DNA of 64,000 nt, from positions 7,448-71,447 of the forward strand of contig JBCFAY010000009.1 of assembly GCA_038562375.1 (NCBI GenBank). The letters run 5' to 3'. Shown here piece by piece: positions 1-64,000 of the stretch (the stretch's first letter is position 1; each line of letters starts with the position of its first letter). Both the position numbers and the translations under genes were made by a program. The stretch comes from Bacillota bacterium. Lineage in GTDB: Bacteria > Bacillota > Clostridia > Christensenellales > CAG-138. Below the pieces are notes generated by a model. The model did not search any database. It was given only the letters and a program-made list of their open reading frames with translations, and was not told the origin of the DNA.

Positions 1-946
1 CGTGCGTGCGTCCGCAGGCGCAGGGTTCGGTGATCAGGCGCGAGATGTCGCGCGTGCGGTATCGAAGCAGCGGGAACGCCTCCTTGGAGACGGGCGTGAC
101 CACGACCTCGCCGTATTCGCCGTCGGGAACCGGCTCGCCGGTCTCGGGATTGATGATCTCCACGATAAAGTGATCCTCCGCGATGTGCAGCCCCGTTCTA
201 AGCTCGCACTCGCCGGACACGCCCGGGCCGATCAGCTCGCTCATGCCGTAGTTGTCCGTTGCGAGGATGCCGAAATTCTGCTCGATCAGCGCGCGCATCT
301 CGGGTGTGCAGCCTTCCGCGCCGAAGAGCCCTATGCGCAGCTTAAGCCTCTCGCGCAGATTGCGCTCCGCCGCGACCTCGCTCAGGTATACGGCGTAGGA
401 CGGGGTGGCCACAAGCACCGTGGTGCCGAAATCCTCCATGATCATCAGCTGCTTGTCCGTATTGCCCGAGGACATCGGGATCACCGTGCAGCCCACCTTC
501 TCGAGGCCCTGGTGCAGTCCGAGCGCGCCGGTAAAGAGGCCGTAGCCGAACGAGATCTGGGCGATATCGTCCTTTGTAACGCCCGTCATCACAATAAGCC
601 GGGCGACGCAGTCGCTCCAAACGTCGAGGTCGTGGCGCGTGTAGCCGACCACCGTAGGCTTGCCCGTGGTGCCGGAGCTCGCGTGGATGCGCACGACGTC
701 GCGCATGTCCGCCGCGAACATGCCGAACGGATAGTTGAGCCTTAAATCCTCCTTCGTCGTGAGGGGAATCCTCCTTAAATCCTCCAGCGAACGAATGTCC
801 TCCGGCTTGATCCCAAGGGAATCAAAACGCTCGCGATACAGGGGAACGCGGTTATAGACAAGCTCGACGGTCTTCTTCAGACGCTCCAGCTGAAGCTCCT
901 TGATCCGCTCGCGGGACATCGTCTCGATTTCCTGCTGAAAAAACAT
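1..946 (-). CDS. paaK: Phenylacetate-CoA ligase (PaaK-family adenylate-forming enzyme), first ~315 codons; the 3' end lies beyond the window edge
   Basis: It is absent from the ORF track because no stop codon falls inside the window. Reverse-strand translation from the ATG (cat at 944-946) reads [69 protein letters not shown]...[26 protein letters not shown]...[16 protein letters not shown]. That is the PaaK N-terminal domain plus the [11 protein letters not shown]-binding loop. An AGAGG Shine-Dalgarno sits 6 nt upstream. The plus-strand ORF 2..745 is its antisense shadow. Confidence 0.85.
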
Positions 947-1027
947 GCTGCACCTCTCTCGGTTTGATTGATTCATCCGGTCGCGCCGCGCGCCCGGATT
1001 CGGAATGCATCGCGCTTAAGCCGCGCG

Positions 1028-1190
1028 AAAATATAAATAGGCCGCAGCGCACTCCGCTGCGGCCCTTTTAAAAGAGTCTATACAGGGGAACTACGCTTGA
1101 GACAACGCCGATTTGCCGCCCTTTAGGCGGCCCGAATAAGAATAGCTGACTGTTCCGATCAAAAGGCGCATCTGTTTCCCCTTTGCGATT
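1028..1190 (-). promoter_or_regulatory. Structured 5' leader of paaK ending in an intrinsic terminator (candidate attenuator or riboswitch, class unknown)
   Basis: On the minus strand, GGGGAAAC (fwd 1174-1181) can pair with GTTCCCC (fwd 1085-1091). Internal hairpin GCCGCCTAAAGGGCGGC. Motifs CTTATTCGGG (fwd 1131-1140) and GTATAG (fwd 1078-1083). The terminator stem GGCCGCAGCG/CGCTGCGGCC (fwd 1040-1064) is followed by UAUUUAUAUUUU (fwd 1039-1028), about 80 nt before the paaK start. Confidence 0.5.
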
Positions 1191-1196
1191 TGTTAT

Positions 1197-1225
1197 ATTA
1201 TATATTATCTCAACTCCCATTGCAA
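1197..1225 (-). promoter_or_regulatory. Sigma-A type promoter for the paaK leader
   Basis: Minus strand reads TTGCAA (1225-1220), a 17-nt spacer, then TATAAT (1202-1197). Confidence 0.6.
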
Positions 1226-1329
1226 GGGTCCGGCCGCTTTTGTGCGCCGCATGCGCGGCGGGTTGACAAGCGGAAAGGGTTGATTCGATTGTATTGATTC
1301 CGCCGGTTTTGCGGATAATAAAAAAAATC

Positions 1330-1358
1330 TTTACATCCCGGTTCCCGGGTGATATACT
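1330..1358 (+). promoter_or_regulatory. Sigma-A type promoter for the aromatic amino-acid operon leader
   Basis: TTTACA (1330-1335), a 17-nt spacer, then TATACT (1353-1358). It lies 105 nt from the divergent paaK promoter. Confidence 0.6.
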
Positions 1359-1364
1359 GCACCC

Positions 1365-1554
1365 AAGAATCCCTTTGGAGAATGTGGAATGCAACAGCGT
1401 CTGTTTACAAGCGAAGCCCTGTATTATAGCTTTTATGGTTATTCGTACAAAGCTTATTCGGGTTTTGCTGCAATGAACGCATAGCTCCCTGTTCCCCAAG
1501 GTATAGTGGGAAGTCAGGCGCCGCAGCAACAACCGCTGCGGCGCTTTATTGTTT
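1365..1554 (+). promoter_or_regulatory. Structured 5' leader of the aro operon ending in an intrinsic terminator (candidate attenuator or riboswitch, class unknown)
   Basis: It carries motifs CTTATTCGGG (1453-1462), GTTCCCC (1491-1497) and GTATAG (1501-1506). The terminator stem GCGCCGCAGC/GCTGCGGCGC (1518-1544) is followed by TTTATTGTTT (1545-1554), only ~27 nt before the aroF ATG. An upstream TTGCTGC can pair with GCAGCAA, which overlaps the left terminator arm and gives a possible antiterminator. Confidence 0.5.
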
Positions 1555-1580
1555 GCTAAAATGATTTGGAGGGAAGCGTT

Positions 1581-2603
1581 ATGGTCGTTATATTGAAGAA
1601 GGACCCCGAAGAAAAACAGCTGGAGAATCTCGTCGCATGGCTAAAGAGCCTCGGCGTGGAAATCCACGTCTCCAAGGGCAGCATGCATACCATACTCGGC
1701 CTGATCGGCGATACGTCGGTCGTGGATATCGATCTCTTGCTCGCCCTTGACATCGTGCAGGACGTCAAGCGCATACAGGAGCCGTTCAAAAACGCCAACC
1801 GGAAATTCCATCCCGAGGACAGCGTGATTACCGTCGGCGATACCGCGGTGGGCGGCGGCGCGTTCGCCCTGATCGCGGGGCCGTGCTCCATCGAATCGAG
1901 CGAGCAGCTCTGCGGCATCGCCCAAAGCGTCAAACAGGCGGGCGCAACGATGCTGCGCGGCGGCGCGTTCAAGCCGCGCACCTCGCCCTACGCATTCCAG
2001 GGGCTGCGCGGGCACGGGATCGACCTTTTACTCGAGGCGAGGGCGCAGACCGGCCTGCCCGTGGTGACGGAGATCATGGATCTCTCGCAGCTCGAGCTGT
2101 TTGAAAACGTCGATCTTATACAGGTGGGCGCGCGCAATATGCAGAACTTCGAGCTTTTAAAGGCGCTCGGCCGCGTCGATAAGCCCATCCTGCTAAAGCG
2201 CGGCCTCTCGAGCACGCTTCAGGAGCTTTTGATGAGCGCGGAATACATCATGGCAGGCGGAAACGAGCGCGTGATCCTCTGCGAGCGCGGCATCCGCACG
2301 TTCTCGGACTACACGCGAAACACGCTCGATATCTCCGCCGTGCCGGTGCTCAAGAGCCTGACGCACCTGCCGGTCATCGTCGATCCAAGCCACGCGACGG
2401 GCCTGAGCGAATTCGTCGCGCCCATGACGCTCGCGGCGGTCGCCGCCGGGGCGGACGGCGTGATGATCGAGGTGCACAATGACCCGCCGCACGCGCTCTG
2501 CGACGGCAGGCAGTCGATCACGCCCGAGGCGTTCGCTTCGCTCGCCCGCGGGGTGGAAGCGATCCGCCCGTTCGCGTTCGGCGCCAAAGGTGCGGGCGTA
2601 TGA
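1581..2603 (+). CDS. aroF: 3-deoxy-7-phosphoheptulonate (DAHP) synthase, type I-beta with N-terminal ferredoxin-like regulatory domain
   Basis: ORF 1566..2603. I moved the start to ATG 1581, which has GGAGGG 6-7 nt upstream. The catalytic core shows IAGPCSIES and KPRTSPYAFQG, preceded by an extra N-terminal domain of ~70 aa. Confidence 0.9.
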   Translation: MVVILKKDPEEKQLENLVAWLKSLGVEIHVSKGSMHTILGLIGDTSVVDIDLLLALDIVQDVKRIQEPFKNANRKFHPEDSVITVGDTAVGGGAFALIAGPCSIESSEQLCGIAQSVKQAGATMLRGGAFKPRTSPYAFQGLRGHGIDLLLEARAQTGLPVVTEIMDLSQLELFENVDLIQVGARNMQNFELLKALGRVDKPILLKRGLSSTLQELLMSAEYIMAGGNERVILCERGIRTFSDYTRNTLDISAVPVLKSLTHLPVIVDPSHATGLSEFVAPMTLAAVAAGADGVMIEVHNDPPHALCDGRQSITPEAFASLARGVEAIRPFAFGAKGAGV

Positions 2604-3442
2604 ACGTCGGGATCGTAGGGCTGGGACTCATCGGCGGGTCGCTCGCCAAGGCGCTCAAGGAGCGCACTTCCCACACCGTTTACGCGAGCGATTGCAACAA
2701 GAGCGTATACCTTCGCGCAAAGCTCGAGAACGCCGCAGACGCGCCGCTCGACGAGGCGGCGCTCCCAAAGTGCGACGTGATATTTCTTGCCCTTTACCCG
2801 CATGATACGATAGACTATCTAAAGACAAACGCCGCGCTTTTCTCCAAGGATGCGATCGTGATGGACTGCTGCGGCGTAAAGAAACCGGTCTGCGACGGGG
2901 CGTTCCCCATCGCGAAAGCGCACGGCTTTACGTTTATCGGCGCGCACCCGATGGCGGGAACGGCGGCTTTCGGCTTTGAGAGCTCCAAGGGCACGATGTT
3001 CCACAATGCGCCGATGATCCTCTGTCCCGCTCCCGGAACGCCGATCGAAACGCTGGACAAAGTGAGAAAGCTCTGCCTGGAGCTCGGTTTTTCGCGGACG
3101 CCGCGCGTAAGCCCCGAGGAGCACGACAGGATGATCGCCTACACCTCGCAGCTCGCGCATGTGGTCTCGAGCGCGTATGTGCGCTCCGCATCCTCCCAGG
3201 AGCATAGGAATTTCTCCGCCGGGAGCTTCCGGGACATGACGCGCGTCGCAAAGCTCAACGCCCCGATGTGGGCGGAGCTTTTCCTCGACAACCGCGACTT
3301 CCTCGCGGACGAGATCGACGCACTGTGCGCGCGCATGAAGGAATACTCCGCCGCTCTGAGAAGCGGCGACGAGGCGGCGCTCCTTCGCCTGCTCGAGGAG
3401 GGCACGGAGGCAAAGCTGCGCGCCGACGAAAGGGATAAGTAA
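2600..3442 (+). CDS. tyrA: Prephenate dehydrogenase
   Basis: N-terminal Rossmann motif VGIVGLGLIGGSLA and the GAHPMAG motif. ATGA overlap with the aroF stop. Confidence 0.85.
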   Translation: MNVGIVGLGLIGGSLAKALKERTSHTVYASDCNKSVYLRAKLENAADAPLDEAALPKCDVIFLALYPHDTIDYLKTNAALFSKDAIVMDCCGVKKPVCDGAFPIAKAHGFTFIGAHPMAGTAAFGFESSKGTMFHNAPMILCPAPGTPIETLDKVRKLCLELGFSRTPRVSPEEHDRMIAYTSQLAHVVSSAYVRSASSQEHRNFSAGSFRDMTRVAKLNAPMWAELFLDNRDFLADEIDALCARMKEYSAALRSGDEAALLRLLEEGTEAKLRADERDK

Positions 3443-3443
3443 C

Positions 3444-4508
3444 ATGCACACGCTAAGGATCAACGCGTCCGTTGCCTATGACGTCGTTATCGGGCACGGG
3501 CTGCTCGCGGAGGCGGGCGACCGGTTGAAGGCGCTTTTGCCGCCCTGCCGCGCCGCCGTCGTCAGCGACTCAAACGTTTGGCCGCTCTACGGCAAGCGGG
3601 TAATAGGTTCGCTCAAAAGCGCGGGCTTTGATCCAATCCATTTCACCGTCGAGGCGGGCGAAGCTTCAAAATCCATGCGCACGCTCGCCGCTTTGCTTGA
3701 ATTTCTCGCAGGCGAACGCATTACGCGTTCGGACGTCCTCGTCGCGCTCGGCGGCGGAGTCGTGGGCGATCTGACCGGCTTCGCCGCCGCCTGCTACCTT
3801 CGCGGCGTGCGCTTCATACAGCTGCCCACCACGGTGCTCGCAATCGTCGACTCCTCCGTCGGCGGCAAAACCGCCGTCAATCTCGCGGCGGGAAAAAATC
3901 TCGCGGGCGCGTTCCATCAACCTTCGCTGGTAATCGCGGATCTCGACGCCTTCGCGACGCTCCCGCGCGATGTGGCCGCAGACGGCATGGTCGAAGCGCT
4001 CAAGGCCGGCGTATTGCGCGATGAAGCGCTCTTCGACAGGCTCGCGCGCAATGTTTCGCCGACCCTTTCGGAAGAGGACGCCGCGCGCTGCGTCGCCATC
4101 AAGGCGGAATTTGTCGCGGAGGATGAGTTCGACCGCGGCGTCCGCCAGCAGCTCAATCTCGGACATACGCTCGGGCACGCCGTCGAGCGGCTGAGCGGAT
4201 TTGCGCTCCCGCACGGGCACGCCGTCGCTATCGGCATGGCGCTCGCCGCGCGCGGCGCGTTCGCACGGGGTTTGACCGACGCAGAAACGCCGCTTCGCAT
4301 CGAGGCCGCGCTGAAGAACCTCCGGCTTCCGGTGAGTTCGCCATATAGCGCACAAGAGCTTTACGAAGCCGCTCTCACGGACAAGAAGCGCTCCGGCGGG
4401 CAGGTGACGCTGGTGCTCCCCCGGCGCATCGGCAAATGCGAGCTCGCGCCGTTGCCGCTTGAACAATTTTCAGACTTCATCCGCGCGGCGCTGGAGGTGC
4501 GCCTATGA
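3444..4508 (+). CDS. aroB: 3-dehydroquinate synthase
   Basis: Motifs GGGVVGDLTGFAAA, SSVGGKTAVN, LGHTLGHAVE and HGHAVAIG. Confidence 0.92.
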   Translation: MHTLRINASVAYDVVIGHGLLAEAGDRLKALLPPCRAAVVSDSNVWPLYGKRVIGSLKSAGFDPIHFTVEAGEASKSMRTLAALLEFLAGERITRSDVLVALGGGVVGDLTGFAAACYLRGVRFIQLPTTVLAIVDSSVGGKTAVNLAAGKNLAGAFHQPSLVIADLDAFATLPRDVAADGMVEALKAGVLRDEALFDRLARNVSPTLSEEDAARCVAIKAEFVAEDEFDRGVRQQLNLGHTLGHAVERLSGFALPHGHAVAIGMALAARGAFARGLTDAETPLRIEAALKNLRLPVSSPYSAQELYEAALTDKKRSGGQVTLVLPRRIGKCELAPLPLEQFSDFIRAALEVRL

Positions 4509-5755
4509 GGATCTGCATTCAGCCTTCCCCGCTTTCGGGAAAGGTCCGCGCCATCGCCTCCAAGTCCGACGCGCACCGGCTCTTAATCGCCGCCGCGCTC
4601 GCGGATGCGCCCACGAAGCTGCTGCTGCGCGGCGGCTCCAGGGATATCGACGCGACCGTGCGCTCGCTCACCGCGCTCGGCGCCGTCATTACCCGCGCGC
4701 AGGGATCCCTTACGGTGGAGCCCATCCGGGGAACGCCCGCATCGCCCGTGCTTGCCTGCGGCGAGAGCGCATCCACGATGCGCTTTCTGCTGCCGGTCGC
4801 CCCGGCGCTGTGCTCCGGCGTGCGCTTCACGGCAGAAGGACGTTTGCCCAAACGGCCGCTTTCGCCCCTTAAGGAGCGCATGGAGGAGCACGGCGTAAAC
4901 TTCCTCGCGCTGCCCGACGGGGTCTCGCTCACCGGAAGGCTTTCCGGCGGAAGTTACGAACTCCCCGGCGACGTGAGCTCCCAGTTCATCAGCGGCCTGT
5001 TGTTCGCGCTCCCGCTCACAAAAGAGGGCGGACAGATCCGCCTGACGACAAGGCTGCAGTCCGCCGGTTATGTCGATATGACGCTTGAGACGCTCGAGCG
5101 CTTCAAAATCCGCGTCGAGCGAAAGGACAACGTCTTTCGCGTGGAAGGCGGGCAAGCGTACCGCTCGCCCGGCGAGATTGCCGTGGAAGGGGATTGGTCC
5201 AACGCCGCGTTCTTCCTCGCGGCGGGCGCCGTCGGCGGCGACGTGACGGTGACGGGCCTGAACCAAAGCTCTCTTCAATGCGATCGCGCGATTTATCCGA
5301 TCCTCGAGAGCATGGGTGCGGACATCTCCTGGCAGAACGGCGCGCTGCGCGTAAAAAAGAGCGCGCTGAAAGGCATCGAAATCGATGCGGGCGACTGCCC
5401 CGACCTCGTTCCGATCCTCGCGTCGCTCGCCGCCTACGCCGAGGGCGAGACGCGCATCTACAATGCCGCGCGCCTAAGGATCAAGGAAAGCGACCGGCTT
5501 GAGGCCATGGCGAAGAACCTCTCCTCTATGGGCGCGGACATCACCGAGCTTCCCGACCAGCTCGTGATCCGCGGCGGCAGCCCGCTGCACTCGACGCGGC
5601 TCTCGAGCTTCCACGACCACCGGATCGCGATGTCGCTCGCCGTCGCGGCATCGACCGTCGGGGGCATCATCGCCCACGCCGACGCGGTGGATAAATCCTA
5701 TCCGCTCTTCTTCAAGGATTACAATAAGCTTGGGGGAATCGCCAATGTCCTCTAG
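4505..5755 (+). CDS. aroA: 3-phosphoshikimate 1-carboxyvinyltransferase (EPSP synthase)
   Basis: Motifs SKSDAHRLLIAAALA, LRIKESDRL and DHRIAMSLAVAA. 4-nt overlap with aroB. Confidence 0.93.
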   Translation: MRICIQPSPLSGKVRAIASKSDAHRLLIAAALADAPTKLLLRGGSRDIDATVRSLTALGAVITRAQGSLTVEPIRGTPASPVLACGESASTMRFLLPVAPALCSGVRFTAEGRLPKRPLSPLKERMEEHGVNFLALPDGVSLTGRLSGGSYELPGDVSSQFISGLLFALPLTKEGGQIRLTTRLQSAGYVDMTLETLERFKIRVERKDNVFRVEGGQAYRSPGEIAVEGDWSNAAFFLAAGAVGGDVTVTGLNQSSLQCDRAIYPILESMGADISWQNGALRVKKSALKGIEIDAGDCPDLVPILASLAAYAEGETRIYNAARLRIKESDRLEAMAKNLSSMGADITELPDQLVIRGGSPLHSTRLSSFHDHRIAMSLAVAASTVGGIIAHADAVDKSYPLFFKDYNKLGGIANVL

Positions 5756-6818
5756 TTTCGGCCATACGATCAAAATCACGCTGTTCGGTCAGTCCCATTC
5801 CGAGGCGATCGGGGTGGTGATCGACGGGCTGCCCGCGGGCGAGCCGGTCGATCTCGCCCTCGTGGAGGCGTTCCTTGCGCGCCGCGCGCCCGGACAGAAC
5901 GCGCTCTCTACGCCCCGGCGTGAAAAGGACAAACCTATCATCCTATCCGGCCTCGTCGACGGGCACACCTGCGGCGCGCCGCTCTGCGCGATCATCGAAA
6001 ACAAGGATGCGCGCCCGGCCGATTACGCGGCGCTTTCCAATTTGCCCCGCCCCTCCCATGCGGATTACCCCGCTTTTATCAAGCACCGCGGCCAGAACGA
6101 CATCCGCGGCGGCGGGCATTTCAGCGCCAGGCTCACCGCTCCCCTGTGCTTTGCCGGAGCGGTCTGCAAACAGCTGCTCGAACGCAGGGGCGTCGTCGTG
6201 GGCGCGCACATTCTGAGCGTCGGCCAGGCGTTTGACGCGCCGTTTGACCCGGTGAACGTTTCGGCGGACGAACTTTCGGCCATATCGGAACGCCGTTTGC
6301 CCGTATTGGACGAGGCCGCCCTCCCCGCGATCGAGGAGGAAATCCTCGCCGCTTCAAAAGAGCTTGATTCCGTCGGCGGCACGGTCGAATGCTGCGCGAT
6401 CGGCCTGCCCGTCGGTCTCGGCGAACCGATGTTCGACGGCATCGAAAACAGGCTTGCCGCTGCGCTCTTCGGCATCCCCGCCGTGCGCGGCGTGGAGTTC
6501 GGCGCTGGGTTTCGCGCGGCCGAAATGCGCGGCAGCGCCCACAACGACCCGTACTGCGTCAGGGACGGCCGCGTCGAAACCGCGACCAATCACCACGGCG
6601 GCGTATTGGGCGGCCTTACGACCGGTATGCCGCTCCTGCTGTGCGCCGCTTTCAAGCCCACGCCCTCGATCCCGAGAGAGCAGCGCACCGTCGACCTCGT
6701 TTTGCTTTCGGAACAATCCCTGGCCATCCGCGGCCGGCACGACCCGTGCGTGGTTGTGCGCGCAGTCCCCGTCGTCGAGGCGGTGACCGCGGCTGTGTTG
6801 CTGGATTTTATCATTTAA
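5745..6818 (+). CDS. aroC: Chorismate synthase
   Basis: ORF 5730..6818. I moved the start to ATG 5745 (MSSSFGHTIKITLFGQSHSEAIGVVIDGLPAG). C-terminal RGRHDPCVVVRAVPVVEA. Confidence 0.92.
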   Translation: MSSSFGHTIKITLFGQSHSEAIGVVIDGLPAGEPVDLALVEAFLARRAPGQNALSTPRREKDKPIILSGLVDGHTCGAPLCAIIENKDARPADYAALSNLPRPSHADYPAFIKHRGQNDIRGGGHFSARLTAPLCFAGAVCKQLLERRGVVVGAHILSVGQAFDAPFDPVNVSADELSAISERRLPVLDEAALPAIEEEILAASKELDSVGGTVECCAIGLPVGLGEPMFDGIENRLAAALFGIPAVRGVEFGAGFRAAEMRGSAHNDPYCVRDGRVETATNHHGGVLGGLTTGMPLLLCAAFKPTPSIPREQRTVDLVLLSEQSLAIRGRHDPCVVVRAVPVVEAVTAAVLLDFII

Positions 6819-6830
6819 AAAGGAGATCGT

Positions 6831-7985
6831 ATGGAACAAGATAAGCTCGCCCTGGTTCGCGCGCAGATCGACGAGATCGACAAGGAGCTTTGCAGGCTCT
6901 TTGAGGCGCGCATGGAAGCCGCGCGCGAAGCCGCGCGCTATAAGCTCGAACACGACATGCCCGTTTACGCGCCGTCGAGGGAGCGCGAGATCCTCGTTTC
7001 CCGCTCGCGCGAGGTCAAGCCGGAGCTTTCGGGCTATGCCCGAGTGCTCTACGCGACGCTGTTCGACCTGAGCCGCTCCTATCAGAGCGCACTGATGGCC
7101 GGGAATGCCGCCATGATCAAAGAGATCGAGGACGCGATCGCTTCCTCGCCCGAACGCCTCCCGTCCGAGGCGACCGTCGCCTGCCAGGGCGTGGAGGGGG
7201 CGTATTCGCAGCTCGCGTGCGACAGGCTGTTCTCGCTCGCCAACATCCTCTACTTCAACCGTTTCGACGGCGTGTTCCGCGCGGTGGAGCAGGGACTTTG
7301 CACCTACGGCATCCTGCCGGTGGAAAACAGCATCCACGGCACGGTCACCGAGGTATACGACCTGATGAAGCAGTACCGTTTCCACATCGTCAAGAGCCTA
7401 AGGATGCGCATCAACCACTGCCTGCTCGCGCTGCCCGGCGCGTCGCTCTCCGGCATAAAGGAGGTCTTCTCCCATGAGCAGGCGCTCGGCCAGTGCGGGG
7501 ATTTCCTAAAGACGCTCAAGGGCGCCCGCGTGACGCCGGTAGAGAACACCGCCATCGCCGCCAAGCAGCTCGCCGAATCCAAGCGGCGCGACGCGGCGGT
7601 CATCGCCTCGCGCGAGGCCGCTGCAGCGTATGGGCTCGTGCCGCTCACGGAAAACATCTCGAATTCCGACGGCAATTTCACGCGCTTTATCCTGATCACA
7701 AAGGATTTGGAAGTTCTGCCCGGCGCGAACCGCATCAGCCTGATGCTCTCCACAGAGCATAAGCCCGGCGCGCTCTACCGCGTGCTCGCGCGATTCGCGG
7801 CGCTCGGATACAACCTCACCAAGCTTGAGAGCCGCCCCGTCCCCGGCAGCGATTTCGAGTTCCTGTTCTACGCGGACGTCGAGGCGTCGGTGCGGGACGA
7901 GGCCGCGCGCAAACTGCTCGCGGATTTAAAGCAGAGCCAGCCGCGCTGCGACCTTTTGGGCTGCTATATGGAGGAATGCGTATGA
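6831..7985 (+). CDS. pheA: Bifunctional chorismate mutase / prephenate dehydratase with C-terminal ACT domain
   Basis: An N-terminal AroQ-type chorismate mutase helix (LVRAQIDEIDKELCRLFEARMEAAREAARYK). A prephenate dehydratase core (VACQGVEGAYSQLA, TRFILI). An ACT region with LTKLESRP. Confidence 0.9.
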   Translation: MEQDKLALVRAQIDEIDKELCRLFEARMEAAREAARYKLEHDMPVYAPSREREILVSRSREVKPELSGYARVLYATLFDLSRSYQSALMAGNAAMIKEIEDAIASSPERLPSEATVACQGVEGAYSQLACDRLFSLANILYFNRFDGVFRAVEQGLCTYGILPVENSIHGTVTEVYDLMKQYRFHIVKSLRMRINHCLLALPGASLSGIKEVFSHEQALGQCGDFLKTLKGARVTPVENTAIAAKQLAESKRRDAAVIASREAAAAYGLVPLTENISNSDGNFTRFILITKDLEVLPGANRISLMLSTEHKPGALYRVLARFAALGYNLTKLESRPVPGSDFEFLFYADVEASVRDEAARKLLADLKQSQPRCDLLGCYMEECV

Positions 7986-9220
7986 GGTGCGGCCTGCTCG
8001 GGCGCAGGCTCGGGCACAGCCACTCGCCGCGGATCCACGCCCTGTTCGCGGACTACGCGTTCGAGCTGTTCGAGCGCGAGCCGGAGGGGCTCAACGCGTT
8101 TTTTAAAGAACAAGCGTTCGACGGGCTGATGGTCACCATCCCCTACAAGCGCGACGTCATGCGCTATTGCGCGCGCATCGACCCCGCCGCAGCCCGCATC
8201 GGCGCCTTAAATGCGCTCGCACGCGAAAGCGACGGCAGCCTTACCGGCTACAATACCGATTATTTCGGCTTCCTTTCGCTCGCCGATCATGCTAAAATCG
8301 ATCTTGGCGTCAACAAAGCGCTGGTGCTCGGCACCGGCGGTACGAGCCGGACGGTCTCGCTCGCGCTCGAGGATCGCGGCGCAAAAGAGGTTCTTCAGGT
8401 ATCCCGCGAGGGAACGCTCAACTATGCGAACATCGGCCGACATGCCGACGCGGAGCTGATCGTCAATACCACGCCGGTAGGTATGTCGCCGGACATCACG
8501 AGCGCGCCTGTCGAGCTTTCCATGTTCCCTTCTCTCAAGGGTGTGATCGACGTCGTGTACAATCCGCTGCGCACCAAGCTGGTGCTCGACGCGCGGCGCC
8601 TGAGTCTCCCCGCGGCGGGGGGGCTCTATATGCTCGTAGCGCAGGCAAAAGCGGCGGCGGAGCTGTTTTGCAGGACCCCGATCCCCGAGGAACTTGTGCT
8701 CAAAGCGTTTCAAACCATGAGCCGCGCGCTTGAAAACATCGTGCTCGTCGGAATGCCCGGCTCCGGCAAAACGGCAATCGGCCGACGGCTCGCAGAAAAG
8801 ATGGGCCGAGAGTTCTATGATACCGACGCGCGCGTGGAGGCGCTCGCGGGCAAGAGCATCCCCGAGATCTTCAACGAGAACGGCGAGCCCGCGTTTCGCG
8901 CGCTGGAGCGCCGGGCTGTAAAGGAGCTTGCCGGGCACACCAAAATCGTGCTCGCCACGGGCGGCGGCGCGCCGCTTGATATCGGAAACAGAGATGCGCT
9001 GCGCTCGAGCGGTTATATCGTCTGCCTGCAACGTGAACTTTCCGCGCTCGCGCGCGAAGGCAGGCCTCTTTCGGCCGACCCCGCCGCCCTTGAGAAAATG
9101 GCCGAGGTCCGGCTGCCGATATACCGCGATTATGCGGACCTTTGCATAAAAAACGAAGGCGCGATCGACGCTATCGTCGACGCCATTTTGGAGGAATACA
9201 ATGCGCATCCTTGTAATTAA
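7982..9220 (+). CDS. aroE: Fused shikimate dehydrogenase (N-terminal) / shikimate kinase (C-terminal)
   Basis: ORF 7976..9220. Start 7982 is preferred because it has GGAGG 7 nt upstream and an ATGA overlap with the pheA stop. The N-terminal half (GLLGRRLGHSHSPRIH...VLGTGGTSRTV) is AroE-like. The C-terminal ~165 aa begin IVLVGMPGSGKTAIGRRLAEKMGREFYDTDA, an AroK P-loop. Confidence 0.85.
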   Translation: MRCGLLGRRLGHSHSPRIHALFADYAFELFEREPEGLNAFFKEQAFDGLMVTIPYKRDVMRYCARIDPAAARIGALNALARESDGSLTGYNTDYFGFLSLADHAKIDLGVNKALVLGTGGTSRTVSLALEDRGAKEVLQVSREGTLNYANIGRHADAELIVNTTPVGMSPDITSAPVELSMFPSLKGVIDVVYNPLRTKLVLDARRLSLPAAGGLYMLVAQAKAAAELFCRTPIPEELVLKAFQTMSRALENIVLVGMPGSGKTAIGRRLAEKMGREFYDTDARVEALAGKSIPEIFNENGEPAFRALERRAVKELAGHTKIVLATGGGAPLDIGNRDALRSSGYIVCLQRELSALAREGRPLSADPAALEKMAEVRLPIYRDYADLCIKNEGAIDAIVDAILEEYNAHPCN

Positions 9221-9647
9221 CGGCCCCAACCTGAACCTGCTCGGCCTAAGGGAGCCCGAGCTCTACGGCGGCAGGGATTACCGGAGCCTCGTATACTATA
9301 TCATGGAGTCGGCGCGGGCCCTCGGCGTTGAAGTGGAATGCTTCCAATCCAACTTTGAGGGCGAAATCGTCACCAAGATCCAGCAATCCTATAGAACCGT
9401 GGACGGGATCATCATCAACGCGGCCGCCTATACCCACACCAGCATCGCGATACTGGACGCGCTCAAGGCGGTGGCGCTACCCGCCGTCGAGGTGCACCTG
9501 ACCGATATCACAAAGCGCGAACCGTTCCGCAACATCTCCTATCCGGGCATGGCGTGCCGCAAAAGCTTTATCGGGCTGGGCTTCGAAGGCTACAGGCTCG
9601 CGCTTGAATACCTCTGCAGCGAGCTCGGCGGAAAACAAACGAAATGA
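9201..9647 (+). CDS. aroQ: Type II 3-dehydroquinate dehydratase
   Basis: [23 protein letters not shown] and [22 protein letters not shown] RBS. The start overlaps the end of the aroE::aroK gene. Confidence 0.93.
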   Translation: [148 protein letters not shown]

Positions 9648-9651
9648 TTAG

Positions 9652-9690
9652 CGGCCCGCGAAATCGCGGGCCGTCGGTCTGTTGTCCCTT
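9652..9690 (+). terminator. Probable intrinsic terminator of the aro operon
   Basis: 9-bp GC stem CGGCCCGCG/CGCGGGCCG with loop AAAT, directly after the aroQ stop. The downstream tract is only moderately T-rich. Confidence 0.55.
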
Positions 9691-9907
9691 CGATAGATCA
9701 CCATACATCTTGAAAAACGATGGCCTGCAATGCGCCGTGGGCCGGAACTGCGCGGCGCAAAACGCAGCCTTGAAGCGCGCTTCGCGCGACCCGTTCCAAA
9801 GGTAAGCCGAACCCCCTGCGGCCGGGTCCCATGCCCGATCAGAGCCGCGGGGAGAAACCCCACAGGCGGCGGAAATCCACATTGCAAATGCCGGCGGGCG
9901 GCCTCCT

Positions 9908-10273
9908 CTATGCCCTTTTGCCGTAAAACGAATACCCCTGCGCTTGAAGCCGCTCCTCCCAGATCATCCTAAGAAGCTCGAGCTCCTCCGAATAATCGGT
10001 TTTGGTTTCATCCTTATCGTCATAGGGAAGCCGCTCGAGAACCTCGATGCAAAACGCTTCCTCGCCCAGCTCGTTCCATGCCTTCTGAAGGCCGCGAAAG
10101 GGGTGCATCCCCCCGCGAAGCCGCACGAGCGCGCCGTTCATAACCCCGCGAAAATCCTGCGTCGCCTGCAGATAACACGCTTTTATCTCGCGCGGATGGA
10201 TCCAGAAAACGCCCATATCGGGCTTCATTTCCTTATACTGTCTCTTCAGTTCCTTTTCGCGTTCGCTCGCCAT
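9908..10273 (-). CDS. Small GIY-YIG-nuclease-family-like protein (~121 aa), catalytic motifs look degenerate
   Basis: ORF 9908..10291. I moved the start to ATG 10273, which has GGGAGG upstream. The layout EKELKRQYKEMKPDMGVFWI...NGALVRL......WNELGEEAFCIEVLE resembles short stand-alone GIY-YIG proteins as I remember them. This is not verified by any search. Confidence 0.5.
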   Translation of the reverse strand: MASEREKELKRQYKEMKPDMGVFWIHPREIKACYLQATQDFRGVMNGALVRLRGGMHPFRGLQKAWNELGEEAFCIEVLERLPYDDKDETKTDYSEELELLRMIWEERLQAQGYSFYGKRA

Positions 10274-10314
10274 ATTGCCTCCCGCCGACAAGATGCCACT
10301 GTCGACGCTGTCTG

Positions 10315-10339
10315 TTTAGTAAATTACTTATTTACTAAA
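10315..10339. promoter_or_regulatory. Perfect inverted repeat (putative operator) at the transcription start of the GIY-YIG-like gene
   Basis: TTTAGTAAAT-tactt-ATTTACTAAA, with 10-bp perfect arms. It lies immediately downstream of the minus-strand -10 element. Confidence 0.45.
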
Positions 10340-10343
10340 TAAA

Positions 10344-10372
10344 AGTATAGCGCATCGCTCCGTTCACGTCAA
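10344..10372 (-). promoter_or_regulatory. Sigma-A type promoter of the GIY-YIG-like gene
   Basis: Minus strand reads TTGACG (10372-10367), a 17-nt spacer, then TATACT (10349-10344). Confidence 0.55.
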
Positions 10373-10656
10373 GTATCGGCGCCGAATGCGGCGCGCCCTG
10401 CATTGCATAGACACCTGCTCACAGGGTTGGAGAAGCGCAAATACGCAATCGCGCTACCACAGGACTTGCTGACGACAGCAAAAGCGGCAAGCACCCTTGC
10501 GTGGATATCGAAAAAGCCGAATTTACGGCATGCCGCCCGTATCGCCTCAGAACTTGCAGCCAAAAAGGGCGCGATTTCATCCGCTTTACTTGCCGTGATC
10601 CGCCAACCGGGATCGGCCGCTCGGCTCCATCCGCCTTAAGAGGAAATCCGTACGCG

Positions 10657-10687
10657 CAAACAAAAACCGCCGACATAACGTCGGCGG
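10657..10687 (-). terminator. Intrinsic terminator of ABC importer operon #1
   Basis: Minus strand reads CCGCCGAC-gttat-GTCGGCGG followed by TTTTTGTTTG, about 105 nt after the ATPase stop. Confidence 0.8.
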
Positions 10688-10792
10688 CCGAGGCTGAAAA
10701 TCCGTCTGAAGTTGTTTCAAACCAGGGGGATACGAACCCCCGCTCTCCATCCGGCAGGATCGGCGAAGCGCATTCCGTCCCTTTCAAAGCGG

Positions 10793-12334
10793 CTACTTCG
10801 CCTCTGCGGCCATGCCCTCGATCTGTTCGTGGTGCATACCGCCCATCATCAGGCCCATCTGCTCGATCGTGACGTCCTGCGGACGCACGGTACCCATGAT
10901 CTTGCCCTCGTACATCACGCAGATGCGATCGCTCAGCTTCATGATCTCGTCGAGCTCGGTGGAAACGAGCAATATCGCGGTGCCGTTGTCGCGCTCCTCG
11001 ATGATCTTCTTATGGATATACTCGATCGCGCCCACGTCCACGCCGCGCGTGGGGTGCATGGCGATCAAAAGCGTCGGTTTGCGGCTCATCTCTCGCGCCA
11101 TGATCAGCTTTTGCTGGTTGCCCCCCGAAAGGTTCTGCGCAAGCTCAAAGCGGCTCGGCGTCCTTACGTCGAACTCCTTGATGAGCTTGTCTGTATACTC
11201 GTTGATGTGCTTCCAGTCCAAAAACGCGCCTTTGCCAAACTCGGGCTTATAGTAATCCTGCAGGATCATATTCTCGGCGAGGTTCATCGTGAGCACCAGG
11301 CCGATTCCCTGCCGGTCCTGCGGCACATGCGAAACGTCCTGCGCCATGATGGTGCGCGTACAGCAGTTGGCCAGATCCTTGCCGCAGTAATCGATGCTGC
11401 CGCCGGTGCACTGCCTAAGGTGCGTAAGCACGTCGACGAGCTCAGACTGGCCGTTGCCGTCCACGCCCGCGATGCCGACGATCTCACCCGCGCGCACCTC
11501 GAAAGTCACGTCGTCGAGCAAGGGGGAACCGCCCTTGCGCGTCAGGCCCAGATGCTCCACGCACAGCACGCGCTTGCCGGGTTCGGTGTTCGCCTTATTG
11601 ACGGTGAAATCCACCTCGCGCCCGACCATCAGCTTTGCAAGGTCGGAGATCGAATAATCCGCGTTCTTGATCGTCGTGATCACGCGTCCCTGGCGCAATA
11701 CGGTGATACGGTCGCTGATCTGCTTGACCTCGTTGAGCTTGTGACTGATAAAGAGCACCGTATAGCCGCTTTGGGTCAGCCCGCGGATCATGTTGAACAG
11801 CTCTTCGGTCTCCTGCGGCGTCAGCACTGCCGTCGGTTCGTCGAGTATCAGCAATCGTGCGCCGCGCATGAGAGCCTTGATAATCTCCGCCCTCTGGCGC
11901 TCGCCCACGGAAAGATCGCCGATCTTGGCCATCGGGTCGAGGCTCATGTGATATTTTTGTGCAAGATCGCGGATCATCGCCGCAGCGCCCTTGATATCGA
12001 GCTTGAGCGCATTGTTCGCCTTTGCGCCGATGAGGCAGTTTTCTACGACGGAAAGCGTCGGAATCAGCATGAAGTGCTGGTGCACCATGCCGATGCCGAG
12101 GTTCATCGCGTCCTTGGCGGAAGAAAAGCGCACTTTTTTTCCGTCGAAATAGATCTCGCCGGATGTCGGGCGGTACAGCCCGCACAGGACGTTCATCAGC
12201 GTCGATTTGCCCGCGCCGTTCTCGCCCAGGAGCGTATGCACCTCGCCTTGCTCCACCGTGAGGTTTACATCATCGTTCGCAAGCACGCCGGGAAATTGCT
12301 TGCAGATGTTCTTCATTTCCAATATCGTCGCCAT
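10793..12334 (-). CDS. ABC transporter ATP-binding protein with duplicated ATPase domains (BMP/nucleoside-sugar type), importer #1
   Basis: Walker A GENGAGKST and signature sequences LSVGERQRAEI and LSGGNQQK. 513 aa. Confidence 0.9.
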   Translation of the reverse strand: MATILEMKNICKQFPGVLANDDVNLTVEQGEVHTLLGENGAGKSTLMNVLCGLYRPTSGEIYFDGKKVRFSSAKDAMNLGIGMVHQHFMLIPTLSVVENCLIGAKANNALKLDIKGAAAMIRDLAQKYHMSLDPMAKIGDLSVGERQRAEIIKALMRGARLLILDEPTAVLTPQETEELFNMIRGLTQSGYTVLFISHKLNEVKQISDRITVLRQGRVITTIKNADYSISDLAKLMVGREVDFTVNKANTEPGKRVLCVEHLGLTRKGGSPLLDDVTFEVRAGEIVGIAGVDGNGQSELVDVLTHLRQCTGGSIDYCGKDLANCCTRTIMAQDVSHVPQDRQGIGLVLTMNLAENMILQDYYKPEFGKGAFLDWKHINEYTDKLIKEFDVRTPSRFELAQNLSGGNQQKLIMAREMSRKPTLLIAMHPTRGVDVGAIEYIHKKIIEERDNGTAILLVSTELDEIMKLSDRICVMYEGKIMGTVRPQDVTIEQMGLMMGGMHHEQIEGMAAEAK

Positions 12335-12343
12335 GTTTCCCCC

Positions 12344-13270
12344 TTAGCCCTTCTTGTAAGGCTTGCCGGCGGCCGCCGGCCCCACGGCCTTGCCCGCGAA
12401 CCCGGCCAGCGCCACGATCGTGAGCAGGTATGGGATCATTACAAGGAAATTGTACGGGATCGCGGAACCGAGCGCCTGCAGGGAGTTTGCCCCAACGGTA
12501 CCCAGGGCGAACAGCATCGCCGCGATCATCACGCCCATCGGCTTATAGCGCCCGAAGATGACGGCGGCCAGCGCGATAAAGCCGCGCCCCGCGACCATCT
12601 CCTCCGAGAAGAAGCGCAAAAGGCCTGTCGAGAGGAACGCGCCGCCCGCGGCGATGATCATCCCGCCCACGACGGACGCGTAATAGCGCACGCGATAGAC
12701 GTGCACGCCGAGCGTATCCGCAGCCTTCGGGTTCTCGCCCACCGAGCGCAGGTTGAGGCCCGCAGGCGTCTTGAACAGGAAGTACGACATCGCCGGGACG
12801 AGCAAAAACGCGAGATACACGATCGGCATATGCGAGAAGAACGCGGTTCCCAGAGCCGGAACATCCGAAAGCAGAGGGATCCTTAAATCGCTGAAGCCGG
12901 AGACCGTGATAACGTCCGTGCTCAGCCCGAAAATGATCCGGTAGAGCATCGCGCTCATGCCGGAGCCGAGGATGTTGAACGCCGCGCCCACCACGATCTG
13001 GTTGGAGCGCACCGTCACCGTCAAAAGCGCGAATAAAAGCCCCATCAGCGCGCCCGAAAGCATCGCCACCAGCATGCCGAGCCACACGCTTTTGAAGAAA
13101 TACGTGCCCGCCACCGCGACGAGCGTCGCGATCAGCATGATGCCTTCCGCACCGATATTGATAAGCCCGCTGCGGTTCATCAGCAGCAGCCCCAGCGCCG
13201 CAAGCAGGATGGGCGTCGCAATGCGCAGATCCGCCGCAACGTACTCGCCCAAGGACAATAAGAATTCCAT
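12344..13270 (-). CDS. ABC transporter permease, importer #1
   Basis: 308-aa polytopic hydrophobic protein in an operon with the ATPase and the BMP binding protein. Confidence 0.85.
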   Translation of the reverse strand: MEFLLSLGEYVAADLRIATPILLAALGLLLMNRSGLINIGAEGIMLIATLVAVAGTYFFKSVWLGMLVAMLSGALMGLLFALLTVTVRSNQIVVGAAFNILGSGMSAMLYRIIFGLSTDVITVSGFSDLRIPLLSDVPALGTAFFSHMPIVYLAFLLVPAMSYFLFKTPAGLNLRSVGENPKAADTLGVHVYRVRYYASVVGGMIIAAGGAFLSTGLLRFFSEEMVAGRGFIALAAVIFGRYKPMGVMIAAMLFALGTVGANSLQALGSAIPYNFLVMIPYLLTIVALAGFAGKAVGPAAAGKPYKKG

Positions 13271-13273
13271 CGC

Positions 13274-14368
13274 TTATCCCTCCTGCGCCACACCCGATGT
13301 CTGCGGGCGTTTTTTCTTAAAGGAAAAATCCATAAAATAATTGCTTCCCACCACCATGAGAATTACCACCGCTTGAATAACGGAGATAATGATCGCGGGT
13401 ACGCCGGTAGTCATCTGCATCATATTGCCGCCCGCGCGGAGTATGCCGAAAAGTATGGCGCCCGCTACGATGCCGAGCGGCGTGTTCGCGCCGATGAGCG
13501 CGACGGCAATGCCGTCAAACCCGTAGCCCGGAGAGATCTTCGGCGTGAGGCGGCCCTGGATGCCCAGCATTTCGTTCGCGCCCGCAAGCCCGGAAAGTCC
13601 GCCTGCCAGCAGCATGATGATCAGGATATTCCGGTCGGTATTGACGCCCGAATACAGCGCGGCGCGCTGGTTCTGACCGGAAATACGCACCTCGTAGCCC
13701 TTTTTGCTCTTCCATAGGAAGATGTAGAACAGAACGATGAACGCCAGCGCGATAAGGATCCCCAGATGCGCGCGCGTCCCCTCGATGATCTTGGGGAGCC
13801 TCGCCGTGTCGAGGATCGGCAGACTCTGGGACATCTGCCCCGGAGGTTCCGCGATCGGGCCGTTGACCATATAGGTGATGAGATTGATCGCGATGGTGTT
13901 GAGCATAACCGTGGTGATGATTTCGCTCGCGCCGCTTTTTACCTTGAGTATGCCCACGATCCAGCCGTATACCGCCCCGCCTGCAAAGCCGCAGATTAGG
14001 CTCAGCGGCAGATGCAAAAACGTCGGCAGCCCGGTGATGTAGATGCCCGCGAGCGTTGCGGAGAGGGCGCCGATATAAAGCTGACCTTCCATACCGATGT
14101 TGGTCAGGCCGCAGCGGTTCGCAAGCGCGTAGCTCATGCCCGTAAACAGCAGCGGAGTCATCTTGACCGCCGATTCGGCGAGGGAGTTTTTGTTCCCCAG
14201 CGCGCCGATAAACAGATTCTTGATCGCAAAAATCGGATCAACCTTCATCAGCGCGATTACGACCATCCCCACCGCGAGGGCAACAAGCACGGCAAGAATG
14301 GAAACAGTCCCCTGCCGCATCGCTGCTTTGATGTTGTTTTTTAGCTTGATATTGTCTATCCCCTGCAT
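13274..14368 (-). CDS. ABC transporter permease, importer #1
   Basis: ORF 13274..14464. I moved the start to ATG 14368 (MQGIDNIKLK...), which has GGAGG 5 nt upstream. Polytopic membrane protein. Confidence 0.85.
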   Translation of the reverse strand: MQGIDNIKLKNNIKAAMRQGTVSILAVLVALAVGMVVIALMKVDPIFAIKNLFIGALGNKNSLAESAVKMTPLLFTGMSYALANRCGLTNIGMEGQLYIGALSATLAGIYITGLPTFLHLPLSLICGFAGGAVYGWIVGILKVKSGASEIITTVMLNTIAINLITYMVNGPIAEPPGQMSQSLPILDTARLPKIIEGTRAHLGILIALAFIVLFYIFLWKSKKGYEVRISGQNQRAALYSGVNTDRNILIIMLLAGGLSGLAGANEMLGIQGRLTPKISPGYGFDGIAVALIGANTPLGIVAGAILFGILRAGGNMMQMTTGVPAIIISVIQAVVILMVVGSNYFMDFSFKKKRPQTSGVAQEG

Positions 14369-14501
14369 CTTTGCCTCCGGCGCGCGGCGGGCCGCGCGGT
14401 ACAAGAATTGTCGAAGAGCCATTCGCCGCGCCCTCAAAGCGCTTCTGCTCCCGAGCAGCGGCAAATGGCTCCTCCGTGCTAATTATCGGCAGTTTCCGGC
14501 A

Positions 14502-15560
14502 TTATCTTTCGACCGTAACCTTGCCATCCTTGAAATCCTGGAACATCTTTTCGATCTTCTGGATGCTCTCGGCGGGCAGCTTCTGGTCCCAGCCGTGCCA
14601 ATCCGAGAGGATCGTGCCGCCCTGGGCGATGCCGTACGGGTAGAGGCTGGCTTCAAACGTGCCGTTGACGATCTTCTGGAACACGTCGTCATACATGACG
14701 TTGAAGTTGCGCAGGATGCTCACAACAACCGCATCCTGAGCGACGTTATACTGGTCGGAGTTGAAACCGAGCGCATAGATGCCGGCTTCCTGCGCCGCCT
14801 GGATCACGCCCATGCCGGCCGCGTTGGCGCAGCCCACGATGACGTCCGCGCCGTGCTCGGAGATAACGGTCTTGGCCATTTCCTTGGCCTTGTCCGCATC
14901 GGTCAGCGTGCCGATGTAGCCGGTGTAGACCTTGATGTCGGGGTTGATGTACTTCGCGCCGGCCTCGAACAGATCGACGCTCGCCTTGATGGACGGGCTC
15001 TCTTCACCGCCGAGCATCGCGACGCTGCCCTTGGTGGAAACCGCAGCCGCTACCGCGCCCGCGAGGAAGCCGGTCTCGATCGGGCCTACGCACGCGACGT
15101 TGGGGGCCTGGGACTTGTCTTCATCGCCGTAGCTGATGAGGAACTTGGTATCCGGGAATTCCGGAGCGACTTTCAGAATATAGTCGATGTACTGGGAACC
15201 GTGGCAAACGACGATCTGGAAGCCCTGGGTGGCATAGCCGCGCAGGAACTCTTCGATATCCGAAGCCGCGATGTTCTCGGTGTAGGCGGTCTGTACGCCG
15301 TACTTGGTCTTGAGGTTCTCCACGGCGTTGTAGCCGGCCGAGTTCCAGCCGTTGTCGTTGATCGTGCCCGGGAGCAGCAGCGCGACCTTGTACTGGGAGT
15401 AGTCGACCGGGGTCGCCTCAGGGGCGGCGGTCGGCTCCGGCGCGGCCGGGGTCTGCTCGGTCTGAGGGGCCTCTGTCGCCTCGGGGGCGGGAGCGGCGCT
15501 GCAGCCGAATGCTGCGAGCAGCATTACAACGGCCAATAGGGATACCAGCAGTTTCTTCAT
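14502..15560 (-). CDS. BMP-family (PnrA/Med-like) ABC substrate-binding lipoprotein, importer #1
   Basis: Signal peptide with lipobox AAFGC, a Pro/Glu/Thr-rich linker, and the BMP signature VALLLPGTINDNGWN. Confidence 0.88.
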   Translation of the reverse strand: MKKLLVSLLAVVMLLAAFGCSAAPAPEATEAPQTEQTPAAPEPTAAPEATPVDYSQYKVALLLPGTINDNGWNSAGYNAVENLKTKYGVQTAYTENIAASDIEEFLRGYATQGFQIVVCHGSQYIDYILKVAPEFPDTKFLISYGDEDKSQAPNVACVGPIETGFLAGAVAAAVSTKGSVAMLGGEESPSIKASVDLFEAGAKYINPDIKVYTGYIGTLTDADKAKEMAKTVISEHGADVIVGCANAAGMGVIQAAQEAGIYALGFNSDQYNVAQDAVVVSILRNFNVMYDDVFQKIVNGTFEASLYPYGIAQGGTILSDWHGWDQKLPAESIQKIEKMFQDFKDGKVTVER

Positions 15561-15802
15561 TTTTTCTCCTCCTGATTCAATATGCTAGCCTTTTCCGCCT
15601 ATGGATCGGCAGGCTCTTCCCTAAAGCGCGGCGGCGTACCCTAAGGATTCCTTGTCCGACCGCCAAAGCCTATTATTCCCATACAATCATGAAAAGAACG
15701 ATAGGCGATGGTTCTATCCGCAAATCTTTCATCAGACGATGCTATTCCACCTCGCGGCGCACTTTGTGTCAATGTAGGAAAACAGATAATATTGCTTCAC
15801 AG

Positions 15803-15816
15803 GGTCTGTCTAGGTC
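15803..15816. promoter_or_regulatory. Candidate GntR/HutC-type operator at the start site of the importer #1 promoter
   Basis: GGTCTGTCTAGGTC (minus strand GACCTAGACAGACC) contains a CTAGAC core like the GGTCTAGACC-type boxes of the HutC subfamily. It directly abuts the -10 element. Confidence 0.35.
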
Positions 15817-15845
15817 ATTATAAGACTATAAGATATGAAACGCAA
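15817..15845 (-). promoter_or_regulatory. Sigma-A type promoter of importer #1, with a ~250 nt untranslated leader
   Basis: Minus strand reads TTGCGT (15845-15840), a 17-nt spacer, then TATAAT (15822-15817). Confidence 0.5.
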
Positions 15846-16234
15846 GCTAAAAATTTTTTTGATCTGACGAATTATCTGGAAATTCCGGTAAATTCCCTAA
15901 ATCGGCAAACGCGCATACGATTCCGAAAAATACGGCAGATCCTGTGCGTGCGCCGACGTTTTCAGCCCGTACGAAAAAATTGAACCAGCAGCAAAATCCT
16001 GTGTCGATGGTTCAACGATCAACGTCCGAATTGCCCGGCGTCGCGCCGCATCTTTGGGCCGTGGATAGTGGATAAAGGATCGATTTCGATTCCTTTTGGA
16101 AAACCGCGCCGCTCTGCGCCCTTTGGTTACAGGCCGCCTTTGTCGAGTGAGATCCCATAGCACTCAAAAAGCACAGCGATTTACAGCCATCAAAAGTGCG
16201 GCGATTTTTAAAAGTGCAGCTTCCTTTCGGCAAG

Positions 16235-16264
16235 CAAAAAGCCCGGCCGATGGCCGGGCTTTGC
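16235..16264. terminator. Intrinsic terminator downstream of the GntR gene (A-run and T-run flanked, potentially bidirectional)
   Basis: GCCCGGCC-gat-GGCCGGGC flanked by AAAAA and TTTG. It lies 40 nt after the GntR stop on the minus strand. Confidence 0.75.
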
Positions 16265-16303
16265 ATTCTTCCTGTCGCCCGCATCGGGGCGAATATGCGA
16301 ACG

Positions 16304-17035
16304 CTACACGGGCTGATTCAGATCCCAGTTTTGCAGGGTACGGATCGAATAATAGTCCGGATGAAAATACTGGTAGGAGAACAGCAGGGGCTCGTCATGA
16401 ATATCGTGGAACACCTGTTCGCCGTAGATGATCGGCGTGCCCGGCGCGATTTTCAGGTATCCTGCGATTTCCTCATCCGCGCAGACGGGCCGGTATTCGT
16501 TGAGCGCGTGCGCCACTTCCCGGCGGCAGAAGCTCCATAAAAGCTCATGCACGAGTTCAAATGTCATGTTCTCGACGTCCTCGCGCACCAAAAGCTCTAC
16601 GGGAATATGCCCGCGGCTGTAAACGGCGGGATGATCGTCCGCAGTATAGAGAATCCTGTTGTAGAGGACGGAAGCGCCCTTGGGAAGGCCGAGCATATTT
16701 GAAATCTTCTCGTCGGCGGGAATATACTCTTGCGAGAGCAGCTTGTGGCTCGGCGTCAGCCCCTGGCGGCGGAAGTTCTCAAAGAAATAGAAGCTCCGGT
16801 TCTCATAATCGAGCGCGCTTTTGTGCACGTAATTGCCCGATCCGTGGCGCTTGGTGATATACCCCTCCAGCGCGAGCATCAAAAGCGACTCGCGGAGCGT
16901 AACCAGGCTGATGCCAAGGCGCTTTGCCAATACCGGCTCGGACGGAAGCTTATTCTTCTCGAAAGTTTCGGTCTTAAACGTCTGGATCAGCTTGCTTTTG
17001 ATCGCCATGTAGGTGCTGAAATTTGTTCTGCTCAT
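16304..17035 (-). CDS. GntR-family transcriptional regulator, HutC/UTRA subfamily
   Basis: Winged HTH KLPSEPVLAKRLGISLVTLRESLLMLALEGYITKRHGSGNYV plus a ~160-aa C-terminal effector (UTRA-like) domain. Confidence 0.85.
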   Translation of the reverse strand: MSRTNFSTYMAIKSKLIQTFKTETFEKNKLPSEPVLAKRLGISLVTLRESLLMLALEGYITKRHGSGNYVHKSALDYENRSFYFFENFRRQGLTPSHKLLSQEYIPADEKISNMLGLPKGASVLYNRILYTADDHPAVYSRGHIPVELLVREDVENMTFELVHELLWSFCRREVAHALNEYRPVCADEEIAGYLKIAPGTPIIYGEQVFHDIHDEPLLFSYQYFHPDYYSIRTLQNWDLNQPV

Positions 17036-17063
17036 GCATTCTCCGTTCGGCGTGATATCATAA

Positions 17064-17088
17064 ATCTATATAAGTTGATCTATAGTTT
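17064..17088. promoter_or_regulatory. Direct repeat ATCTATA(N7)ATCTATA upstream of the GntR gene (possible autoregulatory site)
   Basis: ATCTATATAAG at 17064-17074 and ATCTATAGTTT at 17078-17088. A related ATCTTATAGT lies in the spacer of the importer #1 promoter. Confidence 0.3.
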
Positions 17089-17322
17089 AGTATATAAACA
17101 ACTTTTCATAAATGCAATGCCTGATACGGGTCAGAAAAAACTTTTCAGGTAAAATGCACATTTTTGCCGCCGATTGTATGCCGCCGTTCCCCTGCCCGGA
17201 TATCTTAACATCCCGAATGGGGGCCAGCCCTTTGGCAGCGCCATGGGTTGCTCTTTGTTTTTCCTTTCCCGATCGAGCATAATGTTTTATAATAATGATG
17301 AATATGTGCGGGGGGGGTATTC

Positions 17323-18240
17323 ATGGGGTATTGTCTGAAGGATTGCCTGGTGATCGGCGTATCGTCCCGCGCGCTCTTCGATCTAAGCTTCGAAAACGGC
17401 ATCTTCGAAACAGAGGGCCTTCTCCCCTATAAGCGCTACCAGATCGAACACGAGAACGATGTTTTAAAACCCGGCCCCGGCTTTGCGATCGTGAAATCCC
17501 TGCTCAACCTGAACGGGCCGGGCGAAAGAAAGCGCGTCGAGGTGCTCATCATGTCGCGCAACAGCGCGGATACGAGCCTTCGTATCTTCAATTCCATCGA
17601 GCATTATGGGCTTAACATCACGCGCGCCGTGCTCTCGGGCGGGGCCGCGCTCGCGCCGTATCTGAGCGCGTTCGGGGCGGATCTGTTCCTCTCCGCCTAT
17701 CCCGACGACGTGCAGAAAGCCATCGACTCGAACATCGCGGCGGGCATCCTCTGCACCGACGGCATACCGGCGTATCCCGAGCGCGATATCGACGAACTGC
17801 GCATTGCGTTCGACGGCGACGCGGTCCTGTTCTCCGACGAGTCCGAGCGCATCTTTAAGGAGCAGGGGCTCGAGGCCTTCGAGCACAACGAGCGCTGCAA
17901 CGCCGACAACCCCTTGCCCGAAGGGCCGTTCGCAAGGTTTTTAAAGACGCTTGCGAACATCCAGAAAGAGTTTGAGGGAACGGATCGCAAACCCATCCGT
18001 ACCGCATTGGTCACCGCGCGCCATGCGCCCGCGCACGAGCGCGTCGTGCGCACGCTGCGCGCCTGGGACGTGCGCGTCGACGAATCGTTCTTCCTGGGCG
18101 GGATCGACAAAAAAGAAGTGCTCGCCGCGTTCGGCGCGCACATCTTCTTCGACGATCAGGCTACGCATACCGAATCCGCCTCCAAGGTAGTTCCGGCCGC
18201 GCGCGTCCCCATAAAAACGAACCGCTGCAGACAAGAATAA
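17323..18240 (+). CDS. 5'-nucleotidase (bacterial homolog of the cytosolic 5'-nucleotidase family)
   Basis: The N-terminus CLVIGVSSRALFDLSFENGIFETEGLLPYKRYQIEHENDVLKPGPGFAIVKSLLNLN matches my memory of this family. Not verified by HMM. Confidence 0.72.
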   Translation: MGYCLKDCLVIGVSSRALFDLSFENGIFETEGLLPYKRYQIEHENDVLKPGPGFAIVKSLLNLNGPGERKRVEVLIMSRNSADTSLRIFNSIEHYGLNITRAVLSGGAALAPYLSAFGADLFLSAYPDDVQKAIDSNIAAGILCTDGIPAYPERDIDELRIAFDGDAVLFSDESERIFKEQGLEAFEHNERCNADNPLPEGPFARFLKTLANIQKEFEGTDRKPIRTALVTARHAPAHERVVRTLRAWDVRVDESFFLGGIDKKEVLAAFGAHIFFDDQATHTESASKVVPAARVPIKTNRCRQE

Positions 18241-18253
18241 CGCAATCGAAACG

Positions 18254-18285
18254 GCCGCACGGATCCGTGCAGCGGCTTTGTTTTC
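18254..18285 (+). terminator. Intrinsic terminator after the 5'-nucleotidase gene
   Basis: GCCGCACGG-atc-CGTGC(A)GCGGC hairpin followed by TTTGTTTT. Confidence 0.75.
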
Positions 18286-18290
18286 GCGCT

Positions 18291-18974
18291 TCAGCCGCCG
18301 ATGCTCGCCTGCGCGTCCGCCTCGCAGAAAGCGGGCGCGGCTTTTTTCGCGCTCCTTAGCCTGCGCTTTCTGGGCGCGTTCTTAAGCGAAGGACGCGTGT
18401 ATTCCTCATAGACGGCGAGGCCGCCTTCCATATCGAGATTCGCGCATATAAGCGCCGTATAGAACGCGTCGTTGAGCGCGTCGTGCAGAGGTTCCTCGCC
18501 CATCACCCCAAGGTGCGTCGCCGCGCCCTCGAGCGACATCTGCCGCTTTTCGCCAAGGTGCTGCCAGGAAAATACCATCTGCGCATTGTACCAGCGCGCA
18601 GTCCAGTCTGCGTTGATGCCGTAGTATTCGAGATTGCGCCGGAGAACCGGAATATCGTCGTATCCCCAGGTCAAAAACACGGGGGCGCGCCCGCACCATT
18701 CCCGAAAGAGCTTAACCGCGTCCGGGAAATCGATGCCCCCGTTGATCTCGGACTGGCTGATCCTGACCACCTTGGCAACATATCGCGTGAGCTTGCGCTT
18801 TTTGGGCAGCCGCACGCCGACTTTGAAGGTATCTGAAATACGGAGCGCGTCGTCCAGCCTGACCGCACCTATTTGAATGATCTCGTCGTGGAGCTGCTTG
18901 CCCTGCTTATTGATAGGGCACTTCTGGTCGATCCCGTTTTGGTTCCACTCCATGTCCAACACGATATATGCCAT
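18291..18974 (-). CDS. DEDDh-type 3'-5' exonuclease domain protein (KapD/ERI-like)
   Basis: ORF 18291..19124. I moved the start to ATG 18974 (MAYIVLDMEWNQ). Motifs DMEW, IIQIGAVRL and HDALNDA. Confidence 0.72.
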   Translation of the reverse strand: MAYIVLDMEWNQNGIDQKCPINKQGKQLHDEIIQIGAVRLDDALRISDTFKVGVRLPKKRKLTRYVAKVVRISQSEINGGIDFPDAVKLFREWCGRAPVFLTWGYDDIPVLRRNLEYYGINADWTARWYNAQMVFSWQHLGEKRQMSLEGAATHLGVMGEEPLHDALNDAFYTALICANLDMEGGLAVYEEYTRPSLKNAPRKRRLRSAKKAAPAFCEADAQASIGG

Positions 18975-19045
18975 GATTAAACCCAACCATCCCCTTTGCG
19001 CCGTTCCAGCCGGCTTAAGGCCCCCGGCGCTTGTCCCCGAAAAAA

Positions 19046-19420
19046 CTACTTCTTTAAATAGAGCTTTGCCTGCCCCTTGATCGCATCGAATGTCTGGCCG
19101 CTGATCACATGCTCGATCTTGCACGCATCTTCCCGGGCGGTCTTTGCATCGACTCCGATCGCGATGAAATACTCCGTCAAAAGCTTATGCCTCTCGTAGA
19201 TGCGCTCGGCGATCTCCGTACCGGCCCCGGTGAGCGACAGATAGCCGCCGCTGTCCACGGTAACATACCCATTCTCGCGGAGGCGCTTCATCGCAAAGCT
19301 GACGCTCGGCTTGGAAAATCCCAGCTCGTTCGCGACGTCGATCGAACGTACGCGACCAAACCGCTGCTGCAATACAACGATCGCTTCCAGGTAGTTTTCA
19401 GCGGATTCCTGTATCTTCAC
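19046..19420 (-). CDS. DtxR/MntR-family metal-dependent transcriptional repressor (short form without SH3 domain)
   Basis: MKIQESAENYLEAIVVLQQRFGRVRSIDVANELGFSKPSVSFAMKRLRENGYV...ERHKLLTEYF. Divergent from the feo operon. Confidence 0.85.
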   Translation of the reverse strand: MKIQESAENYLEAIVVLQQRFGRVRSIDVANELGFSKPSVSFAMKRLRENGYVTVDSGGYLSLTGAGTEIAERIYERHKLLTEYFIAIGVDAKTAREDACKIEHVISGQTFDAIKGQAKLYLKK

Positions 19421-19531
19421 ACGCCGTCCTCCCCTCGCGCGGCAATTTTCCCCTCACTTTTTGTACGGTTTTATCATACAACAAAAACGAAATATTAGCA
19501 AAATAAAACCGTATAATTTTGCTTGGAAGCG

Positions 19532-19560
19532 TTGACAGCCGCCTACACAAATGCTACTAT
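19532..19560 (+). promoter_or_regulatory. Sigma-A type promoter of the feo operon
   Basis: TTGACA (19532-19537), a 17-nt spacer, then TACTAT (19555-19560). Confidence 0.6.
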
Positions 19561-19566
19561 ATAGAT

Positions 19567-19584
19567 GGTTAGATGAAGCTAACT
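19567..19584. promoter_or_regulatory. Inverted repeat GTTAG-N6-CTAAC, site 1 (candidate DtxR-family operator over the feo start site)
   Basis: GGTTAGatgaagCTAACT begins 7 nt after the -10 hexamer. Confidence 0.5.
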
Positions 19585-19601
19585 ATTTTTTACGGCTCGA
19601 T

Positions 19602-19619
19602 AGTTAGTCTACGCTTACC
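19602..19619. promoter_or_regulatory. Inverted repeat GTTAG-N6-CTTAC, site 2 (one mismatch)
   Basis: AGTTAGtctacgCTTACC lies 35 nt downstream of site 1 and upstream of the feoA RBS. Confidence 0.4.
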
Positions 19620-19655
19620 GGAAGGCAGCCGATTTCTCGGAAAGGAGATGCCAAT

Positions 19656-19865
19656 ATGCCTTTAACACTTGCTACAACCGGGATCGAGAACTCCATCAAA
19701 AGAATCAACGGCCGGGACGAGGCGAAGCGTTTCCTTGAAAACCTCGGTTTCGTCGTCGGCGGCGCCGTTACCGTCGTTTCGGAAAACGCCGGAAATGTTA
19801 TCGTAAACGTTAAAAACACCCGTATCGCGATCAGCCGTGAGATGGCCAACCGCATACAGGTTTAA
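19656..19865 (+). CDS. feoA: FeoA-family protein (copy 1)
   Basis: 69-aa SH3-like FeoA, first gene of the feo operon. AAGGAG RBS. Confidence 0.8.
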   Translation: MPLTLATTGIENSIKRINGRDEAKRFLENLGFVVGGAVTVVSENAGNVIVNVKNTRIAISREMANRIQV

Positions 19866-19889
19866 AGGTATCAGCAGGAGGGGATCGTA

Positions 19890-20111
19890 ATGCAAACGCT
19901 TAGGGACATAAAATGTGGATCGACCGTTACCGTAGTCAGGCTCCACGGCGAGGGCGCCATCAAGCGCCGTATTATGGACATGGGGCTGACCAAGGGCTGC
20001 TCTGTTTTTGTGCGTAAGGTCGCGCCGCTCGGAGATCCGATCGAAGTCAACGTCAGGGGATACGAACTGAGCATCCGCAAGCAGGACGCTGAGATGGTCG
20101 AAGTCGTATAA
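19890..20111 (+). CDS. feoA: FeoA-family protein (copy 2)
   Basis: 73 aa. The VTVVRLHGEGAIKRRIMDMGLTKG...VRKVAPLGDPIEV pattern is typical of FeoA. Confidence 0.85.
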   Translation: MQTLRDIKCGSTVTVVRLHGEGAIKRRIMDMGLTKGCSVFVRKVAPLGDPIEVNVRGYELSIRKQDAEMVEVV

Positions 20112-20140
20112 CGGCGTTTGCCTATATTTTTTTAAGCTAT

Positions 20141-20158
20141 AGTTAGCAGGGGCTAACT
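20141..20158. promoter_or_regulatory. Inverted repeat GTTAG-N6-CTAAC, site 3, between feoA copy 2 and feoB
   Basis: AGTTAGcaggggCTAACT has perfect 6-bp arms and lies 20 nt upstream of the feoB ATG. Confidence 0.45.
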
Positions 20159-20178
20159 CACGAGAGGGAGGATAGGAT

Positions 20179-22323
20179 ATGTCAATCAAGATTGCGCTTG
20201 CCGGAAATCCCAACAGCGGCAAGACAACGATGTTCAACGTGCTTACCGGCAGCTCGCAATATGTGGGAAACTGGCCCGGCGTCACCGTGGAAAAGAAAGA
20301 GGGAAAGCTCCGGGGGCATAAGGACGTAACGATCGTCGACCTGCCCGGCATCTACTCTCTTTCACCTTACACGCTCGAGGAGGTCGTCGCGAGGAATTTC
20401 CTCGTGGGCGAGAGGCCGGACGCCATCATCAATATTGTCGACGCGACCAACATCGAGCGCAATCTGTACCTGACCACGCAGCTTCTCGAGCTCGATATCC
20501 CGGTGGTCGTCGCGCTGAACATGATCGATGTGATCAACAAGCAGGGCGACGTGATCGACGGTAAAAAACTTTCCGCCGCGCTCGGGTGCGACGTGGTCGA
20601 GACATCCGCGCTCAAGGAAAAAGGTTGCTTGGAAGCTGCAGAGCGCGCGATGCTGCTGGCGCAGAAAAGCCAAAAGCCGCAGGCGTGCGCCGGTTTTTCC
20701 GCTCCGGTCGAAGGAGCGCTCAAAGCCATACTTTCCGCACTTGGGGATAAGGTCGCGCCCGAGAGGGCGCGCTGGTACGCGATCAAGCTCTTTGAACGGG
20801 ACGAAAAAGTCATGGACCAGCTCAAGCTTGACAGCGCATCGCTCGACGCCATCGAGGCCGCCATCCAATGCGTCGAAGCGGAGCTCGACGACGACTGCGA
20901 GAGCATCATCACCAACGAACGCTATGGCCGTATCTCGGGGATCGTAAAAGACTCGGTCAAAAAGCAGCGGCACGGGGCGCTGACCGCCTCGGACAAGATC
21001 GACCGCATCGTGACCAACCGATTCCTCGCGCTGCCGATATTTGCGGCGGTGATGGTACTTGTATATTACGTCTCCGTCTCCACGCTCGGCGCGATCGTGA
21101 CCGACTGGACGAACGACGTGCTCTTCGGCGAGTTCCTGCGCAACGGGCTTGAAAACTGGCTCGTCGCGATCAATACCGCCCCCTGGCTCGTCTCGCTCGC
21201 GCTCGACGGCATACTCGGCGGCGTAGGCGCGGTCTTGGGCTTTCTGCCGCAGATGCTCATACTCTTCTTCTTCCTCGCGCTGCTCGAGGATTCCGGCTAT
21301 ATGGCGCGCATCGCGTTTATCATGGATCGGATTTTCCGCAAGTTCGGGCTCTCTGGCAAGTCTTTTATTCCGATTTTGATCGGCACCGGCTGCGGCGTCC
21401 CCGGCATCATGGCCTCGCGCACGATCGAGAACGACCGCGACCGCAAGATGACCATCATCACCACGACGTTCATCCCCTGCGGCGCAAAGCTCCCGATCAT
21501 CGCCCTGATCGCGGGCGCGCTGTTCGCCGACGCCTGGTGGGTCGGGCCGAGCGCTTACTTCGTGGGCATCGCGGCGATCATCCTATCGGGCATACTGCTC
21601 AAAAAGACGCGGCCTTTCGCGGGCAATCCCGCACCGTTCGTCATGGAGCTGCCCTCCTACCGCGTGCCCGGCGTCAAAGGCGTGCTCATCCATATGTGGG
21701 ATCGCGGCAAAGCCTTTGTGGTAAAGGCCGGTACGATCATCTTCCTGGCGAGCGGCCTGATCTGGTTCACCTCCAGCTTCAGCTGGAGCCTTGAGATGGT
21801 CGACGCGGGAGAATCCATACTCGCGAGCATCGGCAGCGTGTTCGCGCCGCTGTTCGCCCCGCTCGGCTGGGGTGACTGGAAAGCCGCCGTCGCCTCGATC
21901 ACGGGCCTTGTCGCCAAGGAAGGCGTGGTGAGCACTTTCGGCGTACTCTACGGCGTCGGTGAGGTCGCGGAAGACGGCGTCGAGATCTGGGGCAGCCTGC
22001 AGGCCGCGTTTACGGCGCTCTCCGCCTACTCGTTTCTGGTATTCAACCTCCTGTGCGCGCCCTGCTTCGCCGCCGTCGGCGCGATCCGGCGCGAGATGGG
22101 TTCCTTCAAGTGGACGATGATCGCCGTAGGCTACCAAACCGGCTTTGCCTACTTCGCGGCGCTGAGCATCTACCAGATTGGGCTTCTGTTCACAGGGCAC
22201 GGCTTTACCGCCCTGAGCGCCGTGACCATCGCGCTGATCGCCGGGTTCCTGTATTTGCTCTTTAGGCCCCAGCCAAAACTCTGCAAGCACATTCCAAAGG
22301 TTCAGGTGACAAGAAATGCTTGA
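20179..22323 (+). CDS. feoB: Ferrous iron transporter FeoB (G-domain plus polytopic permease)
   Basis: G1 motif GNPNSGKTT, DLPG, NMID and a ~450-aa membrane domain. Confidence 0.95.
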   Translation: MSIKIALAGNPNSGKTTMFNVLTGSSQYVGNWPGVTVEKKEGKLRGHKDVTIVDLPGIYSLSPYTLEEVVARNFLVGERPDAIINIVDATNIERNLYLTTQLLELDIPVVVALNMIDVINKQGDVIDGKKLSAALGCDVVETSALKEKGCLEAAERAMLLAQKSQKPQACAGFSAPVEGALKAILSALGDKVAPERARWYAIKLFERDEKVMDQLKLDSASLDAIEAAIQCVEAELDDDCESIITNERYGRISGIVKDSVKKQRHGALTASDKIDRIVTNRFLALPIFAAVMVLVYYVSVSTLGAIVTDWTNDVLFGEFLRNGLENWLVAINTAPWLVSLALDGILGGVGAVLGFLPQMLILFFFLALLEDSGYMARIAFIMDRIFRKFGLSGKSFIPILIGTGCGVPGIMASRTIENDRDRKMTIITTTFIPCGAKLPIIALIAGALFADAWWVGPSAYFVGIAAIILSGILLKKTRPFAGNPAPFVMELPSYRVPGVKGVLIHMWDRGKAFVVKAGTIIFLASGLIWFTSSFSWSLEMVDAGESILASIGSVFAPLFAPLGWGDWKAAVASITGLVAKEGVVSTFGVLYGVGEVAEDGVEIWGSLQAAFTALSAYSFLVFNLLCAPCFAAVGAIRREMGSFKWTMIAVGYQTGFAYFAALSIYQIGLLFTGHGFTALSAVTIALIAGFLYLLFRPQPKLCKHIPKVQVTRNA

Positions 22324-22501
22324 ATTTATCTCTGAAAATCTTGCGACGATACTGATAAGCGCGTTGGTTTTGCTCGCTGCGGTTCTCGCGGTACTCAAGA
22401 TACGACGCGATAAAAAGAAGAGCGCCTGCGGCTGCTCGAGCTGCCCCGGCTGCTCAGGCTGTCCGCAGGAGAGCCACTGCTCGCACGGTAGCAAACCCTA
22501 A
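22316..22501 (+). CDS. FeoB-associated Cys-rich membrane peptide
   Basis: 61 aa with one TM helix and a CGCSSCPGCSGC tail. 8-nt overlap with the feoB stop. Confidence 0.7.
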   Translation: MLEFISENLATILISALVLLAAVLAVLKIRRDKKKSACGCSSCPGCSGCPQESHCSHGSKP

Positions 22502-22530
22502 TTTTTCCAGCAACCACCTCTATCATATCC

Positions 22531-22575
22531 CAAAGCGGCAGGCGTCCCGGTTTTACCGGAGCTCCTGCCGCTTTG
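22531..22575. terminator. Bidirectional terminator between the convergent feo operon and GGDEF gene
   Basis: CAAAGCGGCAGG...CCTGCCGCTTTG is a long hairpin with an inner CCGG-tttta-CCGG, followed by GATTTTATCGTTT. Confidence 0.75.
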
Positions 22576-22598
22576 GATTTTATCGTTTCCCTCCGGCG

Positions 22599-23789
22599 CT
22601 AGCCGCGCGCGGCCGGTTCCTCGAGATCGGAGTCCGGTCGTTCCGGCGGCAGCGGCCACTCGACCATGAGGGCGCGCTTCTTCTGCTTATACATCAGCGT
22701 GTCGATATGCTTCAAAAACTCGATCATGCTCAGCTTGGAGCTGCGCCGATAGATATCGTACCCCATCGAAAACTGGATCCTGAAAGGGTGCTCAGCCCCT
22801 TGATTGAACTGCCGGACCCTGGCGCGGATCCGCTCCACAACTTCCTCCAAAAGCATCGGATCATCGATATCGAGCACGACGCAGAATTCATCGCCGCCGA
22901 AGCGGGCGATAAAATCATCCCTGCGCAGGCTTTCCCTGAGAAGCTGGGAAACCGTACGCAATACCTGATCTCCCATCGAATGGCCCATCGTATCGTTGAT
23001 GGTCTTAAACCCATCCAAATCGATCAGCACCGCGGCAAAATCCTTGGATTCGCCGTTGCGTATCTTATGCAACAGGAACTGGTCGAGCTGCCTGCGGTTG
23101 TAGATGCCGGTCAAATAGTCCGTCATCAGGCCCTTGTTCTGAATGTTGAAATACAGGGCCAGCATGGAAACAGCGAGCCCGCCCCAGGTAAGCGCGGCGC
23201 CGTTGTAGAAAAACTGCATCAAGCCGCCGGCCGTAATCGGGAAAAGGAAGTATACAAGCGTTCGGGAGAGAGCGCCGCCAAGGCTTTTCTTTTTATACAG
23301 CGCGACAAGCAGCGATAGGAACAGCGGCAAATAGCACAGCGAGACATGCAGCCAATAAAACTCGCCCCGATGGAAAACGTTGTTCTGATCGATGTAAAAA
23401 AGCCAACCGTATTTTAGGCCCACGACGCCCAGAACGGCGGAACACGCATATACCGAAGCGACAGCCCATTTGATCCGGTTGATTTGCCGCGCATCGAAGT
23501 CCATCTGCAGCAGGATGTAAAACAGCCAAAGGACCGAAGGAATGCCGTCGATCTTGAACAACACGAGATTGCCGTAGTAATTGATGACATGATTCCACGG
23601 CCCCGGATTCCCGTTTGAGAGCACGCATAGGATATCGATGAAAACGGACGCCATGCACGCGCGGGTCATCCACAGCAATAGCCTGCAATGCGCCAACGCC
23701 CTCTGCATGGGCTTGCAGATATCGGTATGAACCAACAGCAGAATAACAAATGCAAGTATACTGACGTATACCGATTCTGGAAGCCGCAT
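22599..23789 (-). CDS. Membrane-anchored diguanylate cyclase (polytopic N-terminus plus GGDEF domain)
   Basis: ORF 22599..23825. I moved the start to ATG 23789 (MRLPES), which has a GGAGGGAAGGGG RBS. RFGGDEF is intact. RRDD lies 5 residues upstream, consistent with an RxxD I-site. Confidence 0.85.
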   Translation of the reverse strand: MRLPESVYVSILAFVILLLVHTDICKPMQRALAHCRLLLWMTRACMASVFIDILCVLSNGNPGPWNHVINYYGNLVLFKIDGIPSVLWLFYILLQMDFDARQINRIKWAVASVYACSAVLGVVGLKYGWLFYIDQNNVFHRGEFYWLHVSLCYLPLFLSLLVALYKKKSLGGALSRTLVYFLFPITAGGLMQFFYNGAALTWGGLAVSMLALYFNIQNKGLMTDYLTGIYNRRQLDQFLLHKIRNGESKDFAAVLIDLDGFKTINDTMGHSMGDQVLRTVSQLLRESLRRDDFIARFGGDEFCVVLDIDDPMLLEEVVERIRARVRQFNQGAEHPFRIQFSMGYDIYRRSSKLSMIEFLKHIDTLMYKQKKRALMVEWPLPPERPDSDLEEPAARG

Positions 23790-24278
23790 TTTTTGCCCCT
23801 TCCCTCCAGCCATCCATTCCGGCAAACATGTTGTGATTTCTTCGCGCCAGATTCAAATGTATTTTGGGGCCACCGCTCCGTCGGACGCGCCCTTGTCTTG
23901 GAAACCGATGAAACCGAGCCTGCTTGAGCAATCCGCTGCTTCCACAGCGCCGCTCGCCCCTCTTTGCGGCATACCTGCTTGCGCCCATACGGCCGACGCG
24001 GGACAACTCAATAGCCTGTCGTACTTATCAAGACATTTCAAATTATAACAAATAACGGCACAAAATAAAACGAGCGCGCGGATCGGATTTCGAAATTATT
24101 CCATCGTGTCCCGCTTCCCCACAGTTTCGCGCACGGTCCTCGACGCCTTCCTTTATTTGCTTTCAGCGTGCGGGCACGTCTTTGCGACCATACCGGTTTG
24201 TCCACCGGCCATCCGCTGCGCATATAGTTTATATATACCCTTTACCGAAGCGGTTCTACCGTCAACCGCGCCATCAAG

Positions 24279-24328
24279 CAAAAAGGCCGAAAAGCTTGTG
24301 CGCATTTACGCGCACAAGCTTTTCGGCC
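24279..24328 (-). terminator. Intrinsic terminator after the tandem GGDEF-EAL genes
   Basis: 19-bp perfect stem GGCCGAAAAGCTTGTGCGC/GCGCACAAGCTTTTCGGCC, followed on the minus strand by TTTTTG. Confidence 0.85.
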
Positions 24329-24345
24329 CGCCGCTCAGGGAGCGC

Positions 24346-27300
24346 TTACCCCACGCCGCGGGAGCTTTGTTTGCGCAGGAGAATCTCTTCGATGTCCTTG
24401 GCGGGCATGGGCTTGTAATAGTAAAATCCCTGGACCTCGTCGCACATCTTCTGGTTGAGGAAATCGAGCTGCGTCTTTGTCTCCACGCCCTCTGCCAGCA
24501 CCTTGAGGTTCAGGCTCTTGGCGAGGTTGATGATGATCTTGGCGATGGCCTTATCCTTGTCCGATTTTTCGATGCCCCGCACAAACTGCATATCCATTTT
24601 GATACGGTCGATCGGCAACATTTTCAGACGGTTGAGGGAGGAATACTCCGTGCCAAAATCGTCGATCGAAATGCAGACGCCCAATTGCTTGAGGCTGTCG
24701 AACACGCGGATCAAATCGTCGTTGTGAGCACAGGCGTTGCTCTCCGTGATCTCGATGTCCAGCGTTTGGGGCGGCATCCCGGTCTCCTCCAACACCTCCC
24801 GGACCTGCCTTGTCAGCGCCGGGTTCCGAAGCTGGACGAGGGAGACGTTCACCGCGATCCGAAGATCCTTGAATCCCATTTCCTGCCAGCGCTTGTTCTG
24901 CGCGCAGGCCTCGTGCAGCACCCACTGACCGATGCTGTTGATCAGGCCCGTCTGCTCCGCGAGCGGGATAAACGCATTCGGCGGCACCATGCGGCCCTCC
25001 GGCAGCCGCCAGCGGCAAAGGGCTTCCAGGCCGACAATCTGCCCCGTAAAGAGGCATATCTGCGGCTGATAATGCAGCTCCATCTGCCTCTTTTCAAGCG
25101 CAGGATACAGCAGATTCGTCAGACGGACTTTCTCGAGCACCTCGCGTTTCATCCCGTCGGAGCACAGCGTGTATTTCTTCTTCCCGGACGATTTTGCGTA
25201 ATACATGGCGGTGTCCGCATTTTTGATGAGGGTGACGGCATCCGGACCATCCTCGGGGTAGAGCGAAACCCCCGCGCTGGTGGTGACGTAAAATTCCTGC
25301 CCCTTGAGCAAAAACGGCTTCTCAAATATCCCCATGATGCGTTCCATGCGCTTAGGCAGCGTTCCGTTCGCGACGTCCGAAAGCATGATCACGAATTCGT
25401 CTCCGCCAAAGCGGGAAACGAGATCCCCGGGCAAAAGGCAGTCTTTGAGCGCGCTCGCGACCTCGTACAGGAGCATATCGCCGAGGTCGTGCCCCATCGT
25501 GTCGTTGATGCTTTTGAAGGAATCCAGGTCGATAAATACCACCGCAAAGGTATTGTCAAGCGCTTTGGCGCGCTTGATCTGATCGTTGATGACGCCGTCG
25601 AAATACAGGCGGTTGGGCAGCTTGGTAAGCTGATCGTGGTAGGCGATATGATTCATGGTGCGCTCGGTGCGCACCTTCACGACGGCGTCCGCAACGGTGT
25701 TCGCAATTACCGACAGGAATTCGATATAATTCGCCCTCCACTCCTTTTGCGGATGCGAGGAATTAATGCCCATGTAACCGATCGGTTTCCCCTGCGATTT
25801 CACCGCGATATAGGCGAGGCTCCGCACGCTCAAACCGGCTGCAAGCTCCACGGCCGGCCGGAGAAGCGGAGAAGCAAGCTCCAGATCGTCGATTTCGATC
25901 ATATCTCGCTGTTCGAGCATTCGCGCGACGCCGGGGAGCACGGAACCGGCCTGCTCCAGGACTGCCGAGATATAGGAAGGTACGCCCTGCTGGGTCCATT
26001 CGCAGTGATAGGCCGCCCCGTCCATGGTTTCGTTGAACAACACGATATACGCCCGCTCCACGCGGAAGAACTTCCCGCAGCGTTCCAAAAGCACGGCGAT
26101 TTTCTCCTCGAACGTATCCGGGGAGACCGATATGAATTCATGCGATATCTCCGCGATGAGCTTCTGCAGGTTCAGGTGGCGGATGTTCTCCTCGATACGC
26201 CCCAAATACACGCGGTTGACGTAGAACGAAAACGCGCCGCATACGACATAGAGGATCAGCCGGACGATGTGATCCGAAGCGTTCAGATCCTCCGTCGCTA
26301 CGGGCATACGCATCCACACCAGCAGGCACGACAAGAACGCGGAGACGCCGACGGCGAGCAGTACGGTGAACTTGTTGAACAGCGTGCACACGACGATCAT
26401 CATCAGGGGAACCGCCCATACCGTGACCGCGCCGGTCTGCACGTATTCGATGATCATCAGCGGGATAACGATCGAGAGCACCACCGAAAGAAGGACTTCC
26501 TTATCCGCTTCCATCTCAAGGCGGTCGAGCCTGCGCGCGATCATGCCGGCGGCAACGATCAATCCGGTGGTGATGATCGAAACCATCCAGCCGAAGTGAT
26601 TGATGCGCAGTATCACGAGGTTCGCCGCGCTGCAAAAATACAGGACGAAGCTGATGTATTGAAGGGTCTTGGTCTGGGTGGACCTGCTGAGGATGGTTTC
26701 CTCGCGGAAGGTTGCCTGGGGGATCAGCATCTCATATTTGCGCACTCCCACGAATATCGCGATGATTGTAATGATCGCGTACGCGGGAAAGATCGGCGGA
26801 AGCATAATCTTGCCGAAAAGTACCAGGAACTGATGGACCAGCACCAGCAGCGCGGATGCCAAAAGCGAACCGGAGAGCAGCAGGGCCTGTTGCCGATACC
26901 CTCTCTGCGGGTGCAGCCGCATCCAGCGAAGCAGCATGGCGATACTCAAAAGAATGGACAGCGCAAGGTAAGTAATCAGCAGTATGCCCGGGAAGCCCAA
27001 GGCGAGCCCCGTGACCGCCCAGCCGTGTCCGGTAAGCGAAAGCTCAAAGAGGAGCGAACCGCCCGCCGGAGGAAGGCAATAGAGGACGCTCAGCGCGACC
27101 GCCGGGGCAAAGATCAGCGGATAGGAAAAAAAGTGCTTCTGTGTGTGTCCCGTAAACACAAACATATAGTGCGCGAGCGCGCCCAACAGAAAGAACAGCC
27201 CGAAATAGGAAACGCGGATAAAGAGCAGCGCGGTCTGTTCATCGGCCGAGGCGTTCGAGAGCGCCTGCCCCGCGCACCAAATCAGCAGAAACAGGCTCAA

Positions 27301-27420
27301 GCTCAGGCAATCCTTATTCAGAGCCTTATTCTGATGGTATCGGATCGCGCTGACCGACGCGACGAGCGCAATCACGCCCACCGATATGAGGACAACGGAT
27401 GTCGAGAGCAGTTTTTCCAC
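24346..27420 (-). CDS. Polytopic membrane / GAF / GGDEF / EAL c-di-GMP signalling protein, paralog A
   Basis: 1024 aa. About 12-13 hydrophobic segments by eye in the first ~400 aa, then a GAF-like region, RFGGDEF, and EAL motifs (GLEALCRW, DDFGTEYSS, EGVETKTQ). Confidence 0.9.
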   Translation of the reverse strand: MEKLLSTSVVLISVGVIALVASVSAIRYHQNKALNKDCLSLSLFLLIWCAGQALSNASADEQTALLFIRVSYFGLFFLLGALAHYMFVFTGHTQKHFFSYPLIFAPAVALSVLYCLPPAGGSLLFELSLTGHGWAVTGLALGFPGILLITYLALSILLSIAMLLRWMRLHPQRGYRQQALLLSGSLLASALLVLVHQFLVLFGKIMLPPIFPAYAIITIIAIFVGVRKYEMLIPQATFREETILSRSTQTKTLQYISFVLYFCSAANLVILRINHFGWMVSIITTGLIVAAGMIARRLDRLEMEADKEVLLSVVLSIVIPLMIIEYVQTGAVTVWAVPLMMIVVCTLFNKFTVLLAVGVSAFLSCLLVWMRMPVATEDLNASDHIVRLILYVVCGAFSFYVNRVYLGRIEENIRHLNLQKLIAEISHEFISVSPDTFEEKIAVLLERCGKFFRVERAYIVLFNETMDGAAYHCEWTQQGVPSYISAVLEQAGSVLPGVARMLEQRDMIEIDDLELASPLLRPAVELAAGLSVRSLAYIAVKSQGKPIGYMGINSSHPQKEWRANYIEFLSVIANTVADAVVKVRTERTMNHIAYHDQLTKLPNRLYFDGVINDQIKRAKALDNTFAVVFIDLDSFKSINDTMGHDLGDMLLYEVASALKDCLLPGDLVSRFGGDEFVIMLSDVANGTLPKRMERIMGIFEKPFLLKGQEFYVTTSAGVSLYPEDGPDAVTLIKNADTAMYYAKSSGKKKYTLCSDGMKREVLEKVRLTNLLYPALEKRQMELHYQPQICLFTGQIVGLEALCRWRLPEGRMVPPNAFIPLAEQTGLINSIGQWVLHEACAQNKRWQEMGFKDLRIAVNVSLVQLRNPALTRQVREVLEETGMPPQTLDIEITESNACAHNDDLIRVFDSLKQLGVCISIDDFGTEYSSLNRLKMLPIDRIKMDMQFVRGIEKSDKDKAIAKIIINLAKSLNLKVLAEGVETKTQLDFLNQKMCDEVQGFYYYKPMPAKDIEEILLRKQSSRGVG

Positions 27421-27433
27421 GTCGGAATTCCTT

Positions 27434-30400
27434 TCAGCGTTTTACCGCGCCGCCGTAAGAGCGGAGGATCTTCTCAAGTTCCTCGGCCGGCATGGGCCGG
27501 AAATAGAAGTATCCCTGCACCTCATCGCACATCCTCTCACTGAGGAAGTTCAACTGCGTCTCGGTTTCCACGCCCTCCGCGACGACCCTCAGATCGAGGC
27601 TTTTCGCGAGATTGATGATGATCTTTGCGATCGCCTTATCCTTATCCGTTCCCTCGATGTCGCGCACGAACTGCATGTCCATCTTGATGCGGTCGATCGG
27701 CAGCGCGCGCAGGCGGCTCAGCGAGGAATATTCGGTACCGAAATCGTCGATCGAAATCGTGACCCCCAGCGCCTTTAGATGTTCGAGCGTATCGACATAG
27801 CCCTCGCACTGCGAGCTTGCGATGCTTTCGGTCACCTCGAGATCGAGCGTCTCCGGCTTCAGGCCGGTTTCGTCGAGTATCGAGCGGACCTGCGGCACAA
27901 GCGCCGGGTTGCGAAGCTGAAGAAGCGACAGGTTTACCGATATGCGCATGGATTCAAACCCCATGCTGTTCCAGCGCAGTTTCGACCGGCACGCTTCCCT
28001 GAGCACCCATTCGCCGATGCCGTTGATCAGGCCCGTCTGCTCCGCGAGCGGTATGAAAACGGACGGCGGCACCATCGTACCGTCGGGAAGCCTCCAGCGG
28101 CACAGCGCTTCCACGCCGACGATGCTCCCCGTCTCCAGCTGGATCTGCGGCTGGTAATAGAGCATCAGTTCGTTTTTCTCCTGCGCGCGGTAGAGCAGGT
28201 TGGTCAAACGCATCTGCTCGAGCACCTCATCCTTCATGCTGCCCGAGCAGAACGCATACTGCTTTTTCCCGCTTGCCTTGGCATGATACATCGCGATATC
28301 GGCGTTTTTGATCAGCATATCCGCGTTCGTGCCGTCCTCGGGAAACACCGAAACGCCCGCGCTGGCGTTGACGAAGAAATCCTGTCCTTTGAGTGCGAAG
28401 GACTTATCAAAGATATGCATGATGCTCTCGAGCGTTTGCTGCAGACGGTCCATATCCTTTGAGCACAGCATCAGAACGAATTCGTCCCCCCCGAAGCGCG
28501 CGACCATGCTACCCACGTCCACGCAGTCGGTGAGCGCCTGCGCGATCTCGCAGAGCATCAGATCCCCGAGATCATGGCCCATGGTGTCGTTGACGCTCTT
28601 AAAGGAATCCAGATCGATAAAAGCCACGGCGAGCACGCCGCCGCTTTGCGGGTACAGCTCGATCTGCCGGGCGAGGCGCTCCCCGAACAGCATCCGGTTC
28701 GGCAGTCCGGTGAGCAGGTCGTGATAGGCGATATGGACGATCCGCTCCTGCGAACGCACCTTGATAAGCGCATCCGCGATGGTGTTGGCGATGATGCTCA
28801 AAAACTCGGCGGACTGAAGGCGCCACTGCTTCATCGGCGCCGACGCGTCGAAGCCTATGAAACCCGAAAGCTTGTTCTGGGGTTTGATCGCCGCCAGCAT
28901 CATCGCGCCGATCCGATGCGCCTGAAGCTGCGCTTTCTCCCTGGAGAAGGACGGCAGACGACCGACGTCCGGGATCTTGACGCGGTCGTTTTGCTCGAGC
29001 GCCGCAATCCATTCCCGAATCTCTACCCCGCTTATGGAAGCGATCTCCTTCCCCGCGGACGGCGCGCCGGGCTTTGCCCATTGTAAAAATCGTTCAATCT
29101 GTGCGCGGTCCTCGTCAAAGAGCACGATGTACGACCGGTCGGCCCCGAAGAATCCGCCGCAGGACCCCAGGATCTGGTAGAGCCTGTCTTCCAAAGTTTC
29201 CCCGGTCACGGAAACGAGCAGATGCGAGATGTCCGCAATGAGCTTCTGCATGCCGATCTGAAAGAAATTCTCCCTGATCCGGCGGACATAGACGTTGTTG
29301 ACGTAATAGGCGCAGGCCACGGCCAGGACGATGAGGCTGAGACGGACGATATGATCCGCCATATCGATGTTCACGATCACCGAGGGCACTGAGATCCACA
29401 GCACCAGCTCCGTAAAAAACGATGAAACACAGACTCCCAAAAGGATCGTATACTGGTTGAACAGCAGGCAGAACACCATGACGACCAGGGGCACCGCCCA
29501 GACGGTGAGCCCGCCGTACGGTATAAAGCGCAGCATGAGGTAAGGGATTACCGCCGACAGGATCGCCGCGAGCAGGAATTCCTTATCCCATTCAACCTTC
29601 ATCCTGCCGACCAGGGCGACGAACAGCCCCAGCACAGCCAAGAATACGCTTAAGGTAAGCACCGAGCCGACCTGCGTTTCCTGATAGAGCACATGCTGCG
29701 CGAGCAGATTTATAACGGCCCCGGCAAAAAACAGGATGCTGGTATATTTGAAGATATTCGTTCTGGCGGAAGCGCGCAGCATCGTTTCCTCTTCGAGGAC
29801 GGCGGACGGAACCATCATATCATACCGGCGGATCGAAACCATGATCCCAATCACCGGAATCGCGCAATAGGCGGGCAGCAGCACCGGCAGGTCGACATCC
29901 AGATACAGGTCGACCATGTGATGCAGGGTCCCCAGGAAAAACGCAAGCGCGAACGTGGTGATCAGCGTCCACGATTGTTTTTTGACCTTCGGATCGGCGC
30001 TTTTCCTCCCCCATCTCCATAAAAGCGCGACGCTGGCCACCATGAAGGCTATCTGATGCACCTCGATCAAATAGTTCCATATGCCCAGGTGCACGCTGAT
30101 CAGGGTCCAGCCGTACGGCAGATAATCGATCACATAAGCGCCCCCGCCCAAGGGCGTCGCAACGCCGTACGCAACAACCAGCGCGGCGGCGGGAAGATAC
30201 AGCAGGCTCCGCTGCCAGATATTCCATTTGTCCGCCTCGCCGATAATACTCCGCAGATAAGCAAATATAAAAGGGAAAATCGTAATGACGCCGGCGTAGG
30301 CGGCGCGAAGAAAGATCTCGGCGAGAACCTTATCGGATGCGTTTGAAGAAAGCGACTGGGCGAACGACCACAGCATCAGCGCGGCGACCGTATAGGAATT

Positions 30401-30502
30401 CGCACGCTTGGTCCTGCGATCCGTGCTGTAGGGGAAGGACGCCACAGAACTCAGCAGCGCGATAACGCCCACCGAAATCAAAAGTACCGTTTCAATAATC
30501 AT
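27434..30502 (-). CDS. Polytopic membrane / GAF / GGDEF / EAL c-di-GMP signalling protein, paralog B
   Basis: 1022 aa, same architecture as paralog A. RFGGDEF, GVEALCRW, DDFGTEYSS, EGVETETQ. Its stop is 13 nt upstream of the paralog A start. Confidence 0.9.
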   Translation of the reverse strand: MIIETVLLISVGVIALLSSVASFPYSTDRRTKRANSYTVAALMLWSFAQSLSSNASDKVLAEIFLRAAYAGVITIFPFIFAYLRSIIGEADKWNIWQRSLLYLPAAALVVAYGVATPLGGGAYVIDYLPYGWTLISVHLGIWNYLIEVHQIAFMVASVALLWRWGRKSADPKVKKQSWTLITTFALAFFLGTLHHMVDLYLDVDLPVLLPAYCAIPVIGIMVSIRRYDMMVPSAVLEEETMLRASARTNIFKYTSILFFAGAVINLLAQHVLYQETQVGSVLTLSVFLAVLGLFVALVGRMKVEWDKEFLLAAILSAVIPYLMLRFIPYGGLTVWAVPLVVMVFCLLFNQYTILLGVCVSSFFTELVLWISVPSVIVNIDMADHIVRLSLIVLAVACAYYVNNVYVRRIRENFFQIGMQKLIADISHLLVSVTGETLEDRLYQILGSCGGFFGADRSYIVLFDEDRAQIERFLQWAKPGAPSAGKEIASISGVEIREWIAALEQNDRVKIPDVGRLPSFSREKAQLQAHRIGAMMLAAIKPQNKLSGFIGFDASAPMKQWRLQSAEFLSIIANTIADALIKVRSQERIVHIAYHDLLTGLPNRMLFGERLARQIELYPQSGGVLAVAFIDLDSFKSVNDTMGHDLGDLMLCEIAQALTDCVDVGSMVARFGGDEFVLMLCSKDMDRLQQTLESIMHIFDKSFALKGQDFFVNASAGVSVFPEDGTNADMLIKNADIAMYHAKASGKKQYAFCSGSMKDEVLEQMRLTNLLYRAQEKNELMLYYQPQIQLETGSIVGVEALCRWRLPDGTMVPPSVFIPLAEQTGLINGIGEWVLREACRSKLRWNSMGFESMRISVNLSLLQLRNPALVPQVRSILDETGLKPETLDLEVTESIASSQCEGYVDTLEHLKALGVTISIDDFGTEYSSLSRLRALPIDRIKMDMQFVRDIEGTDKDKAIAKIIINLAKSLDLRVVAEGVETETQLNFLSERMCDEVQGYFYFRPMPAEELEKILRSYGGAVKR

Positions 30503-30962
30503 AAAAACCTCATGCGCGTTCCCTCATCCGAGAAAAGCGACGCGGCGCGGGAACTCTCAGGCCGATTTTACAGCTCGGTCCGGACAAGCAAATGGCATGA
30601 ATTTATAGTCTGCTTGTACAATAATATATCGCATGAAGCGCGGTATCCTTGATCAGGAAAATTGATGTTGAGATAAAAACTTATGATATTCAGCGATAAT
30701 TTAAGATAGATTCCCCAACATAGCATTTTTTTGCCGAAAAACGGGCAACCCGACTCTGCGAGCAGCAATGTCGGACCCGTAGCGCAAGCCGGCAAAAACG
30801 TGCCGGGATGCGTTTGGGCGCAGGGGTCCCGCCAAATACGAAACGCCCATATGGGCGTTTGTGATATGCTCGCAACAATCCTTTTTTTCATTGTTGAAAG
30901 CCGAATATCGCTCTCCCCGGTATCCGCACAGCCCCGGTTTGCCTCTTGACGCCGATTTACAT

Positions 30963-32234
30963 TCACGCGTAAGCGCCGAATTCGCGGGTGGCGTCCGCCC
31001 ATGCCTTCACAAGCTCCGGCTTCGCCTCATCCAGCACGGTGTTGGTGCACATGATGAAGCCGCCGTCCCTTCCCACGGTGACGATCAAGTCTTTGGTAAA
31101 TTCACGGATTCTTTCGGGCGTTTCGATCTGGAGCATGGAGGACGGCATACCGCCGCAAAGGCATAGATTGCCGCCGACGATCTTTTTGGCAAGCTTGAGA
31201 TCGGTTTTATCAAACACGCCCAGCACCTTGCCCTTGGGCAGTTCGCAAAGGTACTCAAGGCGGCTGTCCCAGCATCCCTCGAAGAAAGGCATAGGGGTAA
31301 TGCCCGCGTCGATCAGGGTAAAGAGCATATGCTTTAAATCGGGCCAATAGAAGGTTTCAAACTGCCCGGCGGACATGAACCCGTCCCCGCCGCGGTGCAG
31401 TGGAATATAAATGCGGGGGCTTTCCTCCGGACGGCGTTCCAGAGCCCGCCTGCCCGCGAACAAGGCCGAATTTTCAAACAGGGACAGCAGCTTTGCCTGG
31501 GCACAGAGCAGCTTTTCAGGGACCTTCAGCATATCGGTAAGCGCGCCGCGCATCCCCCGCAAATAGCTTGAGATCGCATCGAAGGGAAGCACCACCACCG
31601 GCGGCGTGTACGAGGCCACGTAGCCCTCTTCCTCCATTTGCGCGTGGAAGGCGTCGAACCTTTCGCCCCACTCTTTGCCGACCTTCGACGCTTCCATAAT
31701 CGCCTGTATGGCCTTTTGGATGTCCGGGTCGGCAAACATGCCCACCATGAACCCCAAGGAGTACGAACCGGAAACGACTGTCTTCAGATTGGGGAGTTTA
31801 GAGAGGCCGGCCAGATTTTCATACAGCTCTGGCACAAACCGCCGGATGAGAAAATCCGAGGGATCGTCGATAAAAGCCTCGTAATCGGCCCGCTTCATGA
31901 ATTCCTTGTCGACAAACTGGTGGGCGGCGTTTTTATCGATGCCGTGGCCCGGCCATTTCATCTGCACATTGCCCAGCAGCTCATGAACCGGGCCGGGGGA
32001 CGCCACAGGGCTGTCGGCTTGGAAAAACATGTCCGGCCGATAGGCGCGGATAAACCGGCGATTGGCCTCAAGCCACTTGTCCTGGTCGTAGTACGCGTCC
32101 TCATACGCAATGCCGTAGATTCTGGCAGGCAGATAGCTCGCCTTCATAAACAGCGGTACGCGATCGGGCGTCCTTTGAAGCTCAATGGCGTCAAACACCC
32201 GTTTTTTTCTGTCGGACCAGCTTTCCCTGCCCAT
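30963..32234 (-). CDS. Uroporphyrinogen-decarboxylase (URO-D) family protein, probable substrate:corrinoid methyltransferase (module I)
   Basis: ORF 30963..32387. I moved the start to ATG 32234 (MGRESWSDRKK), which has GGAGG 9 nt upstream and lies 1 nt after the corrinoid protein stop. 423 aa, longer than MtaA-type URO-D proteins. The family call rests on context and overall pattern, not on a search. Confidence 0.65.
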   Translation of the reverse strand: MGRESWSDRKKRVFDAIELQRTPDRVPLFMKASYLPARIYGIAYEDAYYDQDKWLEANRRFIRAYRPDMFFQADSPVASPGPVHELLGNVQMKWPGHGIDKNAAHQFVDKEFMKRADYEAFIDDPSDFLIRRFVPELYENLAGLSKLPNLKTVVSGSYSLGFMVGMFADPDIQKAIQAIMEASKVGKEWGERFDAFHAQMEEEGYVASYTPPVVVLPFDAISSYLRGMRGALTDMLKVPEKLLCAQAKLLSLFENSALFAGRRALERRPEESPRIYIPLHRGGDGFMSAGQFETFYWPDLKHMLFTLIDAGITPMPFFEGCWDSRLEYLCELPKGKVLGVFDKTDLKLAKKIVGGNLCLCGGMPSSMLQIETPERIREFTKDLIVTVGRDGGFIMCTNTVLDEAKPELVKAWADATREFGAYA

Positions 32235-32235
32235 A

Positions 32236-32868
32236 TTACCGCGCCTCCATATGCTGTTTTGCCCAGGATACGGCGGCGACGGCGGTATCGGCATACGCGT
32301 CAGCGCCCGCGTACACGCGGATATCCTCGCCGACCGCGCCGCCGCCGACGATGATTTTAACTTTATCGCGCAGCCCCGCCCGTTCAATCGCGGCCACCGT
32401 CTCCTTCATTGAATCGAAAGTCAGGGTAAGCAAGCCGCTCATGCCGACGATGTCGGGCCGCACCTGTTCGATTTTTTGCACAAACGCTTCGGGCGGCACG
32501 TCTACCCCGAGGTCGTGAACCTCAAAGCCGTTCACCTCAAATAAGAAGCCGACAATGTCCTTGCCGATGTCGTGGATGTCGCCCTTCACGGTGCCGATGA
32601 CAAATTTGCCGAGGGATTTTCCGCCGTCCGAGGCCCGCATATGCGGCTTTAGAATAGCGCTGAGCGCTTTCATGATGTCTGCGCCGAGCAAAAGTTCGGG
32701 CAAAAAGTATTCCTTGGCATCAAATCGGCGGCCGATTTCGTCCATGGCCTTCTGGCACGCGCCCAGGATCTCGGCGGCGGGAACGCCCTGTTCAAGCAGG
32801 CGCTCCGCCTGGACGACCGCGTCGTCCTCTTCCTGTTCCACAATGGCGGCAATAAGCTCTTCAAACAT
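32236..32868 (-). CDS. Cobalamin-binding corrinoid protein (module I)
   Basis: An N-terminal helical cap plus a Rossmann B12-binding domain with the DxHxxG motif (GDIHDIGKDIV). 210 aa. Confidence 0.88.
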   Translation of the reverse strand: MFEELIAAIVEQEEDDAVVQAERLLEQGVPAAEILGACQKAMDEIGRRFDAKEYFLPELLLGADIMKALSAILKPHMRASDGGKSLGKFVIGTVKGDIHDIGKDIVGFLFEVNGFEVHDLGVDVPPEAFVQKIEQVRPDIVGMSGLLTLTFDSMKETVAAIERAGLRDKVKIIVGGGAVGEDIRVYAGADAYADTAVAAVSWAKQHMEAR

Positions 32869-33089
32869 AAAAATATCCTCCCAATATGGATGTGTGCCTT
32901 AAACGCGCCGGGTATGGCCGCAGCGCAAAGCTGCGTATCCATGCCGGGCGCCGATAAGGCTCAAAGCGGCGCAGGCTTTGTTGCGATTGCCGGGGATACG
33001 CGTTTCGGCAATCATACCGGATAAGCCCGGTATCACCTTCCAAATGGATGGATGCGTTTTCGGTATTCAGTTGTAAGGTAAAGGGCGCA

Positions 33090-33109
33090 CCCGCCGGAAA
33101 ACCGGCGGG
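33090..33109 (-). terminator. Possible terminator after the importer #2 binding-protein gene
   Basis: CCCGCCGG-aaaa-CCGGCGGG is an 8-bp stem. The downstream T tract on the minus strand is weak. Confidence 0.45.
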
Positions 33110-33147
33110 CACGCCTTGGCCTCGTCTATCACGAGATAACTTTAAGA

Positions 33148-34209
33148 TCAGCTCTCGGCCAGCAGTTTGACCTGCACTTCGCCGCTCTTGATCTTGGCGA
33201 CCTGATCCTCAAGCTTCGCGATCTGGTCGGCGGTGAGGACCTTTTCGTTGTAGGTGCCGAAGATGAATGCGCCGGTGGAGGTGTTGCCCACGATCTCGAG
33301 GGAGGGGCCGAACGTGCCGTTCACATAGGCCTGGATGGCGGTAAGAATGTTGGCCTTCATGTCGACCTGGCAGGACATCACGTAGGTATCCGGAGCCATT
33401 TCAGCCTGCTTGGGCGTGGTGACAACCACGAACTTTCCGGCTTCGGCAGCGGCCTGGATGACGCCGACACCCGCGCCCTGAGCGTACTGGAATACGCCGT
33501 CTGCGCCGCTTTCAAACACGGCGACGGTGGTCTCCTTGCCCTTGGCGGCATCGTCCATGCTGCCGATGTAGGACACGATGATTTCGGCGTTGGGGTTGGC
33601 GGCTTTCACGCCCTGCTCAAAGCCGAACTGGGTACGCTTCATGGACAGGCCCTCGATGGAGGAGACATAGCCCACCTTGTTGGCCTTGGTGATCAGGCCC
33701 AGCGCGTAACCGGCCATATAGCCCTGCTCTTCGCTCTTGACATCCATGCCGATCGCGTTGTCAAGGCGCAGGCTGCTCGAGGAAATGGCGAAGCTCACCT
33801 CGGGGAACTCGGGGGCGACGGCGGTCACGGCGTCGTTGAAGTCGTTGCCGTGGCACAGGATCAGGTTGTAGCCGCGGGCGGCATAGTCGCGGATGGCGGC
33901 TTCCATCTCGGCCACGGGCACGGCCTCGGTGTAGTCTCCCTGTATGCCCAGGGTCTTGATGGCTTCCTGCAGGCCGTTGTAGGCGGCCGCGTTGAAGCCG
34001 GCGTCATTGATGTTGCCGGGCAGCAGCAGGGCGACCTTGATGTCGGCCGCGTTTGCGGGGGTGTTTTCGGCGGAAGCGGTCTGCTCGGGGGCGGCGGTGT
34101 TTTCCGCAGGCGCGGCGCTGTCGGTGGGGGCGCTCCCGGTGTTGGTGCCGCAGGCGACCAGCGCCAGAGCCATTGCGAACGCCATCAAAAGTAATACAAT
34201 TTTCTTCAT
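33148..34209 (-). CDS. BMP-family ABC substrate-binding lipoprotein, importer #2
   Basis: Lipobox LVACG and the signature VALLLPGNINDAGFN. Confidence 0.88.
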   Translation of the reverse strand: MKKIVLLLMAFAMALALVACGTNTGSAPTDSAAPAENTAAPEQTASAENTPANAADIKVALLLPGNINDAGFNAAAYNGLQEAIKTLGIQGDYTEAVPVAEMEAAIRDYAARGYNLILCHGNDFNDAVTAVAPEFPEVSFAISSSSLRLDNAIGMDVKSEEQGYMAGYALGLITKANKVGYVSSIEGLSMKRTQFGFEQGVKAANPNAEIIVSYIGSMDDAAKGKETTVAVFESGADGVFQYAQGAGVGVIQAAAEAGKFVVVTTPKQAEMAPDTYVMSCQVDMKANILTAIQAYVNGTFGPSLEIVGNTSTGAFIFGTYNEKVLTADQIAKLEDQVAKIKSGEVQVKLLAES

Positions 34210-34277
34210 AACGATTCTCCTTCTGTTTATTATAAACCACGTATTATGGTTTATCGGCTTATACGGGGATGAAACCT

Positions 34278-35210
34278 TTATTTCTCATAGGGTTTGGCCA
34301 GCGCGGCGGGCCGCGCCGAGGACTTGCCCCTCACCAGCAGCACCACCAGCAGCGCCAGCACCATGGGTATGACCAGCAGCAGATCCGTGGGAATGGGCAC
34401 TCCGAAGGCCTGCAGCCGCATTTGCAGCGCGTTGCCCGCGCCGAATATGAGCCCGCCCGCGAGGACGCCCCAGGGATTCCATTGGCCGAGTATGACGCAG
34501 GCAACCGCCATGTAGCCGCGCCCGGCGGAGATATTGTCCACAAAGACGTTCATAAAGGACAGCGAAAGGATCACCCCGGCCACCGAAGCGCAGATCCACG
34601 CGAAGACGGACATGCCGAACTTCCACCGGATCACAGGGATGCCCATTGTGGCGGAGGCCTTGGGGTGCTCGCCGATGGAGCGAATCTTCAACCCCCATGT
34701 GGTCTTGTAGAGGATGAACCATACCGCGCCCACCATGATATAGGAAAGGTAGACCAGCGGCCCGTGGCTGAAGAGGATGCGCCCGATGACGGGGATTTGC
34801 GAAAGCAGGGGGACGGGCATATCGGGGATGTTCGGCACCACCAGCGGCACGTCCAAAACGCCCCAGATCATGCGGGACAGCAGCGAAGTGAGGCCGAGGG
34901 CCAGAATGTTCAGGCCCGTGCCCACAACGGCCTGGTGGGCCGCCAGCGTAACGACCGCCCAGCCGTAAAGCATGCCCAGCACGGCGCCCGCCAGAACGGC
35001 CACCGCAAGGCCCATGAACGCGCTCTGGAACAGGGAGGAGCCGAGCACGCCGAAGAAGGCGCCAAAGAGGATGCCGGCCTCGATGCCCAGGTTGAAGATG
35101 CCCGCGCGCTCGAGCATCAGTTCGCCGACGGCGGCCAGAACGATGGGGCTTGCCATGCGGACGACGGCGTAGAAAAAATCCGTGCTGAAAATGGAAATTA
35201 GGTTTTCCAT
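34278..35210 (-). CDS. ABC transporter permease, importer #2
   Basis: ORF 34278..35234. I moved the start to ATG 35210 (MENLISIF), which has an AAGGAGG RBS. Polytopic. Confidence 0.85.
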   Translation of the reverse strand: MENLISIFSTDFFYAVVRMASPIVLAAVGELMLERAGIFNLGIEAGILFGAFFGVLGSSLFQSAFMGLAVAVLAGAVLGMLYGWAVVTLAAHQAVVGTGLNILALGLTSLLSRMIWGVLDVPLVVPNIPDMPVPLLSQIPVIGRILFSHGPLVYLSYIMVGAVWFILYKTTWGLKIRSIGEHPKASATMGIPVIRWKFGMSVFAWICASVAGVILSLSFMNVFVDNISAGRGYMAVACVILGQWNPWGVLAGGLIFGAGNALQMRLQAFGVPIPTDLLLVIPMVLALLVVLLVRGKSSARPAALAKPYEK

Positions 35211-35211
35211 G

Positions 35212-36357
35212 CTATGCCACCTCCTTGGCCGCACCCTGGCGGCGGCTCATCTCGCGCACGGCCAGGTATCGGGGAAGCTTCATCAGCGCGGGGCTGACGG
35301 CCACAAAGAAGATGATGACCCCTGAGAGGACGAGGCTCAAGCTGGTGGGCAGATTGGCCGCGCGCACCATGCCGCCCCGCCCGGCCTTGAGCGCGCCGAA
35401 CATTATGGCGGCGATGACGACGCCGAGCGGATGCTTTTGTCCGAGCATGCAGACCGCCAGGGACTCGTAGCCGTAGTTGGCCAAGAAGCCCGCCCGCAGC
35501 CGGTACTGGCTGCCCATGATCTCCGAAGCGCCCGCCATGCCGGCGAGCCCGCCGGCAAGGAGCACGATGAGGATCTGCATCCCAAAGATATTGACGCCCG
35601 AGTGCCGCGCGACCACGGGGTTTTCGCCCAAAGCGCGCAGGTCGTGTCCGAAGGACGTGCGGTAGATCAGCACATAGGCCGCAAACGCTAGAACAAGGGC
35701 GATGAGAATGCCCGGGTACAGCCGCGTGCCGTCTAAAATGACGGGCAGGCGGGCGGTATCGGCAATCAGATAGGACTGGGGCGTATAGCCCGGGGGCTCA
35801 ACCATGGGACCTTTCACCAGATAGTTGATGATGCCGCCCGCGATATCGTTGAGCAGTATGGTGACGATCATGAAATTGGTGCCGTGTTTGGCAAAGAAGT
35901 AGCCCGGCACCGCCGCCCACAGCATGCCGCCGAAGAAACCGGCCATAAGGGTGACGGGGATGTGCAAAAAGGCGGGAATGCCCGGAAAACTGGTGGCCGC
36001 CATTGTGGCGAATATGCCGCCCATGATGATCTGCCCCTCGCCGCCCAGGTTGATGATGCCCGCGCGTGCGGCCAGCGCGATGCCGAGGCCCGTGAGCAGG
36101 AGCGGGGTGGCGGTGTTGAGGGTGTTGGCGATGTTGTAGGAGCCCACAAAGGCGCTGTCGAACAGGGCGGCGTAGGCCTCAAAGGGAGAGGCGCCCTGCG
36201 CCGTAATGATAATGCCCACCACGATCAGCGCCAGCAGTATGGCAGCGACGGGCACAAAAAAGTTGAAGATGCGCTCAAACTTGCGAACCAGCGTGTCGAG
36301 CCGGTCGTAGTTTGCGGACGATCCCGTTTTCACGGGGACGGTGGCGGTCTCATTCAT
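35212..36357 (-). CDS. ABC transporter permease, importer #2
   Basis: ORF 35212..36411. I moved the start to ATG 36357 (MNETATVP), which has a GAAGGAG RBS. Polytopic. Confidence 0.85.
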   Translation of the reverse strand: MNETATVPVKTGSSANYDRLDTLVRKFERIFNFFVPVAAILLALIVVGIIITAQGASPFEAYAALFDSAFVGSYNIANTLNTATPLLLTGLGIALAARAGIINLGGEGQIIMGGIFATMAATSFPGIPAFLHIPVTLMAGFFGGMLWAAVPGYFFAKHGTNFMIVTILLNDIAGGIINYLVKGPMVEPPGYTPQSYLIADTARLPVILDGTRLYPGILIALVLAFAAYVLIYRTSFGHDLRALGENPVVARHSGVNIFGMQILIVLLAGGLAGMAGASEIMGSQYRLRAGFLANYGYESLAVCMLGQKHPLGVVIAAIMFGALKAGRGGMVRAANLPTSLSLVLSGVIIFFVAVSPALMKLPRYLAVREMSRRQGAAKEVA

Positions 36358-36418
36358 ACAGACACTCCTTCGGCATGGTAAAAGAGGACGGACGGGGCTT
36401 GCAAAAACCAAGGAAAGC

Positions 36419-37936
36419 TCACGCGCTCTCGCTCCTTTTGCCCAGCATCATCAAACCGATCTGCTGCACCGAATCCTCGGTGGCGGGCACCTCGCCCATG
36501 ATCTCGCCCTTGAACAGGACGAGGATGCGGTCGCTGACGGCCAAAAGCTGCGAAATCTCGGTGGATACCAGCAGCACGGCCTTGCCCTCGTCCCGCTCGT
36601 TCACGAGGCGGGCGTGAATGAATTCGATGGCGCCGATGTCCAGGCCGCGGGTAGGATTGCAGGCGATGAGCAATTCGTGCTCGCGCTCCATCTCCCGGGC
36701 GATGACGATCTTCTGCTGGTTGCCGCCGCTCATGTTGCCGGCGCGGGTATCGGGCCCGTTGGCCTTGATGCCGTATCGGCCGATGATCTCTTTCACCCGC
36801 CGGTCGATGAATTTTCCCTGCAGGAATCCCTTCCTGGCGTAAGGCTCCTTCCATCTCTCCTTGAGTATAAAGTTGTCCCGCACCGTGAAGGAGAGGGCCA
36901 GCCCTTCGGTCTGCCGGTTGAAGGGGATATTGGAAACGCCGCTGTCCAAAACGGCTTTGGGTTTTTTACCGGTGATGTCCTTGCCGTTGACGCACACCGT
37001 GCCCGATACCACCGGGATGTGGCCCATTATGGCGCTGATGAGCTCCATCTGTCCGTTGCCGTCCACCCCGGCGATGCCCACCGTTTCCCCGGCGCGCACG
37101 TCGAAGGAGACGCCGTTGACCGCAAGTATGCCGTTGTCCGCCTTCACCTTCAGATCCCGCACCGACAAAACGGTATCCTTGGGGCAGCAGGCCCTGCGCT
37201 CGGGGCAGATGTTCACGTCCCGGCCCACCATCCTGTTGGCCAGATCGTGCTCGGTAGCGCCTTCCGCGGAAGCGGTGCCCATGAAGCGGCCGTCCCGCAG
37301 TATGCTGACCCGGTCGCAGAAGGCCATGACCTCCCGCATCTTGTGGGTGATGAAAATAACGGTGTTGCCCTGCCCCGCCCAGGCGCGCAGCACGGTGAAC
37401 AGTTCGTCCGTCTCCTGCGGGGTCAGCACGGAGGTCGGCTCATCCATGATGAGCACGCTCACGCCCTTATAGAGCGCCTTGACGATTTCCACGCGCTGCT
37501 GGTCTCCCACGCTAAGATCCTGGATCCTGGCGTCGGGATCGAGGCAAAGTCCGGTGCTGTGGGCGATCTCGACCACCCTGGCGCGCGCGGCGGCGGTGTT
37601 GAGGAGCGGTTCGCGCTCGAGCTTCGTACCCAGTATGATGTTCTCGAGCACCGTAAACTTCTGTATCAGCATGAAATGCTGGTGCACCATGCCGATGCCG
37701 TGCCCGATGGCGTCCTGCGGCCCGGAGATCGTCACAGGCTTGCCGTCGATGCGAATGCAGCCCTCGTCGGGATGCAAAAGCCCGTAGAGCATGTTCATAA
37801 GGGTCGTCTTCCCCGCCCCGTTCTCGCCGAGCAGCGCATGGATCTCACCCTTTTTAAAGCCGATGGTCACATCGTCGCAGGCGGTTACGCCGGGAAACCG
37901 CTTGGTGATGTGTTCCATCGAAATGTAGTCGGTCAT
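36419..37936 (-). CDS. ABC transporter ATP-binding protein with duplicated ATPase domains, importer #2
   Basis: GENGAGKTT, LSVGDQQRVEI and LSGGNQQK. 505 aa. Confidence 0.9.
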   Translation of the reverse strand: MTDYISMEHITKRFPGVTACDDVTIGFKKGEIHALLGENGAGKTTLMNMLYGLLHPDEGCIRIDGKPVTISGPQDAIGHGIGMVHQHFMLIQKFTVLENIILGTKLEREPLLNTAAARARVVEIAHSTGLCLDPDARIQDLSVGDQQRVEIVKALYKGVSVLIMDEPTSVLTPQETDELFTVLRAWAGQGNTVIFITHKMREVMAFCDRVSILRDGRFMGTASAEGATEHDLANRMVGRDVNICPERRACCPKDTVLSVRDLKVKADNGILAVNGVSFDVRAGETVGIAGVDGNGQMELISAIMGHIPVVSGTVCVNGKDITGKKPKAVLDSGVSNIPFNRQTEGLALSFTVRDNFILKERWKEPYARKGFLQGKFIDRRVKEIIGRYGIKANGPDTRAGNMSGGNQQKIVIAREMEREHELLIACNPTRGLDIGAIEFIHARLVNERDEGKAVLLVSTEISQLLAVSDRILVLFKGEIMGEVPATEDSVQQIGLMMLGKRSESA

Positions 37937-38090
37937 TTGGATTCCTCCCTCAGGTTCGATGAGGCGGCAGCCACGGGCTGTACGCCCTTTGCCCTGGCTG
38001 GGATCGGGTGTCTGAGGCTGTTTGATCGAACCCCGGCACCCCTGCCAAGTCAGTTGCGGTTTGGTTCGTTGAGCCGTATAAAACCTGTCC

Positions 38091-39812
38091 TTATTCCTGC
38101 ATGAAGTGGAAACGGTGCAGCGAGATAAACAGGCTCAGAAGCTTATTGACCACGGGATCGCCTTGGTTGCGGTTGCCGAGCGTCTCCAGGGCGGCGTCCA
38201 CCTCGGCGGATTTGTCGTGCAGCTCGTTCATGGTCATGTCGGCCATCATGCCGTAGATCTCGGTGGGCAAAACGGCTTTGTTCAACCCGTTCTCGGTGAC
38301 GATGCAGGCGCCGGAGTACCTGTCGACTTCTTTGGCGCAGCAGCACATTTCGCCGCTTTCCTGGCCCACCACCACAAGATAGGGCACCGGGACCGGGAAG
38401 GCGGTGGCCACCGCGCCGCTGTTTACATACACGCCCTTGAAGAAGCCGTTGATGATGTGGCGGCTGCCGTCTTTCTTATAGCGGCGGATGACGCTGATGC
38501 GGGCCAGTTTTTCACCCTCATATTCGGGCACGATCGCGCCGTTCCTTACAGGGAGCCAGATTTCCTGATAGAACTTGGCGTGGCCGCGGCCATACACATC
38601 GAACAGATAGACCTTTGCTTTGGTACCGTCCTCGCTCATCTCGATTGGTGATACGTTTAACTGATCGGCAGTTAAATCTTCCAGGCCCGGGATACCCTTT
38701 TTGCGCATAGCGGAGTAGTCGATATCGGTGTTTTTGAGCAGCTTCTTTTCCTTGGCAATCAGTTCGCCGTCCTTGAAGACATAGAGAGGATTGATGTCGG
38801 AAAGGCTGTCGGTAAGGACGATATCGGCAAAGCGGCCGGGGGTCAAAGAGCCGATCTTATCATCCATGCGGTGGTAGCGGGCGGTGTTCAAAGTCGCCAT
38901 CTTGATGGCCTTGATGGGGCTCATTCCCATTTTGGCACAGTAGGAAATGATCCAGCCCATGTGACCTTGTTTGAGCAGACGATCCATGGAGATGTTGTCG
39001 GTGCACAGCAGAAAATTTTCCTCAGGAAACTTGTGTTTAATGATGGCGGATATCAGGGTTTCGATGACTTCGGGGCTGCCCACGCCGAACTTGATCTGGG
39101 TGGCGTAGCCATAGCGGATGCTCTTGGCGATGTCCTCAGCGTTCCATACGTCGTGGTTGTTTGTGCTGCCGATGGCCGGCAGGAAGTTCAGTTCCATGTC
39201 GCTGAGGGTGGTGACTCCCCAGTGGCTGTTGATGAAGCCGCCCTTTTCCCGCGCCCAGGCCGCCTTTTGGAAATCCTCCTCGTTGCCGCTGCTGTAGGAG
39301 AAGTGCTCGAACTCCCCAAGGCCGATGAAGGGCTCCATGTCTAAAAGCTCTTTGGTGATGCCGGCAGCCACTTTTTTGCCGGGGGCAAAAGCAAAGATGC
39401 GGTATGGCAGCCTTTGGTAATCCTTGAACAGTACCCTGGCCGCCTCAACACCCTCTTCACCGGCGGCGCCGATGAGATCGAGGCACTCGGCAAAGATAGT
39501 GGTGGTGCCGTTTGGAACAATGGCCTCGGCCAAAGCGGTGGGGTTTACCAGTTGAGACTCGAAGTGGAAGTGCGCGTCGATCAGGCCGGGAATGGCGAAC
39601 AGCCCCTGGCCGTCGAACGTCTCGCGCGCTTTGGCGATCGTTTCGTCCGGGTTGAGCGCGACGATTTTGCCGCCGTGTATGAGCAGCGACCCTTTATAGG
39701 TCGTTTCCCCGTGCACGTCCAGCACGACGATGTTCTTTATCAGAAGATCGGCCTGATGCCGGCCATGCAGGATCTCAAAGATCTCACGGACTTTTTGCAG
39801 CTCTGTGCTCAT
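38091..39812 (-). CDS. Adenine-deaminase-family amidohydrolase (divergent; substrate uncertain)
   Basis: 573 aa, the size of Ade. The N-terminal beta-sandwich is followed by PGLIDAHFHFESQ (the HxHxE metal motif of the adenine deaminase family). Confidence 0.62.
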   Translation of the reverse strand: MSTELQKVREIFEILHGRHQADLLIKNIVVLDVHGETTYKGSLLIHGGKIVALNPDETIAKARETFDGQGLFAIPGLIDAHFHFESQLVNPTALAEAIVPNGTTTIFAECLDLIGAAGEEGVEAARVLFKDYQRLPYRIFAFAPGKKVAAGITKELLDMEPFIGLGEFEHFSYSSGNEEDFQKAAWAREKGGFINSHWGVTTLSDMELNFLPAIGSTNNHDVWNAEDIAKSIRYGYATQIKFGVGSPEVIETLISAIIKHKFPEENFLLCTDNISMDRLLKQGHMGWIISYCAKMGMSPIKAIKMATLNTARYHRMDDKIGSLTPGRFADIVLTDSLSDINPLYVFKDGELIAKEKKLLKNTDIDYSAMRKKGIPGLEDLTADQLNVSPIEMSEDGTKAKVYLFDVYGRGHAKFYQEIWLPVRNGAIVPEYEGEKLARISVIRRYKKDGSRHIINGFFKGVYVNSGAVATAFPVPVPYLVVVGQESGEMCCCAKEVDRYSGACIVTENGLNKAVLPTEIYGMMADMTMNELHDKSAEVDAALETLGNRNQGDPVVNKLLSLFISLHRFHFMQE

Positions 39813-39824
39813 TGGGTTACTCCT

Positions 39825-40838
39825 TTAACATCCGACCTTGACGGCGGACGGCATTAATGTGCTCTCCCTTTTCAGCAGGGAAGGCTCAATCACGGTTAAC
39901 GGCTCAAACGGGCGGCCTTCGATCTGCGCGAGCATCAGCTCCGCCCCGCGCACGCCAAGCTCGTGGTTCTTCAGATCGACGCCGGTCAGTTCCGGCACGG
40001 TGATCGACGAAATCACCGAATTGCCGAGGCCGATCACGCCGATCTGCTCCGGGATGCGTTTCCCCCGGCGGACAAGCGCCTTTGTCAAACGCGCGGCAAG
40101 TATTTCGTTGAGCACGAACACGCCGTCGACCTCCTGCGCCTCCAATTGGTTCAGGCACGCGTCGGACTGTGAAAGGCCGTGTTCGGCGTACACAAGCAGC
40201 GGCTCGTCGAGCCCCGCGGCAAGCGCAGGCACGGAAAAACGCGAGCGGTGCCGGGCGATGAGCGCCTCGTCGCTCAGCTGATGCACCAATGCGAGGCGGC
40301 GCTTGCCGGTGTCGACCAGATGCGCTGCGGCAAGCTCGCTCGCGCGGAAGAAATCCGGGTAAATGACGGGGCATCCATCCGGCTTGACGACCCGGTTCAT
40401 ATACACGGCGGGAATGCCGCGGTCGAGCAGCATATGGAGCGATTCCCGGAAGGAATAATCCTGCGACTGCCCCATGAAAATGACGCCCGCCACCATGTTC
40501 TCGCGCATGGACATCAGGATCTCCTGCTCGGTACGTTCCGCATTGCCCACCTCGAAAATAAAGAGGTTGTAGTGGCTCTGAAGCAGCCGCTGGCTGATGC
40601 CCGCCGTCATCTCGGAATAGTACATGTTGTTGATGCGGGGAAGGATCACCGCGACGTTCTGCGTGCGGTTGCGCTTGAGGGATTGGGCGACCATGTTGGG
40701 GACATAGCCGAGCTCGTCGATTGCCTTGAGTATGCGTTCCTCGGTTTGCTTTTTGACCACGATGTTGTTGTTCAGGTACCGGGAAACGGTGCATATGCTC
40801 ACATTGGCATGCTTGGCAATATCCTTGATGGTCGGCAT
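39825..40838 (-). CDS. LacI/PurR-family transcriptional regulator
   Basis: ORF 39825..40853. I moved the start to ATG 40838 (MPTIKDIAKHANVSICTVSRYLNN). Periplasmic-binding-protein-like effector domain. Confidence 0.88.
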   Translation of the reverse strand: MPTIKDIAKHANVSICTVSRYLNNNIVVKKQTEERILKAIDELGYVPNMVAQSLKRNRTQNVAVILPRINNMYYSEMTAGISQRLLQSHYNLFIFEVGNAERTEQEILMSMRENMVAGVIFMGQSQDYSFRESLHMLLDRGIPAVYMNRVVKPDGCPVIYPDFFRASELAAAHLVDTGKRRLALVHQLSDEALIARHRSRFSVPALAAGLDEPLLVYAEHGLSQSDACLNQLEAQEVDGVFVLNEILAARLTKALVRRGKRIPEQIGVIGLGNSVISSITVPELTGVDLKNHELGVRGAELMLAQIEGRPFEPLTVIEPSLLKRESTLMPSAVKVGC

Positions 40839-41151
40839 CGCAGTCCCCTCCATGATAAAGTTGAACCTTGTGAATCGTATTAGTGAAACGTTTAAGTTTT
40901 ATGTTGAATATTATTCTATATGCTTTTTGCAATTCCTGCAAGAGGCAAAAATTTTTTAAAACTGTTTTATGAAGGGTATAGGTAATAAAGAAGATATACG
41001 GCTTTGCGCAGCCTTTGCCTGGGGTCCTTAAATATCCCTCTTTTTGCCCAACCGCTCCGGATACCGCCCATAAATGCACGATACCTGAGATCGCCGAACT
41101 CCCAATCATTCGCTTTGCACATTTTACTAAAAATATTTTACTTCTTTATTA

Positions 41152-41180
41152 TTGACACTGATTTCAAATGGTATTATGAT
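41152..41180 (+). promoter_or_regulatory. Sigma-A type promoter of importer #3 and the amidohydrolase operon
   Basis: TTGACA (41152-41157), a 17-nt spacer, then TATGAT (41175-41180). Confidence 0.6.
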
Positions 41181-41194
41181 TAGCGCATCAAGTC

Positions 41195-41216
41195 ATAGGA
41201 CGGTCGACAGTCCTAT
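41195..41216. promoter_or_regulatory. 22-bp near-perfect palindrome (candidate LacI-family operator)
   Basis: ATAGGACgGTCGACaGTCCTAT has 7-bp perfect outer arms around a GTCGAC core. It starts 15 nt downstream of the -10 element. Confidence 0.5.
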
Positions 41217-41356
41217 AAATTTAACCGTATCAGCAAAGCCAATCATTCAGTCCCCTTTTATATCCCGGCAGAAGGGAGGAAGGCCGCCAGCCATATGTTT
41301 CTTTTGCAACTGCGCTAATCTCAAGATTTATCAATTCAAGAAAGAAGGATCGTTTC

Positions 41357-42442
41357 ATGAAGAAGGCAAAAATTGCGCTCTGCTTGGTTCTTCCCATTTT
41401 AATGCTGTTCTCCCTCTGGGGATGCGCACAGCAGCCCGCCCAAGCGCCGGAAAACAGCCAAACGCAGGCCACTTCCGGACAGGCAGAAACGCCGGCCGGA
41501 GCTTCCGAGAAAATCCGCGTCGCGCTGGTACTGCCCGGCTCGCTCAACGACGGCGGCTGGAACGCCAACGCCTACGCGGGATTGATGTCGCTGCAGGGCA
41601 AGGGATACGAGGTCGCTTTTACTGAAAATGTAGCCATTTCCGCCATCGAGGAAGCGCTCAACAACTATGCGTCAAAAGGATACGATCTCATCGTCGGCCA
41701 TGGTTTTGAGTTCGGCGAGCCCACGTTGCGCGTTGCGCCGCAGTATCCGGAGGTACATTTCTTCGTCAGCGGGAAAGTCCCCGACGGCGTTGACGTCAAC
41801 GCGCTGCCGGCCAATGTCGGGTTCATGGATATGAAGGAATATGAAGCGGCATATTTGGCCGGTATCGTAGCCGGCGGCATGACCAAGAGCAACGTCATCG
41901 GGTATATCGCAGGCTTGGAAATCCCGTCGCAGCTTTCCAATATGGCCGGTTTTGTGAAGGGTGTCGCCTCCATCAACCCGAACGCAAAGGTTTACGGCGT
42001 GGTAACCGGTTCGTTTGAAGATCCCGCCAAAGGTCAGGAGGCCGCGAATGCCCAGATCGATATGGGCGCCGACATCATCTGCCATTCCGCCGACTCTACC
42101 GGCATGGGCGCCATTCAGGCGGCCGCGGAAAAAGGCGTTTATATCGTCGGGTATGGCAGCGATCAGAATGATATCCAGCCGGATCTGGTGCTGACCTCCT
42201 TCATCACGAAGAACTCCGAGGTGATCGAAATGCAGGTGGCGCGCATCGAGCAAGGTACGTTCGGCGGCCTGTGGACGCCCGGCATCGCGGACGGGATCTG
42301 CTACATTGCCCCGTATCACGGCTTGGAGGGCGTCATACCCGCTAACGTGAAAGCCGCCGTGGAGGATGCAACGGCCAAGATCATCTCCGGCGAGCTGGTC
42401 GTGCCCGCCATTTACGAGCGCATCGACGAAAAAATCGGCTGA
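41357..42442 (+). CDS. BMP-family ABC substrate-binding lipoprotein, importer #3
   Basis: Lipobox LWGCA and the signature VALVLPGSLNDGGWN. Confidence 0.88.
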   Translation: MKKAKIALCLVLPILMLFSLWGCAQQPAQAPENSQTQATSGQAETPAGASEKIRVALVLPGSLNDGGWNANAYAGLMSLQGKGYEVAFTENVAISAIEEALNNYASKGYDLIVGHGFEFGEPTLRVAPQYPEVHFFVSGKVPDGVDVNALPANVGFMDMKEYEAAYLAGIVAGGMTKSNVIGYIAGLEIPSQLSNMAGFVKGVASINPNAKVYGVVTGSFEDPAKGQEAANAQIDMGADIICHSADSTGMGAIQAAAEKGVYIVGYGSDQNDIQPDLVLTSFITKNSEVIEMQVARIEQGTFGGLWTPGIADGICYIAPYHGLEGVIPANVKAAVEDATAKIISGELVVPAIYERIDEKIG

Positions 42443-42463
42443 TAGGCCGTGGTTGAAGGAGAT

Positions 42464-42486
42464 CCGGCGCGGCCAAGCCGCGCCGG
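42464..42486 (+). other. Intercistronic GC hairpin after the binding-protein gene
   Basis: CCGGCGCGGC-caa-GCCGCGCCGG is a 10-bp stem with no T-run after it. Confidence 0.5.
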
Positions 42487-42507
42487 TACCCGAGAACAGG
42501 AGGACAT

Positions 42508-44049
42508 ATGTCGTCATCCGATATTCTTGAAATGAAGAACATCACGAAGCGTTTCGGCAGCATGCTTGCAAACGACGAGGTGAGCATTCATGTCCGGGAG
42601 GGGGAGATCCTCGCGCTGCTGGGCGAAAACGGCGCCGGGAAAAGCACCCTGATGAATATCTTATACGGCTTGTATAAGCCCACTTCCGGCACGATTTACT
42701 GGAAGGGCAAACCGGTCGTCATCGACAGTCCGATCAAAGCCATCCGTATGGGCATCGGCATGGTGCATCAGCATTTTATGCTGATCCCCGCCCTCAAAAC
42801 TTGGGAAAACGTGGTCTTGGGGCTGGGCGACGAGCAAAAACACATCCTCCATCCGGAGATTGCAAAAGAGAAGATTCTAAAGATCGCGGCGGATTACAAA
42901 TTGCAGATCAATCCGGATGCAAGGATCAACACCCTATCCGTAGGCCTGCAGCAGCAGGTGGAGATCTTGAAGGTACTCTATCGGGGCTCCAGCTTGCTCA
43001 TACTCGACGAACCGACCGGCGTTTTGACGCCGCCGGAGAAGGAAAAGCTGTTCGGAACGCTCAAAAGCCTGGCGCAAAGCGGGCTCTCGGTGATATTCAT
43101 CTCGCACAAGCTGGATGAGGTGATGGAGATCAGCGACCGGGTAAGCGTGCTCTGCCGCGGAAAGAACGTGGCCACGGTCGATACGAAGGATATGACCAAA
43201 GAACGCCTGGCAAGGCTGATGGTAGGCAGAGACGTGGTCTTTACCGTGGAAAAAAACGCTGTGCAGCAAAGCGGCGAAACCATATTGGACATAGAGGACC
43301 TCTGTGTGAACGGCGAACGGCTGGCTTCGACGCTCCAGTCGATCAGCATGCGCATCCGCAGCGGCGAGATCTACGGCGTTGCCGGAGTCGACGGAAACGG
43401 CCAGAGCGAACTGATGGAATCGATCGCCGGGCTGCGAAAAGTATGCAAAGGCTGCATCCGTATCGACGGGAAGGATGTAACCAACGCGACGCCTGCCCAG
43501 GTCATCGATTGCCGCACCGCTTTCATCCCGGAAGACCGCAAGCAGGTGGGCACGGTAAAGAGCTTCGGGATCGAGAAAAACATGATCCTAAGGGATATCG
43601 ACAACCCGAGTCATACCCGGTATGGACTCATCGATTATAAAAAACTGCGCGACGAAGCGGATAAAGTCATCGAGGAATACGATATCCGTTTCCTGGAACG
43701 GGAATCCCCGGTCGGCCTGCTTTCCGGGGGCAACCTGCAAAAGGTCATCCTGTCGCGTGAACTTCGCTCCAACCCCAGGCTGCTGCTGGCGATGCATCCG
43801 ACCCGCGGCCTCGACGTGGGAGCAATCGAATTCATCCATAAAAAGCTGTTGGAGGCCCGCGGCCGCGGCGCGGCGATTTTGCTGATTTCTTCCGAACTCG
43901 AGGAGATCATGTCCCTTTCCGACCGCGTGGTGGTGATCTGCAACGGGAAAATATCCCGGGAGCTTGCGGCAAGCGATGTTACCATCGAGAACATCGGCAT
44001 GCTCATGGGCGGCGAAAATGCCGTATGCGGGGAGGAAAGCCATGCTTAA
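42508..44049 (+). CDS. ABC transporter ATP-binding protein with duplicated ATPase domains, importer #3
   Basis: GENGAGKST, LSVGLQQQVEI and LSGGNLQK. 513 aa. Confidence 0.9.
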   Translation: MSSSDILEMKNITKRFGSMLANDEVSIHVREGEILALLGENGAGKSTLMNILYGLYKPTSGTIYWKGKPVVIDSPIKAIRMGIGMVHQHFMLIPALKTWENVVLGLGDEQKHILHPEIAKEKILKIAADYKLQINPDARINTLSVGLQQQVEILKVLYRGSSLLILDEPTGVLTPPEKEKLFGTLKSLAQSGLSVIFISHKLDEVMEISDRVSVLCRGKNVATVDTKDMTKERLARLMVGRDVVFTVEKNAVQQSGETILDIEDLCVNGERLASTLQSISMRIRSGEIYGVAGVDGNGQSELMESIAGLRKVCKGCIRIDGKDVTNATPAQVIDCRTAFIPEDRKQVGTVKSFGIEKNMILRDIDNPSHTRYGLIDYKKLRDEADKVIEEYDIRFLERESPVGLLSGGNLQKVILSRELRSNPRLLLAMHPTRGLDVGAIEFIHKKLLEARGRGAAILLISSELEEIMSLSDRVVVICNGKISRELAASDVTIENIGMLMGGENAVCGEESHA

Positions 44050-45127
44050 GCTTAAAAAAAGAGGAAAGGGTTCCCCGAACCCATTGCTGGAAAACGGCGA
44101 GATCATCGCCATATCGATCGTCGCCGCGTTTCTGGTAAGCATCGTATTCGTCCTTGCGCTGGGCGAGAACCCTTTCGCGGCGTACAGCTCCATGCTGCAA
44201 GCGTTGGGAAAACGCTACGGTCTGGCCGAAACCGTCGCCAAAGCAACGCCGCTGATCATCATCAGCCTCGGCCTCACGCTGGCGCTTCGGGGAGGCCTTT
44301 CCAACCTGGGCGGCGACGGACAATTCTATATGGGCGCCATCGCCTCGGTCTGCGTCGGTCTTTACCTCCCCGCCGGCTGGCCGAAACTGCTGATCTGGAT
44401 CCTCGCTTTCGCGATCGGGGCCGCTGCAGGCGGCCTGTGGGGGGCTCTGGCGGGCTACCTAAGGGCGCGCTTCAACACCAGCGAGGTCATCATCACCATA
44501 ATGCTCAACTATGTGGCACTCTATATCGTGGGATTTCTGGTGCACGGGCCGCTGCAGGCGCCGGGCGGCATCCCGCAGACCAGAGCCCTGCCGGTTGGGC
44601 TGCAATTCCCCAAGCTCCTGGAGGGTACCCGGGCGCACACGGGCATACTCGTCGGATTGCTGGCCGCGCTGCTCGTTTGGTTTATCTTTCGCCGCACAAC
44701 CCTCGGCTACCGCATCCAGGCGGTCGGTGAAGCGCCAAAAGCCGCCCAATACGGCGGCATCCATACCAAGTGGTATATGGTCGTCATCATGGGCATCAGC
44801 GGAGCTTTCGCCGGCATCGCGGGCATGGTGGAGGTCTACGGCGTGCACTACAGGGTGCTCGAAGGAATCACCTCCAGCTTCGGCTTTACCGCGCTGTTGA
44901 TCGCTTTGCTCGCCAAACTCAATCCCCTCGGCGCGGTGCTGGGGAGCCTCTTCATCAGCGCTTTGACGGTGGGGGCCAACTCCATGCAGATCGATATGAA
45001 CGTGCCCACCAGCATCGTCAACGTGGTGCAAAGCCTGATCATTTTCTTCATGCTGGTCATGCCCAAAATCAAGACGGACTTCATGGAACGGATCAAAAAC
45101 GCCGGGCGGATCGGAGGTCAGCCATAA
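44042..45127 (+). CDS. ABC transporter permease, importer #3
   Basis: ORF 43964..45127. I moved the start to ATG 44042 (MLKLKKRGKG), which has GGAGG 6 nt upstream and an 8-nt overlap with the ATPase stop. Confidence 0.85.
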   Translation: MLKLKKRGKGSPNPLLENGEIIAISIVAAFLVSIVFVLALGENPFAAYSSMLQALGKRYGLAETVAKATPLIIISLGLTLALRGGLSNLGGDGQFYMGAIASVCVGLYLPAGWPKLLIWILAFAIGAAAGGLWGALAGYLRARFNTSEVIITIMLNYVALYIVGFLVHGPLQAPGGIPQTRALPVGLQFPKLLEGTRAHTGILVGLLAALLVWFIFRRTTLGYRIQAVGEAPKAAQYGGIHTKWYMVVIMGISGAFAGIAGMVEVYGVHYRVLEGITSSFGFTALLIALLAKLNPLGAVLGSLFISALTVGANSMQIDMNVPTSIVNVVQSLIIFFMLVMPKIKTDFMERIKNAGRIGGQP

Positions 45128-45128
45128 T

Positions 45129-46076
45129 ATGGAACTGATATTCTCGAAAGTATTCATCGTGACCTTGCTCGCCGCGGGCATTCGGATGGCTATGCCGATC
45201 CTGCTGGCGGCCACAGGCGAAATCTATGCGGAGCGTTCCGGCATGCTCAACATCAACCTGGAAGGACAAATGCTGATGGGCGCGTTCGTATCCTTCGTCG
45301 TGGGATACTATACCGGCAGCATGCCGCTGGCGCTGATCTCGGGCATGCTGGCCGGGATCCTGACGGCGCTTTTGATGGCGGTGGCCTGTATCACATGGAA
45401 TGCGCAGCACGTCGTGGCCGGCATCACCCTCAACATGTTCGCCTTGGGCGTGACCAGCTTTTGGTACCGGGTCATCTACGGCGTAACCACCAATCCCCCC
45501 AAGGTGGATATCGTAGGCTCCGGCACACAGCCGCTCCCGCTGCTTTCGCAGATCCCCATCGTGGGGGATATCCTCTTCAATCAAAACTATCTCTTTTACG
45601 CATCGATCATCATCGTGGCGATTTCCTTCTTCCTGATCTTCCGGACGCAGTTCGGACTCAAGCTCAGGGCGGCGGGCGAATATCCCCGCGCCGCGGAAAC
45701 CATGGGCGTGAATGTGAAGCATATGCGCTATTATTCGATGATTTTCTGCGGCGCGCTGGCGGGGCTCGGCGGCACGTTCCTCTCGCTGATCTCCCTGAGC
45801 CGTTTTGTGGACAACATCACGGCAAGCCGCGGCTTCATCGCCCTTGCGATCGTCATATTCGGCAAATGGAACCCCTGGCTGGTATTTGCGGCGTCCCTGC
45901 TGTTCGGCACCACCGACGCGCTGCAGCTCCGCCTGCAGGCGGTCGGGGTGGACGTATCGTATCACTTCATGCTGATGCTGCCCTATGTGCTCACGATATT
46001 GGTCATGGTGTTGACGGCCAAACGTTCCCAAAGCCCCGCCGCGCTTGGACAGAATTATGAGCGCGAAGCGCTTTAG
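45129..46076 (+). CDS. ABC transporter permease, importer #3
   Basis: 315-aa polytopic protein that starts 1 nt after the preceding stop. Confidence 0.85.
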   Translation: MELIFSKVFIVTLLAAGIRMAMPILLAATGEIYAERSGMLNINLEGQMLMGAFVSFVVGYYTGSMPLALISGMLAGILTALLMAVACITWNAQHVVAGITLNMFALGVTSFWYRVIYGVTTNPPKVDIVGSGTQPLPLLSQIPIVGDILFNQNYLFYASIIIVAISFFLIFRTQFGLKLRAAGEYPRAAETMGVNVKHMRYYSMIFCGALAGLGGTFLSLISLSRFVDNITASRGFIALAIVIFGKWNPWLVFAASLLFGTTDALQLRLQAVGVDVSYHFMLMLPYVLTILVMVLTAKRSQSPAALGQNYEREAL

Positions 46077-46198
46077 GATTTCTCGGCCGGCAATCGATTC
46101 CCGAACGAGGAGGTATGCCGCCTACGCTGCGAATAGGCAAATATGTTAGGTGTCCATATCAAAAAACCAAATTTTAATTCAATATAGGAGTGAAAACC

Positions 46199-47443
46199 AT
46201 GAGCAACCTCGTACTCAAAAACATCGACAAAATCGTCAGCGGCGACATCGTAAAAGGCATCCTACCCGGTGATACCGTCGTCGTACGCGACGGCCTGATC
46301 GCGGGCGTCGGATACGAAAAGTCGCTCGACATCTCGGGCATCGACACCGTGGTGGATGTCGACGGGCAGATCGTGTGCCCGGGCTTTATCGACTGCCATA
46401 TCCACAACACACTGGATGATTACGCTCCCCAGCGCGGCGCGGTGGGCTGCTATGCGGACGCACTGTACAGCGGCACCACCACCATGGTATCCGAAGGCGA
46501 ACAAGGCCCGGGCTGGCCCCGCTTCTACGACGACCCCATCGGCTGCAAAGCGGCCGCCATCCTTTCCAAGCGCGTCTTCGACCGCTTCCGTCCCGGCGGA
46601 GCGCTCAAGTTCCACGGCGGCGCGCTGGTATTGGTGCACGGCCTGACCGAGCAGGATTTCAAGGAGATGAGCGAGGCAGGCGTGTGGCTGATCGCCGAAA
46701 TCGGCGGCGGCGGGCTTTCCGATCCGGCCGAGGTCGCCCCGATGCTGGAATGGGCGAAGAAGTACAACTTCTTCTATTCGGTGCATTTGGCGCCTCCGTC
46801 CATCCCCGGTTCTTCCTGGGTTACGAGCAAGGAAATCCTCAAGCTGCGCCCGCACAAAGTCGCCCATACAAACGGCGGCTCGACCGGGGTTTCCTACGAT
46901 CACATCCAGCGCCTGATGGACGAATCCGACCTCCCGCTGGAATTGGTGGTCAACGGCAACTTCGTCAACTTCAACAAAATGCTCAAGCATATGGATCAGA
47001 AGGGCGAGCTGAGCCGCCTGGTATTCGGCAGCGACGCGCCCACCGGCCAGGCCTCCCTCTCCGGCGCCATCAACCGCGCCATCGTGAAAGCTTCCGCGCT
47101 CAACGATATCCCGGCCTGGAAGGCCATCGCCATGGCGACGGGGAATACGGCGGATCTGTACAAACTCAACGTGGGCAAGATCGAGGTCGGCCGCGCCGCG
47201 GACCTGCAGGTCATCGACAACCCGCCGGGTTCCGTCGGCGCCGATGCGCTCAAGGCGATCGAAAACGGCGATCCGTTCGGAAACTCCATGGTGATCGTGG
47301 ATGGCCGCATCATCGCGTTCCGCGGCAAGGATTCCCGCCCCACGGCCCGCTTGTGCAAGATCAATGGGGAAAAGGCCTTCGTGAGCGGTATCAACGAGCA
47401 CCTTTTCTTCCCGCCCCAGATCGGCAGGCACTACGAAGGGTAA
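46199..47443 (+). CDS. Metal-dependent amidohydrolase, enamidase-like cyclic amidase
   Basis: ORF 46190..47443. I moved the start to ATG 46199, which has AGGAG 8 nt upstream. LKNIDKIVSGDI...PGFIDCHIHN...GVWLIAEIGGGG resembles my recollection of enamidase-type enzymes. The subfamily assignment is unverified. Confidence 0.65.
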   Translation: MSNLVLKNIDKIVSGDIVKGILPGDTVVVRDGLIAGVGYEKSLDISGIDTVVDVDGQIVCPGFIDCHIHNTLDDYAPQRGAVGCYADALYSGTTTMVSEGEQGPGWPRFYDDPIGCKAAAILSKRVFDRFRPGGALKFHGGALVLVHGLTEQDFKEMSEAGVWLIAEIGGGGLSDPAEVAPMLEWAKKYNFFYSVHLAPPSIPGSSWVTSKEILKLRPHKVAHTNGGSTGVSYDHIQRLMDESDLPLELVVNGNFVNFNKMLKHMDQKGELSRLVFGSDAPTGQASLSGAINRAIVKASALNDIPAWKAIAMATGNTADLYKLNVGKIEVGRAADLQVIDNPPGSVGADALKAIENGDPFGNSMVIVDGRIIAFRGKDSRPTARLCKINGEKAFVSGINEHLFFPPQIGRHYEG

Positions 47444-47456
47444 CCGTCCAAGCGAA

Positions 47457-47484
47457 GCGCCGCGGGCCCAAAAGCCCGCGGCGC
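47457..47484 (+). other. Intercistronic 11-bp GC hairpin
   Basis: GCGCCGCGGGC-ccaaaa-GCCCGCGGCGC is followed by TAAAAAA, which is not a canonical terminator on either strand. Confidence 0.45.
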
Positions 47485-47509
47485 TAAAAAACCTTTAATG
47501 GAGGGAAAT

Positions 47510-48880
47510 ATGGCGACGCTGCTCATTAAAAATGCCGAAGCAATCATAACATGCAATCAGGACGATCAGATCCTCTATGGAGCGAATATCCTGTGCGAGG
47601 ACGGCGTGATCCGCTACATCGGGCCCGAGAGCCGGCCCGCCGACAAAGTCATTGACGCGTCGGGCTGCTTCGTGTATCCTGGCCTCATAAACACCCACCA
47701 CCATCTATACCAGACCTTTACGCGCAACCTGCCGCAGGTGCAGCGGATGGAGCTTTTCCCCTGGCTGGTGACGCTCTACGAGATCTGGCGCTATCTCGAC
47801 GACGAATGCATCTACTACAGTTCGCTCACCGGCATGGGCGAGCTGGTCAAATACGGCTGTACGACGGTGATGGACCATCACTATGTCTTTCCCAAAACGG
47901 GCTCGTCCGGGTTTATCGACCGGCAGTTCGAGGCCGCGGACGCGCTGGGCGTGCGCTTTACGGCCACCCGCGGCAGCATGTCCCGCGGCAAGAGCGACGG
48001 CGGCCTGCCGCCCGACGACCTGGTGCAGGACCTCGACACCATATTGGCCGACTGCGAGCGGCTGGTGAAAAAGTTCCACGATCCCGCCCGATACTCCATG
48101 CATCAGGTGGCGATCGCCCCGTGCTCGCCCTTCAGCGTGACCACGCAGCTCCTTAAGGAATCCGCTGAGTTGGCCCGCAGGCTTGGCGTACGCTTGCACA
48201 CGCACCTTTGCGAGACCAAGGACGAGGAAGCGTTTTGCCTCGACAAGGTATGCATGCGCCCCTTGGCTTACATGGAGGAATGCGGCTGGGTCGGCAGCGA
48301 CGTCTGGTATGCCCACGGCATCCATTTCAACGACGAGGAGCTAAAGCTCCTCGCTAAGACGCAGACCGGCGTGGCCCATTGCCCCGCTTCCAATATGAAG
48401 CTCGCCTCGGGCGTATGCCGCGTCCCCGAAATGCTCGAGCTGGGCGTTCCGTTGGGCCTGGCCGTCGACGGCAGCGCCAGCAACGACTGCTCCAACCTGA
48501 TGGCGGAAATCCGCGCATCATACCTGATGCACCGCCTGGCCTACAGCGCCAAGGCCCCGACGGGCTACGATATCCTGAAAATGGCCACCCGCGGCAGCGC
48601 GAAGGTGCTGGGGCGGGATGATATCGGCGCACTGGCGGTCGGCATGGCGGCGGACCTGTTTATGGTGGATGCCCAGATGCTGGAGCTGGTGGGTACGCAG
48701 TTCGATCCCGGCTGTCTGTTCGGCACGGTGGGGTATAATCGCCCGGCAAAAAGCGTCGTCGTCGCGGGCCGCGAGGTCGCCCGGGACGGAGTACTGCTCA
48801 ACATCGACGAAACCGCGGTTCAACGCCGCGCCAACGCGCTCATGCGCAATATGTTGAAATCCGGAGGAGCTATCGCATGA
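47510..48880 (+). CDS. ATZ/TRZ-family amidohydrolase, 8-oxoguanine-deaminase-like
   Basis: ORF 47498..48880. I moved the start to ATG 47510 (GGAGGG RBS). Metal ligand motifs GLINTHHHLYQT, HTHLCET, YAHGIHF and AVDGSASND. Confidence 0.75.
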   Translation: MATLLIKNAEAIITCNQDDQILYGANILCEDGVIRYIGPESRPADKVIDASGCFVYPGLINTHHHLYQTFTRNLPQVQRMELFPWLVTLYEIWRYLDDECIYYSSLTGMGELVKYGCTTVMDHHYVFPKTGSSGFIDRQFEAADALGVRFTATRGSMSRGKSDGGLPPDDLVQDLDTILADCERLVKKFHDPARYSMHQVAIAPCSPFSVTTQLLKESAELARRLGVRLHTHLCETKDEEAFCLDKVCMRPLAYMEECGWVGSDVWYAHGIHFNDEELKLLAKTQTGVAHCPASNMKLASGVCRVPEMLELGVPLGLAVDGSASNDCSNLMAEIRASYLMHRLAYSAKAPTGYDILKMATRGSAKVLGRDDIGALAVGMAADLFMVDAQMLELVGTQFDPGCLFGTVGYNRPAKSVVVAGREVARDGVLLNIDETAVQRRANALMRNMLKSGGAIA

Positions 48881-49623
48881 TTACCGACCTCAACGCCTAC
48901 ACCTGGGAAGAGCTTGCCGTCATGGATCGGGAAAAGGCGGTCTGCCTTTTGCCGATCAGCGCATTGGAGCAGCACGGGAAGCACCTGCCGCTTGGCACGG
49001 ACGACTTTATCCTCGCCGCCGCGCTCGAGGGCGTGCGCCGTGACCCGCGCCTGACGGCGGATTATCTCCTGCTGCCGACGCTGCATTACGGCAACAGCGT
49101 CGAGCATCTGGATTTTTTCGGAACCATGAGCCTTGGATGCGCCACCATCGTGAATATCGTCGAGGATATCCTTCGCTGCATGGCCGACCAGGGGTTTAAA
49201 AAGCTCGCTATCATCAACTCCCATGGAGGGAACTCGGCGATCTTCCAGGCGTATTCGCAGGAATGGCAGCAAAAGTTCGGCATACGGGTGTATCATGCAA
49301 ACTTCTACGCTTCGGGCTTCTTTAGAGAAGCGGCCTCTCTGCTGGAAACGCCTTTGTCTACGGACGTACATGCGGGGGAACTCGAAACCTCGGTGCTGCT
49401 GTATAAAATGCCCCACTTGGTACGGCAGGAAAAAATCACGGCCGCAGAGGATATCTATATCACGCTGAGCGACTATTACAGCGGATGGCTGACCAGCGAA
49501 TACTCGCCCGGCAACGGGACGATCGGCGTACCCACGAGGGCCGACGCGCAAAAGGGAAAAGCCGTCCTCGACTTTATTCAGAACAAATTGGCAAACTGCC
49601 TGTTCCAAATTGCAAACGAGTAA
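48877..49623 (+). CDS. Creatininase-family amidohydrolase
   Basis: LLPISALEQHGKHLPLGTD and INSHGGN motifs. 4-nt overlap with the preceding gene. Confidence 0.75.
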   Translation: MITDLNAYTWEELAVMDREKAVCLLPISALEQHGKHLPLGTDDFILAAALEGVRRDPRLTADYLLLPTLHYGNSVEHLDFFGTMSLGCATIVNIVEDILRCMADQGFKKLAIINSHGGNSAIFQAYSQEWQQKFGIRVYHANFYASGFFREAASLLETPLSTDVHAGELETSVLLYKMPHLVRQEKITAAEDIYITLSDYYSGWLTSEYSPGNGTIGVPTRADAQKGKAVLDFIQNKLANCLFQIANE

Positions 49624-49765
49624 GATATAATTGTCCAATCACCATTGATTCCCATAGGCTGCGGCGCTTTGCCGCTGCCGGCGGCAATCAAAAAAGCCCT
49701 TGGGAGGCGGGTGCCGCAGCCGCCGGGGCTTGCTTCCCGGGCCGCGGCATGTACGAATCGAGCGA

Positions 49766-49794
49766 AAAGCCTTGCCGCGCAAGGCTTTCCTTTC
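49766..49794 (+). terminator. Probable terminator of the importer #3 / amidohydrolase operon
   Basis: AAAGCCTTG-ccgcg-CAAGGCTTT followed by CCTTTC. Confidence 0.55.
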
Positions 49795-49917
49795 AGGAAC
49801 GCCCCCTACCGACGGTGCGGCAGTTCCTGAACAAACGGCGCGGCTGTTTTTCCGACAAACTTAGGCTGCGGCGGAACCCGCGGCCGGATATTGGAGCAGG
49901 GTAACCGGAGTATCTGT

Positions 49918-50661
49918 ATGGAGAATCTGACGAAACTTGAACGCGCGAAGTCCCTGTGTGAACGTACATTCGACGAACTGCGCAACGCGATCCTGGCCAT
50001 GGCGCCCGGAGAGAACAAGCTCCCCTCTGAAGATGAACTTTCCAGGGCCCTTGGGGTGAGCCGTTCCACCATTCGCGAAGCGGTTAAGCAGCTGCAGATG
50101 GAGGGCGCAATTACAAAGATCCAGGGGAGGGGCACTTTTGCGCACCCCTCCGTCTTTCATATTCAGAATCGGGTGGACCTGCATCCGGATTTTTACGCCT
50201 TGCTTTCCCGGGAACACGAGCGTGTCGTCTTGGACGTGGAGCCCCTCGGCGTATCCACGCCCAGCGAATCGTATCTGCGCGTCTTCCCCAACGCCGTTGC
50301 CGGCGAACCGGTGTACGTCATGGTATGGCGATACTATGCGGACGATATCCTGATGATATTCGGAACCTTTGAGTTCCCCACCCGCTTTTTGCGCCGGATC
50401 CCGGCGCCCGATTTCCATGTGAACAATCTGCCCGAATTCTCCAAAGCCTATCTGAATGAGGATATCACCTACTGCGCCATGCAGCTTCGCTGCGGTTACA
50501 GCGAAACGGCGGCGCGGCAGTTCGGCATCCCGGAAAAAGTGCCTATGCAATGCTGGAAAGAAGTGATCTACGACGTAGGGGATCACGCCGTCGGCTATTG
50601 CCGCTTCTTTTTGCACCCCGACCATATGATTATGTCGTTGATCGCGCATTTCGACATCTGA
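49918..50661 (+). CDS. GntR-family transcriptional regulator, HutC/UTRA subfamily
   Basis: ORF 49891..50661 (TTG). ATG 49918 is preferred. HTH KLPSEDELSRALGVSRSTIREAVKQLQMEGAITKIQGRGTFA. Confidence 0.8.
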   Translation: MENLTKLERAKSLCERTFDELRNAILAMAPGENKLPSEDELSRALGVSRSTIREAVKQLQMEGAITKIQGRGTFAHPSVFHIQNRVDLHPDFYALLSREHERVVLDVEPLGVSTPSESYLRVFPNAVAGEPVYVMVWRYYADDILMIFGTFEFPTRFLRRIPAPDFHVNNLPEFSKAYLNEDITYCAMQLRCGYSETAARQFGIPEKVPMQCWKEVIYDVGDHAVGYCRFFLHPDHMIMSLIAHFDI

Positions 50662-50878
50662 ACAGGGGGCGAACCCGCGGCCGCATTGATTTAAACCGGC
50701 GCCGAAACGACGCGGGAACTCCCGTCCAAAGGGATCATTCTATAAAAAGCGAATGCCCGCGCAAGGGAGATTATCCGGAGAAGTTCATTCATCCATCCGC
50801 CATTTTGCTCCTGCTTCACGCGGAACCGGCCCACGGCTTTGAGCGCCGGGAAATATATAGCGGCGGCGGTTAGCCCTT

Positions 50879-50910
50879 AAAAAGCCCGGATCGAATCGAT
50901 CCGGGCTTTT
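50879..50910. terminator. Bidirectional terminator between the convergent GntR gene and methyltransferase operon
   Basis: AGCCCGGATCG-aat-CGATCCGGGCT is an 11-bp stem flanked by AAAA and TTTT. Confidence 0.85.
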
Positions 50911-50954
50911 AATGCATCCGATCCTGCGCCCATGCAAGGCCGACGATCCGCCGC

Positions 50955-52616
50955 TTAAAATCCGAGGCATTTGACAAAGAGCTTATCGAAATCCTCATAT
51001 GTGGACAGTTCGATGACCGATATGGTCTTTACAAGCGCCTCCATTTCGCGGCGGTAGCCCCGGTTCATGAGGAAGGCCTTCCCGCCCGACTGCGAGGTGT
51101 TGCCGATAAAGCTGATCCGGCCCTCGAACTCCTCGGGAAGCATGCCGATGTTCAAAAGGCTTTTTGCCCTCAGATGATAACCGAACGATCCCGCGATCAG
51201 CACGCTCCCGACCTCCCGCGCCCGCACGCCCTGGCTTGACATCAGATACTCGATTCCGGCGCGAACGGCGCCCTTTGCAAGCTGCACCTGGCGGATATCC
51301 TTCTGGGTAAGGTATACCTCGTCGACCAGGCGGAACGCCGGCTTGCCCTGATACGGCGTGAGCCGGGCTTTGAGCTTCTCGGGCAGGTCGCTGCCCTCGG
51401 GCTTGACAAAGCGGCCGTTCTTATCGATGACCTTGTTCGCCACCAGCTCCCCGACAATATCGAGCAGCCCGCTGCCGCAGATGCCCACGGGGGCCGCGTC
51501 GCCGATGGTGCGGATGACGATGTCCGCATCTCGGGTGATTTCAAAGTATTCGATCGCCCCGTTTGAGGCGCGCATACCGAACGTGATGTTCATGCCCTCG
51601 AAGGCCGGCCCGGCGGCCGTCGACGTGGCCGACAGCGCCCCGTTTTTGCCGATCGCCATTTCGCCGTTCGTGCCGATATCTACAAACAGGGTCGTATCGG
51701 GCCGCCTGTGCAGCTGGGAGGCGAGGATGCCGGAGGTGATGTCCGGCCCGACATACGCGGATATGATGGGCGGAAAATAGACAAGCCCATATCGGCTGAT
51801 GTTTACGCCCAGCGTTTCGGCGGGAAAGTGACAACTGCCGTACAGCTGCGGCGTATAGGGGAACTGGCCGAGCGAATAGGGATTGATCTTGGCGGCCAGA
51901 TGGATCATCGTCGTGTTGCCGCTGAAAACCGCCTCGTAGATGTTCTCGCTCGGTACGCCGGACGAGACGCAAAGCTCCGCCGCCATACGGTTGATCTCTT
52001 TGGTTACCGCATCGTGCATCTCCTGAAGGCCTTCCTCGTCGGAGGCGATCTTGATGCGCGAGAGCACATCCTGCGCGTACAGACTCTGCGGATTGAGCGC
52101 CGAGCAAGTCGCGAGCTCCCGGCCCTTATTTAGGTCGACGACCGCCGCCACCAAAGTCGTGGTGCCGATATCTACCACGAGGCCGTACAGCCGGTCCGTC
52201 GTATCGCCTTTCTCCTCGCAAAGAAGCGTTTCTCCGGCATAGACGCGCGTCACGCCGTCCCGGTAGGCCTTCATGACGGCGCTGTCCGGCGTTACCTCGA
52301 AGCTTTGGCCCTCGGATACGATCTTGAGCGTCTTGTTCTTCTGGCCCGAGAGCGTCGTGACGTCGACATCGCCGAGCACCTCGGTCATGCAGGCGAGCAC
52401 ATACCCTTGCCCGGCCTCATCCGGGGGCAGCGGCTTTTTGACGAGCACGCGGTCAAGCTGCTTCGGATCGATCTTGACCTTGCATTTCCCGCAGGTCCCG
52501 CCCGCGTTGCAGGGCGATTCGATCACGACCCCGCACTCGCGCGCCACGTCCAGCAGCCTATCGCCCTTATCGGCGGTCTGCACGATATTCTCTCTGATAA
52601 AACGAACGTTTGCCAT
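50955..52616 (-). CDS. Reductive activator of corrinoid enzymes (RACo-type: N-terminal 2Fe-2S ferredoxin plus ASKHA ATPase domain)
   Basis: SPCNAGGTCGKCKVKI is a ferredoxin-like Cys cluster. ASKHA phosphate motifs VDIGTTTLVAAVVDL and VDIGTNGEMAIG. 553 aa. Confidence 0.8.
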   Translation of the reverse strand: MANVRFIRENIVQTADKGDRLLDVARECGVVIESPCNAGGTCGKCKVKIDPKQLDRVLVKKPLPPDEAGQGYVLACMTEVLGDVDVTTLSGQKNKTLKIVSEGQSFEVTPDSAVMKAYRDGVTRVYAGETLLCEEKGDTTDRLYGLVVDIGTTTLVAAVVDLNKGRELATCSALNPQSLYAQDVLSRIKIASDEEGLQEMHDAVTKEINRMAAELCVSSGVPSENIYEAVFSGNTTMIHLAAKINPYSLGQFPYTPQLYGSCHFPAETLGVNISRYGLVYFPPIISAYVGPDITSGILASQLHRRPDTTLFVDIGTNGEMAIGKNGALSATSTAAGPAFEGMNITFGMRASNGAIEYFEITRDADIVIRTIGDAAPVGICGSGLLDIVGELVANKVIDKNGRFVKPEGSDLPEKLKARLTPYQGKPAFRLVDEVYLTQKDIRQVQLAKGAVRAGIEYLMSSQGVRAREVGSVLIAGSFGYHLRAKSLLNIGMLPEEFEGRISFIGNTSQSGGKAFLMNRGYRREMEALVKTISVIELSTYEDFDKLFVKCLGF

Positions 52617-53641
52617 CAGCTTCCCACCTTTACCGCGCCCGTCATCGCCTGGATATTCCCTACCGGCGTCGTCGTGCTCAGCCCGCAGGCGGGCGCGATG
52701 ATGTCCACGCCGCCCGCGACAAGCCTTTGTACGCGGCCGACGATCTTCTCCGACTCGCCGCCTTGCAAAAGGAATGTGCTCACGTTCCCCATGGTGGTCA
52801 GCGCCGGATAGTTATTCTTCAATTGCTCCAGGCTCACGAGCGCGTCCGTGCTGACGGCGTTCGCGTGCAGTTGTTCCATATAGGACTCCACCGAGCTCAG
52901 CTTTCCGCAGATGTGGATGATGACGGGCGCGCCCATGGCGTGTACGGCGTCCGCGAGCTTGTTAAGATACCGCACTGCGTATTCTTCGAACATCTTTGGG
53001 CCTAGAATCTCGCCCGTGGCGGTCGGATCGGCGATGGTGATGAGCGTTGCGCCGTTGCCGATCAGAAGCCGGGCGTAATCGATCAGATGATCTGTTACAT
53101 AGTCGACCACCCGGTGCGCATTGGCCGGGTCCTTGCGCAGTTCCTTCAAAAACTGCATCGGGTCCACGATCGAAGCCGCCGTGCTGATCGGCCCCGTGAC
53201 GCTTCCGATGACAGGGATGTCGGGATATTTTTTTGAAAGCGCATGCACGGCATCGACGACCACGCCCACGCGCCTGTTCTGCGCCATTTTCCCGATGTGC
53301 TTGAATCCCACCTGCGAAACGGACGGATAGGGCTCCCGGGCGATCTTGGGCTCGCATTCGAGCGTGCCGTAATCGATGTCGCTGCCGAGCACCTCGGCTT
53401 CGACCGTCATGCAGAAAGGAAGGCCGAGATTCTCAAAGCCCGTCATTTCATAGACATCGCCCGCGATATCCGCCATCAGACCCGCGTCGTGATGACCGGC
53501 AGGCAGCGTATGGCCCGTCTGGTTCATCACGTCCACCAGGGCCGAGTTGAGCATGCCTCCCGGACAGATGACCGGCGGGCGGTCCACGCCTGCCTTGCAA
53601 AGCACCCTGTCGAGCCGTTCCTTCGGGCTGAATACATCCAT
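52616..53641 (-). CDS. MtaA/CmuA-like URO-D-family methylcobamide methyltransferase (module II, MT2 position)
   Basis: 341 aa, the size of MtaA. Its stop (52616-52618) overlaps the activator gene's start codon by one base. The family call is from context and general pattern only. Confidence 0.7.
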   Translation of the reverse strand: MDVFSPKERLDRVLCKAGVDRPPVICPGGMLNSALVDVMNQTGHTLPAGHHDAGLMADIAGDVYEMTGFENLGLPFCMTVEAEVLGSDIDYGTLECEPKIAREPYPSVSQVGFKHIGKMAQNRRVGVVVDAVHALSKKYPDIPVIGSVTGPISTAASIVDPMQFLKELRKDPANAHRVVDYVTDHLIDYARLLIGNGATLITIADPTATGEILGPKMFEEYAVRYLNKLADAVHAMGAPVIIHICGKLSSVESYMEQLHANAVSTDALVSLEQLKNNYPALTTMGNVSTFLLQGGESEKIVGRVQRLVAGGVDIIAPACGLSTTTPVGNIQAMTGAVKVGS

Positions 53642-53670
53642 CGCTCATCCCTTCCTTTCTGCGGCGCTTC

Positions 53671-54339
53671 TTAAACGGCGGAAGGCAGGGTTTGATCGCC
53701 CACCAGCCGCTTTGCGAGCCAGACGGCTTCCGCCGCGTTTACGGCATAGCCGTCCGCGCCGATTTTGTTCGCGAACGCCTGGGATACCGGGCCGCCGCCC
53801 ACGATCACCTTGAATCGATCCCGCACATTTTGCTGATGAAGAAGCTTGATGACCTTGCTCATGGCGTCCATGCTGGTGGTCATCAGCGTCGATATCCCGA
53901 TGATGTCCGCGCCGATCTCAATCGCGCGCTCTACAAAAACGCTTGGCGGCACGTCCCTGCCGAGATCCGTTACCGCAAATCCCGAGGCTTCCAGCATGAG
54001 CTTGACGAGGTTCTTCCCGATATCGTGCGTATCGCCCTGCACGACCCCGATAACGACCTTGTAGCGTTCGGACGCCTCGGTATTCCTTAAATGCGGCTTC
54101 AATACCTCGAGCCCCGCGTTCATCGCCTCCGAGCACAGCAGCAGTTCGGGAACGAAGTATTCTTCCTCGTCAAACAGCTTTCCGGCGCGCGTCATGCCGT
54201 CCGAAAGGCCCTTATCGATCGCCTCGAATGCGTCCATTTGCGCGCTTACGGCTTCCTCGGCACCGGCGACGGCAGCCTCCTCATCCATGTTTACCACGGC
54301 GTCCGACAGCTTTTGATAGATTTTTTCTTTATTAAGCAT
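53671..54339 (-). CDS. Cobalamin-binding corrinoid protein (module II)
   Basis: DxHxxG motif GDTHDIGKNLV, a helical cap, and GGGPVSQ. 222 aa. Confidence 0.88.
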   Translation of the reverse strand: MLNKEKIYQKLSDAVVNMDEEAAVAGAEEAVSAQMDAFEAIDKGLSDGMTRAGKLFDEEEYFVPELLLCSEAMNAGLEVLKPHLRNTEASERYKVVIGVVQGDTHDIGKNLVKLMLEASGFAVTDLGRDVPPSVFVERAIEIGADIIGISTLMTTSMDAMSKVIKLLHQQNVRDRFKVIVGGGPVSQAFANKIGADGYAVNAAEAVWLAKRLVGDQTLPSAV

Positions 54340-55396
54340 AATGATCTCCTTTCATATTCTTGTATTCTGTGGGGATGGATCGGGCGGTGTCCGTCATAAC
54401 CTTTACGTTTTCTATGGGTACGTCCGGCGGCAGATCGCAGCCCGGCATGAGGATGTACCCTTCATGGGAGCCTACGTTTTGTGCGCATTGGAGGCTAACC
54501 TCGCGCACCTTCTCCTGTGATCCCTGGAGCATAACCGAAACCGGATCGATATTTCCGGCAAAAGCAATCCGTCCTGCGCAAGAATCCCTCACGGCGCTTA
54601 GCGATACCTTGGAATCGATGGAGATCGCGTTTGCGCCGGTTTGCAGAAACAGCGGCAGATTATTCGTCGTATTTCCGCACACATGGAGCATCGTGGCCGG
54701 GACTTTGCCAGAGACCGCGGAGAAAAGCCGGATGTTGCTCGGCAATACGAATTCCTCGAATTGTTTGGGGGAAATCAGGTCGCCGGAGGCCGTCATCTCC
54801 GAGGCGCGAAGAAGCTCGACACCCGCGTCTATGAACAGCTGCCAGTATTTTAAACACACTTCCCGCGTGAATTCCAGCACATGCAGCAGCGCCGGTTTAT
54901 CCTTGAGCAGCAGGCGCACAAGCAGCTTGATGCCGAGCATCTGGCCCGCCAGCGTAAACGGCCCCCACTGGCCGCTGCCGACGAGGAACTCCTGCCCGCA
55001 TTCCCGTGCAAGAAGCTTTGCCGTTTCCACGATCATGCCGATATCGGGATCGGATTCGATGCGGGAAATATCAAGGCTGTCGATTTCCGCGGCGTTATTG
55101 AGCAGCGGCCGCTCGATTTCCGGCGTAAATCCCGGCTCGTCGTAACGCACATCGCCGCCGAGCGCTTTGATGATGATATTGTTGCAGCCCGAGCAAGCCC
55201 AGAGGATATCGGAGCGGATTTCACGGTAAGTATCGGCGATGATGTCTGCCGAGGTCTGTGCGCCTGCGCGAATGGAATCGCCGATCGACATATTGCGGCG
55301 CTTAAACAGCCAAACGCCGCCGGATAGTATCGCCGCCGGCAGACGTTCGGTTTTCTCACCCCGGAGCGCATTCAGCGCAGTCGCTTTGCCGTTCAT
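54332..55396 (-). CDS. URO-D-family protein, probable substrate:corrinoid methyltransferase (module II, MT1 position)
   Basis: ORF 54332..55549. I moved the start to ATG 55396 (MNGKATALN), which has a GGGAGGG RBS. 8-nt overlap with the corrinoid protein start. Confidence 0.65.
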   Translation of the reverse strand: MNGKATALNALRGEKTERLPAAILSGGVWLFKRRNMSIGDSIRAGAQTSADIIADTYREIRSDILWACSGCNNIIIKALGGDVRYDEPGFTPEIERPLLNNAAEIDSLDISRIESDPDIGMIVETAKLLARECGQEFLVGSGQWGPFTLAGQMLGIKLLVRLLLKDKPALLHVLEFTREVCLKYWQLFIDAGVELLRASEMTASGDLISPKQFEEFVLPSNIRLFSAVSGKVPATMLHVCGNTTNNLPLFLQTGANAISIDSKVSLSAVRDSCAGRIAFAGNIDPVSVMLQGSQEKVREVSLQCAQNVGSHEGYILMPGCDLPPDVPIENVKVMTDTARSIPTEYKNMKGDHYA

Positions 55397-55693
55397 CCAG
55401 ATACCCTCCCGATATTGAAATACAAGCATTTGAGTCGGACCATAAAACGAGGCCCGGTCGGCCAAAGGATCGCAAGGTCTAAAACAACGTTTATTGAGCC
55501 TGCTACTGTAGAATACGCCAAATAAAATGCAAACGTGTTCAGTTTTCAATATTCCTATCAGTTTAATAGGATAATATCATAGATTATTGCAGAAATCAAT
55601 ATGTTTTATAGAAAAATTTCATTATCGATGTTTATTATATGATCAAGATTCTTAATATAATTTGCCAATATTAGCAATCCAACAAAACTCAAT

Positions 55694-55707
55694 TGAACAC
55701 GTGTTCA
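55694..55707. promoter_or_regulatory. Perfect 14-bp palindrome TGAACACGTGTTCA (candidate operator), with a half-site copy AACGTGTTCA at 55532-55541
   Basis: Read directly from the sequence. Both copies lie in the AT-rich spacer between the methyltransferase operon and the XRE-TPR regulator gene. Confidence 0.45.
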
Positions 55708-55984
55708 TATTCAGTTAACACAATTGCGCAGGATCAAGCGCTCGCGCCGTTTCCCGCGCATCGGCCCCAAGAGCGTTCTGTAAACCGTCATCCCCTGCGC
55801 ACGTGTTTCCCGTAATCCGCTTTGCCTCAAAACCGCAATGCGCATTTAATGCTGGGTTTTGTAATTGCAATAAAGTGTTGCGGCCGCCGTGTTTTTAATG
55901 ATATAGTCTCCACAGGAAATCATTGGATCTCTAAATAATGTCCTTGTCCATGTTTCTCAAACATCAGAAAGAGAGCGTTTGTTC

Positions 55985-56956
55985 ATGAACCATATCGGGA
56001 ACATCATCCAGGAATACAGATGCCGTATGGGACTCACGCAAAAACAGCTGGCGGAATGCATCTGCTCGCCAAAGTACGTTTATTTGGTCGAGAAGGGCGA
56101 GAGGACCCCGTCCACAGGGCTGCTTAGGCTTCTAAGCGATAAGCTCAACGTGGATTTATGCGCCTTATATCGGTATCTGGATTGTACAAACCCCATTGAA
56201 GTGCACGACGCGATTGTGTTGTTTGAAAAATATAAAAGAAACAGCGATTTTAAAAATCTGAAAGAACTTACGGATGAACAGAAGGCCAAGCCTGATTTCA
56301 TCCGCTCGCCGTGGAACTATGAAATCGAAATCAACGAGTACTGTTATGCGGTGCTGGTTGAGGGAAAAGCCGCCGAATCGATCGCCGGATTGAAGAAGGT
56401 CATCCAAAAGCTGACCGCTTCGAGCTATTTGGATTATCATCTTGCGCAATTATATACGTTGTTGTCCATCTGTTATCATAGGCTCAATGATACTGAAAAC
56501 TCCTATCATGCGGCTGTTTGCGCAAAAAAGCTTCTGAAGAATAAACAAAGATTAGCGCACTACAAACAAGTAACCGTCACGACGGAAATCGGCTTCCTCT
56601 TCACGTGCCTGCAGATGCACCGGTATCAAAGCATTCTCCTTGAAGGAAACAAATTGTTGGAATATCAGCTGGAAAACAATTTATTTGAGAGAATCCATTA
56701 TACGTTCTTTTTGCTTGCCTTGGCGAACGATAAGCTCGGCGACAAAAATGCGGCGATTGGGTTTTGCAAAAAAGCGATCTATTATACCTTGATCTATCAA
56801 AAGGAACACGATATCAAATTCTTTATAGAATACGAACCCTTTTGGGAACTAATGAACGATGATCAAATCAACTCTGATGCGATTGCCGAATTCCGCGATA
56901 AATACCATATCGATGCCGGAAACCGCTGCTTCAAAACTCGCGCTCTAGACGTATAA
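55985..56956 (+). CDS. XRE-family HTH regulator with C-terminal TPR-like helical repeat domain (RNPP/Rgg-like architecture)
   Basis: ORF 55979..56956 (TTG). ATG 55985 is preferred. HTH IIQEYRCRMGLTQKQLAECICSPKYVYLVEKGERTPS, followed by a ~250-aa helical repeat region. The gene is visibly AT-richer than its neighbours. Confidence 0.7.
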   Translation: MNHIGNIIQEYRCRMGLTQKQLAECICSPKYVYLVEKGERTPSTGLLRLLSDKLNVDLCALYRYLDCTNPIEVHDAIVLFEKYKRNSDFKNLKELTDEQKAKPDFIRSPWNYEIEINEYCYAVLVEGKAAESIAGLKKVIQKLTASSYLDYHLAQLYTLLSICYHRLNDTENSYHAAVCAKKLLKNKQRLAHYKQVTVTTEIGFLFTCLQMHRYQSILLEGNKLLEYQLENNLFERIHYTFFLLALANDKLGDKNAAIGFCKKAIYYTLIYQKEHDIKFFIEYEPFWELMNDDQINSDAIAEFRDKYHIDAGNRCFKTRALDV

Positions 56957-56984
56957 ATCGTGGACCGCATCAGCATATGTTTTG

Positions 56985-57027
56985 AAATCTCTTGCCGTGG
57001 AATCGCCGCCGCAAGAGATTTTCTTTG
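56985..57027 (+). terminator. Intrinsic terminator after the XRE-TPR regulator gene
   Basis: AAATCTCTTGC...GCAAGAGATTT stem followed by TTCTTTG. Confidence 0.75.
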
Positions 57028-57256
57028 ATTTAAAGCCAAAATAATTGGTATTTATCCAGCAAAAGTCCAATGGAACAATTGTGCCATGGATCAGTCGCCC
57101 CCCGGCAACGAAATATCTGAAAGAGGATAAGGCATAATCGGCGATTGCGCTTTTTTGTCTATGCCGCTTTTCGAGATGCGCAGCCTTCCCGAACGGATGG
57201 AAGAAATCGATGCGCGCATTCCCTGCCGGGGAAATTATGCAAGGAGGAACGATACA

Positions 57257-59710
57257 ATGAAGCTCACCACCAAAATACTCACGTTTGTAATGCTCATGCT
57301 CTTGATTTCTGCCTCGGGGGTGGCGACGCTTGTTATGGTGGAGAATTCCGCGCTGAGCGATCGGGTAAGCGAGGAACGCGTGCAGCTTGCGGTAACGGAT
57401 ACGGAAGGCAATATCAATGAAATGCTTCAAAAATCGGAGCAGAGCGCAATGCTGCTGGCCGGAAACCAGCAGCTGATCAGCGGCGTGAAAAACAACGATT
57501 TTAACGGCCTGAAAGCGTTTTTGGACGACATAAATTCAAAGATCAATCTCAGCACCATCAGCGTTACGGATGGCAACGGCAATGTCATCATCCGTCAGCA
57601 CCAACCGGAGAAAAAAGGCGACAGCATATACAAACAGACCAACGTTCAAAAAGCGCTGGCCGGTCAAGTTTATTCGACCATCGAGTCCGGCGCGCTGGTG
57701 AAGCTTTCGTGCCGTTCAGGAGCGCCGATCAAAGACGAGTCCGGAAAGATCGTCGGCACGGTTGTGGTTGGATACGTCTTTGAGGATTCCGGGCTGTTGG
57801 ATGCATTAAAAGCCAGGCACAATATGGACTTTTCAATTTTTTCGGGCGGCGAGCGAATTGCGACGACCCTGATGCAGGATGAACAGCGCGCGCTGGGCAC
57901 CAAGCTCGACGAAACGATCAACGACGCCGTAACCGTGCGGGGGGAGACCTATGCAGGCAAGGCGGATGTTCTGGGCGCCATGTATCTGACCTCGTATGCG
58001 GCGTTGAAGGACACGCAAGGCAATACGGTCGGCGTAATCGGCGTCGAAATGCCGCTCGCAGAGGCGGAAGCGGCCAAAAGCGCCACTTTTTTGCATGTGC
58101 TCATCGTGGTGCCGGTCGTATTGTTCATCTGTAATTCGATATTGTTCGCATTTATTAAATCGCGCCTCGGAAAACCCATGGCCGTATTGACAAAAGCCTC
58201 CGATGCGCTTGCCCAGGGGCGAATGGATTTCGATCTCGATCTGAAGAACCGCAAGGATGAAATCGGCGTTCTGGGAAGGGCCTTCGAGGGCGTTGTCAAC
58301 GTATTCAAAAAACTGACGGCGGATATTCAGACGCAGCTAAACGGCCTCGCCGAAGGGAATCTGGGGGCAAGGACGGACGAAACGACCTATACCGGTGAAT
58401 TTAAGAACATCATCGGCGGCGTGAACCGCACGGTAGACACCCTTGTGAAATATATGGATAGCCTGCCGACGCCCGCGATGATGATCGATAAAGAATTCAA
58501 CATACGCTACATGAATTTAAACGGCGCAGAGCTGCTCGGAAAAACGCAGCAGGAATTGATCGGCTGCAAATGTTACGACAACTTTAAAACGAGCGATTGC
58601 CGTACCGAAAAATGCGCCTGTTATCGGGCGATGAGGGACGTGCGCAAAGCGGAAAGCGAAACCGATGCGCATCCGAACGGAACGAATAGGGAGATCCAAT
58701 ATTTCGGCGTGCCCATTGTCAAGGACGGCGAGGTGGTCGGAGCCTTTGAAGCGGTAACGGATCTGACGCTGCTCAAGAAGGCGAAAGCGGCGGCGGAAGA
58801 ACAGACGCAAGCTTTGACGGAGCTTCTTTCCAATATCAACATCGCATCGGAGCAGATGGTTTCCGGCACAAACCAGGTATCGGCGGCAAGCCAAGCCGTC
58901 TCCCAAGGGGCGACCGAGCAGGCCAGCGCCATTGAAGAACTGACGGCGTCCATTGCACAGATTGCCGAGCAGACGAAACAAAATGCGCTCAACGCCAATG
59001 AGGCGAACGAATTTGCGGGAAAAGCCAAAAAAGATGCGTTTGCCGGCAACGAAAAGATGCAGCAAATGCAGCAGGCGATGGAGGAAATCAACGAATCCTC
59101 CGCCAATATCGGCAAAATCATCAAGGCTATCGATGAAATCGCCTTCCAGACGAACATACTCGCGCTCAACGCCGCAGTCGAAGCGGCGCGCGCGGGAAGC
59201 AACGGCAAAGGCTTTGCCGTCGTCGCCGAAGAGGTCAGAAATCTTGCCGCCCGCAGCGCAGCCAGCGCGCAGGAAACCACAACGCTGATCGCAGAGTCGA
59301 TACAGAAGACCAAAAACGGAACCGACATTGCAAATCAAACCGCACAGGCTTTGCTGAACATCGTCAACGGGGTGGAAAAGGTGGAGCAGCTGGTCCATGA
59401 TATCGCGGTGGCATCCGACAACCAGACGACCGACATCTGGCAAATCAACAGAGGGATCGATCAGGTTTCCCAGGTAATCCAGACCAATTCGGCTACGGCT
59501 GAAGAAACCGCCGCGGCGAGCCAGGAACTCTCGAGCCAAGCGGAAATGCTCAAGACGATGGTCGGATCATTCCGCGTACTTGACCTGCATCATGAAGCAA
59601 CCGATGCGGGTTCCGCCGCCGCATCCGAAGATCAGCCCCAAGCAAAGCCATCTTCTTTTAAGAGGGAATCGGCGTATAGGCTGAATGACGTGGAGTTTGG
59701 CAAGTATTAA
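57257..59710 (+). CDS. Methyl-accepting chemotaxis protein (extracellular Cache-type sensor, HAMP, Cys-rich PAS, MCP signalling domain)
   Basis: ORF 57155..59710. I moved the start to ATG 57257 (AAGGAGG RBS). Two TM segments bracket a ~270-aa sensor. Signalling-domain motifs [13 protein letters not shown] and [20 protein letters not shown]. Confidence 0.9.
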
Positions 59711-59991
59711 CACCTTGTGAATTCTAAGCGCGCGGGCGGCCGGCAAAAATCCGGCGTTATGCATGCGCGGCCGCCTTGGGTACGGGAAGCCGGGTCCATG
59801 AATACGTTCCCGGCCGCATTGAAATAGAACAAGCCCGGCATTGCAGCCGCGCTGTATACGGCATGGGTTTTGCCCGCATAAACCGGATAATAGATGGATA
59901 ATCATTGTCATTTAGCTTACTAGCTTACTATCCTCCGGTTTTGGCGACATCTAAGCAACGCCCCAAGCGCTTTAGGGATTGAGGACAGAGG

Positions 59992-62900
59992 ATGGTTTAT
60001 TCGTTCATATTTTCAATGCTGTTCTGGGTGATCGGCGCCGCTTCGCTTATGTGCGTATTGTATGTGTTGCACAACAATCCTAAAGCGCACGCAAGCAGGG
60101 CTTTTCTGGGCGTCGGCATCGCCCTGACGATCTGGTCCGTCGGATTTGCCATCGCCAACGCCTCTCCTGATCTTGAAATCGGAATACTATGGCGCCGGGT
60201 CTCCGCTCTAGGCTGGGGATCCATATTCAGCATGCTGCTGCATTTCATATTGGCATTGACCGGCAAAACGACGGCTCTGAAAAAATGGTGGGTTTATCTA
60301 TTGCTTTATCTGCCCGCGGCCATAACGGTCTGTGCTTTCAGTCTGCCCGTCGGCATCAATCCGGTTCCGTATTACCTCGTTTACACCCCCCTGGGCTGGA
60401 CCAATATCGCCGAACACAACGGCTGGGATGTGGTTTATTACGCCTACTACGGCGTTTTCACGATAACCTGTCTGGTGCTGATATGGCTGTGGGGGAAACG
60501 CGCTTCAGATAAGCAGGTCAAAAGGCAGGCCCGCACCCTGTTATTTTCTTTTGCGGCCGCGCTGCTGCTTGGAACATTGACGGACGTCGTACTCGCCCAG
60601 CTTTCGACCGGCTTGCCGCAAATGGCGCCGATCGTGATGCTCATACCGGTCGTCGCCGTCTGCTATACCATAAAGCACCATCGGTTCCTGATTGCCGAGC
60701 CTGTGGATCAGAATGAAGTGATCCTGAACGAACCCGCGCGCGCGAAAATCTACCATTATTTATTTATCGCGTTCCTTGCCGGAAGCATTGTTAATTTTGC
60801 GGCCCAGCATCTGCTCTATCAGGAGGGTTCCTTAGGCGAAGTTCTGCTTTTCAGCGGGTTTCTGCTCGGCATAGCCATTTTTCTCAAGGCTATGGATCAA
60901 TACAAAGCGAGCGTCCAAGCAAAGGATAAGCTGCTTTCCATATCCTTTACCCTGCTCATACCGATGATCACGCTCCGGTTTACCCAATACGGAGGCATTA
61001 CGATTTGGGCGTTCGTGTTTGTGCTGATGATCATCTCCCTTCTATTCAACAGCCGGATGGCGTTGGTTTCGATTACCGTGTCGGCGATACTCACGCAAGC
61101 GTTCCTTTGGACCGTTGCGCCGGCCGTTCTAGTGGAAGTGAATCAGGCCGACTATATCGTCCGGATCTGCATATTGGGCATCGCAATGTTCCTCGCTTTT
61201 TACGTAAATAAAGTATATGTCTTAAGGCTTAAGGACAACGCTTACCGGATCCGGTTTCAAAAACTGATTTCGGAGATCTCCTTTGATTTTGTAAACATCA
61301 ATCAATCGAATCTCAACGAAAAAATCAATGCCATGCTCGGCAAGATCGGTTTGTTTTTCCAGGCCGACCGGACCTACGTATACTTGTTTCACCCGGAGCG
61401 CGATACGATGACGTATGCTTACGGATGGTGCAACGAGGGGATCGAGCCCGAGGAGGATATGCTCGGCGATATTCCCCTTGATACGCTTCCTTGGTGGATG
61501 GGCCATATCGGGGACGTTGCAAAGCTGCCGGATGAAGCGGATGAACTAAAGCAAAGGCTGATCCGCCGGAATACTATGGCCCTGACATCGATCCCCATTG
61601 AAGGCGAAGGGACCGTGCACGGGTTCCTTGGGATCGATTCCGCCAAGCTGATAAGGGATTGGTCGCAAGAGCAGATAAAAACGCTCCGGATCTTTGCGAA
61701 TCTGCTTGCGGATGCCATGGTCAAGATCAAGGCGGAAAAGGATATCGAATACCTGGCGTATTATGACCATTTGACGGGACTTCCGAACCGCACCCTGTTC
61801 ACGGACAGGGTCACCCAGGCCATTCATCTGGCCAAGCGCTCCGCGAAATTCATCGGCGTCATGTTTATCGACATCGACAGTTTCAAAGCGATCAACGACA
61901 CGATGGGACATAGCAGCGGGGATTTGCTGATCCGGGAAATCGCGCACACATTGTCGCTCCATTTGAGGAAAACGGATACGGTGGCGCGGTTCGGCGGGGA
62001 CGAATTCATGATACTGATCAACAACATCGCAAGCGGGCAGGATGTCGTCAGGGTTGTGAACAGCGTTATGAGCATATTCGAAAAGCCGTTTGTTATGAAG
62101 GACCTGGAATTCTTTATCACGGCCAGCGCGGGCGTCGCCGTCTGCCCCGTCGACGGGGAGGACGCGGAAACGCTGATCAAGAACGCCGATATCGCGATGT
62201 ATAAAGCCAAAAGCATGGGCAAGAACCAATACGTATTATGCACCGCCGATATGAAGGACGAAGTGCAGCGCAATATGATGCTGTCCAACAGCTTATACCG
62301 AGTGCAGGAACGCAACGAGCTTCTTCTGTATTACCAGCCGCAGATCTGCCTGCAGACGAAACAGATCATCGGGCTGGAAGCTTTGCTCCGTTGGAAGCAT
62401 CCTCAGTGGGGCATGATCTCCCCGAGCGTTTTTATTCCTTTGGCGGAAACAAACGGGCTGATCAACGGCATCGGAGAGTGGGTTCTTCGGACTGCGTGCG
62501 TGCAGAACAAAAAGTGGCAGGACATGGGGCTGCCTTGTTTGAGGATGGCGGTCAACCTGTCCGTGAGCCAGTTTAAGAACCCGAAGCTCACCGATATCGT
62601 GCAGGGCATCCTTCAGGAAACAGGCCTTAACCCCGCGTATCTTGAGCTGGAGATTACCGAAAGCGTCGCCGTTAAGGAAAGCGAATATATTATCGATGTA
62701 TTAAACAGCCTCAAAGAACTTGGGGTATCCATATCGATCGATGATTTCGGCACGGAATACTCCTCCCTGAGCCGGTTAAAGATGCTCCCCATCGATCGGA
62801 TCAAGATCGATATGCAATTTGTTCAGGGCATTGAGGGCAGCGAAAAGGATCAGGCGATCACCAAAATCATCATCAACCTCGCGAAAAGCCTGGGGCTTAA

Positions 62901-63099
62901 AGTCATTGCCGAGGGTGTGGAAACTGCGCCGCAGCTCGACTTCCTCCATCAGAGGATGTGCGACGAGGTACAGGGGTTTTATTATTACAGACCCATGCCT
63001 GCAGCGGACATCGAGGCCATGCTGAAAAACGGTTCATTCGGCTATGCGGACGCCTTGGACACAGACGCTCCACCATGCAAAGCTCTACCGAATCCTTAA
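59992..63099 (+). CDS. Polytopic membrane / GAF / GGDEF / EAL c-di-GMP signalling protein, paralog C
   Basis: 1035 aa, same architecture as paralogs A and B. RFGGDEF with RKTD 5 residues upstream (RxxD I-site). GLEALLRW, DDFGTEYSS, EGVETAPQ. Confidence 0.9.
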   Translation: MVYSFIFSMLFWVIGAASLMCVLYVLHNNPKAHASRAFLGVGIALTIWSVGFAIANASPDLEIGILWRRVSALGWGSIFSMLLHFILALTGKTTALKKWWVYLLLYLPAAITVCAFSLPVGINPVPYYLVYTPLGWTNIAEHNGWDVVYYAYYGVFTITCLVLIWLWGKRASDKQVKRQARTLLFSFAAALLLGTLTDVVLAQLSTGLPQMAPIVMLIPVVAVCYTIKHHRFLIAEPVDQNEVILNEPARAKIYHYLFIAFLAGSIVNFAAQHLLYQEGSLGEVLLFSGFLLGIAIFLKAMDQYKASVQAKDKLLSISFTLLIPMITLRFTQYGGITIWAFVFVLMIISLLFNSRMALVSITVSAILTQAFLWTVAPAVLVEVNQADYIVRICILGIAMFLAFYVNKVYVLRLKDNAYRIRFQKLISEISFDFVNINQSNLNEKINAMLGKIGLFFQADRTYVYLFHPERDTMTYAYGWCNEGIEPEEDMLGDIPLDTLPWWMGHIGDVAKLPDEADELKQRLIRRNTMALTSIPIEGEGTVHGFLGIDSAKLIRDWSQEQIKTLRIFANLLADAMVKIKAEKDIEYLAYYDHLTGLPNRTLFTDRVTQAIHLAKRSAKFIGVMFIDIDSFKAINDTMGHSSGDLLIREIAHTLSLHLRKTDTVARFGGDEFMILINNIASGQDVVRVVNSVMSIFEKPFVMKDLEFFITASAGVAVCPVDGEDAETLIKNADIAMYKAKSMGKNQYVLCTADMKDEVQRNMMLSNSLYRVQERNELLLYYQPQICLQTKQIIGLEALLRWKHPQWGMISPSVFIPLAETNGLINGIGEWVLRTACVQNKKWQDMGLPCLRMAVNLSVSQFKNPKLTDIVQGILQETGLNPAYLELEITESVAVKESEYIIDVLNSLKELGVSISIDDFGTEYSSLSRLKMLPIDRIKIDMQFVQGIEGSEKDQAITKIIINLAKSLGLKVIAEGVETAPQLDFLHQRMCDEVQGFYYYRPMPAADIEAMLKNGSFGYADALDTDAPPCKALPNP

Positions 63100-63136
63100 G
63101 GATCCCTGTCACCGCGAAGAAAGAAGGAGAAAAACC

Positions 63137-63367
63137 ATGAAATGCGAACGATTGGTCAGTTGCCCGTTTTACCAGGAAAAGATGCCGATCGACAGCGGCC
63201 TGGGGTGCATCTACCGCAAGAATTATTGTGAAACCGATAAAACAAAATGCGCAAGATTCATCGTGTTGACCGCTCTGGGGCCGCAGTATGTCCCAAGCGA
63301 TCTATATCCCAATATGAATCAGCGGGCGGAGCAGATCATCGCCGATAAAAAGCCCCGGCAAGGCTAA
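63137..63367 (+). CDS. Small Cys-rich protein of unknown function (76 aa)
   Basis: This is the internal ATG of ORF 63044..63367, with AAGGAG 7 nt upstream, 37 nt after the paralog C stop. MKCERLVSCPFYQEKMPIDSGLGCIYRKNYCETDKTKCARF carries five Cys in 38 residues. Confidence 0.55.
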   Translation: MKCERLVSCPFYQEKMPIDSGLGCIYRKNYCETDKTKCARFIVLTALGPQYVPSDLYPNMNQRAEQIIADKKPRQG

Positions 63368-63518
63368 ACGATCGGCTGTTAACGATGCTCTAATCAAACC
63401 CCGGAGCCTTGTTGCGTTTTCCTTTGTTGACTCAACGGGCAGGGTATGCTATGTTAAAAAAAATACGGTGAATTATGGAAAAATCTTTTCTGCCTCTATA
63501 CTGCTCATGGAGGGAAAT

Positions 63519-63824
63519 ATGTTTGATCATGCTGAGTATCGCAAACTGAAAACAAGTTTTATCATTATGATGTCCATCACTGCGATTCTTGTGATTGTTT
63601 TTATTATCACGCTGTTTACGGATGACAACATCGATCTTGAAACGGTGCTCACCTTCCTGTGGGTGCTGGGATTCCCATGGGGCGTAAGGTATTGGATACA
63701 AAATTGGAGGGACGGCAAAGTCCATGTGTTGATCGGCATGTTCTTCGGCTTCTTTATTATGCCGGTTGCGATTTTCAGATATGTGGCCGACCTCAAGGAG
63801 ATGTCGGCGCGCAGGAACGAATAA
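63519..63824 (+). CDS. Small membrane protein of unknown function (~101 aa, 2-3 TM segments)
   Basis: ORF 63468..63824. ATG 63519 is preferred (GGAGGG RBS). Hydrophobic segments IIMMSITAILVIVFIITLF, LTFLWVLGFPW and VLIGMFFGFFIMPVAIF. Confidence 0.45.
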   Translation: MFDHAEYRKLKTSFIIMMSITAILVIVFIITLFTDDNIDLETVLTFLWVLGFPWGVRYWIQNWRDGKVHVLIGMFFGFFIMPVAIFRYVADLKEMSARRNE

Positions 63825-63894
63825 CGGCGGCGAAATTAGGGCACAGCCCCGCGGGCCCGCCTTGAACCCGGCGGCGAACGAAACCAAAGGCTTA

Positions 63895-63923
63895 CACCTG
63901 TCGGCTTGCCGACGGGTGTTTTC
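63895..63923 (+). terminator. Intrinsic terminator
   Basis: CACCTGTCGG-cttg-CCGACGGGTG followed by TTTTCTT. Confidence 0.7.
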
Positions 63924-64000
63924 TTAAATTCTAGGAGAATCCGCCTTCCTGGGGCTGAGCGGCGCTTTAAACAAAAACGGGTATAAGGCCCTATCCATGT

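Follow-up and report, generated by a model that had tools for sequence, protein, structure and literature searches.

The window (the entire 64,000-nt stretch of DNA that was analyzed) contains two divergent promoters that lie 105 nt apart, exactly where a preliminary description of the locus had placed them. Each promoter is followed by a leader and then by an intrinsic terminator ahead of a gene, which is the layout of an attenuator (Table 1). The rightward promoter has an A-tract immediately on its 5′ side and a predicted transcription start at ~1365, and it serves an operon for aromatic amino acid synthesis, in which the aroF product is a DAHP synthase with an FXD domain and the pheA product is a CM-PDT-ACT protein. 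The leftward promoter faces a gene of the paaK-like phenylacetate-CoA ligase family, for which a putative role in arylacetate salvage may be proposed. The gene content downstream thus bears out the claim that both leaders precede genes of aromatic metabolism.

Two other statements about the leaders need to be modified. Both terminators are found at the places described, but the one in the paaK leader ends ~92 nt ahead of the paaK start codon and so does not lie just upstream of the gene. The leaders had also been called untranslated, but each of them contains a short open reading frame (ORF) that is preceded by a Shine-Dalgarno (SD) sequence and begins ~20 to 25 nt past the predicted transcription start.

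Table 1. Promoters, leader elements, and genes of the divergent aro-paaK region (window coordinates)
Feature	Position	Strand	Description
aro promoter	1330..1358	+	TTTACA, 17-nt spacer, TG-extended TATACT (TTTACA-17-TG-n-TATACT)
SD site of aro leader ORF	1377-1382	+	GGAGAA
aro leader peptide ORF	1389..1484	+	31 codons, MQQRLFTSEALYYSFYGYSYKAYSGFAAMNA; 6 Tyr, 3 Phe
aro region 1 (anti-antiterminator arm)	1410..1419	+	5′ of first Tyr codons; pairs with region 2, -16.7 kcal/mol
P1 hairpin within aro ORF	1428..1454	+	3′ arm is Lys-Ala codons
Motif 1 in aro leader, CTTATTCGGG	1453..1462	+	Codons Ala-Tyr-Ser-Gly
aro region 2, GGTTTTGCTGC	1461..1471	+	Pairs with region 1 or with region 3 (antiterminator, -16.5 kcal/mol)
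Motif 2 in aro leader, GTTCCCCAAGGTATAG	1491..1506	+	GTTCCCCAAGG part pairs with SD region of leader ORF (~1373-1384)
aro intrinsic terminator (regions 3 and 4)	1516..1556	+	12-bp stem GCCGCAGC/GCTGCGGC, -25.8 kcal/mol, U-rich tract
Operon under aro leader	1581..9220	+	aroF, tyrA, aroB, aroA, aroC, pheA, aroE-aroK fusion
paaK promoter	1225-1197	-	TTGCAA-17-TATAAT; predicted transcription start ~1190
SD region of paaK leader ORF	1184-1174	-	AAAGGGGAAAC; pairs with GTTCCCC in MFE fold
paaK leader ORF	1091..1171	-	26 codons, MRLLIGTVSYSYSGRLKGGKSALSQA; two Tyr codons (TAT) within 1136-1144
paaK hairpin	1115..1132	-	GGCCGCC-TAAA-GGGCGGC; directly 3′ of Tyr codons; -13.4 kcal/mol; identical in L161
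Motif 2 in paaK leader, GTTCCCCTGTATAG	1078..1091	-	Overlaps leader stop codon (TAG, 1091-1093)
paaK leader intrinsic terminator	1027..1065 (stem 1065-1039)	-	11-bp stem GCCGCAGC/GCTGCGGC, -24.9 kcal/mol, then TATTTATATTTT
paaK-like phenylacetate-CoA ligase family gene	2..946	-	AMP-binding domain; truncated by window edge
Motif 1 (10-mer CTTATTCGGG), both leaders	1131-1140; 1453-1462	-; +	Sequence match
Motif 2 (GTTCCCC-N1-3-GTATAG), both leaders	1078-1091; 1491-1506	-; +	Pattern match
Terminator core GCCGCAGC...GCTGCGGC, both leaders	1041-1063; 1520-1542		Only occurrences; none expected by chance

The aro leader and its relatives in Clostridia

The aro leader ORF starts with an ATG at 1389, ~24 nt past the predicted transcription start, and ends with a stop codon at 1482-1484. 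Eight of its nine aromatic codons are TAT or TTT, the rarer ones. Comparison with 80 related aroF loci from GTDB, mostly labeled Clostridia, places this ORF within a family: an ORF with 6 or more aromatic residues within 12 was found in 63 of 76 upstream regions, compared with 3 of 76 reverse complements and 12 of 380 shuffled sequences. An intrinsic terminator follows the ORF stop at a distance of 14 to 72 nt in all 67 loci examined in detail. The family peptides consist of 14.6% Tyr, 18.1% Phe, and 0.3% Trp, and the median codon counts per ORF are 4 for Tyr and 5 for Phe. Their hosts are labeled Oscillospiraceae, Christensenellales (Ca. Limiplasma), Lachnospiraceae, and Acutalibacteraceae, among others, and include the cultured species Angelakisella massiliensis (L035). 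Gene callers overlook the ORF or annotate it as a hypothetical protein, of 37 residues in one locus (L168).

A family profile and a covariance model (R1) were built from one alignment (A4), with the window excluded from both. The profile matches the aro leader across 1379-1554 in an nhmmer search (E = 1.4e-11), and R1 matches it end to end (58.5 bits, E = 2e-9, across 1373-1555). The preliminary description had suggested collecting the regions upstream of aroF relatives and looking for covariation, and that comparison yields both the ORF frequency given above and helices that covary.

The anti-antiterminator (1:2), antiterminator (2:3), and terminator (3:4) pairings are each supported by covariation within the family. 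RNAalifold recovered only the outer terminator pairs from the MAFFT alignment, so the helices were defined manually, and their pairs were counted alongside controls. Counts were taken from 61 leaders, the window not among them, that had been aligned by sequence alone with MAFFT; a cell is one sequence at one base pair. Pairing was found in 80% of the cells for the antiterminator, 63 to 73% for the 1:2 helix, 76% for P1, and 86 to 91% for the terminator, compared with 36 to 51% for the whole structure when the partner was slid by 1 to 3 columns. None of 500 shuffles attained the observed covariation. Region 2 also pairs more strongly with region 3 of its own locus than with that of other loci (-14.4 versus -10.7 kcal/mol; 0 of 5,000 permutations).

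Individual elements of the aro leader correspond to those of the family. P1 is the counterpart of a family hairpin, CTTTACC/GGTAAGG; the segment that carries motif 1 is a conserved linker (GCTTATTYGGG) between P1 and region 2; and GCCGCAGC is the terminator/antiterminator core of the clostridial aroF leaders. Within the aro terminator, the hairpin spans 1516-1546 (plus strand) and region 3 proper spans 1523-1534. A permutation test of the SD against the spacer likewise gave stronger pairing within a locus than across loci, which is only suggestive because base composition within a genome could yield the same outcome.

From this architecture we infer how stalling and read-through would be coupled. 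The transcript would begin at ~1365, and a ribosome would load at GGAGAA/ATG (1377/1389) and read the 31-codon ORF. A shortage of Tyr or Phe would stall the ribosome in the aromatic run, where it covers region 1 or parts it from region 2; region 2 would then be free to pair with region 3, the terminator would be blocked, and aroF-tyrA-aroB-aroA-aroC-pheA-aroEK would be transcribed. When both amino acids are abundant, the ribosome would reach the stop codon and mask region 2, and the 3:4 terminator would form. In 65 of 67 loci, region 2 begins at most 12 nt beyond the stop codon, which is within reach of a terminating ribosome. If the ORF is left untranslated, 1:2 pairing would also lead to the 3:4 terminator. 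The helix between the SD region and GTTCCCCAAGG encloses the entire ORF and probably restricts re-initiation.

Full-length equilibrium folding with ribosome masks was uninformative, since the terminator wins every time, and the masks were therefore applied to the nascent transcript truncated ahead of the 3′ arm of the terminator. With a mask on codons 4 to 15, the aro leader folds into the 2:3 antiterminator, and with no ribosome it folds into the 1:2 helix; in this simple mask model, neither region 1 nor region 2 is formally occluded by a stall at codons 16 to 20. Because the terminator is the most stable structure at equilibrium, the attenuation model, like that for trpL, depends on kinetics during transcription. 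With these results, we consider it very probable that the aro leader is a Tyr/Phe leader-peptide attenuator.

Shared motifs and the nature of the signal

The preliminary description drew attention to a set of motifs that occur in the same order in both leaders, and all of them are found at the positions it listed. GTTCCCC-N1-3-GTATAG has only these two matches in 64 kb, and none are expected by chance. The 10-mer is not enriched in the window when one mismatch is allowed (4 observed versus 4.2 expected). Shared words of 6 nt or longer form a collinear chain that totals 40 nt, compared with 19.7 ± 6.2 nt in dinucleotide shuffles; 40 nt was attained in 6 of 2,000 shuffles (P ~0.003) and by 1 of 2,000 random genomic segments. 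With the terminators removed, the chain is 23 nt, compared with 11.5 nt by shuffling (40 of 2,000 reach 23). The two leaders are thus more alike than would be expected by chance.

The 10-mer is coding sequence that specifies Tyr-Ser-Gly in frame in both ORFs, within Ser-Tyr-Ser-Gly in the case of the paaK leader (1131-1140), and GTTCCCC pairs with the ribosome-binding site of the leader ORF. The upstream partner that had been described for GTTCCCC in the paaK leader exists, but it is GGGGAAAC with a bulge, and it is the SD of the leader ORF. The “imperfect GGAGAAT” reported at the equivalent place in the aro leader is also present and proves to be the SD site GGAGAA of that ORF.

The two leaders had been put forward as a candidate new attenuator or riboswitch class. 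The attenuator half of this proposal agrees with the architecture; a new riboswitch class is not the preferred interpretation, given the Tyr/Phe ORF and the covarying helices of the relatives. An untranslated RNA of a new class that senses aromatic metabolites, with the collinear motifs as its sensor, would fit with motifs that are real and rarer than chance, with the lack of a matching Rfam family, with the aromatic compounds that concern both downstream genes, and with folds that are more stable than those of shuffled sequences (z-scores of -2.5 and -4.3). However, the motif nucleotides drift even in the closest relative, L161, in which PaaK is 95% identical: the 10-mer is altered in both leaders (CTTATACGAG and CTTATTTGGG), and GTATAG is replaced by GTTTGG in the paaK leader and by GTCATG. 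A ligand-binding core would not drift in this way. At 80% AroF identity, neither GTTCCCC nor GTATAG is found. More than 60 species instead conserve an SD-preceded Tyr/Phe ORF and three mutually exclusive helices, which is the signature of sensing by a ribosome, and neither a conserved unpaired core nor an aptamer-like multistem junction was seen. A ligand-sensing RNA is thus highly improbable.

In Firmicutes, it is usually T-boxes that regulate the genes for aromatic amino acids, which speaks for a T-box that senses uncharged tRNA; the alternative of this kind is a TRAP- or PyrR-type attenuator mediated by an amino acid-bound protein. However, a permissive search of Rfam (release 15, E up to 10) over positions 700-1900 gave no relevant match, including to the T-box (RF00230), and the whole window had no match at the gathering threshold. 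The Phe_leader, Trp_leader, His_leader, Leu_leader, Thr_leader, and leu/phe leader families were not matched at an E of up to 10 or at the gathering score, and the T-box core sequence is absent from the 80 aroF loci. A TRAP site would be an array of 9 to 11 (G/U)AG triplets spaced 2 to 3 nt apart; each leader has 5 to 6 scattered triplets, and the longest run with TRAP spacing is a single triplet. The Rfam search that had been recommended, together with the triplet scan, therefore agrees with the initial impression that no T-box, TRAP repeats, or known riboswitch is present, and we regard both a T-box and a protein-mediated attenuator as extremely improbable. The two leaders are instead likely to be transcription attenuators of the ribosome-mediated (leader-peptide) kind, sensing charged tRNA-Tyr and tRNA-Phe, and not metabolite-binding RNAs.

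The paaK leader

The paaK leader ORF begins with an ATG at 1171-1169, ~19 to 20 nt past the predicted transcription start. The predicted layout is that of an SD (AAAGGGGAAAC), a 26-codon ORF, a stop codon that overlaps GTTCCCC, and then the terminator. Its candidate regulatory codons are limited to Tyr-Ser-Tyr. A ribosome stalled at these codons would open the GC hairpin directly 3′ of them, the arms of which are the best available partners for the 5′ arm of the terminator and thus candidates for regions 1 and 2. The antiterminator is weak or atypical and consists of either 5 contiguous bp or a bipartite duplex (-14.9 kcal/mol). L161, which is the sole independent close relative (~10% divergence), retains the frame and length of the ORF, both TAT codons, the hairpin, and GTTCCCC; adjacent codons differ, and the substitutions are without codon-position bias (3, 2, and 4 at positions 1, 2, and 3). 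Retention of both TAT codons in this one relative falls short of statistical proof.

Covariance model R1 matches the paaK leaders over their full length but weakly (26 bits in the window and 31.3 bits in L161; E ~0.002 to 0.02), and its alignment places the SD, the ATG, the Tyr codons, and the terminator in register. The nhmmer family profile does not match the paaK leader. As background, other paaK loci (421 kb) score no higher than 21.8 bits, the value of a match upstream of the paaK gene in L131 that was rejected as the ordinary terminator of the preceding gene; because the reverse strands of true family terminators reach 26.8 bits, the 26 to 31 bits of the paaK leaders are only suggestive. 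An aromatic leader ORF, a consistent terminator, and a covariance-model match were all lacking in 80 metagenomic paaK loci (63 to 75% identity), indicating that the paaK leader is lineage specific. Among the 80 GTDB aroF loci, paaK lies beside aroF in one only, where it is downstream, and the loci of AroF relatives P0122 and P0123 have no paaK nearby. An Rfam search of 15 paaK loci returned an RNase P gene elsewhere and nothing more. At paaK loci L165 and L166, short ORFs that lack aromatic codons are followed by terminators.

Several of these observations would be expected if only the aro leader were functional and the paaK leader had decayed or been repurposed, with an incidental ORF and a terminator that is constitutive or responds to some other factor. 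The ORF has just two Tyr codons, the antiterminator is weak, the substitutions lack codon-position bias, nhmmer finds no match, and other paaK homologues lack aromatic leader ORFs, some of them having nonaromatic short ORFs with terminators. However, the SD is strong, correctly spaced, and ~20 nt past a consensus promoter; L161 retains the frame, length, TAT codons, and adjoining hairpin; the stop codon falls right at the GTTCCCC element; and the model aligns the SD, Tyr codons, and terminator in two genomes. Loss of function in the paaK leader is thus a possibility to be taken seriously, although we lean away from it, and we slightly favor the interpretation of this leader as a reduced form of the aro attenuator design.

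Whether the two leaders share an ancestor is a separate matter. Convergence or chance, driven by a common need for Tyr codons, an anti-SD, and a GC-rich terminator, could account for a best local alignment that is modest (score of 23, reached by 43 of 2,000 shuffles) and differs from the collinear set of the preliminary description, as well as for the large part of the chain score that is supplied by the terminator stems. Furthermore, the two leaders of L161 have far less in common, and its paaK leader chains equally well with the aro leaders of L030 and of L161 itself. However, the chain is rare both among shuffles and among real genomic segments, the paaK leaders match the covariance model over their full length, and, among 63 aro leaders, that of the window ranks as the top partner of the paaK leader of the window. 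The two elements are also adjacent and inverted, as a local duplication would leave them. Convergence therefore appears unlikely; the two leaders are probably related to each other, and the paaK leader probably arose from the aro attenuator by local inverted duplication.

Known attenuators and implications for Clostridia

The mechanism proposed for the aro leader is already known, being attenuation of the trpL/pheL type, and it is the sequence family that is new to Rfam. The enterobacterial trpL, pheL/pheA, hisL, and thrL leaders (RF00513, RF01859, and related families) share with it an SD-preceded short ORF near the transcription start; clustered codons for the end products of the pathway; mutually exclusive 1:2, 2:3, and 3:4 helices, of which 3:4 is the intrinsic terminator; and a stop codon positioned such that a terminating ribosome masks region 2. 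However, there is no similarity between them in sequence or by covariance model. The aro leader also differs in that interleaved Tyr and Phe codons would sense both amino acids jointly, region 1 is positioned immediately upstream of the regulatory codons instead of overlapping them, the ORF contains an additional hairpin (P1), the leader SD is sequestered by a helix, and the host is a Gram-positive anaerobe, among which T-boxes are usual.

Closer parallels have been reported upstream of aroF. The uORFC-13-1 motif from Acholeplasma and environmental sequences has promoter-like boxes, a ribosome-binding site with a start codon, a U-rich stretch that codes for Phe, and an adjoining intrinsic terminator, and ribosome-mediated attenuation was proposed for its 24 representatives (Brewer et al. 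2021, PMC8632094). In its descriptive features, it shares a Phe-codon upstream ORF, an adjacent terminator, and the aroF gene with the clostridial family, but it is characterized by “at least one” Phe codon, in contrast to the medians of the latter (4 Tyr, 5 Phe). It was not matched in Rfam 15. In Corynebacterium glutamicum, aroF (cg1129) is preceded by a leader peptide containing Phe-Tyr-Phe, and an attenuator transcript was detected by RNA-seq (Mentz et al. 2013, PMC4046766). The descriptive likeness is that of a short aromatic ORF ahead of a DAHP synthase gene, but this leader is from the Actinobacteria and its aromatic cluster is far shorter. Histidine leader peptides of Firmicutes, including Peptostreptococcaceae, are ordinary leader-peptide attenuators that sporadically replace T-boxes (Naville & Gautheret 2010, PMC2965389; PMC9413887); they differ from the aro leader in amino acid, genes, and sequence.

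The aro element would thus read tRNA charging through a stalling ribosome, by a textbook mechanism and with no binding of a metabolite. A large family of Tyr/Phe leader peptides of this kind was not found in Rfam 15 or in the published literature that was searched. This represents an annotation gap: most of the 80 related loci have a Tyr/Phe leader peptide ahead of aroF, with no corresponding model in Rfam 15. The family joins the exceptions already known in Clostridia, where T-boxes are not alone in controlling the genes for aromatic amino acids at the RNA level, and the cultured A. massiliensis is a possible experimental system for the family.

We put forward only tentatively the broader interpretation, which combines a functional Tyr-sensing paaK attenuator that arose by local inverted duplication with an aro element belonging to a large, Rfam-absent family that replaces T-boxes in gut Clostridia. 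If that is correct, a single divergent promoter pair would place aromatic synthesis and a ligase-family gene under one tRNA-charging signal. Duplication would in itself bring the phenylacetate-CoA ligase-family gene under the starvation signal of the aro operon, and, if the paaK copy is functional, the locus would represent an attenuator caught in the process of being copied to a new gene by local duplication.

Short open reading frames in the divergent leaders

Direct reading of the sequence placed the motifs, promoters, and terminators of the preliminary description where it had located them, and the flanking genes, a paaK-like ligase gene and the aro operon, were also confirmed. However, the view that both leaders are untranslated is contradicted by the list of short ORFs, from which an SD-preceded ORF was identified in each, starting about 20 to 25 nt past the predicted transcription start. 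The aro leader product, MQQRLFTSEALYYSFYGYSYKAYSGFAAMNA, has 31 residues, including six Tyr and three Phe, and at eight of its nine aromatic positions the codon is TAT or TTT, the less used of each pair (TAT 23 to TAC 41 and TTT 31 to TTC 75 across paaK and the aro genes). The 10-mer shared by the leaders (motif 1) is in frame in both ORFs, where it encodes (Ala/Ser)-Tyr-Ser-Gly. The GGGGAAC and GGAGAAT elements proposed as partners of GTTCCCC are the SD sites of the leader ORFs; GTTCCCC(AAGG) and the SD region form a long-range helix of about −15 kcal/mol that closes the ORF.

Features of the divergent region (window positions)
Feature	Position (strand)	Remarks
paaK-like AMP-binding ligase gene	(−)	Cut by window edge
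Terminator-like hairpins	1065-1039 (−); 1516-1546 (+)	
Hairpin core GCCGCAGC...GCTGCGGC	1041-1063; 1520-1542	Only two occurrences
GTTCCCC-N1-3-GTATAG (motif 2)	1078-1091 (−); 1491-1506 (+)	Only two matches in 64 kb
paaK leader ORF	ATG 1171 to TAG 1091 (−)	Preceded by AAAGGGGAAAC; product MRLLIGTVSYSYSGRLKGGKSALSQA
Motif 1, CTTATTCGGG	1131-1140 (−); 1453-1462 (+)	Read directly
Near-consensus promoters	1225-1197 (−); 1330-1358 (+)	
aro leader ORF	ATG 1389 to TAG 1484 (+)	SD GGAGAA, 1377-1382
aroF, tyrA, aroB, aroA, aroC, pheA, aroE-aroK fusion	(+)	aroF: DAHP synthase with ferredoxin-like domain
aroE-aroK fusion (last gene)	7976-9220 (+)	Shikimate dehydrogenase N-terminal domain plus shikimate kinase

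Motif 2 has only two matches in the 64 kb, where none is expected by chance. Collinear words of at least 6 nt shared by the two leaders total 40 nt, compared with 19.7 ± 6.2 nt in dinucleotide shuffles, a total attained by 6/2,000 shuffles and 1/2,000 random genomic segments. With the terminators left out, the total is 23 nt versus 11.5 nt, and 40/2,000 shuffles are as high. By these counts, the likeness between the leaders is real but modest, with a good part of it in the terminator stems.

Start/stop overlaps between genes of the aro operon (2600-2603, 4505-4508, 5730-5755, and 7976-7985) suggest translational coupling. Just ahead of the aro −35 box (1299-1329), in the interval between the promoters, a small hairpin, TCCGCCGGTTTTGCGGA, precedes an A-tract, AATAAAAAAAATC, in what looks like an UP element; a weak Rfam match to UPD-PKf at the same place (E = 2.5) was dismissed as chance. 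In L161, a comparison locus from the closest relative, alignment A3 places about 300 extra nt between the divergent promoters (L161:3340-3640, between window positions 1226 and 1300), with several units containing TGTTCC.

The aro leader and its family

In the aro leader, the anti-antiterminator joins region 1 (1410-1419) to region 2 (1460-1469; −16.7 kcal/mol), the antiterminator joins region 2 (1461-1471) to region 3 (1523-1534; −16.5 kcal/mol), and the terminator formed by regions 3 and 4 has −25.8 kcal/mol. When the nascent transcript was folded up to the terminator loop under a ribosome-sized mask, an A site on codons 4 to 15 led to folding of the 2:3 antiterminator; with the ribosome absent, the 1:2 helix folds and the terminator arm is largely free of upstream pairing. 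On the full transcript the terminator always wins at equilibrium, as it likewise does in trpL, and the switch must therefore be kinetic.

Eighty aroF loci from GTDB genomes (63 to 76% protein identity; labeled Oscillospiraceae, “Ca. Limiplasma,” Lachnospiraceae, Acutalibacteraceae, Christensenellaceae, Angelakisella massiliensis, and others) served for comparison. In 63 of the 76 loci with enough upstream sequence, aroF is preceded by an ORF in which a 12-residue window holds six or more aromatic residues, nearly always with an SD ahead of it, versus 3/76 reverse complements and 12/380 shuffles. The peptides (for example, MKRNLFAAEYFYFNFAYFFGKAFSRLADNRF and MKSITLSKTYFYYYFSFAFYFGKAFSGFAASQCDVAS) have a median of 28 residues and contain 14.6% Tyr, 18.1% Phe, and 0.3% Trp, with at least three Tyr and at least three Phe in 60/65. 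All 67 aromatic-ORF loci have an intrinsic terminator 14 to 72 nt past the ORF stop, and in 65/67 region 2 is reachable by a ribosome at the stop codon.

A MAFFT alignment of 61 aroF leaders, window excluded (A4), has a consensus order of SD and ATG, TTT GCA GCT GAA (region 1), a TAC/TTT run, CTTTACC...GGTAAGG (P1, a hairpin within the ORF), GCT TAT TYG GGT TTT GCT GCA (the last part being region 2), the stop codon, a variable spacer, CCGCAGTGAAAC (region 3), CACTGCGG (region 4), and a U-tract. For hand-specified helices counted on this sequence-only alignment, the paired share of cells, a cell being one base pair in one sequence, is 80% for the 2:3 helix, 63 to 73% for 1:2, 76% for P1, and 86 to 91% for the terminator, compared with 36 to 51% for the whole structure when partners are slid by 1 to 3 columns. 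The observed covariation was attained by 0/500 shuffles, and each region 2 pairs with the terminator arm and loop of the same locus at −14.4 kcal/mol versus −10.7 kcal/mol with those of other loci (0/5,000 permutations). Models excluding the window recover the aro leader, the A4 profile HMM at 1379-1554 (E = 1.4e−11) and the covariance model at 1373-1555 (58.5 bits). We are highly confident that this leader is a Tyr/Phe leader-peptide attenuator.

The motifs on which a candidate new attenuator or riboswitch class had been based can be placed in this family. Motif 1 is its conserved linker from the P1 3′ arm to region 2, which is coding sequence, and the GCCGCAGC core is its region 3/4. The GTTCCCC-SD helix is a feature of the window's lineage; neither GTTCCCC nor GTATAG occurs in L168 (80% AroF identity). 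GTATAG is not conserved: in L161, whose PaaK is 95% identical, it is replaced by GTCATG (aro leader) and GTTTGG (paaK leader), and the 10-mer by CTTATTTGGG and CTTATACGAG. The proposed motifs drift even among close relatives, and what is kept across species is the ORF with its SD and aromatic codons, together with three helices that exclude one another, so a metabolite-binding riboswitch is very improbable for either leader. Known regulators were also searched for, and no T-box, TRAP-type repeats, or Rfam leader family was found; across the full 64 kb, no family reached its Rfam gathering score and no tRNA gene was detected. A scan of the window for leader-peptide-plus-terminator candidates returned the aro leader only.

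This aromatic leader ORF, with its terminator, also precedes aroF in five loci (L038, L057, L064, L074, and L077) from MAGs labeled Victivallales, Thermoguttaceae, Victivallaceae, and Planctomycetia, which could reflect horizontal transfer of operon and attenuator or mis-binned contigs. In a MAG labeled Spirochaetales, the covariance model matches at L029:635-823 (34 bits, E = 6e−4), some 2.2 kb ahead of aroF; this may be a member of the family that precedes another gene. The L168 leader ORF (L168:2755-2868) was annotated by the gene caller as a 37-residue protein, MLSNTSKLAYSYYFSFGSFYAAKAFSGFADRDVAYSV, with no Pfam match, and databases probably list such leader peptides here and there as hypothetical proteins.

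The paaK leader

The aroF-paaK arrangement is not conserved among the 80 aroF loci and is common to only one close lineage (L161, L162, and L164, found via the protein P0001). In L161, the paaK leader ORF keeps its frame, length (MRLLIGTASYAYTSRLKGGKSALFQA), and both TAT codons, along with GTTCCCC and the hairpin GGCCGCC-TAAA-GGGCGGC, while neighboring codons differ. The covariance model match spans the full length of the paaK leader and brings its SD, ATG, Tyr codons, and terminator into register; it scores 26 bits in the window and 31.3 bits in L161, with E of about 0.002 to 0.02, although true family terminators read on the reverse strand can reach 26.8 bits. nhmmer gave no match to this leader. 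Eighty metagenomic paaK loci (63 to 75% identity) have no aromatic leader ORF and no Rfam or covariance model match; across 421 kb of paaK loci other than these leaders, the top score, 21.8 bits, is an ordinary terminator. The paaK ORF has only two Tyr codons, and its best antiterminator is weak or atypical. We incline only slightly toward the paaK leader working as a leader-peptide attenuator like the aro leader; it is probably a reduced derivative of the latter, through local inverted duplication.

The paaK start lies about 92 nt beyond the leader terminator (947-1038, minus strand); the stretch between them has a GC-rich inverted repeat, ATCCGG...CCGGAT, and differs in sequence in L161. A 143-residue ACT-domain gene lies 3′ of paaK in L161 (L161:5389-5820), in place of iorAB, while more distant homologues (72 to 77% identity; L165 and L166) are in paaK-iorA-iorB(-ACT) operons. 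Their paaK leaders (L166:2850-2960 and L165:2900-2990; Feifania hominis and an ENA contig) have short ORFs that follow an SD but lack aromatic codons (MKQRTTAVPPAAQSSA and MVVRRPHCRP), adjoining terminator-like hairpins, and share GTAGTAYGGGAGG at the SD. Human-gut paaK loci (L093 to L129) carry a 5′-UTR hairpin, GCCGCAGCTGATAACTGCGGC, about 60 nt upstream of paaK (e.g., L099:2441-2461) and directly 3′ of a TATAAT box; its core, GCCGCAGC, is that of the window terminators, its U-tract is poor, and a leader ORF is absent.

Relation to known attenuators

The aro leader would act by the classical leader-peptide attenuation of trpL and pheL. A leader peptide (Phe-Tyr-Phe) upstream of aroF has been reported in Corynebacterium glutamicum (PMC4046766), a uORFC-13-1 motif ahead of the same gene in Acholeplasma and in environmental sequences (PMC8632094), and histidine leader peptides in some Firmicutes (PMC2965389, PMC9413887). 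Since the mechanism is already known and has these aroF precedents, the family does not constitute a new regulator class. It is described in none of the papers searched, and no Rfam 15 model matches it. The family has value for annotation, and it neatly exemplifies leader peptides replacing T-boxes.

Follow-up and report, generated by a model that had tools for sequence, protein, structure and literature searches.

Genomic context suggests a mosaic of four units in a Bacillota island of corrinoid methyltransferases and N-heterocycle hydrolases

The island at positions 30963-55396 of the window (the whole 64,000-nucleotide stretch of DNA analysed) is probably a mosaic, its four units having different evolutionary histories, rather than one pathway; the probability of this reading is put at about 0.65. 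The source is a Bacillota metagenome-assembled genome with 57% GC. All 22 genes named in a preliminary description were recovered from the ORF list and by Pfam and NCBIfam scans with the same coordinates, order, strands and family assignments, and Shine-Dalgarno sequences precede the start codons chosen there. The scans also bear out its statement that the island (~25 kb) contains no oxygenase domain. No Rfam families were found within the whole window. Comparative context divides the island into unit A (a corrinoid protein, CP, and a 423-aa methyltransferase, MT), unit B (a LacI repressor, an adenine-deaminase-family hydrolase and BMP importer #2), unit C (BMP importer #3, enamidase-like, 8-oxoguanine-deaminase-type and creatininase-family proteins, and GntR) and unit D (an MtaA-like MT, a CP, a second MtaA-like MT and RACo). 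The general theme of the preliminary description, in which genes for importing and hydrolysing purine-like heterocycles adjoin genes for anaerobic methyl transfer via corrinoids, stands. Its single-pathway reading is largely unsupported; the caveat that the blocks may be independent neighbouring operons is the better-supported reading. Co-conservation of the blocks had been set beforehand as the refutation test. The blocks are not co-conserved: C occurs alone in four lineages, and relatives of the B hydrolase occur in 80 genomes without corrinoid genes nearby.

Unit C is best explained as a self-contained, autonomous operon, and is demonstrably mobile. It lies on the + strand and begins with the BMP/PnrA-type ABC importer #3 (41357..46076, Pfam), which consists of a binding protein (41357-42442), an ATPase (42508-44049) and two permeases (44042-45127 and 45129-46076). 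These are followed by a 414-aa enamidase-like amidohydrolase (46199..47443), an ATZ/TRZ aminohydrolase of the AtzB/8-oxoguanine-deaminase/NdmH cluster (47498..48880), a creatininase-family hydrolase (48877..49623) and, as last gene of the operon, a GntR-family regulator (49918..50661, Pfam). A promoter-like site matching at 11/12 positions is located upstream of importer #3 (41152-41180, + strand). The gene order of unit C is kept in four other lineages at 72-92% identity. L171/L172 (ena 92%) and L168 (82%) share the complete eight-gene order Bmp-ATPase-perm-perm-ena-deaminase-creatininase-GntR, with GntR closing the operon as in the window. L173/L174 (78%) have GntR divergent and upstream of Bmp; Desulfitibacter L169 (72%) has the first seven genes and no GntR. 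Different housekeeping genes flank each copy, and even at 92% identity the flanks are entirely unlike those of the window. Within 10 kb of the copies in the four lineages there are no homologues of LacI/ade, corrinoid protein, URO-D MT or RACo. In L167 and L170, an ena-creatininase pair is found with nucleoside phosphorylase, PfkB kinase, ADP-ribosylglycohydrolase and RbsD genes.

The unit C aminohydrolase resembles 8-oxoguanine deaminase, AtzB and NdmH (PMC13054789); it matches PDB 3HPA (420 bits) and 7WW2 (410 bits) over its full length and passes the NF006055 8-oxoguanine-deaminase equivalog (584 bits, cut-off 532). This specificity is a candidate only, because the cluster is known to be promiscuous; it includes N2,N2-dimethylguanine hydrolases, which act on methylated bases (PMC13054789). 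The protein is encoded in an operon with enamidase-like and creatininase-family hydrolases and a BMP importer, a setting not described for characterised members. The enamidase-like protein is a full-length homologue of Ena from the nicotinate fermentation of Eubacterium barkeri (PDB 2VUN, E 4e-95); at E<=1e-30 it has 641 homologues, and many of these share 80-95% identity with it. In contrast to Ena, it has none of the remaining nicotinate-fermentation genes nearby; a creatininase-family gene invariably accompanies it, and genes for nucleoside-cleaving enzymes or for a BMP importer frequently do. It is therefore likely to act on a cyclic amide other than that of the nicotinate pathway. The creatininase-family hydrolase (Pfam 201 bits) is below the TIGR04448 equivalog cut-off (99 vs 235 bits), and its best PDB matches reach only E 1e-17.

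Unit B, on the - strand, is likewise best explained as an autonomous operon. A LacI-family repressor (39825..40838, Pfam) is followed by a 573-aa adenine-deaminase-family metallohydrolase (38091..39812, Amidohydro_1 and Adenine_deam_C) and by the BMP/PnrA-type ABC importer #2 (33148..37936; Pfam Bmp, two BPD_transp_2, double ABC_tran ATPase). The importer is transcribed in the order ATPase (36419-37936), BPD_transp_2 permeases (35212-36411, then 34278-35234) and binding protein (33148-34209). Proteins 62-75% identical to the hydrolase are found in 80 genomes, mostly of aerobes; these include Paenibacillus, Brevibacillus, rhizobia, Paraburkholderia and Oscillospiraceae. None of these 80 ade-like loci has corrinoid genes within 10 kb, or enamidase, creatininase, RACo or MtaA-like neighbours. 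A DUF6198 membrane protein is encoded 3' of the hydrolase in 48 loci. Importer #2 orthologues (48-83% identity) occupy this position in contig L001 and, within the 80-genome set, in L007, L023, L027 and L061; the L006 contig stops just 3' of the hydrolase.

LacI orthologues (45-56% identity) adjoin the hydrolase in 25 other loci, and LacI is kept beside it across Bacillota (21 of the 23 Bacillota loci among the 80); in L008 and L010 the similarity is no more than weak, at about 30%. A candidate LacI operator, GTGAAACGTTTAAG, is located 45 nt upstream of the LacI start codon (40883..40896). The palindrome GTTAAWCGWTTAAC is conserved 22-54 nt upstream of LacI (207 nt in L061) in 11/26 orthologous loci, and L001 also has a palindromic operator upstream of its ade operon. 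B and C have separate regulators and lie on opposite strands, and C has its own promoter-like site, all of which counts against a single pathway.

The unit B hydrolase has the barrel with HxH metal motif (invariant among relatives) and the Adenine_deam_C domain of adenine deaminase (Atu4426, PDB 3NQB; E. coli Ade), YerA and Bh0637. Its minimal gene context suggests the same single-enzyme logic, from modified to normal purine. Assignment as an ADE equivalog was rejected; at 187 bits against TIGR01178, the protein is far under the cut-off of 472. It matches 3NQB with only 117 bits, and no match to the YerA C-terminal structure 9JQL was detected. Unlike Ade and YerA, it belongs to its own subfamily, which spans Bacillota to Burkholderiales at 62-75% identity and has no characterised member.

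Both importers share with the BMP/PnrA family (T. pallidum PnrA, Brucella 3S99, AtzT 6PI5) a Bmp protein, two BPD_transp_2 permeases and a fused double ATPase. The nearest solved relatives of their binding proteins include purine-base binders: Lbp 7X0R, BmpA, the purine-binding 3S99 and AtzT for importer #2; 4P98, 7X0R, 3S99 and AtzT 6PI5 for importer #3. In contrast to PnrA, 3S99 and AtzT, the window contains three paralogous importer sets with mutual identity of only 33-48%, and each of them is associated with different hydrolases or regulators.

Unit A, on the - strand, consists of a 210-aa corrinoid protein (CP210; 32236..32868, B12-binding_2 and B12-binding) and its cognate methyltransferase I (MTI; 30963..32234), with 1 nt between the CP210 stop codon and the MTI start codon. 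CP210 is TIGR02370-like (160 bits), and its DxHxxG motif reads GDIHDIGK. The MTI had been described as a 424-aa URO-D protein; it has 423 residues, and the family assignment is retained (UroD superfamily; weak Pfam URO-D match, 37 bits) and refined to an MTI of the MtvB/OdmB/VdmB/MtoB/CdmB clade. Its best PDB match is CdmB 9RUI (E 1.7e-34), to which it is only distantly related (122 bits). It is 53% identical to its orthologue P0009 (WP_148136635.1), which has been assigned to an uncharacterised 'clade I' of MTI proteins (PMC13222342). Known corrinoid methyltransferase systems of three or four components include MtvABC of Moorella, Odm/Vdm of Acetobacterium, MtoABCD of Methermicoccus and CdmBCA of Acetobacterium dehalogenans (PMC13222342). 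Unit A shares with them an MTI of the same UroD-superfamily clade and a B12-binding CP with DxHxxG; unlike them, it has no adjacent MTII or activase. The closest relatives of the MTI are found in GntR/UTRA-CP-CP-MT(-pterin MTII-RACo) clusters or other methyltransferase clusters, from which BMP importer and hydrolase are absent. Homologues of ade or Bmp are missing from all 40 metagenome loci longer than 6 kb that encode MTI relatives. The earlier linkage of this methyltransferase to importer and hydrolases is not borne out by its relatives, with L001 the sole exception.

Unit D (50955..55396, - strand) is a complete corrinoid methyl-transfer module according to Pfam, NCBIfam and PDB matches. 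A 354-aa MtaA-like MT (54332-55396, with a ribosome-binding site at start codon 55396) is transcribed first, followed by a CP (53671-54339, Pfam), a 341-aa MtaA-like MT (MT341; 52616-53641) and RACo (50955-52616; RACo_C_ter, Raco_middle, Fer2). The two MTs match Pfam URO-D with 204 and 255 bits, and MtaA 4AY7 is their best PDB match; MT341 passes NF004889 (375 bits, cut-off 244). This MT-CP-MT-RACo set is canonical for the known systems, and the chemistry expected is the same: the methyl group would pass to Co(I) and on to a C1 carrier, and RACo would provide reductive reactivation. In contrast to Thermincola, which has a pterin-binding MTII, both MTs of unit D are MtaA-like URO-D proteins. 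Unit A may share the MTII and RACo of unit D.

A and D may be O-demethylase or halomethane methyltransferase systems unlinked to the neighbouring importers; this is a serious alternative, at somewhat less than even odds. The donors would be methoxylated aromatics, methanol, methylthiols or chloromethane, and the junction of importer #2 with CP-MT in L001 would be inherited synteny without function. The clade of the MTI and the canonical layout of unit D agree with this, as do the MTI orthologues of Thermincola and Formimonas, which are located in classic MT/CP/MTII/RACo clusters; Formimonas, which has a clade-I protein, degrades haloalkanes (PMC13222342). However, clade I has no characterised member to fix the substrate class, and survival of the junction from 33% to 58% GC, with all other flanks changed, is left unexplained. 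The alternative is also compatible with, and largely contained in, the mosaic explanation.

It is less likely, though possible, that importer #2, the ade-like hydrolase and CP/MT act together, with D as helper and C as an unrelated insertion. This is considered because the junction between importer #2 and CP-MT, the sole island junction seen again in another genome, recurs in the very divergent L001, the only other contig in which unit A MT relatives adjoin B. The window and L001 share eight colinear genes in the same orientation, LacI-ade-ATPase-perm-perm-Bmp-CP-MTI, at 45-69% protein identity; GC content is 57.5% and 33.5% respectively, and the flanks otherwise differ. Order retained across such divergence is what functional coupling would produce, and counts against a mosaic. 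So do the lack of a regulator or transporter of unit A's own in both genomes, the thematic clustering, over 45 kb, of three BMP importers, two corrinoid modules and a 5'-nucleotidase, and the position of C: when this mobile, opposite-strand unit between D and B is taken out, B and A are contiguous and co-directional with D. The L001 cluster does not stop at the MTI: genes for an MTII, CobW, RACo, a second CP and an MtmB homologue follow directly in the same direction. In such a scheme, importer #2 would import a methyl-bearing adenine-like compound, from which the clade-I MTI would take the O-, S- or N-linked methyl group and load it onto the Co(I) of CP210. An MtaA-like MTII (MT341 in the window, a 333-aa URO-D protein in L001) would hand it to tetrahydrofolate, RACo would re-reduce oxidised cobalt, and the hydrolase would make a standard purine from the demethylated base, or act first. 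N6-methyladenine is a substrate of the adenine-deaminase-family enzymes YerA and Bh0637 (PMC12133300).

Several observations argue against this coupling. There are just two instances; unit A is absent from all 80 other ade-like loci, of aerobes and anaerobes, and Pseudoflavonifractor has B without A. The importer of L007, the nearest relative of #2 (73-83% identical), ends at a terminator followed by an unrelated gene. Most MTI orthologues have no unit B beside them, and the MTI of L001 resembles stand-alone MTIs (66-69% identity) more than it does that of the window (60%). A strong, terminator-like hairpin of 14 pairs, 12 of them G-C, parts B from A 33 nt past the Bmp#2 stop codon (33084..33115, - strand), although its T-tail is weak (CTTTACCTTA); the Bmp-CP spacer is ~200 nt in the window and 370 nt in L001. 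No copy of the LacI operator is found upstream of CP-MT in either the window or L001. In addition, the substrates of the characterised enzymes in the MTI clade are methoxylated aromatics or halomethanes and include no N-heterocycles (PMC13222342).

The full model would have both importers, both corrinoid demethylation modules and all four hydrolases work in series on a methylated purine, pterin or creatinine-like compound. It draws on the contiguity of the blocks within 25 kb, the absence of an oxygenase, hydrolases all from families acting on N-heterocycles, and the activity of the AtzB/8-oxoGuaD cluster on methylated bases, but it is very improbable, being largely refuted by the missing co-conservation of the blocks, with L001 also having no unit D orthologue.

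Under the mosaic explanation, the organism would combine several separate capabilities. Unit C (41357-50661, + strand) would be a GntR-regulated operon in which importer #3 would take up a guanine-like base or nucleoside analogue; the AtzB/8-oxoguanine-deaminase-type enzyme would strip the exocyclic amine, after which bonds of the cyclic amide or formamide type would be opened by the enamidase-like and creatininase-family hydrolases. Unit B would be a second, LacI-repressed operon. Importer #2 would bring in an adenine-like analogue, which one enzyme, the adenine-deaminase-family hydrolase with its binuclear metal centre, would turn into an ordinary purine; in aerobes, the same hydrolase would need no partners other than a regulator and the small DUF6198 membrane protein. 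Units A and D would amount to the usual corrinoid-based methyl-transfer machinery of an anaerobic methylotroph: A would provide a clade-I MtvB/CdmB-type MTI working with its own corrinoid protein, and D would contribute a methyl-corrinoid methyltransferase of the MtaA-like type, another MT/CP pair and, as reductive activase, RACo.

All the genes that the preliminary description had placed at 30963-55396 are present, in the order and orientation it gave, according to the ORF list and Pfam/NCBIfam scans; the start codons it chose have a Shine-Dalgarno sequence upstream. They fall into four units. Unit A (30963-32868, minus strand) comprises the corrinoid protein CP210 and a 423-aa methyltransferase (MTI423; MEL7609270.1). 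Unit B (33148-40838, minus strand) comprises a LacI regulator, an adenine-deaminase-family (ade-like) hydrolase (MEL7609276.1, on the same 145-kb contig as MEL7609270.1) and a BMP-type importer with its binding protein, Bmp#2. Unit C (41357-50661, plus strand) comprises another BMP importer, an enamidase-like amidohydrolase, an 8-oxoguanine-deaminase-type enzyme, a creatininase-family protein and a GntR regulator. Unit D (50955-55396, minus strand) comprises two MtaA-like methyltransferases (one of 354 aa, and MT341), the corrinoid protein CP222 and the activase RACo. The same description had taken these blocks for a single catabolic island. Co-inheritance was tested by comparing gene neighbourhoods from three seeds: the methyltransferase, the ade-like hydrolase and the enamidase-like protein. 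The blocks are not co-conserved across genomes, and the island best fits a mosaic of units.

Unit C is clearly independent of the other units. Its order (binding protein, ATPase, two permeases, enamidase-like protein, deaminase, creatininase-family protein) is kept in contigs L171/L172 (92%), L168 (82%), L173/L174 (78%) and L169 from Desulfitibacter (72%). In L171/L172 and L168 the operon ends with the GntR gene; in L173/L174 this gene is divergent and lies upstream, and L169 does not have it. Each copy has other housekeeping genes as neighbours, among them gmk/rpoZ, asnB/gyrB, FTHFS/lepA/tRNA synthetase genes and cbi genes; homologues of units A, B or D are not found beside the copies in L168, L169, L171 and L173, where unit C stands alone. 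In the window, unit C has a promoter-like site at 41152-41180 (11 of 12 positions match) as well as its own GntR.

The 414-aa amidohydrolase of unit C is homologous to enamidase along its whole length (2VUN, E 4e-95). This homology is not accompanied by the nicotinate-fermentation gene context, and the protein is not assigned as Ena; judged by domain content, neither the window nor contigs L167-L174 contain any other family typical of the nicotinate-fermentation cluster. The 460-aa enzyme matches 8-oxoguanine deaminase at equivalog level (NF006055, 584 bits against a cut-off of 532) and scores 420 bits with 3HPA and 410 bits with 7WW2. These scores place the enzyme within the AtzB/8-oxoGuaD/NdmH cluster, a promiscuous group with N2,N2-dimethylguanine hydrolases among its members (PMC13054789). 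There is no exact-sequence record for this deaminase. The creatininase-family protein reaches only 99 bits with TIGR04448, for which the cut-off is 235, and matches the family only through Pfam PF02633. MftE is also a member of this family. Formamidases acting on ring-opened purines are included too (ArfB, PMC9478397).

Unit C is an autonomous, widespread operon that would serve a base or nucleoside analogue. Found in anaerobes with seven to eight genes, it probably codes for a hydrolytic route, so far undescribed, that acts on a guanine-like compound. Such a compound would be imported and then deaminated by the 8-oxoguanine-deaminase-type enzyme; the ring would then be opened by the enamidase-like and creatininase-family hydrolases. 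The reductive uric-acid pathway was considered and set aside, as no enamidase or creatininase-family enzyme is mentioned in its description (PMC12507026). The operon is a worthwhile target for enzymology. L167 (10001-20055) and L170 (7324-16334) have the enamidase-like and creatininase-family genes as a pair but lack the BMP importer. Here the neighbours are a PNP_UDP_1 nucleoside phosphorylase, PfkB, ADP-ribosylglycohydrolase, RbsD, NADAR and ureidoglycolate lyase, together with ribose-type or SBP_bac_8 ABC transporters; this gene company points to a nucleoside as the starting compound of the pathway.

Unit B is likewise independent in all 80 other loci examined. For the ade-like hydrolase, 80 genome loci were fetched and their flanks compared to 10 kb. 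The subfamily (62-75% identity) spans Bacillota and Alpha- and Betaproteobacteria, with members in gut Oscillospiraceae, Pseudoflavonifractor, Lachnospiraceae, Paenibacillus, Brevibacillus, Lysinibacillus, rhizobia and Burkholderiales (Paraburkholderia). LacI (48-56% identical) adjoins the hydrolase gene in 21 of 23 Bacillota loci, and a LysR regulator takes its place in the proteobacterial loci. In 48 loci, such as L017 (9983-12625) and L069 (9929-12522), the next gene after the hydrolase encodes a DUF6198 (YitT-like) membrane protein of about 235 aa, and a porin is added in Burkholderiales. An orthologue of the unit B BMP importer follows in L007, L023, L027 and L061, the only four of the 80 loci to retain it. 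The importer in L007 is the nearest to that of the window (73-83%); there the binding protein gene closes in a terminator and is followed by an unrelated lipoprotein gene. The flanks in Pseudoflavonifractor carry an integrase, an exonuclease or a PALP enzyme. The link of unit B to units A or D that the single-island reading called for is absent throughout: none of the 80 loci has a homologue of the corrinoid protein, URO-D methyltransferase, RACo, enamidase or creatininase within 10 kb. These neighbourhoods mark unit B as a self-sufficient module of a regulator, a transporter and one hydrolase.

The ade-like hydrolase has the amidohydrolase barrel, the HxH motif and the Adenine_deam_C domain according to Pfam, and D79-A-H81-x-H83 is invariant in an alignment of eleven sequences. 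It falls far below the adenine deaminase equivalogs (187 bits for TIGR01178, cut-off 472; 149 bits for PRK10027, cut-off 768), and the solved adenine deaminase 3NQB is a distant relative (117 bits, aligned over residues 16-532). The C-terminal 194 residues do not match the YerA C-terminal structure 9JQL at E<=10; the only match is 3NQB (E 0.002). Direct membership of the YerA/Bh0637-type N6-methyladenine deaminases is rejected, since the enzyme lacks 9JQL similarity and is far from all adenine deaminase equivalogs; analogous chemistry is possible. Under the proposed mechanism, an imported adenine-like compound would release LacI from its operator, and the binuclear-metal hydrolase would exchange the C6 substituent to give a standard purine. 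A literature search on the ade-like subfamily and DUF6198 returned nothing relevant. The hydrolase is uncharacterised, unusually conserved and always accompanied by a regulator and a transporter, and it is a target for enzymology; it is a tractable one because culturable aerobes carry it. Brevibacillus parabrevis, Paenibacillus and Ensifer are culturable carriers, with enzymes about 70% identical.

A palindrome, GTTAAWCGWTTAAC, lies 22-54 nt upstream of LacI (207 nt in L061) in 11 of 26 orthologous loci and is a candidate operator of the LacI tied to the hydrolase. The window copy is at 40883-40896. Two copies occur in L001, the contig of the closest MTI homologue: one before LacI (362-375) and one before the PCC-ade operon (1530-1543). 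The other loci with the palindrome upstream of LacI are L011, L013, L015, L016, L018, L019, L022, L026, L034 and L061. Common LacI control of the corrinoid protein and methyltransferase genes is rejected, as the operator lies upstream of LacI and the ade-like gene and no copy lies upstream of the unit A genes in the window or in L001. Behind the Bmp#2 stop codon lies a 14-pair hairpin with 12 G-C pairs, and about 215 nt then lead to the start codon of CP210. The corresponding spacer in L001 is 370 nt; no terminator was detected there by scanning the gene strand, and one possible long-loop hairpin was seen by eye. An alignment of the regions upstream of the corrinoid protein and methyltransferase genes in five loci contains no conserved element. 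RNA elements give no hint of the ligands: the whole window has no Rfam family at gathering thresholds, and 14 related loci have no relevant riboswitch, containing only a cobalamin riboswitch before the cbi genes of L169 and one tRNA.

Units A and D are corrinoid methyl-transfer equipment. MTI423 has a weak Pfam match, and its sole PDB match at E<=0.01 is CdmB (E 1.7e-34), the chloromethane methyltransferase I of Acetobacterium dehalogenans, which groups with the O-demethylases MtvB, OdmB, VdmB and MtoB (PMC13222342). MTI423 belongs to the UroD-superfamily methyltransferases I of the MtvB/MtoB/CdmB clade. The same paper describes several uncharacterised clades; one of these, clade I, has no characterised member and includes WP_148136635.1 of Formimonas warabiya (PMC13222342), to which MTI423 is 53% identical. 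The CdmB match and this identity identify unit A as a methyltransferase I and corrinoid protein of an uncharacterised clade. CP210 and CP222 each have the B12-binding_2 and B12-binding domains expected of cognate corrinoid proteins, and the DxHxxG motif of CP210 reads GDIHDIGK.

Unit A occurs without unit B in about 45 loci. In Thermincola, Formimonas and one ENA contig the arrangement is GntR/UTRA, two corrinoid proteins and MTI, with no BMP importer or hydrolase; in Thermincola, MTI is followed by a pterin-type MTII, RACo and DUF1638. Another relative is set among other methyltransferase/corrinoid protein pairs, again without importer or hydrolase. In 40 metagenome loci of more than 6 kb that carry an MTI relative (38-51% identity), there is no ade-like or binding protein homologue.

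The single inter-unit junction that recurs is that between B and A, and only in L001. With the window and L001 counted, 2 of about 50 MTI loci have binding protein or ade-like genes nearby. The MTI of this contig is 60% identical to MTI423. Its genes run LacI, PCC, ade-like, ATPase, permease, permease, binding protein, CP, MTI, colinear with the minus strand of the window, and the orthologues are 45-69% identical. Downstream on the same strand are a thioredoxin-like gene, a URO-D-type MTII, CobW, RACo, a second corrinoid protein and an MtmB homologue. The GC content of L001 is 33.5% against 57.5% for the window, so the shared gene order bridges a deep divergence; the outer flanks differ. The PCC-domain protein (1618-2037; PF03479, 139 aa), which has its own operator copy ahead, lies between LacI and the ade-like gene and has no counterpart in the window. 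The MtmB homologue (PF05369, 297 bits) follows its corrinoid protein at 16335-18327 and is cut by the contig end; it has no in-frame stop over 443 codons and is thus apparently without pyrrolysine. A 7TM-PAS-GGDEF gene lies directly upstream of LacI.

A reduced form of the original idea is kept alive by this junction, since it is shared with a very divergent locus that goes straight on into a complete methyl-transfer set. Taking unit C, on the opposite strand, as an insertion and leaving it out would make units D, B and A neighbours on one strand of the window. Functional coupling of units A and B is unlikely. According to a distance tree and identity matrix, the L001 MTI is closer to the stand-alone Thermincola and Formimonas enzymes (66-69%) than to MTI423, so there is no separate MTI subfamily specific to unit B.

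Unit A has no MTII or RACo inside about 18 kb; unit D, with its MtaA-like MT341 and RACo, could provide the MTII and activase that unit A lacks. The best PDB match of both unit D methyltransferases is MtaA (4AY7), and MT341 passes NF004889. Identities of only 26-39% rule out that unit D is orthologous to the L001 MTII and RACo. In such a system, MTI would methylate the Co(I) corrinoid protein, an MtaA-like methyltransferase would unload methyl-Co(III) onto a C1 carrier, and RACo would re-reduce Co(II). A specific pathway built on this scheme is unlikely: the BMP importer would bring in a methylated adenine-like heterocycle (e.g. 6-methoxy-, N6-methyl- or 2-methylthio-purine), the clade-I MTI and corrinoid protein would take the methyl group, the MtaA-like MTII and RACo would pass it to C1 metabolism, and the ade-like hydrolase would salvage the purine ring. 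Nothing relevant to corrinoid demethylation of methylxanthines or methylpurines was found in the literature. The full pathway, in which all four blocks serve one methylated heterocycle, is unsupported and very improbable.

Several neighbouring features are recorded here. Three HisKA_7TM-GAF-GGDEF-EAL paralogues (about 1020-1035 aa, mutually 39-47% identical) bracket the island: two in tandem just to its left (24346-27420 and 27434-30502, minus strand) and one inverted just to its right (59992-63099, plus strand). A further BMP-type importer lies upstream (10793-15560, minus strand), making three paralogous BMP importers in 36 kb of the window; the same neighbourhood contains a GntR/UTRA regulator (16304-17035), a 5'-nucleotidase (PF06189, 17323-18240) and an RNase T-like exonuclease (18291-19124). 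This GntR/UTRA gene is rejected as a missing regulator of unit A, being only about 25% identical to the MTI-linked regulators of Thermincola and Formimonas. A 144-aa ORF (30568-31002, minus strand) shares 40 nt with the 3' end of the methyltransferase gene. Pfam and NCBIfam give no match for this ORF and none of the fetched loci contains a homologue; it is not counted as a member of the system and may be no gene at all. To the left of the island, and unrelated to it, are the iron transporter FeoB (20179-22323) and a plus-strand gene run at 1566-9220. Chorismate mutase/prephenate dehydratase (6831-7985) is encoded in this run, as is a shikimate dehydrogenase/kinase fusion (7976-9220).

The chief practical lesson is negative: contiguity in this Bacillota metagenome-assembled genome does not define a pathway. 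The results on the ade-like hydrolase and on the unit C operon hold whether or not units A and B are coupled. The composite pathway is unsupported; coupling of units A and B would be new if confirmed. The pathway outlined above for a methylated adenine-like heterocycle would, if real, be the first in which a corrinoid system demethylates a nucleobase-type compound, and would show what kind of substrate an uncharacterised MTI clade uses. If units A and B were indeed coupled, anaerobic corrinoid methyl harvesting would reach past methoxyaromatics, methylamines, betaines and halomethanes and take in nucleobase-type compounds, and products of RNA and DNA turnover would be tied to acetogenic C1 metabolism.
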